From positions 1 to 64,000 of the forward strand of contig NW_026782320.1 of assembly GCF_031769215.1 (NCBI RefSeq): DNA of 64,000 nt. The letters are read 5' to 3'. Below the pieces are notes generated by a model. That model made no database searches, had not been told where the DNA came from, and worked only from the letters and a program-made list of their open reading frames with translations. The translations under genes were made by a program, and so were the position numbers. Each line of letters opens with the position of its first letter. Positions within the stretch are counted from its first letter, which is position 1. The stretch is from Ylistrum balloti. Lineage: Eukaryota. This document shows positions 1 through 64,000 of this stretch, piece after piece.

Positions 1-405
1 TGGTATCCTAGCGAGGCTGTCACAATTATGCGGAACGAATGCATATATATATAACTTGGAATTAACATGGAACGAAATGTCATCAACATCCCCTTTTCTT
101 TAAGAATGGAAATAGACATCAAATTTGGCACTTATTGTTAGCACAGTTCTTGAGGCTTTAATAAATTGTATAAAACTTATCACCAGTATATTACTAGCAG
201 TAGTCTTTGGATGCAGCAGTATAAAGACAGTTCTATAACCTGTAATAACTAAAATGTTCAGAATTACACCATTACTTTATGAGATTAATTCTTTGAACAT
301 TAACACAAAATTAAACACTTGAACTTGAACACAGTTCCGGAACACCTAAAAAGTAAAAACTGGATCGAATTGCATCAGTCACACATCACTAGCGCACATA
401 GTCCT

Positions 406-2253
406 TCAAATAGGCTGGCTCGCGAATTGTCCTTGCTGGTCGTGATGATTGCATAATGCCAGGCTCGGCCTTGGGTGCACTCGGAGTGTCTGATTGTCCA
501 ACACTGGTCGCGATCGGAGTATTGTTTCCAGGCGCGGTTTGCTTGGTACCGATATCGACATCACGCGGCCCACATCCTCGTTGTTGACAACCACACCATC
601 GTATTGAGATGATTTGATAGGCTCACTTTTCACTGGACGTGTTGGCGTGTGATCACGAATGTTCACGTTCACTGTAGTTGGGCGTAGATGAACACGATTT
701 CTACGATAAATCGCACCATTGGGAGTTTGAAGCGTGTACGACCTATCAGCCACTTCATCTATTATCTTTCCTTGTCTCCAGATATCAGACGGGAATTTCT
801 TGTAGTACACATTCTGTCCTTTCCTCAGTTTCGGGAGTACTCGAGACTTCTTGTGGTAGTTACGTTTGACAATATCTCTACGGGTCATAGCTTCGACGTC
901 ACGCGGTTTTTGATGTATTGACGGCAACATAGTGCACGTACAATGTCCGAACATCATTTCGGCAGGACTCTTGCCAGTGTCCTGCCTTGGAGTATTTCTC
1001 AGTTCCAAAAGAGCTTCATATTGGTCAGATCCATCACGCAAGCACTTAATCATCATATGTTTGATGATCTTTACGGCTGATTCTGCCTTGCCATTACTCT
1101 TGGCGTAGTTTGGTGATGAGACCTTGTGATGGATTCCCCAGGATTTAACAAATTTGGCAAAGTCGTGGGAGGAGTACTGAGGTCCCCCGTCCGATACAAT
1201 TTCCGACGGTACACCAAATCGGGCAAATTGCTTCTTCAGCACATTTATTACTTTGTTCGAGGTAGTTGACGTCAGGTGCTCGACTTCAATGTAGTTGGAG
1301 TAGTAATCAACACTGACGATGTAATTACGCCCCTGAATTTCGAACAAATCGGTCCGATCTTTTCCCATGGAGTACCCTCTGTATGTTGTTTCAAGCTTTC
1401 CTGCGGGTTACTAGGTTTGAGTTCTTGACATGCCTCGCAGGCATCTGCCATTTGCTTGATATCTTTGGCCATGCCGGGCCAAAATATGGTGCCTCGTGTC
1501 CTACGCATCATACTATCATAGGCAAGATGAGCACTATGTAGTCTGGCTTTCATGTCCGCGCGTAACGATTGCGGGACGGATTCACCTTTCATCACAATAC
1601 CATCATGATATCCTAACGTCAGCGGCAAATTGCCTTGTCACTTCAATGCCATTTGTCTTGCATCGGGAATGTTACTGAAAGTACAGACATGATTCTCGGT
1701 CGCGGTTCAGTTTGAAACCACATCAACGCATCAGCAATGGTCAGGCAAATTGGAATTCGAAATCATATCGGTTCAAACGCACTAGAATGTTCTGTAGTCG
1801 TTTTGGCGCATCACTCAGTGGCTTTTCCAGTATCGATGCTAACGGTTTGTGATCATTTTGGATTGTAACGGCTCGTCCATACGTGTACTGATCAAAACGC
1901 TGGAGACCAAAAAGTACAGGGCCTCCTTCTCTATCTGTGCCCAGCTCAGATGTGTAGGGATGTGATGCAAATTCTATGGGTTGTCCACATTGCATCAGTA
2001 CGGCGCCAATTCCATGCTGAACAACGACTTCCTTGTTGGCGTCGAAATAAGCCAATTGTGCTTTCGTGGTTCGACTTGCGAACATGACATGACCAGTTCC
2101 ACTCCACATCTTTGCGCGTCAATGCACGAATGGGTTCGAAACTTGGCCACGTATTGCAAAATCGTTTCACACCAGAGACATCCTCGGGAGCTGGCCATAA
2201 TTGCCTTGATCTTCTTGTCTTCGGGCTTCACACCATCACTGGTTATCGAGTGA
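406..2253 (-). pseudogene. Gypsy-1 RNase H and integrase, frameshifted
   Basis: RH motifs (QNDHKPL), H2C2 (HSAH...CEAC), rve core (VDYYS, SDGGPQY, NGKAESAV) spread over several frames. Confidence 0.92.
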
Positions 2254-2364
2254 CCATGGAATGAAATCTCGCGTAGGCCAAAAGCCTTTTTATCCTCATT
2301 TAGAGTGATGTTCTGCTCCTTACACCGCTTATAGAGAGAGCGTAGTTTCCGGTCGTTGTCGCGA

Positions 2365-4161
2365 TTAGCTGCAATCGTCGCTTCCGCAACCGGCTACAAT
2401 GATGTCGTCCGCTATCGTGAAGACTCCATCTAAGTCACCTAACGCTTCAGTTATTTTCCTGTGGAAAATTTCGCTGGACACCTTGAGTCCGAAAGGTAGT
2501 CTCGCCCAACGAAAACGACCGAAAGGGGTTATCATGGTTGTGAGCTTGCTAGACTCCTCGTCAAGTCTCACGTGCCAATATGCGTCCTTGACATCTAGCT
2601 TGCTAAAACATCTAGCCTTGCTTAACTTTGGCAATACATCATCCAACACTGGGAGTTTGTGGTGTTCACGCATCAACGCCGTGTTAAGGGCTTGAGGGTC
2701 GATGCAAATGCGCAGCTTTCCATTCGACTTGTGAACAACTGCCATTTGACTTACCCATGTGGTAGGTTCTGTGACTGGTACGAGAACATTGCGCGCGACT
2801 AATGAGTCGAGCTCGCGTTTGACCTCATCCTGTAGTGCGATAGGGATTTTACGACATGGCAAGGCTTTCGCAGGTATCTCCGGGTTGACCTTGAGAGATG
2901 CTTCACCGAGATCTCCAAGTTGTTGTTGGTTCACAGCAGCAATAATCTTACTGTTATTTATTGTTACTAGTCCCATTTCTTGAACTGTCTGTAGTCCAAG
3001 AAGACACATTAGCCCATTAGGTACCACCACAAAAGTCACATTGTGTGCCTCACCAGTTTTCGCATTAGTCACCTCCAGATCCGCTTCACCAAGGGGTTTC
3101 AAATCTGACTTATTCCACATCTTCAATGTTATAGATGTAGGTCGAACTTGAGTTTTTCTCACAAACTTCTGATTGATAGTGTTCACATCTGCAGCACTGT
3201 CGAGTTGGAATCGAACCTCCTGCTCGTTCACTATCATGCACGCTGACACATTCTGATGTGGCTTGGATTTCACAGCTGATAGCCAATGATAATTGTCGTC
3301 ATCACTATCCTCACACTGTGTATCATTCCCTTCAACCAAATGTATCTTTTTACATTTTATTTTGAAGTGGTGTCTCCCCTTACAGTGGTCGCAGACTTTC
3401 CCATAGGCTGGGCATTTATACTTATTACGTTCATGTTTGCCCCCACAAAAATCACACTCACCATGTCTGTCCTCCGGTTTTTTGGGTCTGCTGGGTTTCA
3501 CAGAGCGTCCAGCACCAGGTTTCTTATTTTCGTCATTGGAATGTTGACTCCGATTACTGTTACTGGTTTTACGATGAGCCTTTGTGACTTTGTTTACTTT
3601 AGTAGCGACTGACACACCGCCATCCCTCAATTCTTTCACATGATTTGCTGACTGTTCAAAAGCACGACACAGTTTAATAGTTCCTTCTAGAGTGTTACTG
3701 TCGTCTTTCAATAACTGTAGCTGAAGCTTACCTTGACATGAGAAAATAATCTTGTCTCTGATCAGACGATCCTTCAAGGCGCCAAAATTACATCGATCGG
3801 CCCTGTGTCTCAACTCCGTAAGGAAAATGTCGAATGGTTCCTGCCACAGTACACACCAGAATCTGTGTTATTCAATAACCTCATTCGCTCGGGGATTACA
3901 GTATTTCTCAAGTTTTTTGAGTACTTTATCGGGATCCTTATCATCATTCTCGTTATCCCATGTGAATTGATCAAACAGTTCAACCACGTGTGGACCCGCA
4001 CAATGCAAAATAATAGCAACTTGGGTTACATTGTCCTTCGCCGCGGTACCGCTCGCCGACATGTAAATTTCCACTTGTCGTTTCCATTTCCGGAAATTTT
4101 CGGCAATATTACCTTCCGTAATGTTTAGTTTCTCCGGCAAACGAAATGCTGCTTCTGCCAT
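2365..4161 (-). pseudogene. Gypsy-1 gag-protease-RT with in-frame nonsense codon (TAA 3868-3870)
   Basis: ORFs 3868-4161 and 2365-3813 share a frame. Zn knuckles CDFCGGKH/CDHCKGRHH, protease LDSAAD, RT LPFGL...ADD. Confidence 0.92.
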
Positions 4162-4170
4162 GTTAAGTTT

Positions 4171-4183
4171 ACCGCTGCCACCA
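4171..4183 (-). promoter_or_regulatory. Primer binding site, tRNA-Leu(AAG/TAG) type
   Basis: Minus strand TGGTGGCAGCGGT is complementary to the animal tRNA-Leu 3' end ...ACCGCTGCCA-CCA. Confidence 0.85.
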
Positions 4184-4402
4184 TGTGAATAACTATATCT
4201 GGTCTAACAGGACCGACAGAATACAGATAACACTAACACGTGTAGCCGGCATGATCTACTGTATTCGACTGAAGCACATGGTACCACATAGGTAGACACA
4301 AAATTGGGATTGGTATCCTAGCGAGGCTGTCACAATTATGCGGAACGAATGCATATATATATATATAACTTGGAATTAACATGGAACGAAATGTCATCAA
4401 CA
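4184..4402 (-). repeat. 5' LTR of Gypsy-1 (219 bp)
   Basis: Begins TGTGAAT, ends CATCAACA; 4312-4402 is repeated at 1-88; directly adjacent to the PBS. Confidence 0.93.
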
Positions 4403-4731
4403 GTTCTGACCTGGACCTTGTGAATACTGTAATTTCTGAAAATAAGATATCAGGAAGTATTAATCAGCATTTCATTGAGATGGCCACGTATAGTCTGTTT
4501 CATGTACATGTACATATTTACGCATAACTCTACATCCCCCTTTTTGGGTATTCTACGAGAAATATGGAATTATCTCACAACATTAACTAAATGTAATGAA
4601 CTCAATAAAGCTATTCAAATTATTAATGTCTCGAAGTTATCTTTTGACCAGTCTTTGCAATGAACACATTTCAAGAGCTACCTACTCAAAAAATTAAAAT
4701 CTAGGAATTAACACAGTCAATCATCTAAAGT

Positions 4732-7703
4732 TCACAAGTCCATCCGGTTTGGAGCAACCGAGACTCTGCCTGAGCGAGTAGTGATCACGTTATCACTTCT
4801 AGAACCTACACCTATCTCTGAACTATTACTGACATGAACAGATGCATTTGACACAGTCTTTGACTTTGGAGACCCAGCTGGCTTTGGAGCCTTTACTGGG
4901 GTATTATACATAGTCTCTGCATTTGGTTCCTTCACATCACTGGGAAGGTCTCCGCATCCGGCACTGGTGTGCGGGTTGTCCGCCCTCATAGCTGGAGCTT
5001 GGACCAGCTGTCTCCTGTTCCGACGAATCTGACCTGACGGTGTACTGACGAAGTATGAGCGATCATTCATTGACTTAGTGATCGTTCCACTGAACCCTCC
5101 ACCGGGTCCCTTCACCCACACTGTTTCTCCAGGGTGTAGTTCCGGATGTTGAACTGTGCGATGTGATCGATCAAAGTGGTGTCTTTGGGATGTTCGATCT
5201 ATCCGTTCCTTGTCTCGAACATACTCAAGATCTGGCCACTTAGGAGAGAGATTAGCTGGACTCTCCGGAAGAGTTGTACGGAGCTTCCGGCCCATTAGTA
5301 GTTCGGAAGGACTGTAACCGTTCCGTAACGGCGTAGCACGATATGCTAGCAATGCTAGATACGGATCTTGAGAGCCACTAAGTAGACGTTTCATTGTCTG
5401 AACTCCTCTCTCAGCTTTCCCATTCCCTTGAGGGTAATGAGGGCTACTGGTTGAGTGATTGAATCCAGTCTTTCGCAAAGTCCTGAAATGTTGAACTAGC
5501 GTATTGTGGACCGTTGTCCGATATGATAGTCTCTGGTATTCCATGTCGCGCGAACATCGATTTGAGATGCGTTACTATCGCCTCTGATGTTGTGGAGCTC
5601 AGCTTAGCGATCTCTATGTACCTAGAGAAATAGTCAATCACCAGTAGATAGTTGACTCCTTTCCAGTAGAAAAGATCTGATCCCAATTTTTGCCAGGGAC
5701 GATCTGGGAAATCTGTAGGCATGAGAGGTTCTGGTCTCTCTATCCTGTGCTTAAGACATGATGGACAAGTTTTAACAATATCCTCGATCTCTCGGCTGAG
5801 ACCAGGCCACGGCACTTTACAATGCCCTGGTGTCCCTCGTGTAGTTTCTGTAATACTTCTGCTCTCATAGATGAAGGAATGACAAGTCTACTTCCTCTCA
5901 TAAGCAAACCATGACACACTGAAAGTTCCTCCCTCAACTCTCAGTATGGTCTAGTGGAGACGGTGATCGTAGGATGTTCATATCCGGGCCATCCATCCTG
6001 ACAGTAATTCATAATGATTTTACAAACACTGTCTTCTTGTAGTTTCAGACGAATTTCCTTAAGGCGATCTTCTGTTGCTGGCAGATCGTCTACAATAGCG
6101 TCAACATAAGCTTCAACTTCGTTTTGAAACTCCTCCTCAGATCCTTGCTGATCCAAAGGGGCTCTGGACAGAGCGTCCGCGGTATACAGTAATTTACCGG
6201 GCACATGCGCGATGCTGTAGTCATATCGCATATGGCGCATCCTAAACCTCTGAATCCTTGGGGGTAAATCAGAGATTGCCTTGGAACCTAGTAGGGAAAC
6301 CAATGGCTTGTGATCGGTCTCAATATGGAAGTGTATTCCTGTGAGCAAGTCTGACGACTTCTCGCACATCCAAGTTACAGCGAGTGCTTCCTTCTCCAGC
6401 TGTGCATACCGCTGTTCTGTAGCGCTCATAGATCGTGATGCGTATCCGACCGGCCTCCAGTCGTCCTCACCACTGTCCTTATGACGTTGGAGTATGACGC
6501 CCCCTATACCGTAAGATGATGCATCCGCAGAAATCTTGGTAACTGCCATGGGATCATACAATGACAGTACTGGCGTAGAGCTGAGGTCCTGTTTGATTAA
6601 CTCAAATGCCCGTGATTGAGGTTTGTCCCACATCCACGCGCTATCCTTCTGTAGTAAGTCACGGATTGGTTTGGAATGCTCTGCTATGTTTGGGGTGAGA
6701 ATCTTCCAAGCTGGTTCACCATTCCCATAAATCTTCTCACCTCAGTAACATTTGTAGGAGCTTCAAAGTTCACAATAGCTTTAACCTTTGCAGGGTCTGG
6801 GCGAATTCCTGCCTCATCTATGACGTGACCGACGAAAGTGACTCTTTTCTGGGAGAACTCGCACTTGTCGCTATTTAAGGTAATACCCGCTTTCTCAACT
6901 TTCTGTAACACAGTATCTAGACACAGATCATGTTCCTTCTGGGAAGTTCCAAATATCAATACATCGTCCATCTGACAGACAACTCCAGGCACATTATCTA
7001 GTAGATTACACATCCTTCGTTGAAAGTGTTCAGGTGCCGATGATATGCCGAAGGGTAGGCGGTTGAAACAGTACCGACCAAATGGGGTTATGAAGGTTGT
7101 CAACAATCTTGAGGATTGTTCTAGTGGAATCTGCCAGAATCCTGAGTTTGCGTCGATTTTAGAGAAGACTTTAGCTCCTGTCAATCGATGTAAAGTCTGT
7201 TCTACGCTTGGGAGTTGCAGGTGTTCCCGGCGAACCGATTTGTTGAGTTGTGTAAGATCAACACATATACGGACAGTTCCATCCTTTTTAGGTACCACTA
7301 CTAGACCTGAGCACCAATCCGTTGGCTCCTCGACAGGGGAGATAACCCCTAAGCTCTCCATCCTGGCAAGTTCAACCTTGACCTTGTCCATAAGTGGAAG
7401 TGCTACGCGCCTTGGCGAAGTGAGAGCAAATGGTGTGGCATCGTCGCGAAGTTTGATAGTGTAGTCGCCTTGAATCTTACCAAGTCCACTAAACAATTTC
7501 GGATACTTTTCCTGAATACCTACAGTTGCCTGTACTGAAGCCACTGTTTTCACAAGGTTGAGCTTTTCAATAGCTGGTCGACCTAGTAAAGGCTTACTCA
7601 ATGTCTTGATGACATAAATATCTGTCTCAGCCCGAGTTCCTTTCTCAGTAGATAATGTACTTGAAAATTTTCCCAACACTTTGAGACGGTTCTGACCTGG
7701 ACC
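4732..7703 (-). pseudogene. Gypsy-2 pol (protease C-terminus, RT, RNase H, integrase), frameshifted
   Basis: GPGQNRLKVLGKF; RT LPFGISSAPE/QMDD; RH DASSYG/TDHKPL; IN SDNGPQY/NGKAERGV across ORFs 6684-7742, 5941-6633, 5444-5815, 4732-5544. Confidence 0.93.
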
Positions 7704-7792
7704 TTGTGAATACTGTAATTTCTGAAAATAAGATATCAGCAAGTATTACTGAAAATAAGATATCAGCAAGTATTAATCAGCATTTCGTTGAG

Positions 7793-8794
7793 ATGGCCAC
7801 GTATCAGGTACAACCCCCAGAAAATTTTACGTTCACTAAACCTGAGGAATGGCCCAAATGGCTGAAAAGGTTCGAACGGTTTCGAGTAGCGGCAGGGTTA
7901 GGAGCCAAAGAGGGCCCAATCCAGGTCAACACATTTATATACTCGATGGGAGGTCAGGCTGAAGATATTATCAAGTCGTTTGGTCTGTCTGATGATGACG
8001 CGAAAGATTACAGGAAGGTTGTAGAAAAGTTCGACAATTACTTCATAACCAGACGAAATACTATATTTGAGAGAGCCAGGTTCAACCACAGAAGACAAAA
8101 CGAGGGCGAGTCTGCAGAAAGCTTTATTATGGCACTGTATGCATTAGTAGAGCACTGTGAGTATGGAGATTTGAAGTCAGAGATGATAAGAGACCGTATC
8201 GTTGTAGGCATTCGCGATAGTCGGTTATCAGAGAAACTACAGCTTGACGCAACACTTACTCTGGAGAAGGCCGTAAACCAGGTACGACAGTCAGAGGCGG
8301 TCAAGAAACAACAGGCAGTTGTAAGAGACAAAGACCCTATTGCAAGTAGTAGTCAGGCAAATAACAGTGTGGATGTGGTGTTCCGGAAAGGCAATAAACA
8401 CAAATTCTCAGGAAACCGGAAGTCGTCAGAAAACCGGAAGTCCACAGAAAACCGGAAGTCATCTGATACTCGGTCAAATCCAGAATGTCATAAATGTGGA
8501 TTTAGACACAGGAAAGGGAGCTGTCCAGCGAAAGATGCAGAGTGTCGGAAATGTAAGAAAAAAGGTCATTATGCGAAGAAATGTCGTTCGACAGTCGGTG
8601 AATTGCAAACCTTTTTAGGAGCAGTAGAGAGTGAAGGAGCCTTACCATGGACCATAGATCTAGTGGTTCAGACAGGTCAAAAGGATACACTAGTACGGTT
8701 CAAGATTGATACAGGGGCAGATGTTACAGCTATACCCGAGAGTGTCTTTCAACGAATCGGTCAGAAGTTGGAACACTCAACAAGAATTCTAAAA
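7793..8794 (+). pseudogene. Gypsy-2 gag and protease N-terminus, inverted relative to pol
   Basis: MATYQVQPPENF...; CCHC knuckles CHKCGFRH/CRKCKKKGH; protease IDTGAD; ends STRILK, whose natural continuation GPGQN is on the opposite strand at 7703. Confidence 0.9.
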
Positions 8795-8830
8795 GATCCA
8801 AGTGTTTGTCAAGTGTCAACCCACATAACA

Positions 8831-8846
8831 TGGTGTCAGAATGTGG
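8831..8846 (+). promoter_or_regulatory. Primer binding site, tRNA-Leu(CAA) type, after an LTR 3' end (...CATAACA)
   Basis: TGGTGTCAGAA immediately after a CA terminus. Confidence 0.75.
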
Positions 8847-9243
8847 AAATCATCAGTCGAGCGGTAAGAGGTTACCATCGCAGTGAAGTCATGCGATATA
8901 AACAGTTTTAATGTGACTTTCACGCAGTACTCAGCGGCAGTATCTCGCACACGTGGTTTGGCTCATGTATTCTCAGGTCTATCAGTCGGAGGTGGCGACT
9001 ACGATTTGAACTTTGATGTGGTATGATTGAATACTGTAATTTCTGAAAATAAGATATCAGCAAGTATTAATCAGCATTTCGTTGAGATGGCCACGTATAG
9101 TCTGTTTCATGTACATGTACATATTTACGCATAACTCTACAATAATGATTTATCGTCTCTATGACTCTGCCCGTGGCCGGGCATTGTCCAATCTATTGGA
9201 ACGGACATTTATTATAGAATTCAGATTAAAAATACGTAACAGT

Positions 9244-10168
9244 TGTATGGAGATTTAACCCACCACCAGCATAGCAAGGAACAACTGCCAAGCAATCTTC
9301 TGTGGAAACACGTTTATTTACAAACCCACATGGTTGTTGTAATGATAACTCATAAGATGGCGGACTGTGAACAAGTGTTTTATTCCCATAACGAGGCTCA
9401 CACAAGAACCTATGACGTAACACACACACAATACAAGTTATACTAATAACTGCAATAATTAGATGAACAACATGCGTGTGATATCATTACATCTCCCCCC
9501 CCCCCCCCTTTTTGAGATAATTCATAATTATTAATACACTATTCATTATTATCAATATGCTATTATGTTATATAGTGTTACTATTAATGAATAAACAATT
9601 AAAATTTAGAAAAATTTTTTTTTTTTTCAAATTTTACCACAGTTCATTAACATGGATCTTTCTCTGTTTCCTTGCTGATCTTGGTAAATTTCTCGTCAGA
9701 GACTGCTGATACACTAAGAACTTCGTAGTCATCCTCCAGTTTTGTTGTGTCGTCAACTTCAGTCAAGTGTGCTCTACTCAAGGCATCTGCGACATGGAGT
9801 TCTTTTCCTGGTACATACTTTATGTCAAGGTCGTATGGTTGAATCTTCAATAGCATTTTCTGCAGTCTGGTTGGTGCTAAGTAGAGTGGCTTCCTCACTA
9901 TGATTTCAAGTGGTTTATGATCAGTCTGTACAGAAACTTTCTTTCCGTAAATGTATTGGTGGAATTTGCTTGTGCCAAACACTATTGCCAACATCTCCTT
10001 CTCTATTTGAGCATAATGTTTTTGTGCGGTTGTGAGAGATTTTGACGCATATGCCACTGGCTGGTTGTTTTGTAATAGCACTGCTCCAAGTCCTGTTGAG
10101 GACGCGTTGACTGACAATGTTACTGGTTGTTTAACATCGTAAAACTTGAGCACAGGTTGTACTGACAA
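9244..10168 (-). mobile_element. Gypsy-3 remnant: RNase H fragment, PPT and 3' LTR; integrase deleted
   Basis: ORF 9647-10168 is Gypsy RNase H (SVNAS with D>N, TDHKPL). PPT at 9492-9513; LTR start at 9491. Far LTR boundary (9244) is tentative. Confidence 0.75.
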
Positions 10169-10525
10169 AAGACAAGTCTGGCTTGTGGTACGTCAGGTTT
10201 ATTGGAGAAATAGTAAAAGCTGAAAGAAATTAAAGGTTGACATAAGTAATCTGTGTTGTGTTTTGATTCTTATTCAATTACAGATCTACAAGTGTACATA
10301 TTATAATTCTACACGATTTCTATACTATATAGAACAATGAAGTGCCTATGGCTTATCTAGAACATTTGACTACTTAAATTATCTAATTCTCACCTTGAGA
10401 TCATGAAACAAGTCACTTGGTAATTTTCATAAAAATGAGGGACATGTATCCTTAATATTTCTTACATGTGTACTGCACCAACACTAATGTCACATATTAG
10501 CAATTACATTAACATATTCTGTTAA

Positions 10526-11726
10526 TGTACCAAGACCGGAACAAAATTAATAATATACCTGGCTAACTAAACTAGTAATCAGCAATTATGACCAAATCGA
10601 ATCGTAGAAATGAGCCCCTTATACATGCGAGGCAAAGTTACCGCTTCAAGCTACGACACAAAGTGTGTTAACATACCTAAATTACTGTATTGCTTTACCA
10701 CTTAATTACAGTTATTATGGACAATAAATTCAATTATTTATGTAAACTTACACAGTATGGGCCACAATATAGCCGATAGATGGACAATATTTGGTCAGAA
10801 AACATCTGCTTTCGTTTTTCCCATGTGAACTAGAGCGGAAATCCGAAAATAGCAAAGGGCGATAACTCAATAAGGAGCGTTCCTATAGGTATCATGCACC
10901 TAAGTAGTGAAGACTGATAATAGTTCCAGCACACTCCTCGCCTGATATGTATATATCACTATCATTGCTATAAATTATATAACATTGCTCACCTGCTTTT
11001 TAACCAAAATAAACACAAAGGAATTTGAACAGCAAAATAACAAGATTTGCCTTGACGTTTTATAAGGGAAAGTTGGCCGTGTTCTCATTCACTACAGTCA
11101 AGGCACATAATTACATTTATAGCTTGATGAATGACACACTGTCATCTCAATCTCTGGGAACAAGTTCCACAACTTCTGCCACAGGACGGATAAAGTTTGA
11201 GATCTTTCCATCGCGGACAACGCGAAGTTCAACTTTACGTACTAGTTCGTCAGTACTAGGGATCACGCGTGTAATGACTCCCAATGGCCAGTCATTCCAT
11301 ATTACCTGCGAATCCTTCATTATGATTACATCACCGACCTTGATATCCCGCTCTTTCTCCTGCCACTTCCTTCTAGGTTGCAAGGTAGCCAGGTACTCTT
11401 TCCGCCATCGTGACCAGAATCTTTCTGTGAGAACTTGGACCTGACGCCACTGCGAATGGTACATGTCTTTAAGGCTCAGATGTTGGAAGGTCTCAACCTG
11501 ACCTTCTGATTTTTGAGTAAGCAGTACAGAGGGTGATAAGACGAATGGCTGCTCTGGGTCAGATGAAACCGGCACTAAGGGGCGCGCATTAATGATGGCG
11601 GCTACCTCCGCGAGGAGGGTGGTGAGGACTTCATGGGTGAGGTCTTTCCCTCTCCTTTCCAGCAACATTGCATCCAGGATCCTGAGAGTTACCCCAATCA
11701 TGCGCTACCATACACCTCCGAAGTGG
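10526..11726 (-). mobile_element. BEL/Pao 3' fragment: integrase C-terminus (DUF5641-like), PPT and LTR
   Basis: HFGGVW*RMIG...RWRKEYLATLQPRRKW...WPLGVITRV. Minus-strand TCAGGCGAGGAG-TGT PPT/LTR start at 10933. Far LTR boundary (10526) is tentative. Confidence 0.85.
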
Positions 11727-12480
11727 AATAAAAGTTGGGTCTATTTCAATATGATGTTTGTAGAATGATCCTTGTAATCCACTAAAAACATCTGAATATT
11801 CCTTCAGGATATCTGTGTTTTGTTTTGTTTCTGTGCTAACAGCATCAACTTTCTTTACAAGATTCAACTCTTGACATGACAAAAGTCCAATAACAGGGGT
11901 GACGTCTTGCTCAACGACATGACAATCTAGCACGTAGTATCTATTCTTGTACTCGCACTGAACCATTGCACGACCAACGGTTTGAATTCTCTCCCCTGTC
12001 AGTGTATACAGTTTTTTGACATTCTTTCTACTCACTGTTTTTCCACCTGCAGCTATGTAGTCTTTTTTCGAGATCACATTACACTGAGCCCCTGTGTCTT
12101 TTTTAAATTTCACAGATTCGTTTTTCAGTCGAAGGTTTACAAACCATTCATCATTATTTGTCACTGACTCTGTGCTGACTTTGTCCTTTTGTACAGTTCC
12201 AATAAACAGATATTCAGTGTCATCGTGTGTATCTATCACCTGTACCTTTCCCTTTCTATCTGAACAACAGTTAATTCTAAATTCTACAATTAACACAGTT
12301 CATAAATCTGATTCAGATACTGTTAACTTCCTTGGATAAGGTACTTCTGTTAGACTGTCGCTGTTTGTTCTTAAGGTAGACACACCACGGCACTTTAAAC
12401 ACATGTCCCTGTCCACAACTGATGATTCATCCAGAGTCAGTGTTCGTCTTTTTTTTTCTTTCTTCTTCTTTGTTCAAGAC
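11727..12480 (-). pseudogene. Gypsy gag-end/protease/RT-start fragment
   Basis: VKFKKDTGAQCNVIS protease motif, then YSDVFSGL...HHIEIDP; fused to the BEL fragment at about 11727. Confidence 0.8.
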
Positions 12481-12484
12481 AGTG

Positions 12485-14949
12485 GTTACAACATCCATAG
12501 ATATTTTGTAAAATGGCTCACTGATGATCGGTGGTTGTCCTAATGGAGCTTTCTCGTCACCACGTCTTCTGGCGGTCTTTTGACATACGTTACAAGTACT
12601 ACAGTATTCCTGTATATCCTTAAAAATCCCTTGCCAATAGAACGAATTAACGACACGCTGTTTGGTCTTTTCTATCCTAAATGTCCCTCAAGTGGTCTAT
12701 CATGTCCCAATTTAATGATATTGAGACGTAGTGCCTCTGGTAGTACTACCTGGACTCCATGTTGGGCTCCGTCACTAGACTCCCATTTCCTACGGAGAAT
12801 CCCATTTTCCCAGTACAGGGCATTCCTATCTTCCTGCACAGATTCCTCAGAACTTGCAGCTTTTCTCTGAATGTTGGCTAAAGTTGGATCTTCCTGCTGA
12901 AGCTTACTAAGCACTTTAGCATTTACAGCAGAAAGTTCAAGTGGTTCCTCCTTTGTGATGTTAACTGTATCGTCCTCATTGCTGTGAGATACAGCCTCAC
13001 TGATGTTGTCAGTGTCCTCACCAACGTCATCGCCATGGTCCAGGTCCACATCATTCCTCTGTCCAACATCACTTCCATTACGGACATCCTCTTGGTCCTC
13101 CTTGACGTCCGTATCGAGGTCCATTCCAAATTTAACATGGCATTCCTTTGCCTTGTCGTCAGCTAGCCTTTCTTCAGCAATGTTATTACGGTGTTGTGCA
13201 CGGGTAACAACCTTCACAGCTTTTGATTTTCTCTCTATTATGTCTACCCCCAACAGGGCTTCAGCGACAAGGTCAGACACTAATCCGACCTGAGCGTGTC
13301 CCTTATAATATGGCGTGTCCATATCAACGATAGCCAGTTTGGCTGAAAATGGCTGTCCAGTCGCTGTACACAGCGTCTCCCGCTGACCCTCCAATACACA
13401 ACTGGGGTCCACCAGGTCTTCTCTAATCAAGGTCATCGCTGACCCAGTGTCTTTCACGAAACTAATATCACGGCCATTGACCTCTCCTGGGACATGGATA
13501 AGTCCTCCCGTGTACTGTCGCACTAAAAATCCTGCAAGATTTTTACCCTCTCTGTTTTTTGGACATTTCCTCGCGAAGTGCCCGTACTTGTTACAATTGT
13601 AACACTGCATACTTTTCATTTGCTCTGTCGATTTCTCCTTTCTCTGGTCCCGATCAGAGGTAAAAGGTTTTCCATTTAAACTTTTACCTTGTGTTAATTT
13701 ATTTATATTTCGTTCAGGTAGAATATAATCCACTGCGGCTTCAACCACACTGCTTGACCGTTTGTTACGGCGTATCCATTGTGCATGTGACACTGGCAAT
13801 GCACTAAGAAAATATTCCTGTTTGAATTTTTCCATGACATCCTCTACTGAATCCACAAATCTAGTAAGATATTGTTCAATTCTTGCCATAAGTCCTCTGT
13901 ATGTTTCCTTAGGTTCCTTTTGGGTTGTCTGTAATAGCTTGAAATATTGGTAGGGCCTTTTCCAATACCTGTCCATTAGGGCTTTACAAAGTTCTTCAAA
14001 TGACCTATGTGATTGAATAGCTACCTCTGTGGCCTCACCTGTTAACGAGGTTCTCAGCTGTAGCATTTTTACTTCTTCTGTCTATCCAGCCTGTGTTGGT
14101 TAAAGTAGTAAACTCTGATAAGAATGTCACTATAGTTTGTAATTTCAGTCTAAACGGCACAGGGTTAGAATTTGTGTCACTTCGTTCCTTTTGAAGTTTT
14201 GCTTTTTCAATCTGGAATTCCAATTCTTTAACTTTTCTTTGATGTTCTCTTTCCTTTTCTTAGGCGTCCATTCTTATCTTTTCTCTTTCCATTTCCGTCT
14301 TCATCCTTTCTCTTTCGACATTCATTTGGCGTTCTTTTCCCTCTTTTTCTGCTTCCATCTTCATCCTTTCTCTTTCGAAATTCATGTCGCGTTCTTTTTC
14401 CTCTTTCTCTGCTTGAATTTCGAGTCTTCTTATTTCCAACTTTGTTAGTGCTGCTGTCATCTTCGCAGTTTCCGTTTCTTCAGGGGTCGACATATTGAAC
14501 AGTTCTAATGAGCGTTATACCTTTGAAAATGGAGGCATTCTCCTTAGAATGATCCTTTACCGCTGCCACCAGAATATGTTACCCCTCTATGTTGTACTAT
14601 CTTTATGTCATATAAAAGACCAGCAACAACCGTTCTAAAATACAAATAGTGAGTATTAGCACATGTTACAACAATGATAACATGTATGGCCTGAGTATCA
14701 AGCTTAACAAGTTACTCATTCCACGGCCACACCAGGACTGACTGTATTTGCTGTGATCTTACAGTTTATCCTTAAGTGAAAGTGTCTTCTACTGATCTAC
14801 AATTAAACCGTGAACAGTTAATGTCTCACTGGTGGAGATTATGTCCAGCCAATGTTTCACAGCATGATTCTAACAAAACGGTGACCGCAATTAAACTGTC
14901 TGATAAGCCAGCCGGTCACATTAAGATTTAACACAAATTATGTTCTACA
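12485..14949 (-). mobile_element. Gmr1-like Gypsy, 5' half: LTR, PBS, gag, protease, start of integrase
   Basis: LTR about 14577-14949; PBS ACCGCTGCCACCA 14559-14571; coiled-coil gag; SCAN-like segment; CYNCNKYGHFARKC; DTGSAMT; then GH..HLG and, in a shifted frame, FYW..CSTCNVCQK..PFYKISMD (integrase) with no RT in between. Confidence 0.85.
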
Positions 14950-14959
14950 TTTGAGTGAC

Positions 14960-15200
14960 AAATTTCACCATTAACACCTTTGTGTTCCAAACATACTTTT
15001 TATTTTGTCAAGTATTGGAATTGTCATATTTACTGACACAGAGACTCGAATACTCGTCAACGAGCAAATATTCTCCTGACGGTAATGGCCCCAAAAGTCC
15101 ACACTAACATTTCCCCATGGTCCTGCAGGAAGTTCCGACATTTTCAATGATTCCATACTTTGTTTTTCTGCTGTTAGGACGTGACAAGCTAAACAATCTT
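14960..15200 (-). pseudogene. Short Gypsy integrase fragment
   Basis: ELPAGPWGNVSVDF matches the start of the rve core; degenerate. Confidence 0.65.
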
Positions 15201-15269
15201 CAATTGCTGTTTCTACCCTGGCATCTATTCCTGGAAACTATACCTTTTCATGATTGTAGCTTTACTGCG

Positions 15270-15622
15270 GGGAACGTTAAGCTCTGGACAGGGGCAAACA
15301 TATGCGCTGGACACAAAATTTCAAGAAAGGGCAATAACTCCGTTAATGTTCCAGCAAGAGTTATGGTTTTTGTACGCTGCACATTGCTATCTTCATTGGT
15401 TAAAAAGATATGCCCCGGACAAGCAAAATTAAGGTTTTTATACAAAGGGGGATAACTCTGTAAATGTTCCAGCAAGAGTTATGGTTCTTGTTTAATGATC
15501 ATGTGTATCAAGTTTGAAGAAGCATTAGTTCAAAAGTTATGGCCCGGACAAGAAAATATTACGGATATACGGACAAAGCGGCAACTATATGCTCTCCCGA
15601 ACCTCGTTTGGGGAGCATAAAA
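15270..15622 (+). mobile_element. Non-autonomous Helentron/HINE-like interspersed repeat, 5' truncated
   Basis: Core repeat GGGCAATAACTCC...GAGTTATGG twice, ACGG-type tract, terminal hairpin GCTCTCCC...GGGGAGC followed by ATAAAA. Confidence 0.65.
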
Positions 15623-16242
15623 TCCTAGCAATTTCGCAAAAGTTTACATTATTAGAGGTTTTTTAAAAACTGACCGTAAGTGATGGCATATAGTATTTCT
15701 ACAAAAAAAAGTATGTTTAACAAACTTGCCCTCAAACTAATGCCTCCTTTCTGGGTCGTTGGTAAGGAGTGGATCGACTACTCTTTTGACCTTTCATGAA
15801 AGAATTTCTTGATAAATTGATGCCATTGGGTAAATACCAACGACATCACATCCTTTACTGCAGTCTTTAAGTTGGGGCATTTTTCTAATCGTCTCTCAAT
15901 TTGTTTCTGCAATGAACTTGTCATTTATAAATTGTTCTAGGGAAATACTGACAAATATAAATTAGTTTCTACTCAATTAGTGATAATCATTGTTATTTAA
16001 CTGATTCTGTTATTACTTTCAAATACAGCTAGTATTAATCTATTCTAATGCTATATATATACATAAAAATGATTTTTGACAAAAGAAGAAAGACGTTACA
16101 TTTTGCACTAGCGCTTTCACTGTATTAGATCTTCAGGTGCATAGTAACTGTACATAATGGTGTGGCGTCACAACATGTTATCTGTTGATGACGTCATAAT
16201 ATAAAAGGGGCATAATTATATTTTGCAAACTTTACAATGCGG

Positions 16243-16925
16243 TTAAACATTAATATTCAAGTCTGGTTTTAAAATGTTTATAATTTCTGACTCCTTGGCT
16301 TCTCTTTGTAATCGATTGGTTTCAGATGAAAAAGTATACAGGGGTAACATTTGGAAAAAGCCGTTGCATCCTGCTATGTGTCGGCTGATTGGTAGATGTC
16401 TATATCTTTCGTGGGATATTTGTTAGCGATGTAATGTTACGCGTTTGCGGAGGTGTTCTGTTTGTCCTATATAGAAACTTCCACATTTTGGACAAAGGAT
16501 TAAGTAAATCACGTTTTTTGATTTACAGTTCATACTGCTTTTAACTTCCCACTTCTTTCCACTTTTTAATTGTAAGGAATTCCCTGTAATGATATGTTGA
16601 CACGTTCCACATCTCTTTTCTCGACAAGTATTGACTTCCGGTAACTTTGTTTCTGATGAAAATGATGCACGTGTTAGATATTTTTTCAAATTTTTTGGCT
16701 GACGGTAGCTTGCGATAAATTTGGTATTTTTCATAATGTTTTTCATTCGCTCAGAGCCATCTAAAATGTTCATATGTTGTTTGACCGTTCTTTTGATTTG
16801 AGGGTTACTGGGGTTGTATGTCATAACAAGTGGCAGTACCTTCTCATCGTTTTTTTCTTTCGGTGTTCTGAGTTCCACTATTGGAATTTCGGAGGCTCTC
16901 CTGATGCCGTTATGTATATATACAT
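16243..16925 (-). pseudogene. Penelope-like element 3' fragment with GIY-YIG endonuclease
   Basis: LPLVMTYNP...RQPKNLK..CREKRCGTC..VIYLILCPKCGSFYIGQT..LRKRVTLHR, continuing past one stop to LKPDLN; 5' truncated. Confidence 0.88.
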
Positions 16926-16935
16926 ATAGTTATAC

Positions 16936-17490
16936 CTTTGATGTTCCAGTAGGAAAGATTTCTTTCTCATAATCTGTATTGGCTGAAGACATTCCATTTT
17001 CTTTCAACATCTACAACACAAAATATTTTCACATTAAAAGTAAAAAAGAAGTGTCTTTGGGTTGTTTTTTTTTCAAATTATCTTCAAGATCAGAGTTAAG
17101 TTTCGTTTTATTAAAGCTATTTAAGCTTTAACCCATTCTCTGGCTTCTACTAATTACACTTTACCTTTACAGCTTTCTTAAGGCTTTTTAACTTCATTTT
17201 TTAATTTTTCTATTTCACTCCAGACGTCTTGTTGATAAGGTTGTTTTGCTGGAAATTCGTCGCGGTTGTCATCGTATAGCGTTCTTCTAAAATATGTCAG
17301 GACATCTGATACAGACGTTGAATTGTGGGGCACTGGACCACAGGCATATTTTTGCTGATCTTGTCTGCCTGTTGTGAAGAGCTGCATTGGATTGAAGCCT
17401 TCATGTACGCTTGACACAGTAGTTGGTAGAGGCACTGGATTAAATTGTTCATGAGTGCTAGACACGGTTATCTGCCGAGTTGGAGGCTAT
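16936..17490 (-). pseudogene. Small spliced gene of unknown function, decayed
   Basis: Putative exons about 17490-17165 (poly-A frameshift near 17185) and 17010-16936 with GT/AG sites; no recognisable domain. Confidence 0.3.
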
Positions 17491-17540
17491 GCTAATTTCC
17501 TAACTTTTTATGCTTATTTATTGTCAGTTATGCTGTAAAA

Positions 17541-17645
17541 TTACAGTCCTATGCTAGTCTCTGACAGTCTTATGCTAGTCTTTGACAGTCTTATGCTAGT
17601 CTCTGACAGTCTTATGCTGTTTGGTTACAGTCTTATGCTATTATT
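17541..17645. repeat. 21-bp tandem repeat (GACAGTCTTATGCTAGTCTCT), about 5 copies
   Basis: Periodicity is directly visible. Confidence 0.9.
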
Positions 17646-17889
17646 TTACTCGTTAATGCTAATAAATTTACTGATTATGCTACTTTTTTACACTTCTGCT
17701 AAAGGTGACTTCTGTGCTGAAATGGTAACTTTTGGAAAGTCCAGCAAAAATGAAAAAAAAAATTATGTATTTTAAGGATGTGTTTTCTCGACGTTTTGAC
17801 CGATTTCCTACCCAAAAAACATACTTATTTTACATTTTTTTCGAAGAAATTTTGAGAAATTGAAGATGGTTGCCTTAAAGATGATATTA

Positions 17890-18340
17890 TTTATTGATTC
17901 ATTTTGTGAAGCCGTCTGTCTATACGTTGAGGCTCGGTAGCATGAAACCTGCCGTCTTGAGCCCATATTTCCAATATATTCATACAATATACCAAACTAT
18001 ACACATTTAATATGTACTTTATATTTTCCGTATTAATTTCACGTTGTGTTTTTCAATTCTAACAAACATGACAATCTTTTGCTTTCTAGTATATATTTCC
18101 ATAATTTTGGTATTCTTTATCCAATTGCATAATATAAAGCATAATAATATGCAAATACATATAAAGATGATGAGAATAACAACACAGACGATATTCATCA
18201 TTAATTGTATTTATTGAGAGCATCTGTCTCTGTTCAGGCTCGGTAGCGGGAAACCTGCCCTCTTAAGCCCATATTTACAATATATACATACAACATGCAA
18301 AATATACAATAAACCAAACTATACAAATTTAATATATACA
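17890..18340. repeat. Two-copy direct repeat (about 125 bp) with a GC-rich hairpin core
   Basis: AGGCTCGGTAGC..GAAACCTGCC.TCTT.AGCCCATATTT at 17930 and 18236; flanks also similar. Confidence 0.8.
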
Positions 18341-18883
18341 CAGGTAAACTTTGTGATTGAAAATGATTATTTTTATACATAATTAACGTAATTGGAACTA
18401 TTTTGAATTTTATAAACTCATACATACACATATTCTTAACTAGTTGCACCTAAATATACACACAGAATATTTTGTATTAAATGATTGAAAATGATTATTT
18501 ATATAAAAATCATCTTAGACAGAACTATTTGAAGTTTTTATAAACATATACGTAGATAGAAACATAAATTTTTATACATGTTTTCATAAACATATACACA
18601 AATCAAATTGGTTTGCTAGTTCTACCTAAATTATACACACAGAATAATTTGCATAAAATGATTCAAAATGATTATTTATATACAAAATTATCTTAGGTGC
18701 AATATTTTATCTTTTTAGAAACATACACAGAGACATTTGTTTGGTAAGTTTCATTTAAATCAAATACACCGAATATAATTTTTATTATTTTTAATGATTA
18801 CATATATATTCAGAATAAGCATGAAAATTAGATTTCAATTTTTACTTCAAATACAGTTTTTTGTGTTTGTTTCCTGGAAACAG

Positions 18884-21234
18884 TCATTGTTTATTTTCAC
18901 GTCTTGCCGTCCTTACCCTGTCACAAAGTTTTTTGTCGGTTTCTTTGCCAAATCGCGAATGCACTTGTTCATAAAGGATTTGTCCTGCCTCTGTTGACCA
19001 GAGTATGTCCTTGACATCTTTCGTTCTGACCCGCTCTGCTGCTAAGAGTGACTGTCAAAGATTTAAGAGTGTATGTGATTCTTTGTCGGTAAAGGATCGC
19101 CTTCCGTGAGTACGCCTTGGTTTCTCTATAGAGTCCGGAATTTTTTCCGAGGTATCCAGAATTTCTTCCGGGGTGTCCGGAGACGTGCCCGAGGTCTGTG
19201 GGGGGATATTCATGCCCGGTTGCCTCTTTGGCTGCCCGAAGGGGTGCTCCGAGCGCTGCAGTTGGCTTAGGCTGAAATTAAAGTGAATGAAATTAAATTC
19301 ATGGTATTTGTTTATTAATTTCGATTCAAGGAAATTGATGATTTCAATAATGTTATATCATTAGACGCAGAAAATAACTTACTTTTGGTTTTGATACAAT
19401 GTTACCAAGTATTCTAGACATAGGCAATGCGTTGTCAACTACTTTAATCCTGTGATAGTATTTATCACTAGTGGTGGCGAGGTGCGACATATGAGCCGCC
19501 AGTACATCTCTCGATGCGGGAAGTTCTGTTCTGACTCTAGTGGCAACAGATTTACGCAAGAGTGTTGCGCTTTTCGATTTAGCTGAAAGAACATTTTTCC
19601 ACACCTGGTTTATCAGTTTGTTCAGGTTGGAATGCGTCATGGGGTTTGGCTTGCCTCCTAGCACAGGATAGGTATAAAACATTGTTTCTGTTTTACTTGG
19701 TTTAAATTCCGGGAGTTGGTTCCGGAGACTTTGGTACCTTTCCAGGGATTGGGCAGGCCAATGACAGCTGCGCCGTATGCGCTGTTCTTATGCTGTTTGA
19801 CCTGAAAATAGAAGAAACCAATATATCTGTAATACCACTGGTTTTAAACAGGCGAGCAGATTAAGATATACTTACTTCTATGTATTTGGTGTTTCGCACA
19901 GAAAAAAATCAAATGTGGTTTATTTATTTCTATAATTGCTAACCGTAACTCTTACCTGCAGGACAGTTCCGCCATCCTTTATTTGCGCTTTCTTTAGGAC
20001 ATCGTCTTTTATTCCCAAGATGGCTCCGGATCTCTGCCCATTTGTCAAAATTATCCTCAATATTAAATATCCCAGCATCCTATTGTATTGAATGTTGCTG
20101 TTGAGTTTTATGGGCAAATCCTCGAACTCGCTCTCTATGTGCGCGACGTAGGCTGAATTCAAAAATTGTTCAATCTCAGTTGATGTGGGCATCCTGTTGA
20201 TGTCATCTGTTTGAACTTCGGTTTGTCGCTCTCCGATCTTTTGCAGTCTCCGCATAAGTGTTTTGATTCTTGTCTTGGCGACAGTCACGTCTTGTATTTG
20301 GTTGACATGTTTCCTATTGATCAGGAAGTCAAAAAAAACTACCAAGCTACTTAGGTAGCTTTTTACCGTCCCTGCCTTGAATTTTTCTAGTGCCCGGGGT
20401 ACCCAATCATCAATTATGAAGTCAGCATCCAATAGGTTTGTTATATCGAAATTCGATGGATCTGTGGATTCTTGGCGGTAAGTCCATATTGTAAAGACTT
20501 GTTTACAGTATTGGAAAGACAATTTTTGATCTTTTGAAAACTCGCCGCCTTGTAGAAATGCACAAGATTTTCTCAATATTGGCACACCGAGGAAGCCCAG
20601 TGGTCCTTTGGGGGTTTGGTCATCTATCGGGATGATTTCTTCTTCTTCGTCCGGTATAGATTCTACTTCTTTCCCCTGTATGTTGTCCTCATCGGAATCT
20701 TCTTGTTCTGAAGCGCCCAACGACTCACTTTTGGGCGATGGAGGTGACGCTGGTGACTCCGTTTGTTCCACCGTGATTTCCACGCAGGAGTCTTGACCTG
20801 GTGGGGGCCAGAGTTTCTTTGACTTAACTATTCTTTGACGTGGGGTCGGTCTCTCCGATACTTTACAATCATCTCCAAGGGGAGATGCAAGTCTTATCAG
20901 TGATTTCCTGTAGGATTTATCCGTTATGTTATGTACTTGTACCAAATGGTCACGGAGGCGTGAACAATCTTTCTCGCACTTGTCGATTAGGCATTTATAC
21001 ACGATGTAACCTCCTTTAGTCCTTAAATGTTTTTGTTCTTTTTTCTGAGTTATTCCATGTACTACTCTGGAATGACGCCAAATATTTGATTGTAATTTGC
21101 CACAAACATCACATGTGGTTTTTGGTTTAATTCTCTTTTCAGGTGCAGTTGTTCCTTATGACGTGTTGGGACTGAAAATTTTCTTTACTTTTGGTGGAGA
21201 AGGTGGAATTATCGTTGGAGGAACTGTCGTCGAC
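18884..21234 (-). pseudogene. Spliced tyrosine recombinase gene (Crypton-like) with two N-terminal C2H2-like fingers and a C-terminal Myb/SANT-like tail
   Basis: Exons 21234-19956, 19801-19383, 19271-18884 with canonical in-phase GT-AG junctions. Motifs CDVCGK..RH..VH, CLIDKC..DH..VH, NGQRSGAI, VKQHKN, TLLRKSVAT, HMSH..TSDKYY. Stops at 21156 and 19055, frameshift near 19745. Confidence 0.8.
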
Positions 21235-21584
21235 CTGTAGACAGGAAGGTAATAAATAGAAAAAAAAATCCTATAAAATTCCATCTCCAGATAATACTAT
21301 TTTAGTTACATATTATAAATGATTCCTATCATAACCATGGCAAGCTTGTTAGACTTATACATCAAAGTAAACAACAAACACAAAATCTGAATTGAAATAT
21401 GGCCGTTTTATTAAACGACGTATGTACATATACAACTAACAAAAATAGTACATATCTAAAACTTTTTAGATAATCACTCAATTCAAGTTGTACATGTATA
21501 AAACTAAAGATTTAAGTCTAAGATGGGGGTATAAAAAACGCCACAGAGATAAACTATCCATGGGTAATATAACCGAAGGATTAG

Positions 21585-21950
21585 TTTATTCACAAGTTTC
21601 GCAAGGATCTCCGGCGTAATCGGCAGACGGCTGTCTACGTGCTAAGTACCACGCTGAATGGAATTTAATAATTTCTTTATCAGGAAGGATTGTGTGGGAT
21701 CACGATAACCACAAATCTTATTTATGTAACCTATAGCTGCAACATATGTGGAAATAGTGGCGGATGCTAAGTGGTGGTCAAACAAATGTGCAATGAAAAA
21801 TGCAAGTACAGGATATGAGGTTGGCAAGACTGGAGTACCCGAAAGACCTGAGGTAACAAAATTGCAAAGGAGAGAATATGCTCTCTCATAAACACGAGAA
21901 GTTTGCATTGATGTAGCTTTCACTAGCAACGAATGGATAGTACTAGTCAA
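21585..21950 (-). pseudogene. DIRS/Ngaro tyrosine recombinase N-terminal (SAM-like) part, truncated
   Basis: FFIAHLFDHHLASATISTYVAAIGYINKICGYRDPT, then DSRLPITPEIL in a shifted frame. Confidence 0.82.
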
Positions 21951-22061
21951 AGGTACATGAACTGGGGTGGAATGGAAGTTGGATGTACCTCCATATGTGG
22001 GGCCAGTTGACGAAAGGAGTCCACCTGTAAACGAGACAGATGGTCACTTAAGGTATTGCAC

Positions 22062-23700
22062 TTACCAGGTATATGTTGCGAAGTAAATAAAATATTCAGT
22101 TTTAATGCTGTCACTACAAAAACGCCGAACTAGTCTCATGAGGATTTTGTCTTTACTGGTTTGTTTATTGATAATGTCTACCACAGCATGATTATCACAA
22201 TGAAAGATGATACAGCGGTTCAAGAGGGAGGGGCCCCAAATTTCCAACGCGAGAACTACAGCAAAAAATTCTTTAACAGTTATGTGGAAAGACTCCCATT
22301 CAGATGGCCATTTCCCATACATCCAGGCTGTTTAAAAAAAATCCGCCAAAACCCACATTACTCGCATCAGTGTAAAACTGTAAATGTGCTGATGTTTCCC
22401 ACTTATCAGATAAAAACATGGATGTGCCGTTAAAATAGTCCAAAAATAGTCCCCAAGCGGCTAAATCAGCCCGAGCCTCTTTGCTCAGCCTCCTGTGATG
22501 ATGTGGTTTTGTTAAGCCACAAGTTAGATCAATCAATCGACGCAAAAAAGGGCGACCTGGCAAAACAACCCTACAAGCAAAGTTAAGCAAGCCTATCAGT
22601 GACTGGAGTTCCTTAAGAGTGACTTTGCGGCATCTAGAAAACAACTTCACACAATCCCGCATTTTCTCTAATTTATCCATGGGGAGTCGAGCAACCATAG
22701 CAACGCTATCCAACTCAATACCTAGAAAAGTGAGGCAGGTTGTGGGGAACTCTGTTTTGCTTTGTTTGATTGGAATGGCAGTATCAAAACAAAATTGTAA
22801 AAAAGTTGTTAGATCCGTGAGACATTTTTCAGTATTAGGAGGGCCTACAAAAAGAAAATCATCCAAAACATGAACTACCCCTGCTACGTTAAACTTGTGT
22901 TCTAAAATCCAATGAATAGCAGAGCTGAAGGCCTCAAACAACCTGCAAGAAATGGAACAGCCCATGGGCAGAACCCGATCAAAATAATAGTGACTCTCTA
23001 TCTTAAAACCTAACAGTTCATAATCCTCTGGATGAATGGGGATTAGCCGAAAAGCTGACTCTGTGTCTGTCTTAGCTAATAGCGACCCTATCCCATATGT
23101 TTTCATAAGCTGAATGGCATGATCAATTGTTTGATAACTGACAGTAGAATATTCCGGAGAAATACCATCATTAATTGAAGAACCCTCAGGAAAGGATAAA
23201 TGATGTATAACTCTGTACTCATTTGGCTCTTTTTTGGGAACCAACCCTAAAGGAGAAACTTGTAAATTAGGGAATGGTGGCTCAGTAAAAGGACCGCTAC
23301 AGCGACTGTTGTCAAGTTCTTTTTGGATTTTATTTTTTAAAATGTCAATCTGTTCTACTGCCGACTTCAGATTATTAGCCTCACGAAAAATTCTAGGCCC
23401 TTCATACTGTAAATGAAAGCTGAACATAAAACCCTGTTCTAAAAAGGCGAATTTTGAGGGGGGATAACCCTGTAGGTACTCCAGAAATTTAGGAACCCTG
23501 ATTGGAGTAGGTAAGGAACTACTTTCGGGGAGGTTGACGTTGCTGTTTACCTGGTTGAGCTGGGGAGTTACCGGAGCCAGCAGCTGGCTGTCTGTCAGGT
23601 TTGGAGGTGTTAAGACAGTTTTTCTGTTGATGTCTGCCACTGCAGACCCCACACCCATGCCAGAATTTACACCTGCTGCCCTTGGCACACTTACCATGCC
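22062..23700 (-). pseudogene. DIRS/Ngaro RT and RNase H with a frameshift near 22320
   Basis: SPLGLVPKK, TDTESAFRLIP, LPMGCSIS, HVLDDF, YTDAS, KEFFAV, CDNHAVV. Confidence 0.92.
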
Positions 23701-24930
23701 TGTCATAAGCCCAGCACACTTTCTTGGTGCGCATGCTGGGCTTCTGACCCTGAAAGGGCTGTGGAGGGCAGAGAGCACGAAGGCCAATAGCAGTTGCCTC
23801 CATGTACAGCTCAGAATGGGGTAGGTGCCAAGGGGAACTGGGATATAATTGATGCCACATTCTAAAATTAGCATCATAATGCATAGCAGCAGCAATGCCC
23901 GACCTCTTGTTGAGTGTTTGTACGATATCTGCATACTTCATTAGGCTGACAGCTGCCTGAGGATAAGCCTGGACATAGATGGACACAAAGATATGAAAAG
24001 ATATCCACTGTTCAATAGATTTAAAGGAAAAACCTTTATTATTTTTACTCAGCACTAATTGCTGCCCTTGTACTTCAACTTTCAAAGTGTCATTTTCATG
24101 GGGTGTCCGTTTAAGCAATAAGCCTAATTCCACATATTCATTATTGAAAATTTTAGACTTGAGTTTGACATCTACAAACATATCAAGAGGACGAGCAATG
24201 CTTATACAAGTAACATTTGGGGTCTCACCAGCTACATCCCGAAAAAGATTGGTATAAGACACAGGCCTGTCGACGAGTGGGCTGGTATGCCCTGTTCCTG
24301 TGGCTGTAAAGGCAGATGATTGCGGCACTTGTTGTGTTGGTGGCTGATCTGCCAATCCTGTTGCTGCTGCCGGGATGGTATGGGATGGTACCCCGGGTGG
24401 ACCCTGATGGGATTGGTCGGCAGATCCTAACCCAGCTGTAAGGAATACTGACGACAACACAGGCTGAGATGCCTGTTGATTGGAGGATCCCGCTGCAGCT
24501 GCCGGGATGGTGGTGGAGCTAACACTGTGCGGGAAAGACTGGGGTGAAAGTTGGGAGTCCATATTTACATTAAGTGGGACGGGGCGGCTGGAGCTGGCAC
24601 TGATACTAATTGAATGTTCTGACTCGCCCTGCCCATATCTGTCGCACTGGCAGTTGCTGGAGGGTTGATAGTATACCCTGCCTCTTTCATATAGTTAAAC
24701 AGCTGTGCAGCTAGGTCAGGGATAGACACATTGGCGGATGCTTGATGCCCAGTTGCTGTCTCATTAACTGTGTCTGTTGGCGCGACGGATTGCCGCCTAC
24801 GTCGTCCAGCAGTCTGTGTCGTATCTGTCCTAGTGACAGGTGGTGTCACAGTTACTAGGGTGTGATTGCGTGCTGCCCGACGGCGAGATCGTCGCATTGC
24901 CCCGATGGAGCCAGGATTGTCTGGAAACAT
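23519..24930 (-). pseudogene. Ngaro gag-like ORF1, frameshifted
   Basis: ORFs 24565-24930 and 23519-24562; C-terminal CWAYD..C..C..WH.C..C...H finger; overlaps the RT ORF. Confidence 0.75.
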
Positions 24931-25374
24931 ACGTGTTAAAAGCAGTATCCCAATAAGTATGATGTACCGGTATATAAGCGAAAAACCCTATGGACGTTAT
25001 GTGGCAAACCTGTATATAATGACTTGAAAGTACTACAACATGAATAAAACAGAGCAGAAAGTTAAACCATAACCAATTCAACTTTCAAGAGGTGTATATA
25101 GGAAGTAATGGGTGCATGCTAATGGCTTTACCTGATGTGACATATAATTAACTCAAAGGTACAGGCTGTGAAAGGTAAAGCAGACACCAGGTACCTCCCA
25201 AGAGTATAAACATTAAACCAACTATGTAATACCATACAAGCTTGAAAAACGGTATTAACGCAAATTCATCAATACACCTGTAGATATAATTACAGGTTAA
25301 TTGAATGTAAGGAAATTTTGAAAGTGCCAAGGAAAAAACTGAGAAGTCCCATTGAACAATCCAGATGACGAGGA

Positions 25375-25850
25375 ACCTAACAAAAACCTGGGAATTCCCC
25401 CAATTCACTCCAGGCATACCCCCGTAAGAAATCAAAACACAACAAAACAAAACTGGGAATTACCCCAGAACAATCCAGGCATACCCCCGGATAACAAAAA
25501 TAGACCACAAAAACCCGGGAATTCCCCCAGGTCAAATCCAGGCATACCCCCGGATAACTGGAATTCCCCCAGTACAACCCAGGCATACCTCCGGATGAAA
25601 TCAAAACACAACAACACAAAACTGGGAATTCCCCTAGAACAATCCAGGCATACCCCCGGATACCGGATAACAAAAATAGACAACAAAAACCCGGGAATTC
25701 CCCCAGGTCAAATCCAGGCATACCTCAAGAAAAAAAAAAAAAAAAGTGGTAATTCCCCCAGCACAATCCAGGCATACCCCCGGATAACGAGAATAGAACG
25801 TACAACCTGGGAATACCCCCAGGGCAACCCAGGCATACCCCAGGGAACAA
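25375..25850. repeat. Irregular GC-rich tandem repeat inside the Ngaro element (8 copies of CCAGGCATAC, spacing 41-70 bp)
   Basis: Motif at 25410, 25475, 25538, 25579, 25644, 25714, 25768, 25829, each preceded by a GGGAATTCCC-like palindrome. Confidence 0.88.
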
Positions 25851-26364
25851 AACCAGACAGACACAAACTCCATGAGTCGACAGTACTGTTTGGGAAGCAG
25901 TTTATTTTTTTTTTTTATTTTCGTAAGAATAACGTAAAGCGACACGCTTTCGGCACACAAACTAATCTGATGGATGACCCGCGTAAGAAAATTTGCAGTG
26001 GCTCAAAACAGACGAAAGTGTGAACGGAGTAGTAGCGCTTAAAAAACAAAAACAAGAATGCGAGTAGCCTCCCTTAAAGCATACACAAGAATATAGGATT
26101 GGCGAAAGTGGCGAAAACAAAGCCAAATAAAAAGCGAGATCAATTTTCTAACATATCGAAAGAATGTAAAGAAAATACGATAATGAAATACGAAACACGA
26201 ACCGTAGTGGGTGGGGAGGAGGCATGAAAAGTGAAAGGTACATAGGCACAACCGCCGAGCCTTTCATAACCACGTGGGCGGAAGTAAACGATGGAAATGC
26301 GCCTGCGTATAGCAACAGAAACCAAGAAAGAAATTAATATTCAAAAGCTTACCGTATATAGAAC

Positions 26365-26959
26365 TTAGACACGCCCACTCGCTGCACGTAAGCCATACAG
26401 AACCGCTCCTCTGACCGAGAGGAGATACCTATGCATCCCTGACGTATTCAAATGAACTCCGTCCCCAGATAGATGAGGGAAGACGCCATCTTTCAATCCC
26501 TTATGGCGCCAGAAAAAACATTTGTCCACGACCTTACACTTTGAATTTAAATCAAGATTTATCGAATCCACTGCGGCATTGTACTGTCGGACTGGCACGT
26601 GTCTCGTACGCTGTCGGTAAAACAGTTGTAAAACGCAAACTTTCGTCACTGATAATCCTGAGATTAACCACTCAACCACCGACAACAAATCTATCACAAG
26701 AGAGTCCTTGACATCAGCAAAACGTAAACAGTCCAAATCATTACCTCCAATTTGCAGTAAAACTAAATCGGGACATTGTTCCAACAACATATCTGATACG
26801 TCACGAGTGTAAACATCGGGCAGTTTACCACCACTTTTACCAACACAAGACACAACAATATCCCTGGGGCTGTTATGAAACCCGAGATTCGTCCATGAAC
26901 CCTCGAGTGCGCGGTCAAGGCGTTTCACAAAACTGTCCAATGATCAGCAAGGTCGACAT
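26365..26959 (-). pseudogene. SGNH/GDSL hydrolase of the Ngaro element, frameshifted in the GDS block
   Basis: ATG at 26959 gives MSTLLIIG, then frame change to DSFVKRL; QIGGND and DGVHLN motifs follow. Confidence 0.85.
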
Positions 26960-27123
26960 GTCGAAAGAACGAACATGAAGGCATATACAAGTACACCCAA
27001 TAATAAAGAGATAAACTTTCAGCGTAGCTATTAAACAGCAAAACTAATAATTATGTAACATGTACAGACCTTGCTCATCCATCTTATCAGCAGCCTCTGA
27101 CCTCTGAGTCCAGTGAACCTGTA

Positions 27124-27160
27124 CTTATATAGTGAGCTAAACTGTGCTCCCTCAACCAAT
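27124..27160 (-). promoter_or_regulatory. Putative TATA and CCAAT promoter of the Ngaro transcript
   Basis: Minus strand ATTGG about 25 nt upstream of TATATAAG, about 170 nt upstream of the SGNH ATG. Confidence 0.4.
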
Positions 27161-27570
27161 CACCTCCTCTCAATCTGTTTTATGTAATAATAATCATTTC
27201 CGTAACATTCTTATATAATTAATTTTAATTAAAAATAAAAATCTCTTGCGGAACATTCATAAATTACATTAAACAAAGTTTAATTTGTATTTATAACAAG
27301 TGTCACGAATGACTGTGGTAATGGTGCCTGGTAATGTATAAAGCCAACAAGGATAACATTTCAATGTAGATTTTAATAACACAACAGAAACACTTGTAGT
27401 AATGGTACCACTAACTATATATATTCTCACATACTCCCACTCGCACATTATTCCTACAATATACTTATACTTATATATATTCTAAATATTCTATTAATCA
27501 ACTGTAAAAGTAACAGTTAACTGTAAGCCGTAGAACTCCCTCCACAATAGGGGTAATATTTAACGGGATT

Positions 27571-27667
27571 GTTCAAGTAAAGTTCACTTAAGTTGATCAC
27601 GACAGCACTGTATTAGGTACTGTTCAATTAGGTAAAGTTCCCTTAAGCAGATCACAACAGCACTATA
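27571..27667. repeat. Two-copy tandem repeat (about 56 bp) hit by Gypsy-4
   Basis: GTAAAGTTC.CTTAAG..GATCAC.ACAGCACT.TA occurs twice. Confidence 0.65.
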
Positions 27668-30600
27668 TGTAATATAACTGGACAAGACAGCATGGCGAAT
27701 AAACCGGAAACTGTATTTCGAATTGTGTGTGTTGCTTACATACATGATAATACATGATGCTTATAACATTGCAAATTACATTACATCTCCCTTTGCTTAA
27801 TCAAAGAAGATTTAAAGGATATTGTTGCTGAAACTTGAAATAAAAACTTTGAAGTTTCTTTTTTTTTTTTTTTTTTCCTCAGTCCTTCTTTAGTACAGTC
27901 TTGTTATTAGAATTAATACGAACAGAAAGAAACAACACTTTCAAAATTATCATTAGCACTGTCCTCGCGCTGTAACTGGATACAAAATAAATTTCACAAT
28001 AGAAACTTTAACAGTCCATAGAATGGTTAATTCCACAGGGAATTGTTAACACATCACAAGTCCAATTTCACAGGCGGTTTGATCCTTCTTCCTGACCTCG
28101 TGACAGGTATATCGACTACACTCGGTTCGCTTTTAGGTATAACAGAATGTTTTTGCGGCGAAGCGACAGTCAGTTCGGAGGGTGGCAAGTTTGATTGTTT
28201 GCTTTGAGTGGAAGTGTCCAAGTTCATAAAGTCATGATCACTTTCCTCGGTAATGTTGTATCGTAGCGACTCATTTGCATGATCGGTAGACAGTCTCAAG
28301 TGTTTACGATTTCTACGGTACAGTTGATCATTAGATTTCACTATGTATGATCTCTGACGCACAGAATGTTCTATAACAGTTGCAGGCTTCCATAGTTTTG
28401 TTCCAGGTAACGGAGCCATTCGCACTGGTTCTTGTTTTACCAAGGGAGACAACTCTTTGACTTTGTTGTGCAAATTATAATAAAGTTTTTGCTTTTGTTT
28501 CGCTTCTGTGAAGTGACGTTTTATTTCGCGGCGATTGTTCATAGACGGTTCAAGGATCTCGCGTTTAGCAGGTAATTTATTTCTCGGTCTCCTGCTCATG
28601 AGTATCTGTGACGGTGATAGATTTATTCCATTAAGTGGTGTGGTTCTATAGTCCAGAAGCGCTAGATAACGATCATCAGCTTTACGCCAGATGCGCTTCA
28701 CTGTCTGTATAGCACGTTCAGCCTCACCATTTGAACTCTGAAAATGGGGACTGGATGTTATGTGTTCGATTCCATAGTCAGCACAGAATGTTTTGAAGTC
28801 AGCTGATGAGAAGTTTGGGCCGTTGTCTGAACGAAGTAATTTCGGGATACCGTGGCACGCAAACACTCGTTTCATAGCACGAATTGTAGCAGAGGCAGTC
28901 GCGTCGGGTAATTCCTCGACGTCGACGTACTTTGAATAATAATCCACTAGAATGATATAGTTCTTTCCTTCAAAGTGGAATAAATCACTCCCAACTTCCC
29001 TGTATGGTAGATCAGGCGTAACGGACGGTTTCAGAGGTTCTGCGGGTTGTTTATTTTGAATCTCAGCACACTTTCCACAGTTCTGAATCATCACCTCGAT
29101 TTCAGCACTCATACCCGGCCAGTACATGACTTCTCTTGCACGCTGTTTGCACTTAACGATCCCAAGATGCGATTCGTGAATTAGATCGAGCATGTACGAA
29201 CGCAAACTAGGTGGAACAACAATCCTCATTCCTTTGAAGATAATTCCATCAGATATTGACAGTTGATCACGCGAATCCCAATACGGTTTGACAGCAGTAG
29301 GAGTCTCTGTTCGCAAGTCGGGCCATCCGTCAACAATAATTTCATGTAGGGGTTGTAGTTCCGCCTTTGTGCACTGTACAATTTCCACGTATTTGTCCTT
29401 GCTAACTGACACAAAGTCCAAAGAACTAACACCTTTCAGGTTGATTTCTGTCTTGTTATCAGGCAGATATGCTCGGGAGAGAGCGTCAGCGACTATTAGG
29501 TCCTTCCCGGGCATATACTTCACGTCCAAATCGTACCATTGGAGTCTCATTAACATGCGTTGTAACCTCATCGGGGCAGATAATAGAGGTTTTCGGAATA
29601 TCTGTTCCAACGGTTTGTGGTCATTGTACTCGGTTACCGTTTTCCCAAATATGTAGCAGTGGAATTTTGTGGCAGCATGGACTATCGATAGAAGTTCTTT
29701 CTCTATTTGAGCATAACGTTGCTCAGTGTCCGTAAGTGAACGGGACGAGAATGCGATGGCTTGACCATTCTGTATCAAGATTGCACCTAGTCCGTCTTTC
29801 GACGCATCACACTGTATTTGAACTGGTTTGTTCACGTCATAAAATGCGAGAACTGGTGACGATGTGCACAAATGTTTAAGAGCTTTGAAGCTGCGTTCTT
29901 GCTCCGGACCCCACGTGAATTCAATGTTCGATTTCAACAGTATGCGCAACGGTGCGTCGACTTGACTTAGATTTGGTAAGAACTTAGCTAAATACTGCAC
30001 TAGACCTAGGAATCTCCTGACTCCTTCCTTGTCACAGGGAGCCGGCATATCCGTAATCGCTCTCACCTTCTCGGGGTCGGCTTCGACACCTTTGTCAGTC
30101 AGTATGTGACCAACGTATGACACACGCGTTTTGCGCACACGACACTTGTCAAAGTTTAGCTTGAGATTGTAGCTTGAAGCGCGTTCAACTACTTCACGTA
30201 ATATGCGGTCATGATGTTGAATGTCAGTTCCGGCGACTAGAATATCATCCATGACTGCGATGGCACCCTCGATGCCTTCCAACATTTCGTCCATGATACG
30301 TTGGAATATTTCTGGACTACACTTTAATCCAAACGGTAAGCGTAACCACCTGAACCTTCCTATAGGTGTATTAAATGTTGTCAGGTATGAAGATTTTTCC
30401 TCAAGTTTGATCTGTAAGAATCCGGATTTTGCATCCAGCACGGAGAACACTGTGGCATTAGGAATATTAGCTAAAGCGTCATCCATCGTTTTCATGGGAT
30501 GATGCTCTCGTTTGATAGCCTTATTAAGGTCGCTCGGGTCAATGCAGATGCGAACTTTGTTTTTACGCAACGAAACTACCATCGAGCTTACCCACTCTGT

Positions 30601-32327
30601 TGGGTGGTCAACACGCTTAATAAACCCATCTTCCTCCATTTCCTTGAGTTTTGCGATAATTTGCGGTTTCAAGGATGCTGGTTGCCTTCTAACAGGGTGT
30701 ACGACACCTTTGACGTCAGGGTCGACCTTAATGGTATACTCCCCAGGCAGCGTACCGGTAGTTTTAATGATTTCAGGAAACTCATCAAACTGTTTCTCCC
30801 AATTGACGTTTGCGATTCTTTCAATCAGACCAAGTTGCTCGGCGACTTTACCGCTAATTACGTTCTCTTGTTCTAGATCAACGATTTCAAAATCTGTTTC
30901 AACGTCTTTACCTTTACAAGTCACTGGTAAAGTAACAGTTTTGAGTGGTCGTATTTTGTGATTCGTGTACGACTTAAGTACTTTCGTCGAGTTTCTGACG
31001 TTTCTGTGCACTCCGATCCGGTCATATTCCGATTTCACCAGAATACAACATCTAGCTCCCGTGTCGATCCTGCATTTTAGCGTTTTACAGCCAATGCTAA
31101 TGTCAACTAGCCACTTGTCATCTACACCGCTATCAGTACACTGATGGCTATAAATCTGGAAAAGTTCATCAGTATCTGTATCATAGCTGTCGGACGTCAC
31201 ATTATTTTCAGCACTATTCTGCAGTGTATTAACATGAGAGAGTTCAGATTTAAGTCTCTTGCGACATGCGACTTTCCAGTGATCACGTCCACGACAGTAA
31301 TTACAGGTGCTTCCTATCGCTGGACATACACCATTTTTGTGTCCGGTTGTGACGTCACGCGCACATCTTGTACACTTGTCACCACTGATAAACTTTTTGG
31401 ATTTCCCCGCAAACTCAGATTTTGACGCTACTTTCACTTTAGGTTTACTGTGTACAGGCTTGTGTTTTTGTTTGTTTTTAAACCCAACACTGTTCACTGG
31501 TTCCTCACCACGAATCATTTTGAGCTGTTTCTGAGACATTTCAAACTGTCTGCCAATTTCTAGAGCTTTATCGAGAGTTATAGTTTGCCCTTGATCGAAC
31601 ATTTTCTCCTGTACTTTACGATTTGAAACACCATCTATTATCGTGTCGATGAGAATGTCATCCGGGTCTCTATAATCACAATCCATCAATATCAAGCGAA
31701 CGTCTTTAACAAAATTGTCAAACGACTCACCTTCCGCTTGTTTCCTCTGTTTCAGTCTGAATCGCGCAACACGCTTGTTTTTCCGTGGCCTGACATATGC
31801 TTCTAACTTGTTCAAAGTTACCTCGGGTTTATCTTGTTCACCTTCCGCCCAGTCAAAAGTTTTGTAAACTTCGCGACCTTGTCTTCCTATCCACATTCCA
31901 ATCTATCCGGTTTTGTCCTTGTCATCCGCTTTCGACAACGGACCTTTGAACACAAAGTCCACATGTTGCTTGAAACGCTGGTATTCCTGATATAAATCCT
32001 TCGCGTCCCAATCAAAACATGGTTGATCGAATTGAACATGTGACATCGTGAGTTCCGACTTTTGATTTCCGTGTCTCACAAAACAGAATGTGCGTTAATG
32101 TCAAATAACCACATTAAATATGTAACTGGCGTCCCAATTAGACATTGGATGCTATCAGACGGAAATATTTTTACGTACGGCAGGCGATGAGCCCGATGTT
32201 CTGACACCATGTAATATAACTGGACAAGACAGCATGGCGAATAAACCGGAAACTGTATTTCGAATTGTGTGTGTCGCTTACATACATGATAATACATGAT
32301 GCTTATAACATTGCAAATTACATTACA
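27668..32327 (-). mobile_element. Gypsy-4: full-length Mag/Steamer-like LTR retrotransposon with 118-bp LTRs and TSD CTATA
   Basis: LTRs 27668-27785 and 32210-32327 differ at 1 position; 5-bp TSD on both sides; PBS TGGTGTCAGAA 32199-32209; PPT from 27786. Confidence 0.97.
28054..32046 (-). pseudogene. Gypsy-4 single gag-pol ORF with one nonsense codon (TAG 31903-31905)
   Basis: ATG 32046 (MSHVQFDQP...) is in frame with the 1280-aa ORF. PR IDTGAR, RT VMDD, RH CDASK, IN SDNGPNF/NGEAERAI all present. Confidence 0.93.
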
Positions 32328-33735
32328 CTATAGTAGTTACTGTCTAACACATAGTTCTCTTCACTGGTCTAAGGCCGGTACTCACTGGGTGAGGAAATTC
32401 ACTGTTTATAAAATCCAGTATATTTTTATACAATAGCATTGCTACATCTTTCCATAAACTCTGTGTAAAGACTGTTAACTATTTCACATAAATTGTAATG
32501 GTCGACGCTGCATAATACTTCTCTATGTCCAACCGCTACATCACTTCCGGTACCCGGTGACCTCAATAGGACCCGTCAAGCATACCGAACACAATACATC
32601 ACGTGACCTCCATTCAAAGGCACTTACTTCTGAACATGGCCACAATCACGAAGTTTTACATATTTCAAATCCTACAAAACTCCTCTCATTTGAATTCACA
32701 ACCACTACAAATAAACATTACACATTATACCTGCACCAACAGCAAGCAATTGAATGCTTTATACCCTGCTCCGAGACCAACAGTAAGTCCGGGGTCCTCC
32801 CAACCTCCACCAACTGCTGCTGTACGTTCAGCTGACACGTGCAAACTACCCAACTCACCCATCAGGGCCTGTCAGCGTACATCCGTGCCTGTACTCGTCT
32901 CCGTCTGTACTGGAAGGCCCCAGTGGTACTGCGGCGCGTTCGAATTATAAATACTGTTTGTTCTTATATACCGTAAAAGAGTCGTTCAAAAATAAAGCTA
33001 AAACAGCACTTAGGACTTCAAAATGTTAATATAACCTTTATCAGAGACATAACGTTATGTAATACACTCTGCTATATACATAATATGATAACAGTGCTAC
33101 TGTTTGGTGAGCGTAGCATTAATAAATATTTTAGTCATGCATGGCAATATTATTAACATTATGTACTGTTTCACAGTCTTTAATAACGAATATACAAACC
33201 CCCGGAGAGGGTGAAAACCTACAATCAAACAATGGATCTTAATTAAAACCTTGAAACTGGACATTTGTATGCATATTGTTTAACCGTTGACTGAAATCTC
33301 GGCAGAGTTTGTGATTCACTTGATCGACAGTTCATGACACTTGTTACAAGGTAAACTGACATGATATGTACGCGTTACACCACTAAAACACGTAATTGAA
33401 CTAGAAACAAAATATAGAAGGAATGTTCACTCACTCTTTGGGTTGTAACCCCTTCAAAATCCTATTTCGATAGGCAAAACATGTGCCGACTTCGGTGGAT
33501 GTCGATAAAATGAAACAAGTTTACTCAACCCGCGCTCTGGCGGTTGGTTGCGTGTAAGCAAACCGACTTCAAACGAACCAACACTGAACCCGAACCGAAT
33601 GTTACTTTACACATTATGTGAAGTGGTCAGATGCATCAGACGTCTCTCTTGATAATGATTGAACCTGCATACGCTCGCTATTAACCAGTAGAGTCAGGCA
33701 TCATTAAAAGTTCTATTCTAGCATAAATACATACA

Positions 33736-33928
33736 GTGATATTGACCAGGTATAGTCAGGGATGTAAAATACAGCTGTACTAATATCATCAATACAACTG
33801 ATGTTGACCGGTACAGTTAGGGATGTAAAGTAAAGTCGTATTATAGCAATAATACAGGTACTGATGTTGACCGGTACAGTCAGGGATGTAAATTAAAGTC
33901 GTATTATAGTATTAATACAGGTACTGAC
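33736..33928. repeat. About 63-bp tandem repeat, 3 copies, directly upstream of the hAT terminus
   Basis: TGATGTTGACCGGTACAGTCAGGGATGTAAA repeated. Confidence 0.85.
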
Positions 33929-36578
33929 CAGTGCTGTGTATCGCAAGGGTAGTGACGATACGATACGTATCGCGATACTTTGGTCACGATACAATACGTA
34001 TCGCGATACTTCCTATTTCAACAGATATTATTACCAAACCATGGTTAAGCAAATCTTTTCATATGTTAACTTCTTTTTCATCTCCATTTGTTTTCAACAG
34101 ATTTACATAACTCATTACCTTGCATCAGAATTGCTTTCAGTGTGCAGAAAAAGTCAGATGAAATCAGTGTATTGTTTTCATTATTTTTATTGTTTCTCAA
34201 ACCAGCAAAGCCGATTTCAAAAGGGTGTTTCAACATGGTTCAAAATTCTTTTTTAGAAAGATTAAGGCATCAACATTTTTTGATTTTAGTGTGCTTCGCT
34301 GGGCAGTAACAATGTCCCCTGCGCACGAAAATATTCGCTCACTAGGTACGGATGTGCCTGGTACACAGTGATAGCGTTTAGCTAACTTGGAGAGTCTGGG
34401 ATACAAATATGCATTTTCCTTCCACCATAATAAAGGATTCTGGTTCATGAGCAAGGTATCCACTTTCTGATAAGCGGCAACCTCGTCCGATGCCATCTCC
34501 AAATTTGATTTCGATCTCTTTTCTTCTTTCACAATATACACATCACCTAATAAGTCACTGAGTGCACAACCAGTTCCATTTTCTGTCTTTAATTTTTTCT
34601 TTATTGGGGATTCATCAGAGTCTGATCCTGATAGCTGTGGCTTCTCCACCGGGAGAGCTGCCAGTAATGGCAGAACTTCGGCAGTATCTACAGGCTCAGT
34701 CTTCACTACGGGCTGAAAATAGAATAGGAATAGGATAGCATTACATATTCTACATGATTTTAAAGTGTTGTGTGTTTAATAAGGTGTATTTAAAATATTA
34801 TATCAATCAATCATGCAGGTTTTTCAGCTCTTAATTCAGGTAAACCACCATACATTACCTATTGTAATACAAAGATGTAATTTTTTTCTAGCAAGACAAA
34901 TATTAAACTACAAATATTGTATGTATGTGTATTCTGTGTACCTGGTTTCCTAGTTCTGCCACTTCAAGGGTAAGTTTAGACACAAGTCCCACTCTATCAA
35001 CATCATTCAATGATGGCAGGGTCTTAAATCTTGGGTCCAAAAAGCTTGCCATTTGCAAGAATGTCTCAACATGATCATAACGCCCAGCCAGGTCATCAGC
35101 TATGGCATTCTTCATGGCGATGGTACATCGGCTATCATCATCCTGAATCCTGACACTGCGTAATATTTGTTGATACAGGGGCCACACAACTGATAGAGTT
35201 GGAGAATGTTCATCACACATAATAACTGTAGCAGTTTTCATGGGTTTCATCACCAGCACAAGTGTTTCCGCCACTATTATTTCTTCATCTGTCAATGCAA
35301 GGGGCTTGAGGATATCTTGTTTGATTCTTAAGTCCTTACTCAATAGTGAAGCTTGTACAGCTGCTTGTAACTGCAGATACCGGTCTACCATTTCATATGT
35401 ACTATTCCACCTTGTCACAACATCCATCTTCAATTTCAGGTTAGGGAGTTTCAGGAGAGTACATTTCTCTTTCAATACTTCTAACGCTGTACTACTGCGG
35501 TGAAAATATGCAACAGTTTTTCGAATTTTTACAAGTGATTTTTGCAGTGCTCCTACTCCAACAGCTCTCTGTGCTGCAAGGTTAAGAGTGTGTGCAAAGC
35601 AACCTATATGGTTACTTAAATTAGCTTCCCTTGCAGCCGACTTCATATTTCTAGCATTGTCTGTTACAAGTGCAAAGATTTTGTCTGATATGTTCCACTC
35701 GGCAAAGGAATTCACTAAAATATGTCCAATGTTCTCACCTGTATGTGATTCGTTAGTTTTTCTTGTCTGCAGAACTTTGTTTTTCAAATTCCACTCATCA
35801 TCAATGTAATGGCATGTAACTGTTACATACGATTCTGTGGCTCGCGACGTCCATCCATCTGACGTAACACTGACAGCTTCTGCTTTTTCCAAATCGCCCA
35901 AAAGCTCACTTTTAACCTTGTCGTACATTTCTGGAATGATTTTGTCTGTAAAATGTTGTCTTGAAGGAATAGTGTATTGAGGCTCCAAAGTATTAATCAT
36001 TCTCCGAAATCCAATATTTTCAACCACAGAAAATGGTCTCAGATCCTGCACAAAAAATTCGGCAATGGACTTTGTAATCATTTTGGCTCGGTTACTGTCA
36101 TGCTTTAGTTTTCTGTTGGCGCCGAACATTGTTTTGATTGACTGCACTGGTGCCGATTCCTTCTCGGAGGCAGGTGGTTGTCTCCTACCTGGTGTTTTAC
36201 CCCCATGGTGCCGTTGTAGATGAGTTGACATGTTTGTCGTATTTCCTGAATACTTTAACTTGTTTCCGCATTCATTGCAAATTACGACTGACTTGTCGGT
36301 CTCCCAGGTTGCGCTATCATCTTTTTTAAAGGCACGGAACTTGAAGTGCTGCCAACACGAGGCCTTAAAGGCCGCCGGTGGCGAGACCAATTTTTCACTT
36401 ACGTCAGCCATGTTTGTCTTAGTCGTGAATGAACAAATATCATTGGTTAATATTAATAACCATTTCTAAGGGCGGTAACTCTTTTATTTTAAGGTATCGC
36501 GATACCATTAGCGACCACAACGATGTATCGGTGCTCTTGCCACGATACGATTCATCGATGCACCGGTGAATCGTTACA
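33929..36578 (-). mobile_element. hAT (Ac/ZBED1-like) DNA transposon; right terminus replaced by satellite
   Basis: Left end CAGTGCTGTGTATCGC with subterminal CGATAC/GTATCG clusters. Matching clusters at 36494-36570 end in GAATCGTTACAC without a complete TIR. Confidence 0.85.
34230..36411 (-). CDS. hAT transposase, two exons (36411-34942 and 34712-34230), about 650 aa, apparently intact
   Basis: BED finger (CNECG..HLQRHH), SDGWTS, CFAHTLNL, TRWNST, dimerisation domain SERIFS; phase-0 GT-AG intron 34941-34713. Confidence 0.92.
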
Positions 36579-36915
36579 CATCATTTTCTGGTTCTATCTG
36601 TTGTCATTTCAATATTACAACAGATACAACCAGATCTACACCCTGTCACATCATTGTCTGGTTCTATCTGTTGTCATTTCAATATTACAACAGATACCAC
36701 CAGATCTACACCCTGTCACATCATTGTCTGGTTCTATCTGTTGTCATTTCAATATTACAAGAGACACCACCAGATCTACACTCTCACATCATTGTCTGGT
36801 TCTATCTGTTGTCATTTCAATATTACAACAGATACCACCAGATCTACACTCTCACACATCATTGTCTGGTTTTTATTTGTTTTCATTTCAATATCACAAC
36901 AGATAGAACCAGATC
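36576..36915 (-). repeat. 70-bp hairpin satellite, about 5 units (array 1)
   Basis: Reverse complement of the array at 58070-59649. Confidence 0.92.
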
Positions 36916-37483
36916 AAGACTCTCTCACTGCCTTCACTGGCATTTGATTCCTAATTTGCAGCCCACCATCATAAGAAAGTAGGATGTTCAAGTTTGCCTT
37001 TGGTTCTGGTCCATGGTCAGTCCATTTTGTTACCACTTTTTTTTCCATTTTTTTTGTAGGTTCCCCTCTCCCGTTGTGCATTGTACTGTCTTTCGTTATC
37101 ACTATTTTTCAGATATTACTGAATGAATCTTTTTTCACATTTGATATGTAGGCCCATCTCGGTTCCTAGTTGTCCAATTGTCTTTTTTTGGGCTGATTCA
37201 AGAAGCAACATGGCCGCTGGCCGCCATCTTGGATTTTGACTGGCAAGTTGGTTATCACTATTCTCCAGAAGTACAGTATGAATGTTTTTCAAAATTCACA
37301 AGTAGGTTTCCCTTCCTTCCTAGTTGTGAATTGTACTACAATACTTCGTATGCTTGTAATAACCTTGAATGTCACAATCATTTGAAATACTTCACTGCAC
37401 ATGAATAGTTCTCAAAAATATTATGATACAAAAATAATGCTACTATTGGTTATTCAGATGACGATGACACTTGGTAAAAACGC

Positions 37484-40400
37484 TCACTGATACTGAGCAA
37501 CACATATGGGGCAAATGTAGTCACTCCTCGGAGCATCTTTAAGTCCTACACAAGGCAGATGTGACCATCTCCCACAAACGTTGCATGCAACCCATGTTGC
37601 TCTTTTTGGGGAGGTACAGCCCACCATGTCACATTTGCTCCTTTGAGAAGGAGGCTCTTCAGATGCTGCAAGTAGTTTGCACCACACAAACTCCCTCATG
37701 TTCAGAGAAAGGGAATGTGAGACATCCTTAAGGTCCATATTCTTGGACAGCGCAAGAGCATTCTGTAAAACAAGAAAACTAAACATTACATAAACTATTT
37801 AGATTCATGTCTGTGTTTAATGTTACATATGTTAAAACTTAAGTTCACTGTAAAAGCACTAAATGACATCATTGAACAGTATTAGATTTTTAAATTACAA
37901 CTTCCATGATGGTCAGTTCAATAGTTCTATTATAGTTCAATCCAACCATAAATTTGTAACAAGAGACCCAGAGGACCAGTATCGCTAGGCATAATAACAA
38001 GTTGGCAAACAAGGGATCTAAGTGCTTTTCTTTTCCTTAAACAATGCTTCAAGATGTTCTGGTCACTAGAATAGGTCGTGTAAACAAATTTGACACATCA
38101 ACCTTTAATATGGGTGATAGTTTTTTTATCAACTTTGCTGGGCTTCCTCTATGGAACCTTCCATGTAAATATAACTTTAAATGTTTAAGTTAATCATCAG
38201 AAGTTATTTCAATGATTTAACATATTTCATTCTAATACGGGTCAAGGTCATTTTTCTTACAAACTTCATCCAAGGAACCTTTCAGCCAAATAGCATGTTC
38301 CTGGGCCTTTTGGTTGTTGCAATAATAAGTTGTTTAAATAGAAAACTAGAAAATGTCTGTAAGACATAGATGCCCCCGCCCCCATGTAAATCAATTTTAA
38401 ATTGTACATAAGATAGGGTTTCTTTGGGATCTATTAATACCAACAGTGACCTCGACCTTGGAAACATTGAAATCCTCACTGCCTGAGGTCTCTCAATTAA
38501 TTTTATATTTGTATGAAGTTTGATAATTAAACTAGCTTCTTTGTGTCCAAAAAACCCTATATACCAAATTTTGTATAACTCTGATGATGTTCATGATGTT
38601 TCGAGTTATCTCTCCCTGGTGGGGAATTAGTTTTCTATTTACAAAACAGACATCACTATGCAGTTTGTAATGGCACCAAACCCCTTTATACCAATTTTCC
38701 GCAAAATAGGACATTAATTCAATTTTTGGTGTAAGAGTTATCTCCCCATAGTAGAGGGTTATCTTCCCAAGGTGGACATTTTGTCTTTTTGAAAAACAGA
38801 GGTAACCATTGTCTTCCTTATGCCTTAAAACCCACAAGTACCAAATTATGTAGAAATCAGATGATGTTCATCTTTTTTCAGTTATCTCCCCCTGGTGGCC
38901 ATTTGTAGAATGCCGAGAAACTCAACACTGCATGAGGTCTTTCCATACTTGATGTTTGTATGAAGTTTCATGAAAATTGGTATATACTGTTATATACTGA
39001 TTTGGGAAGCGACGGGACGGGACGGACCGACATGGGCAATGCTATATGCCCCTGGCAATAAATGGCAGGGGCATTAAAATAGTATAACGGCCAGACGGAC
39101 GGTATGGTGCTTGCAATGGCCTAAGCTCACTTGGCCTTTTGGGCTGGATGAGTTAAAAACATAATTTAAAAAATAATCCAGGTTTATGACTAGAGTTTAA
39201 TGCAATTACCGTATCTCATAATTATTTTCTAACAATTATGTCAATATCATAAGGAGTTGCGGTTTTCAGCTCACCTGCACGAAGGGCAAGTGAGCTTATG
39301 CCGTGGTGCAGCGTCCGTCGTCCGGCCGTCCGTCTGGCGTCAACTTTTCTATTCAACCAACTTCTTCTCTATAACTAGAAGGCCCAGGCTTCTGATATTT
39401 CGCTTGTAGCAAGCTGGGATGAAGCCCTACCAAGTTTGTTCAAATGAATGACGTTGACCCACTTTCAAGGTCACAGGGGTCAAATGTGTTAAAATCTTTA
39501 AACAACTTTTTCTCAATAACCAAAAGGCCCAGAGTGCTGATATTGGATCTGTAGCAAGCTGGGATGAAGCCCTACCAAGTTTCTTCAAATGAATGACCTG
39601 GACCCACTTTTAAGGTCACAGGGGTCAAATATGTTAAGATATTTAAACAACTTCTTCTCAATAAACATTATAAGGCCCAAAGTACTGATATTAAGCCTGT
39701 AGCTGGAGTGCAACCAAGTTTGTTGAAATGAATGACCTTGACCCAATTTCAAGGTAACATGAAAGTACAATTTTAACTTTCTGACATGCTTTGGCAGGTG
39801 AGCGATACAGGCCCATTGGGCCTCTTGTTCTGGCTAACAATCCTTACCAGCATCACAAAGGACCCACAAGCATTGCCATCTTTCTGTCTGGAAGACACCA
39901 GATCCCCAGTTTTCCATACTTTATTTCCGAGTTCTCCAGTTTTTTCTGAGCGTATGGTCATGTACCTTCTGTGCAAATGTATAAATTTATTATACTTAGC
40001 TGAGATATCATATAAAAGTTTACTAAACAAATTCAAAATTACTGCATCTGTCAACAAGAGGCCCATGGGCCTTAACGGTCATCTGACTACAAAGACCTAC
40101 ATATGATTTTTTCTTTTCCATTTTAAGAAGTTGTCTAAGATTCTTACAAACTAAAGCACAGCAACATTGAAACAGGAAAGAGGATATTTATTTCAACAAA
40201 ATTGGTAGCCCTTCACATATTTGACCCTGTGACCTTGAAAGTGGGTCTAGGTCATTCATTTGAACAAACTTGGTAGCCCTTCATCCCAGCATGCTACAGG
40301 CCCAATATCAGCACTCTGGGACTTTTGGTTATTGAGAAGAAGTTGTTTAAAGATTTTAACATATTTCACCCCTGTGACCTTGAAAGTGGGTCAAGGTCAT

Positions 40401-43400
40401 TAATTTGAACAAACTTGGTAGGGCTCCATGCCAGCATGCTATGGGCCAAATATCAACACTCTGGGCCTTTTGGTTATTGAGAAGAAGTCGTTTGAATGAA
40501 AAGTTTACGGACGGCTGACGGCGGACGGCGGACGACGACGGACGAAGCATGATGACTATAGGTCATCATGACCCTTCGGGTCAGATGACCTAAAAAGCTT
40601 ATCTAACGTGGTGCTCGAATATTATAATGCTTACTTCCAGTTCTCAATAAGTGCCTGATTGTTGCCACCCATGGAGTCGAGCACAGACACAGCTGCTTGA
40701 GGTACATTGGCTGCAAGGAGGACCCAGTGATTCCCACTCACGTTTGCTGGCAGGAATATCCATTTGTACATTGCAAACTTAACCTGAATTAATCAATTAA
40801 TTTATCAAAACTTATCCATCCATAGCCTCTTTGCTTTGGCTCATAGATATAATAATGTTTTGAACATGTACAAAAAACTTCTGTTAGGATATACTTAAAC
40901 AAATAGCCGTACAATATCAAAAACACATACAGTGTATGCTAAACAAAAAAATAATTACATCTGCCTTTTCTGTACAGGTTCAAACACATTTTCAAAGAGA
41001 GAAACCTGGACATTAGGTAATCAAAGAAATATCTACGGATCCATCACTTGGTAAAGAGTACATGTAACTGTCAAAATTAATTATGACAATATTACAAAAC
41101 AAAGAAGTAGAATTACAAATCATTACTGATATAATTTACACTAAGTAACAACTTGTTTAAATGATTCTCAAATGAAATTATTGGGCCATTTATACTTACA
41201 TCAGAATAGAGCCAATGGTCTATTTTGCCTTGGCCCCATAACACTGCCATGTAGGACGGCATGGCAAAAACATGGTCAATGTTCTTTAGATTCTGTTCCC
41301 TCTGAAGAACTGCCAAATATGCATTGATAACCTAACAACAAAAATAATTGAAGCATCTAAATTGTGTAATTTGAACATAATATCTAATCAATTTGACTTT
41401 TAAAAATTATTTTTAGGCTTGCAGGTATGACTATTTCATTACTGAACAATATTTGGCAATCTGGCAATACTATTTGAATTATGCTTTATCATAATTATCT
41501 TGTTATTACGAATTAACTTTGGGTACCAATGATATTGAATTAAATTGACTTCAATTTCTGACACAGAAACTTCCATTTTGTACATTTTCCAGAGTCATTG
41601 ATCACATAGGATATAAATGATCTAATTTCCATTTGATATTGATTATGAAATTGGTCACAAGTATCCATGTTACCCTGTCAGAGGCTCCCTAAACTGAAAA
41701 TTCTCAGACTACGATTGTTTGAATATAATGTCCTGCCTTTTACCTTATCATTAAGCCACTTGGGATTTTTCAGGGTAAGGAAATCCTTCATGCCCAACAC
41801 TTCTCCACAGACATGGTATCTGCAGTTTTTCTTAAGAGGAGCTGATGTTGACTGCATGATCTCCACGTTGATAAGGTCCTCCAGTGACTTGTCTTAATAC
41901 AATATAAAACTTTTATTTAGCTGAACTGTATCTACTGGGGTATTATACCCAAGTACTTTATATAGATAAAATATTGTACTTGTAGGCATGAAAATGATAT
42001 TTCATTTTATATTTTAAAACTTACTAGCAGATTCGTGATCAATTTATGAAAGTAATAGATTTACAAAGAAACACATTATGATTGAAATAAATTACTTTTA
42101 ACAACCCAAAGGATGTGCTGAAGATTTCAATTTCATTTATATCTGTTGCACATGCTATTTCCACTTTTGATCAGAGAGGACAGCATCTTACCTTTGTGAT
42201 CAACAGTTGAAGGGAGATTAAACCTGACCCTTTTTCCTTTCTTCAGCTTTAGTTCTTCATTTCATGAAAAGTTAAAAAAAAAGTTTGCAAAGTCGTATTC
42301 AAAGTTTATGTATGATATACATGGCATGAATATTGCTATCTCCATTTCTTGTTTTAAACTAAATTAATTTCTAATTGTAAACACTGCTGTAATCGATATT
42401 TCAAAAGTACTCACTTGTACTCCTCTGCTCCAGCAAAACTGATGGCAGAGAATCTGACACAGAAGGCACTGGTTCTGAGAAAAATATATTTTCAATATTA
42501 TGCAAATATTTATTTCTAAAATGTATTTCAATTTGATAATTTTTATTTTAAGTATAAACAAGAGTACCGAGTACGGTACATGATACGCCCACCTGATCTT
42601 TCGAGTCAACATTCACAAAACAAGAATTTGGCAGATGGAGTCATTGACGAGATAAATGTAAATTATTACATGTGAACTGTCTAGGAATTTACAAGTACAA
42701 AAGGCAAGCAGTAGCGATATTATAAGCATGCAGCAAGCAGTATAGTAGTATGTGCATGTACTTGTAGTGATGTAAGGGGAATTTCGCATGTAACAGTAGC
42801 ACTATACAGCTATATTTGTATTCCTTATGCATGGAGATTGAAAGTGCAAGAAATCATAATAATTAGTTGCGGTATATAAATAAATATTGCACAAAACCAT
42901 TATACAATGTATAGTTGAATTTGTGATCCTTTAAAACCGCTACATGCCAATTTTCATCAACATTAGACAATATCTAAATTTCACGCAATCAGAAGCCACC
43001 ACTATCGAAATTTCAACCAATCAGAAGCCTTCATTATGGTCCGTTGAATACAAAACCAATATGGATGAATAGGTGATCCCTTAAAACTCCATACCAATAG
43101 GAATACTTGTTTGACAATGATATCTTAAAGTAATGGCCATTTGACTAATGTATTACTGTATTTAAAGAAGTTCTTTAAGATCAAGGGCCATAACTCCGCA
43201 TCTACTGATCAGATGAACTTTAAAATCAACTCGGCTCGAGACCTTTATCCTTTATATATTATTGGGAAGTTTCATTAATATCCCTTCAGTGGTTCTGGAG
43301 AAAAACTGCGGACAAGATGAATGTTACTGTATTTAAAGGATAAAGGGCCGTAACTCCGCAACTACTGATCAGATGAGTTTTAAAATCGACTCGGCTCTAG

Positions 43401-46400
43401 ACCTTTATCCTTTATATATTATTGGGAAGTTTCATTATTATCCCTTCAGTGGTTCTGGAGAAAAACTGCAGACAAGATAAATGTTGACGGACGAACCGAC
43501 GGACGTCCCGACGGACGGACGGACGGAGTGATGCCAATATACCCCCACCTTTCAGGTGGGCGTATAAAAAGAAATTGTTACTGAAATACCAAGGAATATT
43601 AGCTTATAATATATCAAAATCTTTAAAAATGATTTCTGTTGTAGAAAAATTAACAATATTTATTATAATTAAAAGTATTTGATCCAAAAAATGGAGGTTC
43701 AGGAATTTGTGAAGCAAAATTCAAGCTCTAAATGAAAATTAACTGTCAATTACACATTGCCCTGATAATTTCAGTAAGTACATTTTTGTAGTCATTTCTG
43801 TCATTTTTCATCTTTGTTTTCTTTGCTTGTACATAAAAGGTGAAAAAATACAAAATGAGCAAAATATTGTATCATTCTTAATAACAATGCCCTTTTTAAT
43901 ATTATCATACTAAAAACACCTGATTGTAATTTATCAATGGCTTTCAGTGCTTCTATCATTTCTCGAAATGCGGCAGCTGCTTCCTCAGTTTCTTTTTTTA
44001 GGTCCCTCTTTAGGTCAAATCTGCCTTGCTTGACTAAAAAAAATGGAAAAATAAAACAAGTATTTTTCCTGAATTACATAGATGAAGAAATGTATAGAAC
44101 AACCTTGATTACTTGATTTCTTTCCTTCTGTGTTAAGAGCTGGACAGTTATCCAAACCTTCCACCCTTACAAATATTATTCTCAAAAGTTGAAATCAGTC
44201 ATTTAACTTATATTACCATTGGTTAACTATACTTATTGGTTACATCAATTTTATACCTACCCAATAAACACAGCAGGAGGTAAGACAACTGTAATTTGCT
44301 ATTCATGTTTAACTCTGTTGGAGCCAGGTCTGATATATCCTGAATGAGGCTGTGTTGCTCTTCTTCATCACAGCACTCATCCAACACAGCATGGGCTGTC
44401 CTGCTAGTGTTGTCAAAGGAAAAGCTAGATGTCTCCTTTGCTTTCTGGACCAATTCCATCCAGTCTTCCTTTGACATCTTCTTTGTCATAGCTGTTTGTA
44501 ATCAGGTTATATGGATTTTGTTACCATGATGAAAAAATACATAAAAGTTTTAGTAAAATCAGAGAAGATAGGTAAAAGGGATATAAGTTTTATCTTACTT
44601 CTTAACTTTAAAGTGTTCACTACTATACATATACACACTGTGTGTAAATTATGTAACATAACACTTATGTTTAAACAGTCCTAATTGATTTATACATCAT
44701 TAAGCAGTTTCAACCATTAAGACTTAACAGTGGTTACAATATCATACATTCTTAACTTTGGATTCAGGAGCACAGCTTTACTTCTTTATTTATTTCCTGA
44801 TGATGATTCTTCACTTTAAAACAAATTTAGGGATTTTGCTTTCATTCATTATAAATATTTCTGCATGATTTCCAAGAAACTACTGGTAATTTTAAAACAT
44901 TCATACTCCCTCATATTGCATAAAACATAAATTAGTCTTGATAAAGAAGGAAATATAATAACTGAACAGATAAACAACACATGAAGAACAGTACACAGTT
45001 GGAATGCAATACCTACCTGTTTCAAGGTGTTATCAACAAGGTGAGGGGGGAAAATGTACAATAAATGACATGATTTGGCAAATCACAGTGCCCCCCGCCG
45101 GATAGGGCTGAACTAAATGTTTAGATGAAGGTGAAAATGTAGATCACAGTGACCTGCATTGGGTACAATGATGTATGTGACACACTACTTCATAAATATT
45201 AACCCATACAGATAGAAAAGTGGAAAGATGGATGGACATTGCTTATAGCAATTCCAATCCTCTACACCTGTTCCTGCTAAAAAGGTTACAGTTGGTTTGG
45301 TACTCTTACTAACCTTGAATTCTTTCCAAAACTTCAAACCTGGAAGTGGAGTACTTGGGAGATTCTACAAAACAACATAAAAATATTCCTTTTAATTGAA
45401 ACCACACGATACAAATTCAGTGGATACCAATGTAGGTGTACCCTGTGTTAATCAATTTCAGAAATAAATGTATTTATTTTGGAGCACTCAATTTTTTGTG
45501 CATTGACAAAATGCAACCGATAACCTCAAATATAAAGTACTGCTTTAGAAGGACACTGAAATAGGGATTAGTGCAATCGATCTTAGCCCTATGCTATTTG
45601 AGCGAAATGCACTAAAACAAATTCACTGAGAGAAAAATTTCATGTATTGTAAATGCCATAAATGTATAAAAATATGTTTGGTATTTAACAAATATAATGT
45701 TCTGTATACGACATGGGCTAAGTGTATGTCATGTTTATAACAATATTACCATTGCCAGTTTCCTGTTTTAGTAATTGTGTAAAACAACCACTACTATACA
45801 AGAAAGTTTGCAATAACGGTCATCTTTTTCTTCATCATAGATTGAAGTGAGCTAGAATCTGAACTCATGCAAAAGCATTTACGGTATTTGTAAGCACACA
45901 CAAAGAATGATATGATCAGTCTAGAGACCTCACTTGAGAACAATTACGGAACAAATTGTATCAACAATCGAGCCTCTATTGACAGCATGCAATAACCATA
46001 CATACTTGAAGTACTTTTTTGTACATTTTCTGAAGATCCTCTTACATCACTGATAAATGTCTTTCCTTAAAAAAAATGAAAGAACAGTTTGTATCTGGTT
46101 CTTTTCACAGGTCAAAAATTTGATTTTAAGGAATTGAAACTTGAACATCTGGATTCAAGAATATATATATATACATGTATAATGTACTTCATACATACAC
46201 TTTTATTTCATGGATTGTTTTTGTTTTTGTTTGTTTTTTTGCAACCATATGCTGATTTACCACAGAATCATCTCAATATCATCCTCTCAAAGACAAGCCT
46301 ACTGAAGCATTACATGTCCCAAACCTACCTAGAAAGCTTGGTGGTGTCTGGTATATATGTTTTAAAAAAATATCTAGGAGAAATTCTAAAAATAGTAACA

Positions 46401-49400
46401 ATGGCCTTGACATAGACCTAACATTTTTGAAACTTGTCTGAGATATAGTGGTCTTCAGTTATAGTGTAATGTTTTATAAAAACCCCAAAGGAATAAAGCT
46501 ATTAAGAGTGTGCATGCCGACAAAGATTTCTGAACATAGTAATGGTGACCTTTACATGACATTCCTCCAACTTCAACTTGTCCGAGATATAACAGTCCTT
46601 TAATGTTGAGGGAATTTTCATCAAAATCACAACTTGAAGAATGAGGCCGCTTATTCTCTAAAAATTGTAATGGTGACCTTGACCTTGGCCCAACATCCCT
46701 GCAACTCGACCTTGTGCAAGATGTTATGCTAATTCCTAGTTATTGTATCGAGGTTTTATCAGTTCCCATTTGGTATGAAGCCACTATAGATATAGTACCA
46801 ACAAAGATTTTCTAAAAAAATACAAATAGTAATATGGTGACTTTGATCTTGACTTGACAGTCCTGAAGCTCAGACTCCCCCAAGATACTTTAATCCTTTG
46901 CAAGTACCAGATATTAGATTAAAATATATGTAAGCAGACAACAATTTGTGACGAGAGATTATATACATACTGGTCTTTTTCCTTTTGTGTTTTTTTTCCA
47001 AAGGCTTAGCTTCATCTTTGATGGATTCCTTTACTGAATGAAACAGAGCACCAGAATCTGCAATATAAGCTGATGTTCAAATGTTGTAATATACTAAAAA
47101 CTATTTTATAACTAAATTGATAAGTTAATAAATAAATAATATTCATGACTCATTACCATTTCTCTTAATTAAAATTATCTTTGATGCCTTCTGTGACATC
47201 AGAATAATTCAACAATATATAAATACACTAAAAATTTACTTCGATTTATTTAAATTGTTTTAAAATGGTTACAGTTAATTTAACGACTTAATGTCTGTTA
47301 CATCATCATGATTAGTACTGAACTGGCATTAGGAAATTAAAACACTGAGAATCAACCAAGAACTTTAACCTTATTCAATCAGCTTAAATAAATACATCAT
47401 CTAAATGAGTTCTACTTAAACACCTTTTTGTAAAAGAGAGCATATGTAAGTAACTTCCATTTTTCATATTTGAGATCTTTGTCATTCTCAAGAAAGTTTG
47501 GAGTGTTGTGTTGACACTAACTAGACACTGAATGATAAATTTCAGTCACTTAATCTACATAAAGTTGTCTCATTGAGGATTTTCTAAAATGTCAATAACT
47601 CACCATCATATACTGTCTGATATTTGTCTGAAAATGGACAAAATAAAAAATCAACCAACAACTAATACCTGCTGGCTAAGTACCAGATTTCATTCCTGCT
47701 GTTAAACTGTCTAAATACTGTTATATTATCACTGAAATCTAAATTTCAAAGACTGTCAAGTAACAAAACAAATCACCCTATTGCTCAATGAATTCAACCT
47801 GGCCTGTAAAACACCAACCTATGTAATACATGCCAAATAGTGACTTTTATGGAATTTTAATATGATTGATCTGAATTGCAACAAGAGACCCAAAGGTGTT
47901 AATGGTCATTTGGAAACATTGACACTGTACATTTTTTTTTAGAAACTGTCTAATTGAAACAAGAAGGCCAATCGGCCTAAAGATTTTGCAGGTTAAGTCC
48001 TGTTGTGGAACTTTACAACCAACTTCAAACTGCACTATGACATGAAATACTCCATGGATGATTATCATCCCAGCATGCATCATGCCAGATTTCATCATTT
48101 TTCATCCTGGTGAATTTGAAGTAGTTCAAGGTCATTCATATGAAAAAATTTAACTTCGTTTAATATATAGCCCTTCGTCCAGAAATACAGGCCTAATATT
48201 AATACTCTAACCTTTCAGTTCTTGAGAAGAAGTTGTTTGAAGGGGAAAAGATTCTGTTTGGTGCATAAAGAATGGCACACAATGACAGCTGATGCATATC
48301 ATCTTAAACTTTATGGTTAGATGACCTAAAAAGAAATTTATTTAGACTACTAGTCTCAGTTATGGTAACAAATCATCAGTGCATATCTTCTTGCAAATGA
48401 AAGTACAGGTATTGCCTGAAATCAGTGTTCATTATACTAACGTTTGGTAGTACGTCTTCTCTTGGCCCTAGTTGGTAACTGTTTCAAAGACTCTTTGTTG
48501 TTGGGAAATTTTCTCTTTTTAGTAAAGATCTTGGCTGGTGCAGGCTGCTCCAAAAGCAAAGTTCCACTAGCTGGACATTTCTGTCTCAGTTGATCAGCTA
48601 TTGCTGACAGCTGCTCCCTCACTTCCTCCATCACCTCCATAGAATCTGCGATGTAGGAAAGGTTACGGATATACTGCAGCAGCTCCCTGACCCGCTTGGC
48701 AGACTCCCCTAGTGAAGGCCCATGAGGATGCTTCTGGTCTTTGACTTCTATGTCCTCTCTAGCCTGGCATGGAGCTGGTGTGGTATTTCCTTGGGATTCC
48801 TGAGGGGTATCTTGGAACTCTGTCAGGTTTACACAATCCTCATCAATGATGAAATGAGGGTTGTTTATGTAGAATTCTGGCAAGGAGTTCCAAGTAATAT
48901 CACCTGCAAAATGGCACATCAAAGCACAGAAATGTTTGCAAGGAAGATGTGTTTTCATAAATTCCCTGCACTCACAAGATGGCATAATGGATTCTCCACC
49001 CAAACTGACTCTGTAGACACGTGACTGATGGCTAGCTGACTGCACTAGAAACTCTGTATCTGTCACCGAGGTGATCATGCTGGCAGTGATGTCTGCACAC
49101 TTTTGTGTGGCATCCCTGATGTGCTGTACAAAGTACCTGGGTCGGTGGTGGAGCTCTTTTGGAATGGAGACAGATGGCTCCCTCCAACCAGCTGACATGG
49201 TAACATTGCTCTGAAGATATCTGGAAAAGGTAAAATATTTACAGGTAAATTAATTGAAACCGTAGCAATGGTAGGAGCTAAGATTGCGGAATGTAAAATG
49301 CATGCTGGTATTGATGATATTGAGAGAAAAGTTTATCCTAATTATATCCTAATTCTTTTATGTGTAATATACACTGCAAAATGTTCAATATTATATCATA

Positions 49401-52400
49401 AAATAAACAGGAGTGACATGTCTATGAAATTCTATACCATATGTCATTAATCTCACTTGTCTTTGGTGTGGAGCATCATTAGGTTAACAGACTTACCATG
49501 TCAGCGCATCGTATTTACATACTTGTCTGAGTAATTCAACCAAAACGTCATTACCCGCCGGTAATTTGGCTTAAGAAATAGTAAGCAGAATATGCTTGTA
49601 CTTCAATGAATCATTTCATTAATTGCTTTTGTTACCTTATTTTATTAAGCAATAGGTATTATTGGTTAATCTCTAGTTAAAAAATCCTACAAGTTTACAA
49701 ACAGAATGATTGGCAGTAACAGTTAAATAACAAGGCAAGCACACTGTAACAAACAATCTTCAATTCATGTAACAGCAGTAATAACATCAAATAGGACATT
49801 TCTGATTATTAGTGCATAACACATGATTTTGGTCATATTTGACATTGGATGGTGGATTAATACATATACAACACCAAACACAAATAACAAGTAAATTCTC
49901 AATCTGCAGGTTTCCTTTAGGGGGTTCATTTTAAGAGTTATATTCAACACTGATTTTTTTTATATTCACTTGCTTTCCTTCCTTTGGATTATTATAACAA
50001 AAACCCATAACCATTTCAGCTTAAAAAGAATTACTAGTCTGAGAGAAACTGTACTTAAAGTGTTGAATGGAAGTAAAAAGAGTGATATTATACAGATGTT
50101 TGGTGAGTTGATGGGGTAGATAAATGGTGATCAGAAATACTGTTAAAATGAATTATTCAGTAGAGTGCCGCATATTCAAACTATACGAGATGCATGTCAG
50201 TGGATTTTGGTTTGGTTCTTTGGCAATACACATACACTCACAACCATGCCGTATGTTTAAGGGATGAATGAGGTTCACAGCTTTGACACCTAAGAAATTG
50301 GGATATGCAGCACTCTATTGCAGAACTGAAATATAAAGTGATGAGTGAGGAAATGGGAAAATGTGAATAGAGATGAATCACACCAGACACCAAGCAAAGC
50401 TGACACCAAGGCACACAGTTTTTACAAAATACTAGTATTACTTACCAAAACATTGAAAAATACTGAAATTTCAAACATTTATATCGGTATGTGAAGAAAG
50501 CATTAAATATTCCTTATTATATTATACTAATTCAAAAACTAATTAAGCAGATAGCAAAGTGACTTCATTCAAAAGAGCTACACAAATCAAACAGTACTTG
50601 TTTTTTTTTTAATCTGCTTATCATGTTTTCATTTATTTTTTTTCTCGCTCCAAGAATCCCTGAAAAGCTTTGAATTAAATGTAAAATATATGCCATGTTT
50701 TATTTATGAAGAGACATACATGCAGTGCTGCCAACCTAGAGTCATGTAGTATCTAATTATTGCCCTTCAGGGGTGACAAGGTATTTTAAAGGGTTTACTG
50801 CATAGTTATCACATTTGTATGCATTTGTATAATGTTCCATGTTATGTTTGAACACTGTTATTACAAAAGCTTAAGTCCAAAAAATTATCTTAATTCTTTC
50901 AAATTCTTTCTGAAAGTCTGAAAATATGGGTAATTATTTTTTTAACAAGTTACACAGGTCAACACTATGGCCAGTATCTGGTTGACAACACATATCAAAA
51001 CCACATCGTGTCGTGTCGAATTGAATCAGAGCCCGAATTGAATCATAACACACAAAACTGGTCTCGTTCAATGGCCGCCTGTTTTAATAATAATGCCCGG
51101 ATGTTTCACAAGAACGATAACTCCACACATAAGACAATCAGAGTTATTTCCCATTACTCTACATCTAAACACTACATCTTCTCCCCTCTTAAGACTGTCA
51201 CTATTACAATGAATATTATTGCCTTTCAAAAATCTTCAAAGTTCTATTTGATATGATCAGACAACTTGTATCAATTTAAATTTAAACTCAAAATTTCCAA
51301 ATTAACACAGTTCATGGAGAATACTAAATTTTCACTGTATTCAAGTCCATGTAACACACTAACTGTTAAAATTTAAAACTCAGTTCCTGTAAAACATTCC
51401 TTACTTAGGACTTGAAAATTAAACTACACTTGAATCACAATGTCACTGTAATCCAACTATGCAAAACTTCACTTTCACACAAAGTTATGTCATTTCAAAA
51501 TCATCAAACCGCTTAGGCTTAGTTTTCTCGCGCACTGGTCTTGATCGCGGGATCTCCACCTGATGTGACAAGTTTGATTCCATTCCATCATTAGTAGACC
51601 TATGCATGACATCGTCATCGGCTTTGTCCTGCTTCGATACATTGTTGTCAGACATGGTCAAACTTTCACTTTCAGAAGTAGCAGTTGTAGATTTGCTCTC
51701 TACCAGAGACTCTGGACTCTGAACGTACTTTTTTACATGTGTACTGTTACGCTTATACTCAACTCCCTCAGGAGAAACAAGAGTACACTGATTTCCAACT
51801 TTCCTTTGGAGTTTAAACGGAGTTGGGTTGAATGGAGAACTTAGCTTATTGTTCCTCGACTGTTTAACTAACACCTGATCTCCTTCAACTAGATCTGATT
51901 CTTTTGCACCACGTTTTTCATCAATGTAAAGTTTGTTTTTGACTTTTGCAAACCAGTCTCTATCACGAACTCCTTCTTCGATGGTTTCATTCCGATGAAC
52001 ATCAAGTTGAGGTACTTTATTCCTCAATTTACACCCAAACATTAACTCTGCTGGAGAAACACCTGTTACAGCATGGGGCGTGCCCCTGTATGCCAAAAGA
52101 TAAGTTCTCAAATCTTTCTTCCAGTCACGTGATTCAGCATGAGCAATACGTATTCGTTTCATGATAGATCTGTTCTGTCGTTCCACCTCTCCATTTGCTG
52201 CTGGGTGGAGCGGAGTAACACGTCTGTGATGAATTCCATTATCACATAGAAATTCCTCGAACAAGGCCGACACAAACTGAGGACCGTTATCTGATGTAAT
52301 CGATACCGGAAGTCCATAACGTGCAAACATGTTCTCAAGTGCATCAATCATCCTTTCACTAGATATATCCTTTGTAATGTCCACTTCATAATATCTGCTG

Positions 52401-55400
52401 TAATAGTCTATTACAACAAACACGTAGTGTCCTGACGGTAAAGGTCCTAGCAGGTCTATCGAGAGATCCTGCCATGGTCCTGATGGCATAGGGGTCGGCG
52501 ATATGGGCTCGGGCCGTGGCAATGAACTTACCACTTGACAGCCATGACATGACTTGACATAAGCCTCTACGTCCTTATCTAAAGTTGGCCACCACACTTT
52601 AGTTCGTAGCTGTTGCTTTGTAGCGACAATACCAAGGTGTCCCTGGTGAGCTAATTTAATACATTCTGTTCGTAACACTGCTGGAATAACTAATCGTGTT
52701 CCACGTAACAGCAGGTACCCTATCTGGGACAGTTCATCTTTTACCGCATAATACTTTACACATTCCTTTTCCCACTGGTCTGCAGATAAAGCCTTTCTCA
52801 CCAGTGTTAGCTCGGGATCAGACTTGGATTTTTCCTCCACCTCACGAGTTGTCATTGCTTTTGGGGTGCTTCTCTCTGCCACAGCTCTGACATAATGCTC
52901 TGTTTCTGTTTGTAGATCTGTTACACCACTGTGTTTCCTTTTCACAAGTCGCGACAATGCGTCAGCAATGTTCTGTTTACCAGGTTGATACCTAATACGA
53001 AAATTGTAGGGCATCAGTCTCATAACCCACCGTTCAATACGCGCGTTAGGTTTGGATTTTGGACCATACAGTATTTCCAATGGTTTGTGGTCTGTCACCA
53101 GCTCAAAATCAATGCCATACAGGTATATGTGGAACTTTCCACATGCCCAAACCACTGCTAAGGCCTCCTTTTCTGTGGTTGAGTACCTTCTTTCAACATC
53201 AGTCAGTGTACGACTAGCATAGCTGATAACTTTGGTCTCGCCTTCAGATTCCTGAACGAGTACAGCCCCTAAACCTACATCACTCGCGTCAGTCACAAGT
53301 TGTGTTTTTGTTGCGTCTAATCGGAAATGTCCCAATGTATCTGCGTTCACAAGGCTTTCCTTTAATGCTCGAAAACAATCCTCCTGTTCCTGTCCCCACA
53401 AAAACTTTACACTGGACTTGGTAAGTCGTCTCAAGGGTTCAGACAATGTAGCCAAGTTTGGAATATAGCGAGCACTAAAGTTGACAATGCCTAAAAAGCT
53501 TCTCACCTCAGATGCACTTTGTGGCCTCTGAGCCTCAATAATGGCCTTTGAACGATCGGATGTCGGCGCGATTCCATTTTTTGACAATACATGACCCATA
53601 AATGTGATCTTGTCCATTCCCCACTCGCATTTCTCCTTGTTCAGAGTTAAGTTCTTTTCCTGCAGTCTACACAATGCTTTCTCTAGCCTTTGATCATGTT
53701 CATGTTTATCCCTGCCATGAACCACAATATCATCGGATATATTCTGAACCCCTTCACAATCATGAAATGTCTGTGATATGATTTGTTGATACTTCTCTGG
53801 TGCTGAACTGATACCAAACATCAGCCGCTTATACCTGTATAATCCTTGATGCGTCACAAATGTAGTTATCTCCCTTGATGAATCTTCTAATTCTATCTGG
53901 TGATATCCATACTTCATATCTAATTTGCTGAACACTGTACTCCCATTCATATTGTACAGTATCTCGTCCACAGTGGGTATTGGGTGTCTCTCACGGACTA
54001 TAGCTTGATTAGCCTGTCTCATATCCACACATATCCTGATATCGCCATTAGGTTTTGGGACAACTATTACCGGGCTAACCCACGGCGTTGGGTCATTCAC
54101 CTTCTCGATAATGTCCTGATCCTCAAGTTCATCAAGTTTAGCACCGACTTTCTCTCGTAGACTGTAAGGAATCCTATACATAGGTTGTGCCACCGGTTTT
54201 ACAGATGGATCAATATGAAGCTTCAATTTGAAGTCATTCAGCTTCCCAATTCCTCCAAAACATGACTTGTACTTATCCAATATATCATCATGGACTGAGT
54301 AGATTTTCAGCACTCCGAGATCTACTGCCGTAGCCCTCCCTAATAAAGCCGAACCTGTGCCATCAAGTACATAAAAGGCAGCCTCAATTTCATCATCACT
54401 TCCGTCAACAGACACCGTAGTAATAAATTTGCCAAGTAACGATAAAGGTTTATCTGCTCCATATGAACACAGCCGTTTGTCAGTTTTCTCTGAACGACAC
54501 ACAATCTTTCTTTTCTTTAAGTCCTCCCATGTAGGCTTGTCAATGATATTGACTGTCGCTCCACTATCCACAACCATATCAACTTTGTGACCACCAACCA
54601 TGAACGAAAGTCTGTCTGCATCTGTGTGTTGTACACTAAATGCATACTCTGCCTCTGACTCTACACAGTTCACTTTACCTTTGACCTTTGACAATGTTGA
54701 CCTCTCTGCCTTTAGGCAACGTGGTTCCTTTGTTTTACAGCATGCACGAAAATGCCCCATCTTACCACACTTATTGCACTTTTTGTTTTTCGCTGGACAG
54801 CCTGAATCTTTCGCGAAATGACCTTCACGTCCACATCGAAAACATAAAGCCTTTGTGCTACTACTTGTTGACCGTTTTGTGTCCTTTTGTTTCACAAAGT
54901 TTATCTGATTGACTGAGCTTAGAGGAGACTCCATTTTCTTAGCCTGGACATCTGCCATTTCCATTGTAGCCGCGATTGTGCGTAATTGATCAAGTGTCAA
55001 TTCCTTCCCCTTTTCCAGACATTTGGTTCTAAGTTTATGAGATTTACATTTTTCTATTATTTGATCCCTTATTTGTTCCTCAATGTTCCCAAATTCACAA
55101 AGAACTGCTTGTCTTCTGAGTCTGGTGATGAATTGTTCGATAGACTCGTCTTCCTGACACATTGACCGAAATACATACCGTTCGTATGGCACGTTTATTT
55201 TTGTTTCAAAATGTTTACTCAGTGTGGCTACCGCTACAGCATACTCATCACCTCCCTCCGCCTCTGTTAGCGTGAAATAGATGTCTTGAACTGGTACACC
55301 TGCACAGTGTAGTAATAACGCTTTCAACTGTTTCTTGTCTGTTACACCCTTGCCAGTGGCAAATAAATCGAAACTACGAAGCCATCGCTTCCATTCCTGC

Positions 55401-58400
55401 TGTAAATGACCTGGGTCACCATGTGCGTTGAACGGCTCAATACCATTCAGGTCGATCGAAGACATTTTCACAAATGACAGTTCGTATTTCTTACATACAC
55501 CAGTTCTTGATACATTTACTAACGTATTCGCAATATCCTCGTCACCAGATTGTCGTGTCGAATTGAATCAGAGCCCGAATTGAATCATAACACACAAAAC
55601 TGGTCTCGTTCAATGGCCGCCTGTTTTAATAATACTGCCCGGATGTTTCACAAGAACGATAACTCCACACATAAGACAATCAGAGTTATTTCCCATTACT
55701 CTACATCTAAACACTACACATCGTGACTTACTTTCGATATGAATCCACGAAAAAATCGTCTACAAGGAGGGTCATCAGACTGGACACAGTCTTCATGGGT
55801 AGTGATGCAAGGTATTCATACTTAAACACCTTGTTCTGTGCTTCAACACCATTGTTGGTGTTTACAACCAGAGTGAGACCATCTCCTCTATAGGCCCACA
55901 CCCACATCTTTAAAACAGAGGAAATTAGAATAAACTAAAAATATTTCAAAACTGGCATGTATCTACTCATGTTGAGGATTATTAATCAAAGATCAGCTAA
56001 AAATCATGTGATCTGTGGAATTTGTCATGATAATCAAGAAATGTCTCAAGCAGAAGGCTTCTACTTGGATGTATGAAAGTATGGAAAGACAGGTAAATCA
56101 AAAACAGCATCTGGAGTTACTGTTATCGCTATAATTCACAGTCTTAGGCTTCTTATGATATACAGTAATCATAATAGTCAAACTCTTTTCGGAGCAGATC
56201 AAGTTACAAACTCCTTAACTTGTCCTTCCGTACCAAATACTCGTGGCAACTTCATTTCGCGTTTTCAAAGTCTAATTGGGCCAATTTAATTTTGTGACCG
56301 TCCAAGTTAAAATCACTCAAGCGTATTGGCTTCGGTAAATACCTGTCATATTGAAACTATTTCACAGCAATTAATTTTTGCAAATTTTCATTCAACGGGA
56401 AATTAGCGAAAATAAATCGCACACGAAAATGTTTGTTTACAGTATATCATTGGTCTACACTGCCTAGCTACAGAGGTAATGAATAGTATAAGTATCCCTT
56501 ATTTACTACAATGTATACAAAATTATATTGCTGTGCTTCGATCTTTTATTAATTAATATTACCTTGTGTTTATCATTGGCTAGCCATTGCCCATTGATAT
56601 ATTGACGAAGCTTTGGCTGACTCTTCCATATTTCACTGTCATGAAGGTTCTTCAAATTCTTGTTGAAATCAGCTTCAGTAAATGACTCTGCCACTGACTA
56701 AAACATAAAATTTTCTCTCAAATCAACATTTGTTAATAAACCCTAAGCTCTGTCCTAAATTAGATATGTGTACATGATATTTACATGTTGAATTAATTGC
56801 TGATCTATTCAGGCATAAACTTACATTTAATAACTCTGAAGTTTGATCTTGACTTGTCACATCATGCTTTGAGGCAACCAACCATCTGTGCCAGGCTTGT
56901 TTTCTATGAAAGTCGCATATGAAGATGTTTGAACCTGTTAACATATTAAAGATAATAATGTTACATTTCAGCTTTAAATTTATTTCTGTTATTTAAGACT
57001 ACATGCAACAGGATCTTCCTGCAGCTTCTTTATTATTCCAGTTGCCACTTACAATGTCTATGAAAGCAATCTAAGTCTTACAGGACATGTTTTTTTGTTA
57101 AGAAAAAAACAACTCTTTTTTATTATATTCCTGCCTGACATACAGGCACAATATGGAAAAAGTTAGGTCACATGAATGTTCACACCTAAGATAAACATAA
57201 AACTGACCTGGGAAAACATTCTGAATGGCATTTGCTTCTACCTCAGAGGAATCTATCATGAAACCTTTACAGGTCCAGTTTGGATTGTTATCCTTGATGA
57301 CTTGTAAAGCTTCTGCTACTGAGATGGAGTCTTCTCTTTCTGTGATGAAAGCACCAACAACACAGAAGCCATCATTTGTCTGAACACACAGAAAAAACAA
57401 TGGCAATGCATACTTTGTGGTTCTGTATGTGGCATCCAGATACACAAGCTCCTTTCCATACCGTGAAAGCAATCTTCTCTGCCAGGAAGACTGGTAAATG
57501 ACTAGGAAAGACTGATCTTCATTTACAACAAAGCAGCCACCATCCTCTTCAAAGTCATCTTCAATGACAGGACGCTTCACAAATGATGACTTTCGGAAAG
57601 TCCACATGTCATCTGGACGCTCCTCTTGCCACACACGTATTTTCTCTTCCAGGTCTTCCTGGTCAATCAGGCTGTGCAATGTTTTGCGCCTCTGCCGATA
57701 TATAATTTTTCTGAGGTCATCTTTGCTTGGATAAAATCGCCGATTTGTGACTCTGGGCAACTCTCGGTCTTTGAAGAGATCTTTTATGTAGATCTTAAGG
57801 TGTCGATGCATTTCTTTTGGATTATAGACCCCTTCATCTACAAGCTTACAAATTTTCTTCAGAACTCTTTCATCAATTGGGGATTTTAAATCAGCAGCCT
57901 ACAAGAGGACAAAGTACATCACATGACATAACAATAACTATACTAGCAAACTACCAAAGTCAGGAAGGGCCCCGCTGGCTGCTTTTGTCTCACATAATCA
58001 AAAATCGTTATAAAATGTACTAACGGAAAGGTTTTGTCACAAGGAACAGTGATATCAAGTATGAAAGCCAGATAGAACCAGCGAATGATGTGAGAGAGTG
58101 TATATCTGGTAGTACCTGTTGTAATATTGAAATGACAACAGATAGAACCGGACAATGATGTAAGATAGTGTAGATCTGGTGGTATCTGTTGTAATATTGA
58201 AATGACAACAGATAGAACCAGACAATGATGTGAGAGTGTAGATCTGGTGGTATCTCTTGTAATATTGAAATGACAACAGATAGAACCAGACAATGATGTG
58301 AGAGAGTGAAGATCTGGTTGTATCTGTTGTAATATTGAAATGACAACAGATAGAACCAGACAATGATGTGAGAGAGTGTAGATCTGGTGGTATCTGTTGT

Positions 58401-61400
58401 AATATTAAAATGACAACAGATAGAACCAGACAATGATGTGAGAGAGTGTAGATCTGGTGGTATCTGTTGTAATATTGAAATGACAACAGATAGAACCAGA
58501 CAATGATGTGTGAGAGTGAAGATATGGTGGTATCTGTTGTAATATTGAAATGACAACAGATAGAACCAGATAAAGGTGTGAGAGAGTGTAGATATGGTGG
58601 TATCTGTTGTAATATTGAAATGACAACAGATAGAACCAGACAAAGGTGTGTGAGAGTGTAGATATGGTGGTATCTGTTGTAATATTGAAATGACAACAGA
58701 TAGAACCAGACAATGATGTGAGAGAGTGTAGATCTGGTGGTATCTGTTGTAATATTGAAATGACAACAGATAGAACCAGACAATGATGTGAGAGAGTGTA
58801 GATCTGGTGGTATCTGTTGTAATATTAAAATGACAACAGATAGAACCAGACAATGATGTGAGATATTGTAGATCTGGTGGTATCTGTTGTAATATTAAAA
58901 TGACAACAGATAGAACCAGACAATGATGTGAGAGAGTGAAGATCTGGTTGTATCTGTTGTAATATTGAAATGACAACAGATAGAACCAGACAATGATGTG
59001 AGAGAGTGTAGATCTGGTGGTATCTGTTGTAATATTAAAATGACAACAGATAGAACCAGACAATGATGTGAGAGATTGTAGATCTGGTGGTATCTGTTGT
59101 AATATTAAAATGACAACAGATAGAACCAGACAATGATGTGAGAGAGTGTAGATCTGGTTGTATCTGTTGTAATATTAAAATGACAACAGATAGAACCAGA
59201 CAATGATGTGTGAGAGTGAAGATCTGGTTGTATCTGTTGTAATATTAAAATGACAACAGATAGAACCAGACAATGATGTGAGAGTGAAGATCTGGTGGTA
59301 TCTCTTGTAATATTGAAATGACAACAGATAGAACCAGACAATGATGTGTGAGAGTGAAGATCTGGTGGTATCTATTGTAATATTAAAATGACAACAGATA
59401 GAACCAGACAATGATGTGAGAGGGTGTGTAGATATGGTTGTATCTGTTGTAATATTAAAATGACAACAGATAGAACCAGACAATGATGTGAGAGAGTGTA
59501 GATCTGGTGGTATCTGTTGTAATATTGAAATGACAACAGATAGAACCAGACAATTATGTGAGAGAATGTAGATCTGGTTGTATCTGTTGTAATATTGAAA
59601 TGACAACAGATAGAACCAGACAATGATGGGAGAGAGTACAGTAGATCTGTTTTAATATTTAGATGATAACTTATAGAATATTTTTTGTTTAATCATTGAT
59701 ATATTGCATTTTATATAGAAATGTACATATGATTGAATTATCCAAAGAGAATATTCTATTTCTTTTGTAATTGCATTTTCAAAAATGATTAATATAAATT
59801 ACAAGTATGATTGTTAGCTTTTTACAAGAATATATAACACATATATATGGCCTATACTTGATACTTACCATTCCCAGGATGTGATTTTTGTGTTCCTTTG
59901 GGAGATCTATATATATGACTTTGCGTTGTTCAACCTGCTCATAGCAGGATGAATGAAGGTCATTTCTCAGTTTTGTTGACATACCTTCACGCCAGTACCT
60001 TGTATCCTGTGGAACCTAGCAAAATTGAATGGATCAAAATGTATACTCAACATCAAAAAGTAGATATTATTCAATGACATTATCTATTTTTGACAAAATG
60101 ACTGGGGATCATGTCAGTGCTACAAATATGTATTGGTATTACTAGATATTAGTATGTAAGATGTATTAGGTTAGACAGAAATATTGGAATTTAGGAAAAA
60201 TGTTGGCAATGTAAAAAAAATCACAAATGAATTGCATTGATACCCGGTAATTGAAATATGTATCCTTACCACATTTTTTTTTAAATTAAAGTTTTGATGG
60301 TGATTAATTTTTGATTTTCTTCACTTTTACTGACAACTACCAGAACTGTTAAAGACAATTTGATACCTTGTACTGGTCGAAATGAATGACTTCCCTCATT
60401 ACTATAGCCGCAGGACATCCTTTTTTTTGTACCTGTCAGCCTCTTCCTGCTTGACAGCAAGCTATAGCCATGTTCTCCCACCTGGCTTTGATTGGTGTCC
60501 TAAAAAAGTATGTCATCAATGAGGTTATACTCTGACCCTTAAATAAGTCTAACCTCCACATGATTGTTCTTACATTACTTTATTTAATTGTTTGTTAAAA
60601 AATGTATAATATAAACTAATCCAACATAATGAAATTGATATTGATTTGCTTGTAATAGAAAATGTCTTACTTTTGTTTTTTTGGTCCTGTGCTGACGGCC
60701 TTGATGACATTCCATCAGTTTTAGGCCCACTATCATAAAAGGTGCACCATTTGATGGAATGTCACACTGGTGGGCAACCTTTCCTTCATTTTTGAATCGA
60801 ACAAAATGGTCTTCAACTCCATTAAGTTCTGCAGACAGTAAATATACATTACAAAATACATATATATACACCAAACTGTTACTTCACTATTGTTTAACTG
60901 CATGATTTAACTTCCTTAAGCAGAAGTTCTCTGATGAGTTGGTACAAATACATATTAGTAGATAAATATTGTACTTACTAAATGTGTATGTGAAACTTCC
61001 CCTTGATCAAGACAACAAATTTTATATATGTATTAAAAGATATCTTTAAACGCTACCTCACATTAAAATTCTCATGGTGACTACAAACCTTAAATACACT
61101 TCATAACAGAAACTTCATGTATACAAACCCTGATCCTGTCAGAAAATTTGTTTGTTGATCGAATCACATAACAGTGCACATGTAGACTAAGGACTACGGT
61201 ACCTAAAAGTACTGGGAATGTATTCCTGATGTTACATGTTTGTCTTGAAATGGTGTACACTTCTGTCCTCAGAATATCAGAAATTTATCACAGTCCTCAA
61301 TATTCCTATCATTTCTACTTGAATGACTTACCAAGACTAAAATGTCCAAAATTCTTCGTACATCTTGTCACAGAGTACGTAGTGGATGTCTGGTAGCAGA

Positions 61401-61509
61401 ATTCACGAATAATGTCATTGCAGTCCTCAGGATCAGAAACCTGGCCATGGTAGGGGTCAGTAACATGATCAGCATCAAAATACTGTACCCACGGCAATTG
61501 TTCCGACAT
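37484..61509 (-). CDS. Multi-exon MULE-family transposase-like protein with CaRF-like N-terminus, DDE core, SWIM, Ulp1/C48 protease and PHD finger (about 1330 aa or more)
   Basis: Hand-built GT-AG exons: 61509-61332, 60828-60671, 60499-60367, 60015-59869, 57898-57208, 56934-56825, 56697-56563, 55907-55732, 49220-48442, 47057-46971, 46065-46006, 45858-45800, 45364-45314, (unresolved gap), 44491-44261, 44033-43920, 42254-42192, 41892-41744, 41331-41200, 40783-40635, 39968-39848, 37762-37484. Motifs LDATY, MIDSS, CDFH, NNGVE, CEC..LPCKH, NHW/LDS/QKDGNACG, PHD C4HC3. One +1 frameshift in an A8 run at 60421-60428. Confidence 0.8.
37958..39155 (+). mobile_element. Nested non-autonomous Helentron/HINE-like repeats in the last intron (inner copy about 38343-39078)
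   Basis: AACAAGAG and AAACTAGA starts, GACG/GGAC tracts and terminal hairpins (GCCCCTG...CAGGGGC). Confidence 0.6.
39263..39829 (-). mobile_element. HINE-like element with internal tandem repeats of about 124 bp
   Basis: Minus strand starts AACAAGAGGCCC; subterminal GCTCACCTG inverted pair; GACG tract near the 3' end. Confidence 0.7.
40053..40596 (+). mobile_element. HINE-like element, same family as 39263-39829, opposite orientation
   Basis: AACAAGAGGCCCATGGGCC start; GGTCATCTGAC/GTCAGATGACC inverted pair; GACGG tract; TAAAAA end. Confidence 0.72.
42556..43570 (+). mobile_element. HINE-like element with two internal repeats of about 167 bp
   Basis: AACAAGAG start, duplicated core 43160-43490, (GACG)n tract, terminal hairpin and ATAAAAA. 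Confidence 0.68.
47880..48331 (+). mobile_element. Degenerate HINE-like repeat(s)
   Basis: AACAAGAG/AACAAGAAG starts and GATGACCTAAAA end as in the 40053 copy. Confidence 0.45.
51009..55718 (-). mobile_element. Gypsy-5: intact full-length Ty3/Gypsy (Mag-like) with 168-bp LTRs and TSD CATCG
   Basis: LTRs 51009-51176 and 55551-55718 differ at 1 position; TSD at 51004-51008 and 55719-55723; PBS TGGTGACGAGGAT (tRNA-Ser-like); PPT from 51177. Confidence 0.97.
51485..55471 (-). CDS. Gypsy-5 Gag-Pol polyprotein (1328 aa), uninterrupted
   Basis: CFRCGREGH, VDSGA, ISDD, TDAS/TDHKPL, H2C2, SDNGPQF, NGEVERQN in one frame. Confidence 0.97.
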   Translation of the reverse strand: MKMSSIDLNGIEPFNAHGDPGHLQQEWKRWLRSFDLFATGKGVTDKKQLKALLLHCAGVPVQDIYFTLTEAEGGDEYAVAVATLSKHFETKINVPYERYVFRSMCQEDESIEQFITRLRRQAVLCEFGNIEEQIRDQIIEKCKSHKLRTKCLEKGKELTLDQLRTIAATMEMADVQAKKMESPLSSVNQINFVKQKDTKRSTSSSTKALCFRCGREGHFAKDSGCPAKNKKCNKCGKMGHFRACCKTKEPRCLKAERSTLSKVKGKVNCVESEAEYAFSVQHTDADRLSFMVGGHKVDMVVDSGATVNIIDKPTWEDLKKRKIVCRSEKTDKRLCSYGADKPLSLLGKFITTVSVDGSDDEIEAAFYVLDGTGSALLGRATAVDLGVLKIYSVHDDILDKYKSCFGGIGKLNDFKLKLHIDPSVKPVAQPMYRIPYSLREKVGAKLDELEDQDIIEKVNDPTPWVSPVIVVPKPNGDIRICVDMRQANQAIVRERHPIPTVDEILYNMNGSTVFSKLDMKYGYHQIELEDSSREITTFVTHQGLYRYKRLMFGISSAPEKYQQIISQTFHDCEGVQNISDDIVVHGRDKHEHDQRLEKALCRLQEKNLTLNKEKCEWGMDKITFMGHVLSKNGIAPTSDRSKAIIEAQRPQSASEVRSFLGIVNFSARYIPNLATLSEPLRRLTKSSVKFLWGQEQEDCFRALKESLVNADTLGHFRLDATKTQLVTDASDVGLGAVLVQESEGETKVISYASRTLTDVERRYSTTEKEALAVVWACGKFHIYLYGIDFELVTDHKPLEILYGPKSKPNARIERWVMRLMPYNFRIRYQPGKQNIADALSRLVKRKHSGVTDLQTETEHYVRAVAERSTPKAMTTREVEEKSKSDPELTLVRKALSADQWEKECVKYYAVKDELSQIGYLLLRGTRLVIPAVLRTECIKLAHQGHLGIVATKQQLRTKVWWPTLDKDVEAYVKSCHGCQVVSSLPRPEPISPTPMPSGPWQDLSIDLLGPLPSGHYVFVVIDYYSRYYEVDITKDISSERMIDALENMFARYGLPVSITSDNGPQFVSALFEEFLCDNGIHHRRVTPLHPAANGEVERQNRSIMKRIRIAHAESRDWKKDLRTYLLAYRGTPHAVTGVSPAELMFGCKLRNKVPQLDVHRNETIEEGVRDRDWFAKVKNKLYIDEKRGAKESDLVEGDQVLVKQSRNNKLSSPFNPTPFKLQRKVGNQCTLVSPEGVEYKRNSTHVKKYVQSPESLVESKSTTATSESESLTMSDNNVSKQDKADDDVMHRSTNDGMESNLSHQVEIPRSRPVREKTKPKRFDDFEMT
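58070..59649 (+). repeat. 70-bp hairpin satellite, about 22 units (array 2), in an intron of the MULE-like gene
   Basis: Unit GATCTGGTGGTATCTGTTGTAATATTGAAATGACAACAGATAGAACCAGACAATGATGTGAGAGAGTGTA; 18-bp inverted arms (2 mismatches) around a 12-nt loop. Confidence 0.97.
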
Positions 61510-62059
61510 TCTATTATGTTTTGAGAAAATTAACCCGCAGATATCCCAGAATAAATATAAAAGCTACTTGAAGCAGTAGAAACACAATATTTCTTAACTG
61601 TTTTTAGTTCATAAGTTATATATATTGAGGTATCTAGAACACACAATACAGTTATGATGCAATCAATACAAGATTCTTGTAATATTAGGACTAAAAGGAT
61701 AATGGTCATTTACCAATAATATTCCATCACTATTAAGGATAGAAGGATATTAAATGACCACTAATCGGTAAAATTTATATAAAATTAGAGAAAAATAGAT
61801 AATGATCACATGTCAGTCACATTCCTGTAGTATAATGGTTCGCCTCACGGGCCTCGCCTCACTTCTACTTATTGCAATACTCATTCACCTCAATTAAGTC
61901 CTCTCTAAATGTAACTTAAAGTCAGCCAATATATTATGCTGTACACAAAGAAAGAAATTATCCGTGTCGATGTTTAGTTAAAAAAACGAAGCTCTTGTAG
62001 AGTTAAATACCACGCCGGCTAGCTATACATGTATGTAGATACGATAACATACATATATT

Positions 62060-62300
62060 TATAAACCGAAAGTAAATCACTGCGCATGTAAGTTGATCAA
62101 ACCGAAAGTACAACACTACGCATGTGCATTGATTACACTTCCTGTTCTGGTGCTATCTGTTGTAATTTTCCCCGTCCCGTTGCAAGGAGGTCTCTATAGG
62201 CCTTTCCGATAACTATGTTATCTCCCCCTGTTTTTCTTACTTTTGCCGCGAGGCGGCGCTAGAATTAGTTTACATGTTCTACTTCCGGGGGCTATGGCTT
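62060..62300. promoter_or_regulatory. Putative bidirectional promoter region between the MULE-like and THAP genes
   Basis: AAACCGAAAGTA...CACT.CGCATGT duplicated at 62063 and 62099; ETS-like ACTTCCGG at 62281; genes diverge on either side. Confidence 0.35.
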
Positions 62301-62331
62301 CAGTGACAACGAGTGATAAAAAAACGTAACG

Positions 62332-64000
62332 ATGCCTCCCAAGACGAAGAAATATTGTTGTATATGTAGCAACTACAGAGGAAAAGAGGTTGATTCTAAG
62401 CGTATATCACTGCACAGATTTCCAGCAATCGAAAGAGTGAAAAAAGTTTGGTTGCAACGATGCAAACTTGTGATGAAAACATTTAAGTATACCAGGAATA
62501 GTTTGTTGTGTTCAGACCATTTTGCCGACAGGGAAGGACCTTCGCCTATCAACCCGATTCCATCATGTTTTGGAAGTAAATCATTCAGAACTTCGGTAAG
62601 CTTTTTCTTAAACATATAAAAAAATATAACGCCAAATTGTTTTCATGATTATGTTGCTCGGTCGCGATAACCCATTGTGTTTCATACAAGAAATTTTACG
62701 TAGCGCATTCATGTACATGTTATAACAATAAATAAAAACCTCATCGACACTCAAGACAACAGGTAACCCAAATTTACAGGTCATTATACAGAGATTAATT
62801 ATTTTGTATCCTGCTATGTACACAATTTTATAAATAGCTGTAATAACGGGATATGATCTTAGGTGGTAAATATTCATGAATAGTGTTACCTCTAACAGCC
62901 AATTACTTACAAAACGTGACATCAAAGATGTTTTCATCGAATATAGACTAGCAGATACTACTACAGTATACAAGTAACCCTGACACCATTTGAAAATGAA
63001 ATGTTATAATGAATATAATATGTATGAGAATATGTATAAAAAAGTATTAAGTGCAAGATGAAAAGTTTCAATATATCTGATTAGCACTGTGTATTTGTAA
63101 ATCTTGGCATATGTAGATGTGTGATCTTAATTTAGAAAAAAAAATATGCTTTAGGTAATTTATTTATAGAATAAATATACAGTGTTTATATATTCAGTTC
63201 ATGAAATTGGTGTGAATAGATTTGTAAATTAAAATTAATTCTGTATTTTTTTTTCTTACAGAAACTTGATGAAAACCAAAATGATATAGAAAATGAGGTT
63301 CCAGAGGTTCTTGAACAAGAAATTGAATGCAACATCAGTTTAAACAGTGATGATTCTTTGAGCAGTGCACAGGGGTTTGTTACATCAGAGTCGGTATTAG
63401 ATACATCCCTGCGAATCCATGACTACTTGGGACATTCGGATGTGGAAAGTTACTCATCAATAAGAAATCAGTATGTTCAGACAATGCCATCGAATAGAAC
63501 AATTGGAACTCAAACAGAAGGTGACTCATTCGTTCGTCGTTTTGTAGATGCTGACTGTCAGACCAATGATGAAACTGTTTGTGTTGATGCTAGTGCACAG
63601 GTATCCCTCCCCATACTGACATATGATGACATCAAATCAGATGGACAGAAACTTATGTTTTATACCGGCATTCCAGATGCAGACACGTTTGATGCTTTAT
63701 TTGATGAGCTAAGAGATGATGCTGAAGAAAGAACATCTCGAAGTGTTAACGGCAATGGAACTGGTGGCCGTCCACGCATCTTACGTGCCATTGATGAGTT
63801 TTTTATGGTGCTAATGCGTTTAAGATTGGGTCTCTTGTTAGAGGACTTAGCATTTAGATTTTGCATTTCAACCAGCACATGTGGGGACATTTTCAACAGG
63901 TGGATTGACTTTTTAGACAGTCAGTTATCCTTTCTTGTCATGTGGCCTAGTAGAGAAGCTATAGATAGTAATATGCCTGAAATTTTTAAAGAAAAATTTC
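62332..64000 (+). CDS. THAP-domain DDE transposase (ISL2EU/Harbinger-related), partial; exons 62332-62595 and 63262 to window end
   Basis: THAP: CCICSN..LHRFP..W..LCSDHF..P. Phase-0 GT-AG intron. Exon 2 is open for 739 nt with FYTGIP..DEFFMVLMRLRLGLLLEDLAFRF..W (HTH_Tnp_4-like). The DDE core lies beyond the window. Confidence 0.85.

What the first reader, a model, noticed from the sequence alone, without database searches (positions are those of the whole stretch)
1..61509. All 14 independent coding transposons in 61 kb share one orientation: candidate uni-strand piRNA cluster (TE trap)
Seen: Gypsy-1, -2, -3, BEL, the Gypsy PR fragment, Gmr1-like, the IN fragment, Penelope, the YR gene, Ngaro, Gypsy-4, hAT, MULE and Gypsy-5 all encode on the minus strand. 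Only the last element (THAP, 62.3 kb) is on plus. A fair-coin expectation for 14/14 is about 1.2e-4 two-sided (about 1e-3 for 14/15). The short non-coding repeats occur in both orientations. Established: Drosophila flamenco is a single-strand locus of co-oriented, nested, truncated and young TEs antisense to the cluster transcript. Inference: this is a comparable cluster in a mollusc, covering seven TE superfamilies and still capturing young elements.
Basis: partly seen in the sequence, partly recalled or inferred. Interest (0 to 1): 0.85.

Follow-up and report, generated by a model that had tools for sequence, protein, structure and literature searches.

The report
Co-oriented transposon nest in a scallop
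A 61-kb stretch made almost wholly of transposons from many different families has nearly all of them pointing the same way; this is the layout of a one-strand piRNA "transposon trap" such as Drosophila flamenco, but no RNA data could be reached, so it stays a candidate.

Summary
In window 1-61509, every transposon gene piece identified by Pfam or homology lies on the minus strand. These form 12-14 independent units from different families. There is one exception, a 1.2-kb inverted gag-protease piece inside Gypsy-2 (7685-8908, plus). The first plus-strand element is the THAP/Harbinger at 62.3 kb.

The insertions are separate events: Gypsy-4 and Gypsy-5 have their own target-site duplications and 99% identical LTRs, and Gypsy-1 to -5 share only 25-50% of residues.

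The window is the first 64 kb of a 174.5-kb, transposon-saturated contig, probably from the scallop Ylistrum balloti. Over the rest of the contig the bias is weaker. Identified TE genes split 12 minus to 4 plus. Counting unexplained ORFs of 150 aa or more, the split is about 14 to 9.

A small genome-wide control gave 10 co-oriented and 7 opposed pairs among neighbouring RT or integrase genes of different families. A fair coin is therefore a reasonable null, and chance is unlikely but not excluded.

The piRNA-cluster reading fits the architecture. No RNA run holds the locus, so piRNA output, the transcribed strand and a promoter could not be tested. A long host transcription unit remains a live rival.

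First readers of this scan raised the same idea, unchecked, on the next window of this contig and on two other pieces of this genome.

The parts
1..4400 (-). Gypsy-1: integrase 409-1637, RNase H 1744-2118, protease-RT 2368-3867; frameshifted. The contig starts just after its 3' end.
   Evidence: Pfam rve, Integrase_H2C2, RT_RNaseH, RVT_1
4421..9141 (-). Gypsy-2, bounded by 114-nt TG..CA repeats (98% identical). Pol lies at 4735-7745 on minus. Its gag-protease segment 7685-8908 is inverted onto the plus strand. The flanks show no matching target-site duplication.
   Evidence: Pfam; repeats; polypurine tract next to the left repeat when read on the minus strand
9650..10192 (-). Gypsy-type RNase H fragment (Gypsy-3)
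   Evidence: Pfam RT_RNaseH, E 1e-28
11150..11704 (-). BEL/Pao C-terminal fragment (DUF5641)
   Evidence: Pfam DUF5641, E 6e-25
11634..12299 (-). Protease-like fragment; weak; may belong with the BEL fragment
   Evidence: Pfam Asp_protease_2, E 0.008; BLASTP to the Gypsy-4 protease region, E 2e-7
12261..14977 (-). 5' part (gag, zinc knuckle, protease, integrase zinc finger) of a Gmr1-like Gypsy family, in which integrase follows protease. The family has more than 30 copies at 86-94% identity elsewhere, several next to open frames of about 1440 aa.
   Evidence: Pfam; BLASTP; genome DNA search; rve and RVT_1 places beside those copies
14974..15237 (-). Separate integrase zinc-finger fragment
   Evidence: BLASTP to Gypsy-5 residues 993-1041, E 8e-7
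16426..16929 (-).
   Evidence: Pfam GIY-YIG, E 0.0012, below the curated cut-off
19356..21155 (-). Tyrosine-recombinase-like gene; weak. It has a paralogue on the same strand at contig 123.5-126.2 kb.
   Evidence: Pfam Phage_int_SAM_1, E 0.13, and Phage_integrase, E 0.024, in the paralogue; BLASTP 33-43% identity; no homologue found by word search
22303..24987 (-).
   Evidence: Pfam RVT_1, E 2e-11
26368..26943 (-). GDSL/SGNH hydrolase-like ORF, 34% identical to one inside an LTR element at contig 100 kb
   Evidence: Pfam Lipase_GDSL_2, E 1e-6; BLASTP
27668..32327 (-). Gypsy-4: one open gag-pol frame of 1280 aa, 119-nt LTRs with 1 mismatch, target-site duplication CTATA, no env
   Evidence: Pfam; LTRs and duplication; three proteins of Ylistrum balloti fall in its 90%-identity cluster, two of them 1330 aa long
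34233..36465 (-). hAT transposase (BED finger, Hermes-like DNA-binding domain, hAT dimerisation domain)
   Evidence: Pfam
36577..36928 (.). 5 copies of a 70-nt satellite, inverted relative to the array at 58069-59637
37487..37798 (-). PHD-finger ORF fragment; owner unknown
   Evidence: Pfam PHD, E 9e-6
48440..60883 (-). MULE-like transposase gene in pieces: ALS2CR8 N-terminus 60587-60883, MULE/RNase H-like part 57101-57898, SWIM finger 48440-49249. It is interrupted by the 70-nt satellite array (58069-59637) and by Gypsy-5.
   Evidence: Pfam; tandem repeats
51009..55718 (-). Gypsy-5: open frame of about 1330 aa, LTRs of about 170 nt with 2 mismatches, target-site duplication CATCG, nested in the MULE-like gene, no env
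   Evidence: Pfam; LTRs and duplication
62320..64000 (+). THAP domain followed by a Harbinger-type transposase (continues to contig 64539). This first plus-strand element marks the right edge of the co-oriented run.
   Evidence: Pfam THAP, E 1e-9, and HTH_Tnp_4, E 1e-15

Best explanation
The first 61.5 kb of this contig is a transposon graveyard built by many separate insertions: five unrelated Gypsy families, BEL, a Gmr1-like element, an RT element, hAT, a MULE-like gene and others. Only minus-strand insertions have been kept.

Integration itself is not known to prefer a strand, so such a run points to a directional filter. The most likely filter is transcription of the plus strand across the whole stretch. 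The best-fitting known system is a one-strand piRNA source locus. In that model a long plus-strand precursor carries the elements in antisense, is cut into piRNAs that silence active copies elsewhere, and tolerates or favours antisense insertions while sense insertions are lost.

Shown here: the orientation run, the independence of the insertions, the nesting, the youth of some elements, and the presence of intact relatives elsewhere in the genome.

Inferred, not shown: transcription, its strand, piRNA production, and selection as the cause.
For: All identified TE gene pieces in 1-61509 are on the minus strand, 12-14 units.

The elements are unrelated families, with 25-50% amino-acid identity between the Gypsy elements. 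They are separate insertions: target-site duplications CTATA for Gypsy-4 and CATCG for Gypsy-5, and polypurine tracts on the minus strand.

Nesting occurs in the same orientation. Gypsy-5 sits inside the MULE-like gene. At the contig's far end an env-bearing element sits inside the env gene of an older relative, with the two env fragments matching residues 363-491 and 479-610.

All four elements with LTR pairs of 99% identity or more on the contig are on the minus strand.

Active families are represented. Gypsy-4 has relatives at 90% identity or more. The Gmr1-like family has copies next to 1440-aa open frames.

Contig-wide, identified TE genes split about 26 minus to 4-5 plus. Retroelements split about 17 to 1.

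Control: neighbouring RT or integrase genes of different families elsewhere in the genome are co-oriented in only 10 of 17 pairs. Co-orientation is therefore not a general habit of this genome.

Precedent: in Drosophila, strand-biased LTR content alone has located flamenco-like clusters that small-RNA data later confirmed (PMC10643416, PMC11400887). piRNA clusters rich in Gypsy, Penelope and Harbinger are reported in another scallop and in oysters (PMC11067994, PMC6128900).
Against: There is no RNA evidence at all. No RNA run holds the locus, and the one run laid on it is contigs of unknown kind.

The near-total bias stops at 62 kb. In 64-174.5 kb the identified genes split 12 to 4, or about 14 to 9 with unexplained ORFs. 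ORF length splits 70:30 there, against 95:5 in the window.

A plus-strand Gypsy lies at 138.6-143.3 kb.

Polyadenylation hexamers are not depleted on the plus strand, 183 against 181.

The window's Gypsy elements lack env, unlike the elements captured by Drosophila flamenco-like loci.

The contig is short and probably unplaced, a setting where strand-bias predictors give more false positives (PMC11400887).

The putative promoter would lie beyond the contig's start.

The run was picked out by a reader scanning 759 windows of this genome, which inflates the nominal p value.
Confidence: 0.4

Rival explanations
1. The stretch lies inside a long plus-strand transcription unit that is not a piRNA source, such as a giant intron of a host gene or a long non-coding RNA. 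Sense-oriented retroelements, which bring polyadenylation and splice signals, are removed by selection. This leaves an antisense-biased population, as is well known for LTR elements and LINEs in mammalian introns (established knowledge).
For: The bias is strongest for retroelements, about 17 to 1 contig-wide. It is weak for DNA transposons, about 7-8 to 3-4. That is what selection against terminators predicts. An 80% antisense bias gives 17 or more out of 18 with probability about 0.1, so the strength of the bias does not exclude this rival. Both ends of the contig are assembly breaks, so flanking exons could not be seen.
Against: No host-like gene was found on the plus strand anywhere in 174.5 kb. 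The plus ORFs with Pfam or feature matches are transposases or a Gypsy. One single-copy plus ORF pair at 86.4-87.3 kb has only unnamed relatives. A stretch of 60 kb or more saturated with full-length, young LTR elements is unusual for an intron. Polyadenylation hexamers show no plus-strand depletion.
Confidence: 0.2
2. Chance. Orientations are random, and the run of 12-14 is the extreme tail found by reading many windows and choosing where to end the count, just before the first plus-strand element.
For: The count ends at 61509, set after seeing the data. The unit count is 12-14 rather than a firm 14, and one inverted piece is set aside. 759 windows of this genome have been read. The genome holds at least 5437 RT-like places, so many trials exist. 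Beyond 62 kb the bias is modest and, with unexplained ORFs counted, not significant.
Against: 2 x 0.5^12 to 2 x 0.5^14 is 5e-4 to 1e-4. Only transposon-saturated windows can hold this many units, and they are rare: RT density here is about ten times the genome mean of 0.5 per 64 kb. The rest of the contig leans the same, predicted way among identified genes, 12 to 4 (one-sided p 0.04), and all four young LTR elements agree. Different-family neighbours elsewhere are near 50:50.
Confidence: 0.15
3. A structural cause without transcription. Examples are local duplication of blocks that already hold co-oriented elements, or an unknown orientation preference of insertion in this chromatin.
For: Elsewhere in this genome, same-family RT or integrase neighbours are almost always co-oriented, about 21 to 1, at regular spacings. 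Examples are C1188 at 14.5-kb steps, and C1113, C84 and C149. Tandem or segmental duplication of transposon-bearing blocks is therefore common.
Against: The window's elements are different families with their own target-site duplications. Self-comparison of the contig shows no large internal duplications beyond LTR pairs and satellites. The junction-rich stretch 9200-16400 has no second copy as a block anywhere in the genome.
Confidence: 0.07

Closest known systems
Drosophila flamenco and flamenco-like unistrand piRNA clusters (PMC10643416, PMC11400887)
   Same: Tens to hundreds of kb saturated with nested, truncated and some young LTR retroelements, with a strong one-strand orientation bias. 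They are recognisable from strand-specific TE content alone. An env-bearing Gypsy-type element and an older env-bearing relative lie on the same strand at the contig's far end.
   Different: Here the co-oriented set spans many superfamilies, including DNA transposons. In Drosophila the bias is carried by env-bearing Gypsy elements only, and the window's own Gypsy elements lack env. No piRNA, precursor or promoter evidence exists here. The bias weakens beyond 62 kb. The host is a bivalve, with no synteny or follicle-cell context.
proTRAC-predicted piRNA clusters of molluscs (Crassostrea gigas and Lymnaea stagnalis, PMC6128900; Mizuhopecten yessoensis and others, PMC11067994)
   Same: TE-rich source loci in bivalves. 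The scallop clusters are reported as rich in Penelope, Harbinger, Gypsy and Helitron, families also present here.
   Different: Those were defined from small-RNA reads and are short: 7 clusters totalling 49 kb in M. yessoensis. The papers' text and the supplements held here give no account of TE orientation or strandedness. This locus is defined by orientation only.
Antisense bias of retroelements inside introns of host genes (mammalian LTR and L1 elements; established knowledge)
   Same: Retroelements are retained mainly antisense to a long transcription unit, and DNA transposons are less affected.
   Different: No host exons were seen in 174.5 kb. TE density and the number of full-length young elements are far above what introns usually hold.

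Membership tests
Uni-strand (flamenco-like) piRNA cluster | Abundant 24-31-nt, 5'-U-biased small RNAs that map to one strand of the locus | not testable with these tools
   The only run found is of unknown kind, kept as contigs, and holds 0.32 of the sampled words. None is on record as RNA.
Uni-strand (flamenco-like) piRNA cluster | One long precursor transcript from a defined promoter at one end | not testable with these tools
   The window starts at base 1 of contig C463, so the upstream side for a plus-strand transcript is missing. No RNA reads were available.
Uni-strand (flamenco-like) piRNA cluster | Region saturated with nested and truncated transposon fragments | tested here: met
   TE genes or fragments lie nearly end to end over 0.4-37 kb and 48-61 kb, with nested insertions. 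The unannotated stretches that were tested are repeats with many genomic copies.
Uni-strand (flamenco-like) piRNA cluster | Strong one-strand orientation bias of retroelements | tested here: met
   Window: 12-14 units minus, with one inverted internal piece on plus. Contig-wide, retroelements split about 17 to 1. Whether they are antisense to a transcript is unknown.
Uni-strand (flamenco-like) piRNA cluster | Recent captures of families that are active elsewhere (trap behaviour) | tested here: met
   Gypsy-4 and Gypsy-5 LTRs are 99% identical with target-site duplications. Gypsy-4 has relatives at 90% identity or more. Copies of the Gmr1-like family and of the env-bearing family carry long open frames on other contigs.
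Uni-strand (flamenco-like) piRNA cluster | Selective enrichment of env-bearing Gypsy elements (Drosophila flamenco-like loci only) | tested here: not met
   Within the window, Gypsy-4 and Gypsy-5 are 4.7 kb long with a single gag-pol frame and no env. Env (Baculo_F) elements occur only at 162-173 kb of the contig. Enrichment against the genome was not measured.
Intronic antisense TE accumulation in a host gene | Host exons on the opposite strand to the elements, flanking or interspersed | tested here: inconclusive
   No plus-strand ORF of 100-150 aa or more with a non-TE Pfam domain was found on the contig. Short exons would be missed, and both flanks are contig ends. Gene calls for this genome are withheld.

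The most novel reading that the evidence does not exclude
This is a true flamenco-type one-strand transposon trap in a bivalve. Unlike the Drosophila loci, it would collect retroelements of many superfamilies (Gypsy, Gmr1-like, BEL, tyrosine-recombinase elements) and some DNA transposons in antisense. It would be one of several such loci in this genome, since first readers flagged three more windows. That would show that the trap architecture is either ancient in bilaterians or has arisen independently outside insects.
Probability: 0.3. Interest if true: 0.65.

Novelty: new member of a known kind. Interest (0 to 1): 0.4.

Why it matters
Transposon traps with strict antisense orientation are well documented mainly in Drosophila. 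In molluscs, piRNA clusters have been called from small-RNA reads, but their internal architecture has not been described. If small-RNA data confirm this locus, strand-biased TE content could be used to find piRNA source loci in the many bivalve genomes that lack small-RNA data. The range of elements held by such a trap would also prove wider than env-bearing Gypsy elements. If it is not confirmed, the locus is a caution that runs of co-oriented elements turn up when many windows are read.

Tried and rejected
1. RNA evidence. Laying it on 9200-15199 gave 95-99% identical pieces of TE copies and said nothing on expression or strand.

2. A control from random TE-dense windows. Gene calls for this genome are withheld from the contig look-up. 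In its place I counted neighbour pairs by eye in the 148 best rve and 150 best RVT_1 places. The sample is small.

3. Locus duplication. The 97-99% copies of 40-42 kb on C522, C140 and C1225 suggested haplotigs. The junction-rich 9200-16400 has no second copy as a block, so those hits are copies of one repeat family.

4. Oriented non-coding elements as an independent test. No Rfam family and no tRNA was found in 144 kb.

5. Signals of plus-strand transcription in the DNA. AATAAA occurs 183 times on plus and 181 on minus. CpG observed/expected ranges from 0.33 to 1.08 with no pattern. Neither is informative without a genome baseline.

6. The negative GC and AT skew of the plus strand is explained by purine-rich coding strands on minus and is not independent evidence.

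7. The equal 4542-nt LTR spacing of Gypsy-4 and Gypsy-5 suggested one family. Their proteins are only 30% identical, so this is coincidence.

8. The merged-unit ORF count fuses adjacent same-strand elements and so undercounts co-oriented runs. I use it only for ORF length per strand.

9. The supplements of PMC6128900 held here contain no cluster directionality.
Full report
**Where the window lies**

The window is bases 1-64000 of contig C463 of a 648.5-Mb assembly in 1372 contigs. The contig is 174,540 bases long, and I fetched all of it. The exact product of the Gypsy-4 frame is held in public protein collections. It clusters at 90% identity with three proteins named for the scallop Ylistrum balloti, so that is the likely organism. 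The window has no gaps.

**Checking the observation**

I translated every stop-to-stop ORF of 100 aa or more on both strands. I scanned them against Pfam and compared them with each other.

On the minus strand lie:
- Gypsy-1: integrase, RNase H, protease-RT, 409-3867.
- Gypsy-2 pol: 4735-7745.
- A Gypsy RNase H fragment: 9650-10192.
- A BEL DUF5641 fragment: 11150-11704.
- A weak protease-like fragment: 11634-12299.
- A gag-protease-integrase-finger block: 12261-14977.
- A separate integrase-finger fragment: 14974-15237.
- An ORF with a sub-threshold GIY-YIG hit: 16426-16929.
- A gene with sub-threshold tyrosine-recombinase hits: 19356-21155.
- An RT element: 22303-24987.
- A GDSL ORF: 26368-26943.
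- Gypsy-4: 27668-32327.
- A hAT transposase: 34233-36465.
- A PHD fragment: 37487-37798.
- A MULE-like gene in pieces from 60883 down to 48440.
- Gypsy-5: 51009-55718, nested in the MULE-like gene.

Ten plus-strand ORFs outside these gave no Pfam match. On the plus strand I found only two things. One is the gag-protease part of Gypsy-2 (7685-8908), an internal inversion that another first-reader note also describes. The other is THAP plus a Harbinger transposase from 62320 onward.

The minus ORFs at 57946-59651 lie in a 70-nt satellite array and are not genes. The 'Penelope' and 'YR' labels are weak. Two pairs of neighbours (protease fragment with BEL fragment, and YR-like gene with RT element) might each be one element.

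**Independence of the insertions**

The five Gypsy elements share only 25-50% of residues. Gypsy-4 has 119-nt LTRs with one mismatch and the target-site duplication CTATA. Gypsy-5 has LTRs of about 170 nt with two mismatches and the duplication CATCG. In both, a polypurine tract sits next to the left LTR when read on the minus strand.

The block 12261-14977 is the 5' part of a family with more than 30 copies at 86-94% identity elsewhere. In those copies an integrase core follows directly, and the open frames reach about 1440 aa.

The junction-rich stretch 9200-16400 occurs as a block only here. The locus is therefore not a duplicated segment. The near-identical copies of 40-42 kb on three other contigs belong to one repeat family.

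**Extending the count**

Leftward is impossible, because the window starts at the contig's end.

Rightward, over 64-174.5 kb, these TE genes are on the minus strand:
- a YqaJ/SAP element (65.3-67.7 kb)
- BEL (69.1-72.7 kb)
- an LTR element with a GDSL gene (96.06-103.6 kb, LTRs 99.8% identical)
- a YqaJ/PHD element (108.3-110.9 kb)
- a zf-C17orf113 gene (113.5-115.5 kb) and a relative of it (173.8-174.5 kb)
- a paralogue of the YR-like gene (123.5-126.2 kb)
- a DUF6589 gene (128.4-131.6 kb)
- a 1063-aa ORF (148.4-151.6 kb)
- an env-bearing Gypsy-type element with gag, pol and a Baculo_F env (162,985-172,523; LTRs 99.5% identical; duplication CTAG)
- the older env gene into which that element is inserted; its two fragments match env residues 363-491 and 479-610

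On the plus strand are a second Harbinger (105.5-106.8 kb), a Gypsy (138.6-143.3 kb) and a DUF1280/RAG1-like transposase (155.6-157.8 kb).

That gives 12 to 4 if the THAP/Harbinger is included (one-sided p 0.04). Five plus-strand ORFs of 150-211 aa and two on the minus strand remain unexplained. Counting them gives about 14 to 9.

By ORF length the window splits 8374 to 408 residues and the rest 10,259 to 4337. So the contig as a whole leans to the minus strand, at about 85% of identified genes. The near-total bias is a property of the first 62 kb and of the last 14 kb.

All four LTR elements on the contig with 99% or more LTR identity are on the minus strand. Retroelements split about 17 to 1, and DNA transposons about 7-8 to 3-4.

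**Is it more than chance?**

The nominal figure of 1.2e-4 is correct for 14 of 14. It is inflated by three things: the end point was chosen after seeing the data, the unit definitions are flexible, and 759 windows of this genome have been read.

I could not fetch random windows. As a small control I used the 148 best integrase and 150 best RT places in the genome and counted adjacent pairs within 60 kb on one contig.

Pairs that look like the same family (equal scores and lengths) are co-oriented about 21 to 1, often at regular spacing (C1188, C1113, C84, C149). This points to tandem or segmental duplication. Pairs of different families are co-oriented 10 times and opposed 7 times.

A fair coin, or at most 0.6, is therefore a reasonable null for unrelated neighbours. 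It gives 1e-4 to 1e-3 for the run.

RT-like places number at least 5437, about 0.5 per 64 kb, and the window holds five RT genes. Windows able to hold such a run are therefore rare. I put chance at about 15%.

**What it most likely is**

Integration of LTR elements is not known to choose a strand, so a one-way population implies a directional filter after insertion. The obvious filter is transcription through the region.

Two known situations give this picture. One is a one-strand piRNA source locus. The other is a long host transcription unit whose sense-oriented retroelements are purged.

The first fits better in several ways:
- the stretch is saturated with TEs
- it holds several full-length young elements
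- nesting keeps the orientation
- no host-like plus-strand gene appears in 174.5 kb

In Drosophila, strand-biased LTR content alone has located such loci, later confirmed by small RNAs (PMC10643416, PMC11400887). The second situation cannot be excluded. An 80% antisense bias would give the retroelement counts with probability about 0.1. Short exons would escape my scans. Both contig ends are assembly breaks.

Nothing here shows transcription. No RNA run holds the locus. Polyadenylation hexamers are equal on both strands. CpG depletion is patchy.

**Comparison with what is known**

piRNA clusters are already reported in oysters, a pond snail and a scallop (PMC6128900, PMC11067994). Neither those papers' text nor the supplements held here describe TE orientation.

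Compared with flamenco-like loci, this one has the density, nesting, bias and young captures. It differs in three ways. It mixes many superfamilies. Its window elements lack env. It has no expression evidence. I therefore treat it as a candidate new member of a known kind, not a new kind.

**Earlier notes of this scan**

First readers flagged the same idea on the next window of this contig (s1-263010). My count over that stretch supports it only in part. They also flagged it on two other pieces of the genome (s1-254197, s1-244176), which I could not reach. These are leads, not evidence.

**Verdict**

- The orientation run is probably real.
- The piRNA-trap reading is the best single explanation, at about 0.4.
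- A long non-piRNA transcription unit stands at about 0.2, chance at about 0.15, and structural causes at under 0.1.

Interest is moderate. The decisive experiment is simple: small-RNA mapping with junction-unique reads.

Noticed in passing
window 27667-32327 and 51009-55718: Gypsy-4 and Gypsy-5 have exactly the same LTR start-to-start spacing (4542 nt), yet their polyproteins are only 30% identical. This is apparently coincidence.
   Followed up: partly
window 36577-36928 and 58069-59637: A 70-nt satellite occurs as 5 copies beside the 5' end of the hAT gene. It also occurs, inverted, as 22 copies inside the MULE-like gene. All six frames stay open over the long array, which produces spurious ORFs and spurious Pfam Vanin_C hits.
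   Followed up: partly
contig C463 162,262-173,037 (loci L012-L013): An env-bearing Gypsy-type element (gag, 1376-aa pol, Baculo_F-like env; LTRs of about 800 nt, 99.5% identical; duplication CTAG) is inserted, in the same orientation, into the env gene of an older relative (38% identical). Equal-scoring RT places with 1376-aa frames lie on C118 and C443.
   Followed up: partly
other contigs of G000: C1188 6.9-36.8 kb, C1113 0.7-63.6 kb, C84 1108-1139 kb, C149 747-790 kb, C690 12-75 kb: Same-family RT or integrase genes recur 3-5 times at regular spacings of 11-25 kb, always on one strand. They look like tandem or segmental arrays of transposon-bearing blocks.
   Followed up: no
contig C463 86,353-87,310 (L005:2353-3310, plus strand): Two adjacent open frames (150 and 211 aa) have no Pfam match and no paralogue at E below 1e-40 in this genome. 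Only five unnamed relatives turned up in public assemblies. This could be a low-copy gene or an unknown element.
   Followed up: partly
contig C463 65.3-67.7 kb and 108.3-110.9 kb (L003, L007, minus strand): Two related elements carry a YqaJ/alkaline-exonuclease-like domain, one with SAP and one with PHD. The transposon class was not determined.
   Followed up: no
window 39312-40534: 145-nt repeats in inverted arrays flank a 0.6-kb spacer. The unit has hundreds of 86-91% identical tandem copies on many contigs.
   Followed up: no

Follow-up and report, generated by a model that had tools for sequence, protein, structure and literature searches.

A scallop Mutator-like transposon, probably recently active, with a likely transposase–Ulp1–PHD fusion gene

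MuDR-type transposons with an Ulp1 protease domain have been described from Hydra magnipapillata and Branchiostoma floridae (Repbase Reports 2008/2009, as cited in PMC2836005), and an alignment of the Ulp1 and PHD regions of Ginger1 and Mutator transposases is available (Fig. 1e of Bao, Kapitonov and Jurka 2010; PMC2836005). Judged by the published description, the Hydra and Branchiostoma elements resemble the scallop element analyzed here in being animal Mutator transposases with a C-terminal Ulp1 domain, and proteins from both genera that combine an ALS2CR8–MULE–SWIM core with PHD or C48 are among our matches. Because a 2010 publication already described Ulp1 in Mutator transposases of animals, the scallop element joins an already known architecture, and the novelty attached to it in the initial annotation was overstated. 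It differs from these relatives in being molluscan, in having 15 exons spread over 24 kb and in carrying 70-bp arrays, one of which is intronic. Ginger1 has a C-terminal Ulp1 domain and Ginger1-9_HM an Ulp1-plus-PHD tail, so that the tail module is the same as in the scallop element (PMC2836005); the catalytic core of Ginger1, however, is a Gypsy-integrase-like DDE domain, whereas that of the scallop element is of the MULE type.

Plant Mutator-superfamily elements of the KI-MULE/VANDAL type (Kaonashi/KIU) also carry Ulp1 (Hoen 2006; van Leeuwen 2007; Sasaki 2022, as cited in PMC13317346). As summarized in PMC13317346, in plants this Ulp1 has an accessory gene of its own (VANC/KIU), the elements are often of the non-TIR type, and the domain is regarded as a piece captured from the host; VANC proteins with Ulp1 are part of an anti-silencing system that acts sequence-specifically, the role of Ulp1 itself being given as unknown. 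In the scallop element, in contrast, Ulp1 most likely forms part of the transposase protein, with a PHD finger after it. Rehavkus elements are similar by description in having a PHD finger, a minisatellite before the 3' repeat and a 9-bp duplication, but they have been reported only from arthropods and annelids and are an outgroup to MULEs in Dupeyron et al. 2019 (PMC6446971), where their description leaves unmentioned Ulp1, SWIM and ALS2CR8, all three of which the scallop element has. The vertebrate proteins ZSWIM1, ZSWIM3 and CaRF (ALS2CR8) share with it, as Pfam families, the ALS2CR8 domain and the ZSWIM1-3 RNase H-like core; they are encoded by single-copy host genes without terminal repeats or an Ulp1–PHD tail, whereas the scallop locus is mobile.

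Positions 33930–62178 of the window, a stretch of 64,000 nucleotides, quite probably represent the greater part of a single copy of a Mutator-like DNA transposon from a pectinid scallop, an element of low copy number and recent activity that carries one fused gene. This gene lies on the minus strand (61509–37484) and comprises 15 exons and approximately 1189 codons. The predicted protein consists, in order, of an ALS2CR8/CaRF-type domain, a MULE DDE core, a SWIM zinc finger, an acidic linker, an Ulp1/C48 domain and a PHD finger. The features are as follows.

62179 to 62187, unstranded: 9-bp target-site duplication GTTGCAAGG; the same 9-mer directly adjoins the left repeat of C522 and C140
62099 to 62178, unstranded: right terminal inverted repeat on the gene's 5' side, 80 bp, ending in CCCCGTCCC
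61332 to 61509, minus: exon 1, ATG at 61509, phase-1 donor; an island in Argopecten (L048)
60671 to 60828, minus: exon 2, start of the ALS2CR8/CaRF-type domain (GAPF..MECHQG)
60367 to 60499, minus: exon 3 (KKGCPAAI), frame broken at the A-run
60421 to 60428, minus: A8 homopolymer inside exon 3, which shifts the frame
59869 to 60015, minus: exon 3b, middle of ALS2CR8; 147 nt, phase 0 at both ends, good acceptor, GTAAGT donor
57951 to 59788, unstranded: intronic 70-bp tandem array of approximately 22 units, between exons 3b and 4
57208 to 57898, minus: exon 4, end of ALS2CR8 and first half of the MULE RNase H-like core
56825 to 56934, minus: exon 5, CDFHRKQAW (CxxH)
56563 to 56697, minus: exon 6
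55732 to 55907, minus: exon 7, TNNGVEAQN (catalytic E), phase-2 GTAAGT donor
51009 to 55718, minus: nested Ty3/gypsy retrotransposon in intron 7, sense orientation, intact
48442 to 49220, minus: exon 8, SWIM zinc finger and basic tail, donor AAAC/GTTAGT
44261 to 44491, minus: exon 9, acidic linker, phase-1 acceptor and phase-1 donor, starting with a conserved ATG
41744 to 41892, minus: exon 10, start of the Ulp1 domain (KWLNDK)
41200 to 41331, minus: exon 11, Ulp1 (VINAYL...)
40635 to 40783, minus: exon 12, Ulp1 catalytic His and Asp (GNHW ... LDS)
39848 to 39968, minus: exon 13, Ulp1 oxyanion Gln and catalytic Cys (RQKDGNACG)
37484 to 37762, minus: exon 14, end of Ulp1, PHD finger and stop codon
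36570 to 36942, unstranded: left 70-bp array on the gene's 3' side, inverted relative to the intronic array
33930 to 36582, minus: hAT-type segment of 2.65 kb with zf-BED and hAT dimerisation reading frames

Every definable junction is GT-AG and in phase, and the A-run is the sole interruption of the joined reading frame, which has 138 codons before the break and 1050 after it, followed by a stop. The initial annotation had proposed 21 exons; its in-phase GT-AG joins stand, but 15 exons are supported and the frame is open without further ones. The exons stand out as islands of conservation in Argopecten, where dS is saturated and dN lies between 0.04 and 0.32, and the dN/dS comparison that the initial annotation had suggested reveals purifying selection relative to Argopecten (0.09, 0.06 and 0.02 for exons 1, 4 and 7). 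Exon 1 has 64% amino acid identity to residues 1–62 of Argopecten XP_069108840. The Argopecten RefSeq protein matches exons 1–6 without exon 3b, which is missing from that model; in the scallop element exon 3b is based on ALS2CR8 profile positions 89–143 (E 0.015) and a weak but collinear match to P0028.

The Pfam models for MULE, SWIM, Peptidase_C48 and PHD all match the locus. Pieces of the ALS2CR8 profile are collinear along the N-terminal exons (positions 9–46 in 60883–60587, 89–143 in 60015–59782 and 165–226 in 57898–57101); the exon 4 piece scores 36.8 bits against a cut-off of 28.9, and those in exons 2 and 3b are sub-threshold but collinear, in agreement with the CaRF-like region recognized earlier. 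The interval 57898–57101 also matches MULE (PF10551; 36.4–36.7 bits, cut-off 27.6) and, in exon 4, ZSWIM1-3_RNaseH-like (PF21056; 53 bits), and 2151 relatives were found at E≤0.001. All elements of the DDE triad proposed from the sequence (D, D, CxxH and E) align with homologues: LDATY and MIDSSE, which contribute the first two catalytic aspartates in exon 4, CDFHRKQAW and TNNGVEAQN all have their counterparts in the aligned Antedon, Apostichopus and Argopecten proteins, and both aspartates are invariant or nearly so in alignment A1. The SWIM match lies in 49249–48440, and its CxC...CxH pattern likewise aligns with homologues.

For Peptidase_C48, exon 12 by itself reaches 30.6 bits (cut-off 20.7; E 3.7e-7; 40792–40634), and the collinear homologue P0071 covers profile positions 1–205 (E 5e-12). 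The Ulp1 triad and oxyanion glutamine are present as first described, and all four residues are kept in echinoderm homologues. The catalytic histidine (GNHW) and aspartate (LDS) are separated by 17 residues and the glutamine and cysteine (RQKDGNAC) by 6; the spacings in yeast Ulp1 served as comparison. Among sequences of solved structures, the Ulp1 domain matches only ChlaDub2, weakly. The PHD model (PF00628) reaches 26.2 bits (cut-off 24; E 8e-6; 37798–37487), and exon 14, which is 51% identical to the Antedon protein over 97 amino acids, has the Cys4-His-Cys3 ligands C-x4-C...C-x2-C-x4-H-x2-C...C-x2-C; these cysteines and the histidine align with homologues. Its best solved relatives are KDM5B PHD3 (E 2.6e-5), ING1/3/4/5 and TAF3. 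The top ones are H3K4me3 readers, and by sequence match two tryptophans align, which we take to be those of the KDM5 PHD3 aromatic cage.

The ends of the element are those of a Mutator-like transposon, with long terminal inverted repeats (80 bp) and a 9-bp target-site duplication (Mutator/MULE elements: 9 bp, range 8–11). The outer ~48 bp of the right repeat are nearly identical to the left repeats of other copies (inverted matches at C522:314430–314518, C140:10445–10533, C1225:10306–10386 and C46:8578–8655), and the 648-Mb genome contains only 7 terminal-repeat matches. The duplication GTTGCAAGG is perfect around one insertion, the two ends of which lie on different contigs. The C46 copy has no such duplication and is missing the final 3 bp of either end; the C1225 contig does not extend to the right end of its copy. 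At 33930 the window ceases to match C522, so that the window's contig does not include the left terminal repeat. Each unit of the intronic 70-bp array contains two inverted copies of the terminal-repeat motif TATCTGTTGTNAT. This 13-mer occurs 49 times in the window, against 0.01 expected by chance, and is confined there to the intronic array, the left array (1.4–1.7 kb in other copies) and the right terminal repeat; the copies in the intronic array are candidate transposase-binding sites.

Given the terminal repeats, the 9-bp duplication, the motif arrays near both ends and near-identical copies at at least three loci, the locus is a transposon rather than a host gene. The element is young and low-copy, with a size of roughly 23–28 kb (~22.8 kb for a sister copy without nested insertions, >28 kb for the window copy). 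Copies are ~99.9% identical; comparison of the window with C1225 gives 5 substitutions over 3421 bases of exon and 18 over 14838 bases of intron. These results bear out the "giant MULE" of the initial annotation; the search for copies, terminal repeats and a 9-bp duplication that it had suggested found all three, and its alternative of a domesticated gene is a misfit with this genome. A host gene of the ZSWIM1/3 or CaRF kind, a transposase in looks only, would account for the strong purifying selection relative to Argopecten, the conserved intron positions and the Pfam families, the core being named for the host genes ZSWIM1-3 and the N-terminal domain for CaRF. We nevertheless regard it as very unlikely in view of the terminal features just described, the unrelated flanks of loci that differ by ~0.1%, one of which is a deletion derivative (C46, in which an 8.6-kb deletion removed the linker and Ulp1 exons), and the presence of several loci in Argopecten too. 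Even less probable is that the copies are haplotigs or segmental or assembly duplications instead of products of transposition. The assembly is in 1372 contigs (C463 being that of the window), and C46 and C1225 are short, ~33 kb each. Moreover, C522 and C140 have a flank in common, and C463 and C522 a nested hAT segment, so that some contigs are allelic or redundant. However, C46, C1225 and C522/C140 have unrelated sequences as their left flanks, and so do C463 and C46 on the right; homology among C463, C46, C1225, C522 and C140 breaks off each time no more than a few bases from the terminal repeats, and the 9-bp duplication is present.

Whether this transposon encodes one protein or two depends on the splice from exon 8 to exon 9, which we infer from sequence. 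The exon 8 donor overlaps an in-frame TAG, so that intron retention would give a transposase-only protein of ~837 amino acids, and this weak GTTAGT donor over a stop codon, together with the conserved ATG that opens exon 9, makes a separate Ulp1–PHD gene possible. The transposase (exons 1–8) would then end at the TAG at 48439–48437, and a linker–Ulp1–PHD protein of ~350 amino acids would start from the ATG at 44489; fused and separate forms could also coexist through alternative splicing. Both scallops have that ATG as the opening codon of exon 9, with in-frame stops just upstream, the Argopecten RefSeq models end at or before the SWIM exon, the plant KI-MULE/VANDAL elements provide a precedent for a separate Ulp1 gene (PMC13317346), and 28 of 34 long relatives have neither C48 nor PHD, which are found in only 5–6 of them. 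Against this reading, which we consider unlikely, the exon 8 donor position (AAAC/GTAAGG in Argopecten) and the exon 9 acceptor are conserved across the two scallop genera, both in phase 1. Exon 9 has 52% amino acid identity and the same splice phases as Argopecten L049:19566–19811, with 0.26 nonsynonymous versus 0.75 synonymous differences per site. In Branchiostoma belcheri, residues 510–1374, from SWIM through PHD, derive from one uninterrupted exon, and models from Antedon (crinoid), Apostichopus (sea cucumber) and B. lanceolatum (amphioxus) unite transposase, C48 and PHD in one protein. MULE, SWIM, C48 and PHD also co-occur in proteins of amphioxus, echinoderms, hydra and frog. Exons 4–8 and 10–14 have collinear counterparts in Antedon XP_071952734, which is without the N-terminal exons and gave no match to the linker; the linker length of ~99 amino acids fits the 85–87 of echinoderm proteins. 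A single fused transposase–Ulp1–PHD protein, as the initial annotation had proposed, is therefore likely.

The domain architecture of the fused protein suggests how it might act. The N-terminal domain may bind the TATCTGTTGTNAT motif of the terminal repeats and subterminal 70-bp arrays, and the DDE core cuts and pastes the element, an activity whose outcome is visible in the 9-bp duplication. The PHD finger may dock the protein on H3K4me3-type chromatin, where the Ulp1 domain could act on neighboring silencing, chromatin or repair proteins and strip them of SUMO or a different Gly-Gly ubiquitin-like modifier. Such modifier removal would favor expression or integration, and we hypothesize a built-in anti-silencing role.

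The window copy is disabled or compromised by the A8 frameshift, by the Ty3/gypsy insertion beside the exon 7 donor and by its missing or rearranged left end. The initial annotation had located the frame break in the A-run correctly, but had ascribed it to one extra A; the run is two A short of the A10 in sister copies C46 and C1225, where this stretch is in frame and reads TKKKGCPAA as in the Argopecten protein. Nor is it the only clear lesion, given the retrotransposon and the absence of the left terminal repeat from the contig. The Ty3/gypsy element, absent from C46 and C1225, lies 13 nt downstream of the exon 7 donor and has 168-bp LTRs with a one-base difference, a 5-bp duplication (CATCG) and a single open gag-pol frame of 1328 amino acids. 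C1225 has a 1-nt deletion right behind the ATG; lesions thus occur in all copies examined (the window, C1225 and C46), and the single-base indels may be assembly errors. The hAT segment, also absent from C46 and C1225, is placed between the left array and the position of the left terminal repeat in C522. This nested segment and the element interior are common to the window's contig, C522 and C140.

Judged by its ends and its copies, the locus is a transposon. In the genome searched (648 Mb in 1372 contigs), element sequence also occurs on contigs C46, C1225, C522, and C140. Homology on the right side stops at window position 62178, and on the other contigs the left end consists of these terminal 80 bases in inverted orientation; the flanks beyond both ends are unrelated. 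In the window, the right repeat is followed by the 9-mer GTTGCAAGG, which also stands ahead of the left repeat in C522 and C140. Both of these contigs match the window at 98–99.9% identity in the interior of the element and in a nested hAT segment; in C46, a target duplication is absent and the last 3 bp are missing from both termini. These inverted ends, the 9-mer, and the additional copies agree with the giant Mutator-like element (MULE) proposed in the initial annotation. Only seven terminal-repeat matches were found genome-wide. The terminal-repeat motif TATCTGTTGTNAT occurs 49 times in the window (0.01 expected by chance), always within the right repeat, a 70-bp intronic array at 57951–59788, or an inverted array at 36570–36942 directly beyond the 3′ end of the gene; about 45 of the copies are placed in the intron. 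Over 3421 exon bases, 5 substitutions separate the window from C1225, and over 14838 intron bases there are 18; given so few differences, we consider the copies very young, and the copies of this scallop family differ by just 0.1%.

The right flank (62195–64000) is repeated on another contig (C999:53619–55397, 98% identity) starting 16 bp past the element end, and the element may be located within another repeat. C999 was rejected as an empty site because the right flank is common only from 62195 on, without the 9-mer and with no match to the C522 left flank. At least six other loci of this genome (L004–L009, contigs C1350, C1121, C1177, C1285, C1103, and C689) represent a second, more distant MULE family, with 35–37% identity across the RNase H-like core.

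The window contains no N bases and is eukaryotic, and the closest public proteins in a protein search are RefSeq models of the bay scallop Argopecten irradians (82% identity for the largest exon), which places the host among the pectinid scallops and rules out a human origin. To set exon limits, we combined tblastn of homologues with the evidence of XP_069108840, a RefSeq protein of Argopecten, and of the window sequence. Pfam searches were run exon by exon, and exons were joined only for checking phase and stop codons.

Pfam domains of the gene
Within 61509–37484, minus strand: ALS2CR8 (CaRF family), three collinear pieces
57898–57101, minus strand: ZSWIM1-3_RNaseH-like and MULE
49249–48440, minus strand: SWIM
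40792–40634, minus strand: Peptidase_C48 (30.6 bits, cut-off 20.7)
37798–37487, minus strand: PHD (26.2 bits, cut-off 24)

The MULE, SWIM, Peptidase_C48, and PHD domains named in the initial annotation are all recovered on the minus strand, and the motifs that it described also stand; its count of 21 exons was not reproduced, and the observation as a whole is confirmed in part. Fifteen exons keep the frame without any more, each after the first having an AG acceptor and each before the last a GT donor, in compatible phases throughout, and the six extra exons, though conceivable, were not found in the window. The joined model consists of 138 codons, a frame break at the exon-3 A-run, and 1050 codons before the stop, and is otherwise open. 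This run is A8 in the window (60421–60428) and A10 in C46 and C1225, where it is in frame and encodes TKKKGCPAA as in Argopecten; restoring A10, as in these sister copies, gives a coding sequence of 3570 nt (1189 codons plus stop).

A single protein joining transposase, Ulp1 protease, and PHD finger had been proposed. On the evidence of homologues, we conclude that this fusion is real in the family and likely in this scallop gene, based on the conserved phases of exons 8 and 9, collinearity with a protein of Antedon, the co-occurrence of the domains elsewhere, and a single exon in Branchiostoma belcheri. The exon-8 donor (AAAC/GTTAGT; AAAC/GTAAGG at the same position in Argopecten) overlaps an in-frame TAG, and exon 9, the next conserved island in both species, has a phase-1 acceptor and a phase-1 donor. 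Exon 9 differs from Argopecten by 0.26 nonsynonymous and 0.75 synonymous differences per site, and the other exons compared have dN/dS of 0.02–0.12 with saturated dS. The two Argopecten loci compared stop short of the Ulp1 and PHD exons, and the scallop-to-scallop comparison therefore does not extend to these exons. Antedon XP_071952734 is collinear with exons 4–8 and 10–14 (51% identity in the last exon); the N-terminal exons are absent from it, and the linker is unmatched in the alignment. Linker lengths agree, at about 99 aa in the window model and 85–87 aa in echinoderm homologues. The same transposase core is accompanied by C48, PHD, or both in Branchiostoma, Apostichopus, Hydra, and dendrobatid frogs, and in B. 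belcheri a single uninterrupted exon encodes residues 510–1374, from SWIM through PHD. A transposase-only isoform produced by intron retention, or a separate product initiated at the conserved exon-9 ATG, is conceivable; we consider the fused protein the likely product here. In word-based protein searches, the Antedon Ulp1-PHD region matched Apostichopus alone, and the SWIM exon matched one Argopecten protein. A quick FastTree analysis of the exon-4 region, whose support values were not read, scatters Ulp1/PHD-bearing proteins among proteins lacking these domains, many of which are truncated gene models.

The copies carry several lesions and insertions. A 4.7-kb Ty3/gypsy element (51009–55718), present in the window alone among the copies compared, sits in sense orientation, 13 nt beyond the exon-7 donor; its absence from two sister copies points to a very recent insertion. 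It is apparently intact by its sequence, with 168-bp LTRs differing by one base, a 5-bp duplication (CATCG), and an open gag-pol frame of 1328 aa that includes a zinc knuckle, protease, RT, RNase H, and integrase. The 2.65-kb hAT-type segment (33930–36582), 99.9% identical between the window and C522, is divided between two frames, with open reading for zf-BED and hAT dimerisation, and no clearly definable termini or duplication were found in it. The window and C522 part exactly at its left edge, 33930, and the left terminal repeat is therefore absent from the window contig; this divergence points to either a rearrangement or an assembly join made across the hAT repeat. C1225 has a 1-nt deletion right behind the ATG. 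C46 is a natural deletion derivative missing window positions 39456–48053, and with them the linker exon and the four Ulp1 exons but no other exon.

The domain architecture is not new, and both it and the anti-silencing idea have precedent. According to Bao, Kapitonov and Jurka (2010, PMC2836005), hydra, lancelet, and plants have Mutator transposons with Ulp1 domains; Fig. 1e of that paper is an alignment of the Ulp1 and PHD domains found in transposases of the Ginger1 and Mutator types. Rehavkus elements, as described by Dupeyron et al. (2019, PMC6446971), combine a PHD finger with 9-bp duplications and a minisatellite that precedes the 3′ repeat. In plants, VANDAL VANC (KIU) genes with Ulp1 are part of an anti-silencing system, to which the contribution of Ulp1 is described as unknown (PMC13317346). 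The present analysis adds a well-delimited, intron-rich molluscan family with motif arrays and near-identical copies, including a natural Ulp1-less derivative; its terminal repeats, target duplication, candidate binding-site arrays, and the C46 derivative would permit tests of the role of the protease-PHD tail. The CaRF and ZSWIM1/3 domains are also plainly located in a mobile Mutator lineage. For the protein encoded at 57101–57898 and its relatives (P0158 and P0163), the N-terminal DNA-binding domain of the mobile clade is Pfam ALS2CR8 (CaRF), and some Hydra relatives are named "calcium-responsive transcription factor-like" by NCBI. Given this domain and this naming, our analysis suggests that the CaRF DNA-binding domain descended from this transposase lineage, a derivation that we did not find stated in any paper in our literature search.

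The catalytic residues reported in the initial annotation are all in place. The MULE motifs LDATY, MIDSSE, CDFHRKQAW, and TNNGVEAQN, and likewise the SWIM CxC...CxH pattern, align with crinoid, sea cucumber, and Argopecten proteins. The Ulp1 part contains KWLNDKVINAY, GNHW, an H-to-D distance of 17 residues, and RQKDGNAC, which supplies the oxyanion Gln and catalytic Cys; these spacings equal those of yeast Ulp1 (H514, D531, Q574, C580), and the two Trp match the SENP tunnel clamping the Gly-Gly tail. Against solved structures, the His-Asp exon matches only ChlaDub2, weakly, and the PHD finger comes closest to KDM5B PHD3, ING1/3/4/5, TAF3, and BPTF, which are H3K4me3 readers. Both Trp of the KDM5 PHD3 aromatic cage align with the PHD finger of the element.

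Transposon silencing in animals requires SUMO, and the question of why Ulp1 or OTU proteases occur in several unrelated transposon superfamilies has stood unanswered since about 2006–2010. We tentatively propose, as a reading we regard as rather improbable, that an ancient Ulp1-PHD module in one animal Mutator clade tethers a deSUMOylase to H3K4me3 for anti-silencing or promoter targeting. The tail-bearing clade would span mollusc, echinoderm, and cephalochordate, with PHD also in hydra and frogs, and the tail would anchor the putative deSUMOylase on H3K4me3 chromatin. There, it might serve the element as an anti-silencing device of its own, removing SUMO from the silencing machinery at the promoter of that element, or it might direct integration to active promoters. 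The earlier interpretation of a giant MULE with such a device is supported in part, as regards the transposon and, probably, the single fused protein. If the proposal were true, the scallop family, with 0.1% divergence and about 45 intronic motif copies, could be a currently active animal test system.

The exon with the catalytic Cys, exon 13, lies between 278-nt arms of a 145-bp repeat family (39346–39623 and 40225–40502) that are 88% complementary; these inverted repeats could promote its skipping or circularisation, and similar repeats occur in the Argopecten loci. Immediately past the stop codon, a repeat of about 156 bp (37092–37331) matches tandem arrays present on dozens of Y. balloti contigs (about 73–75% identity) and also in one Argopecten locus (L049).
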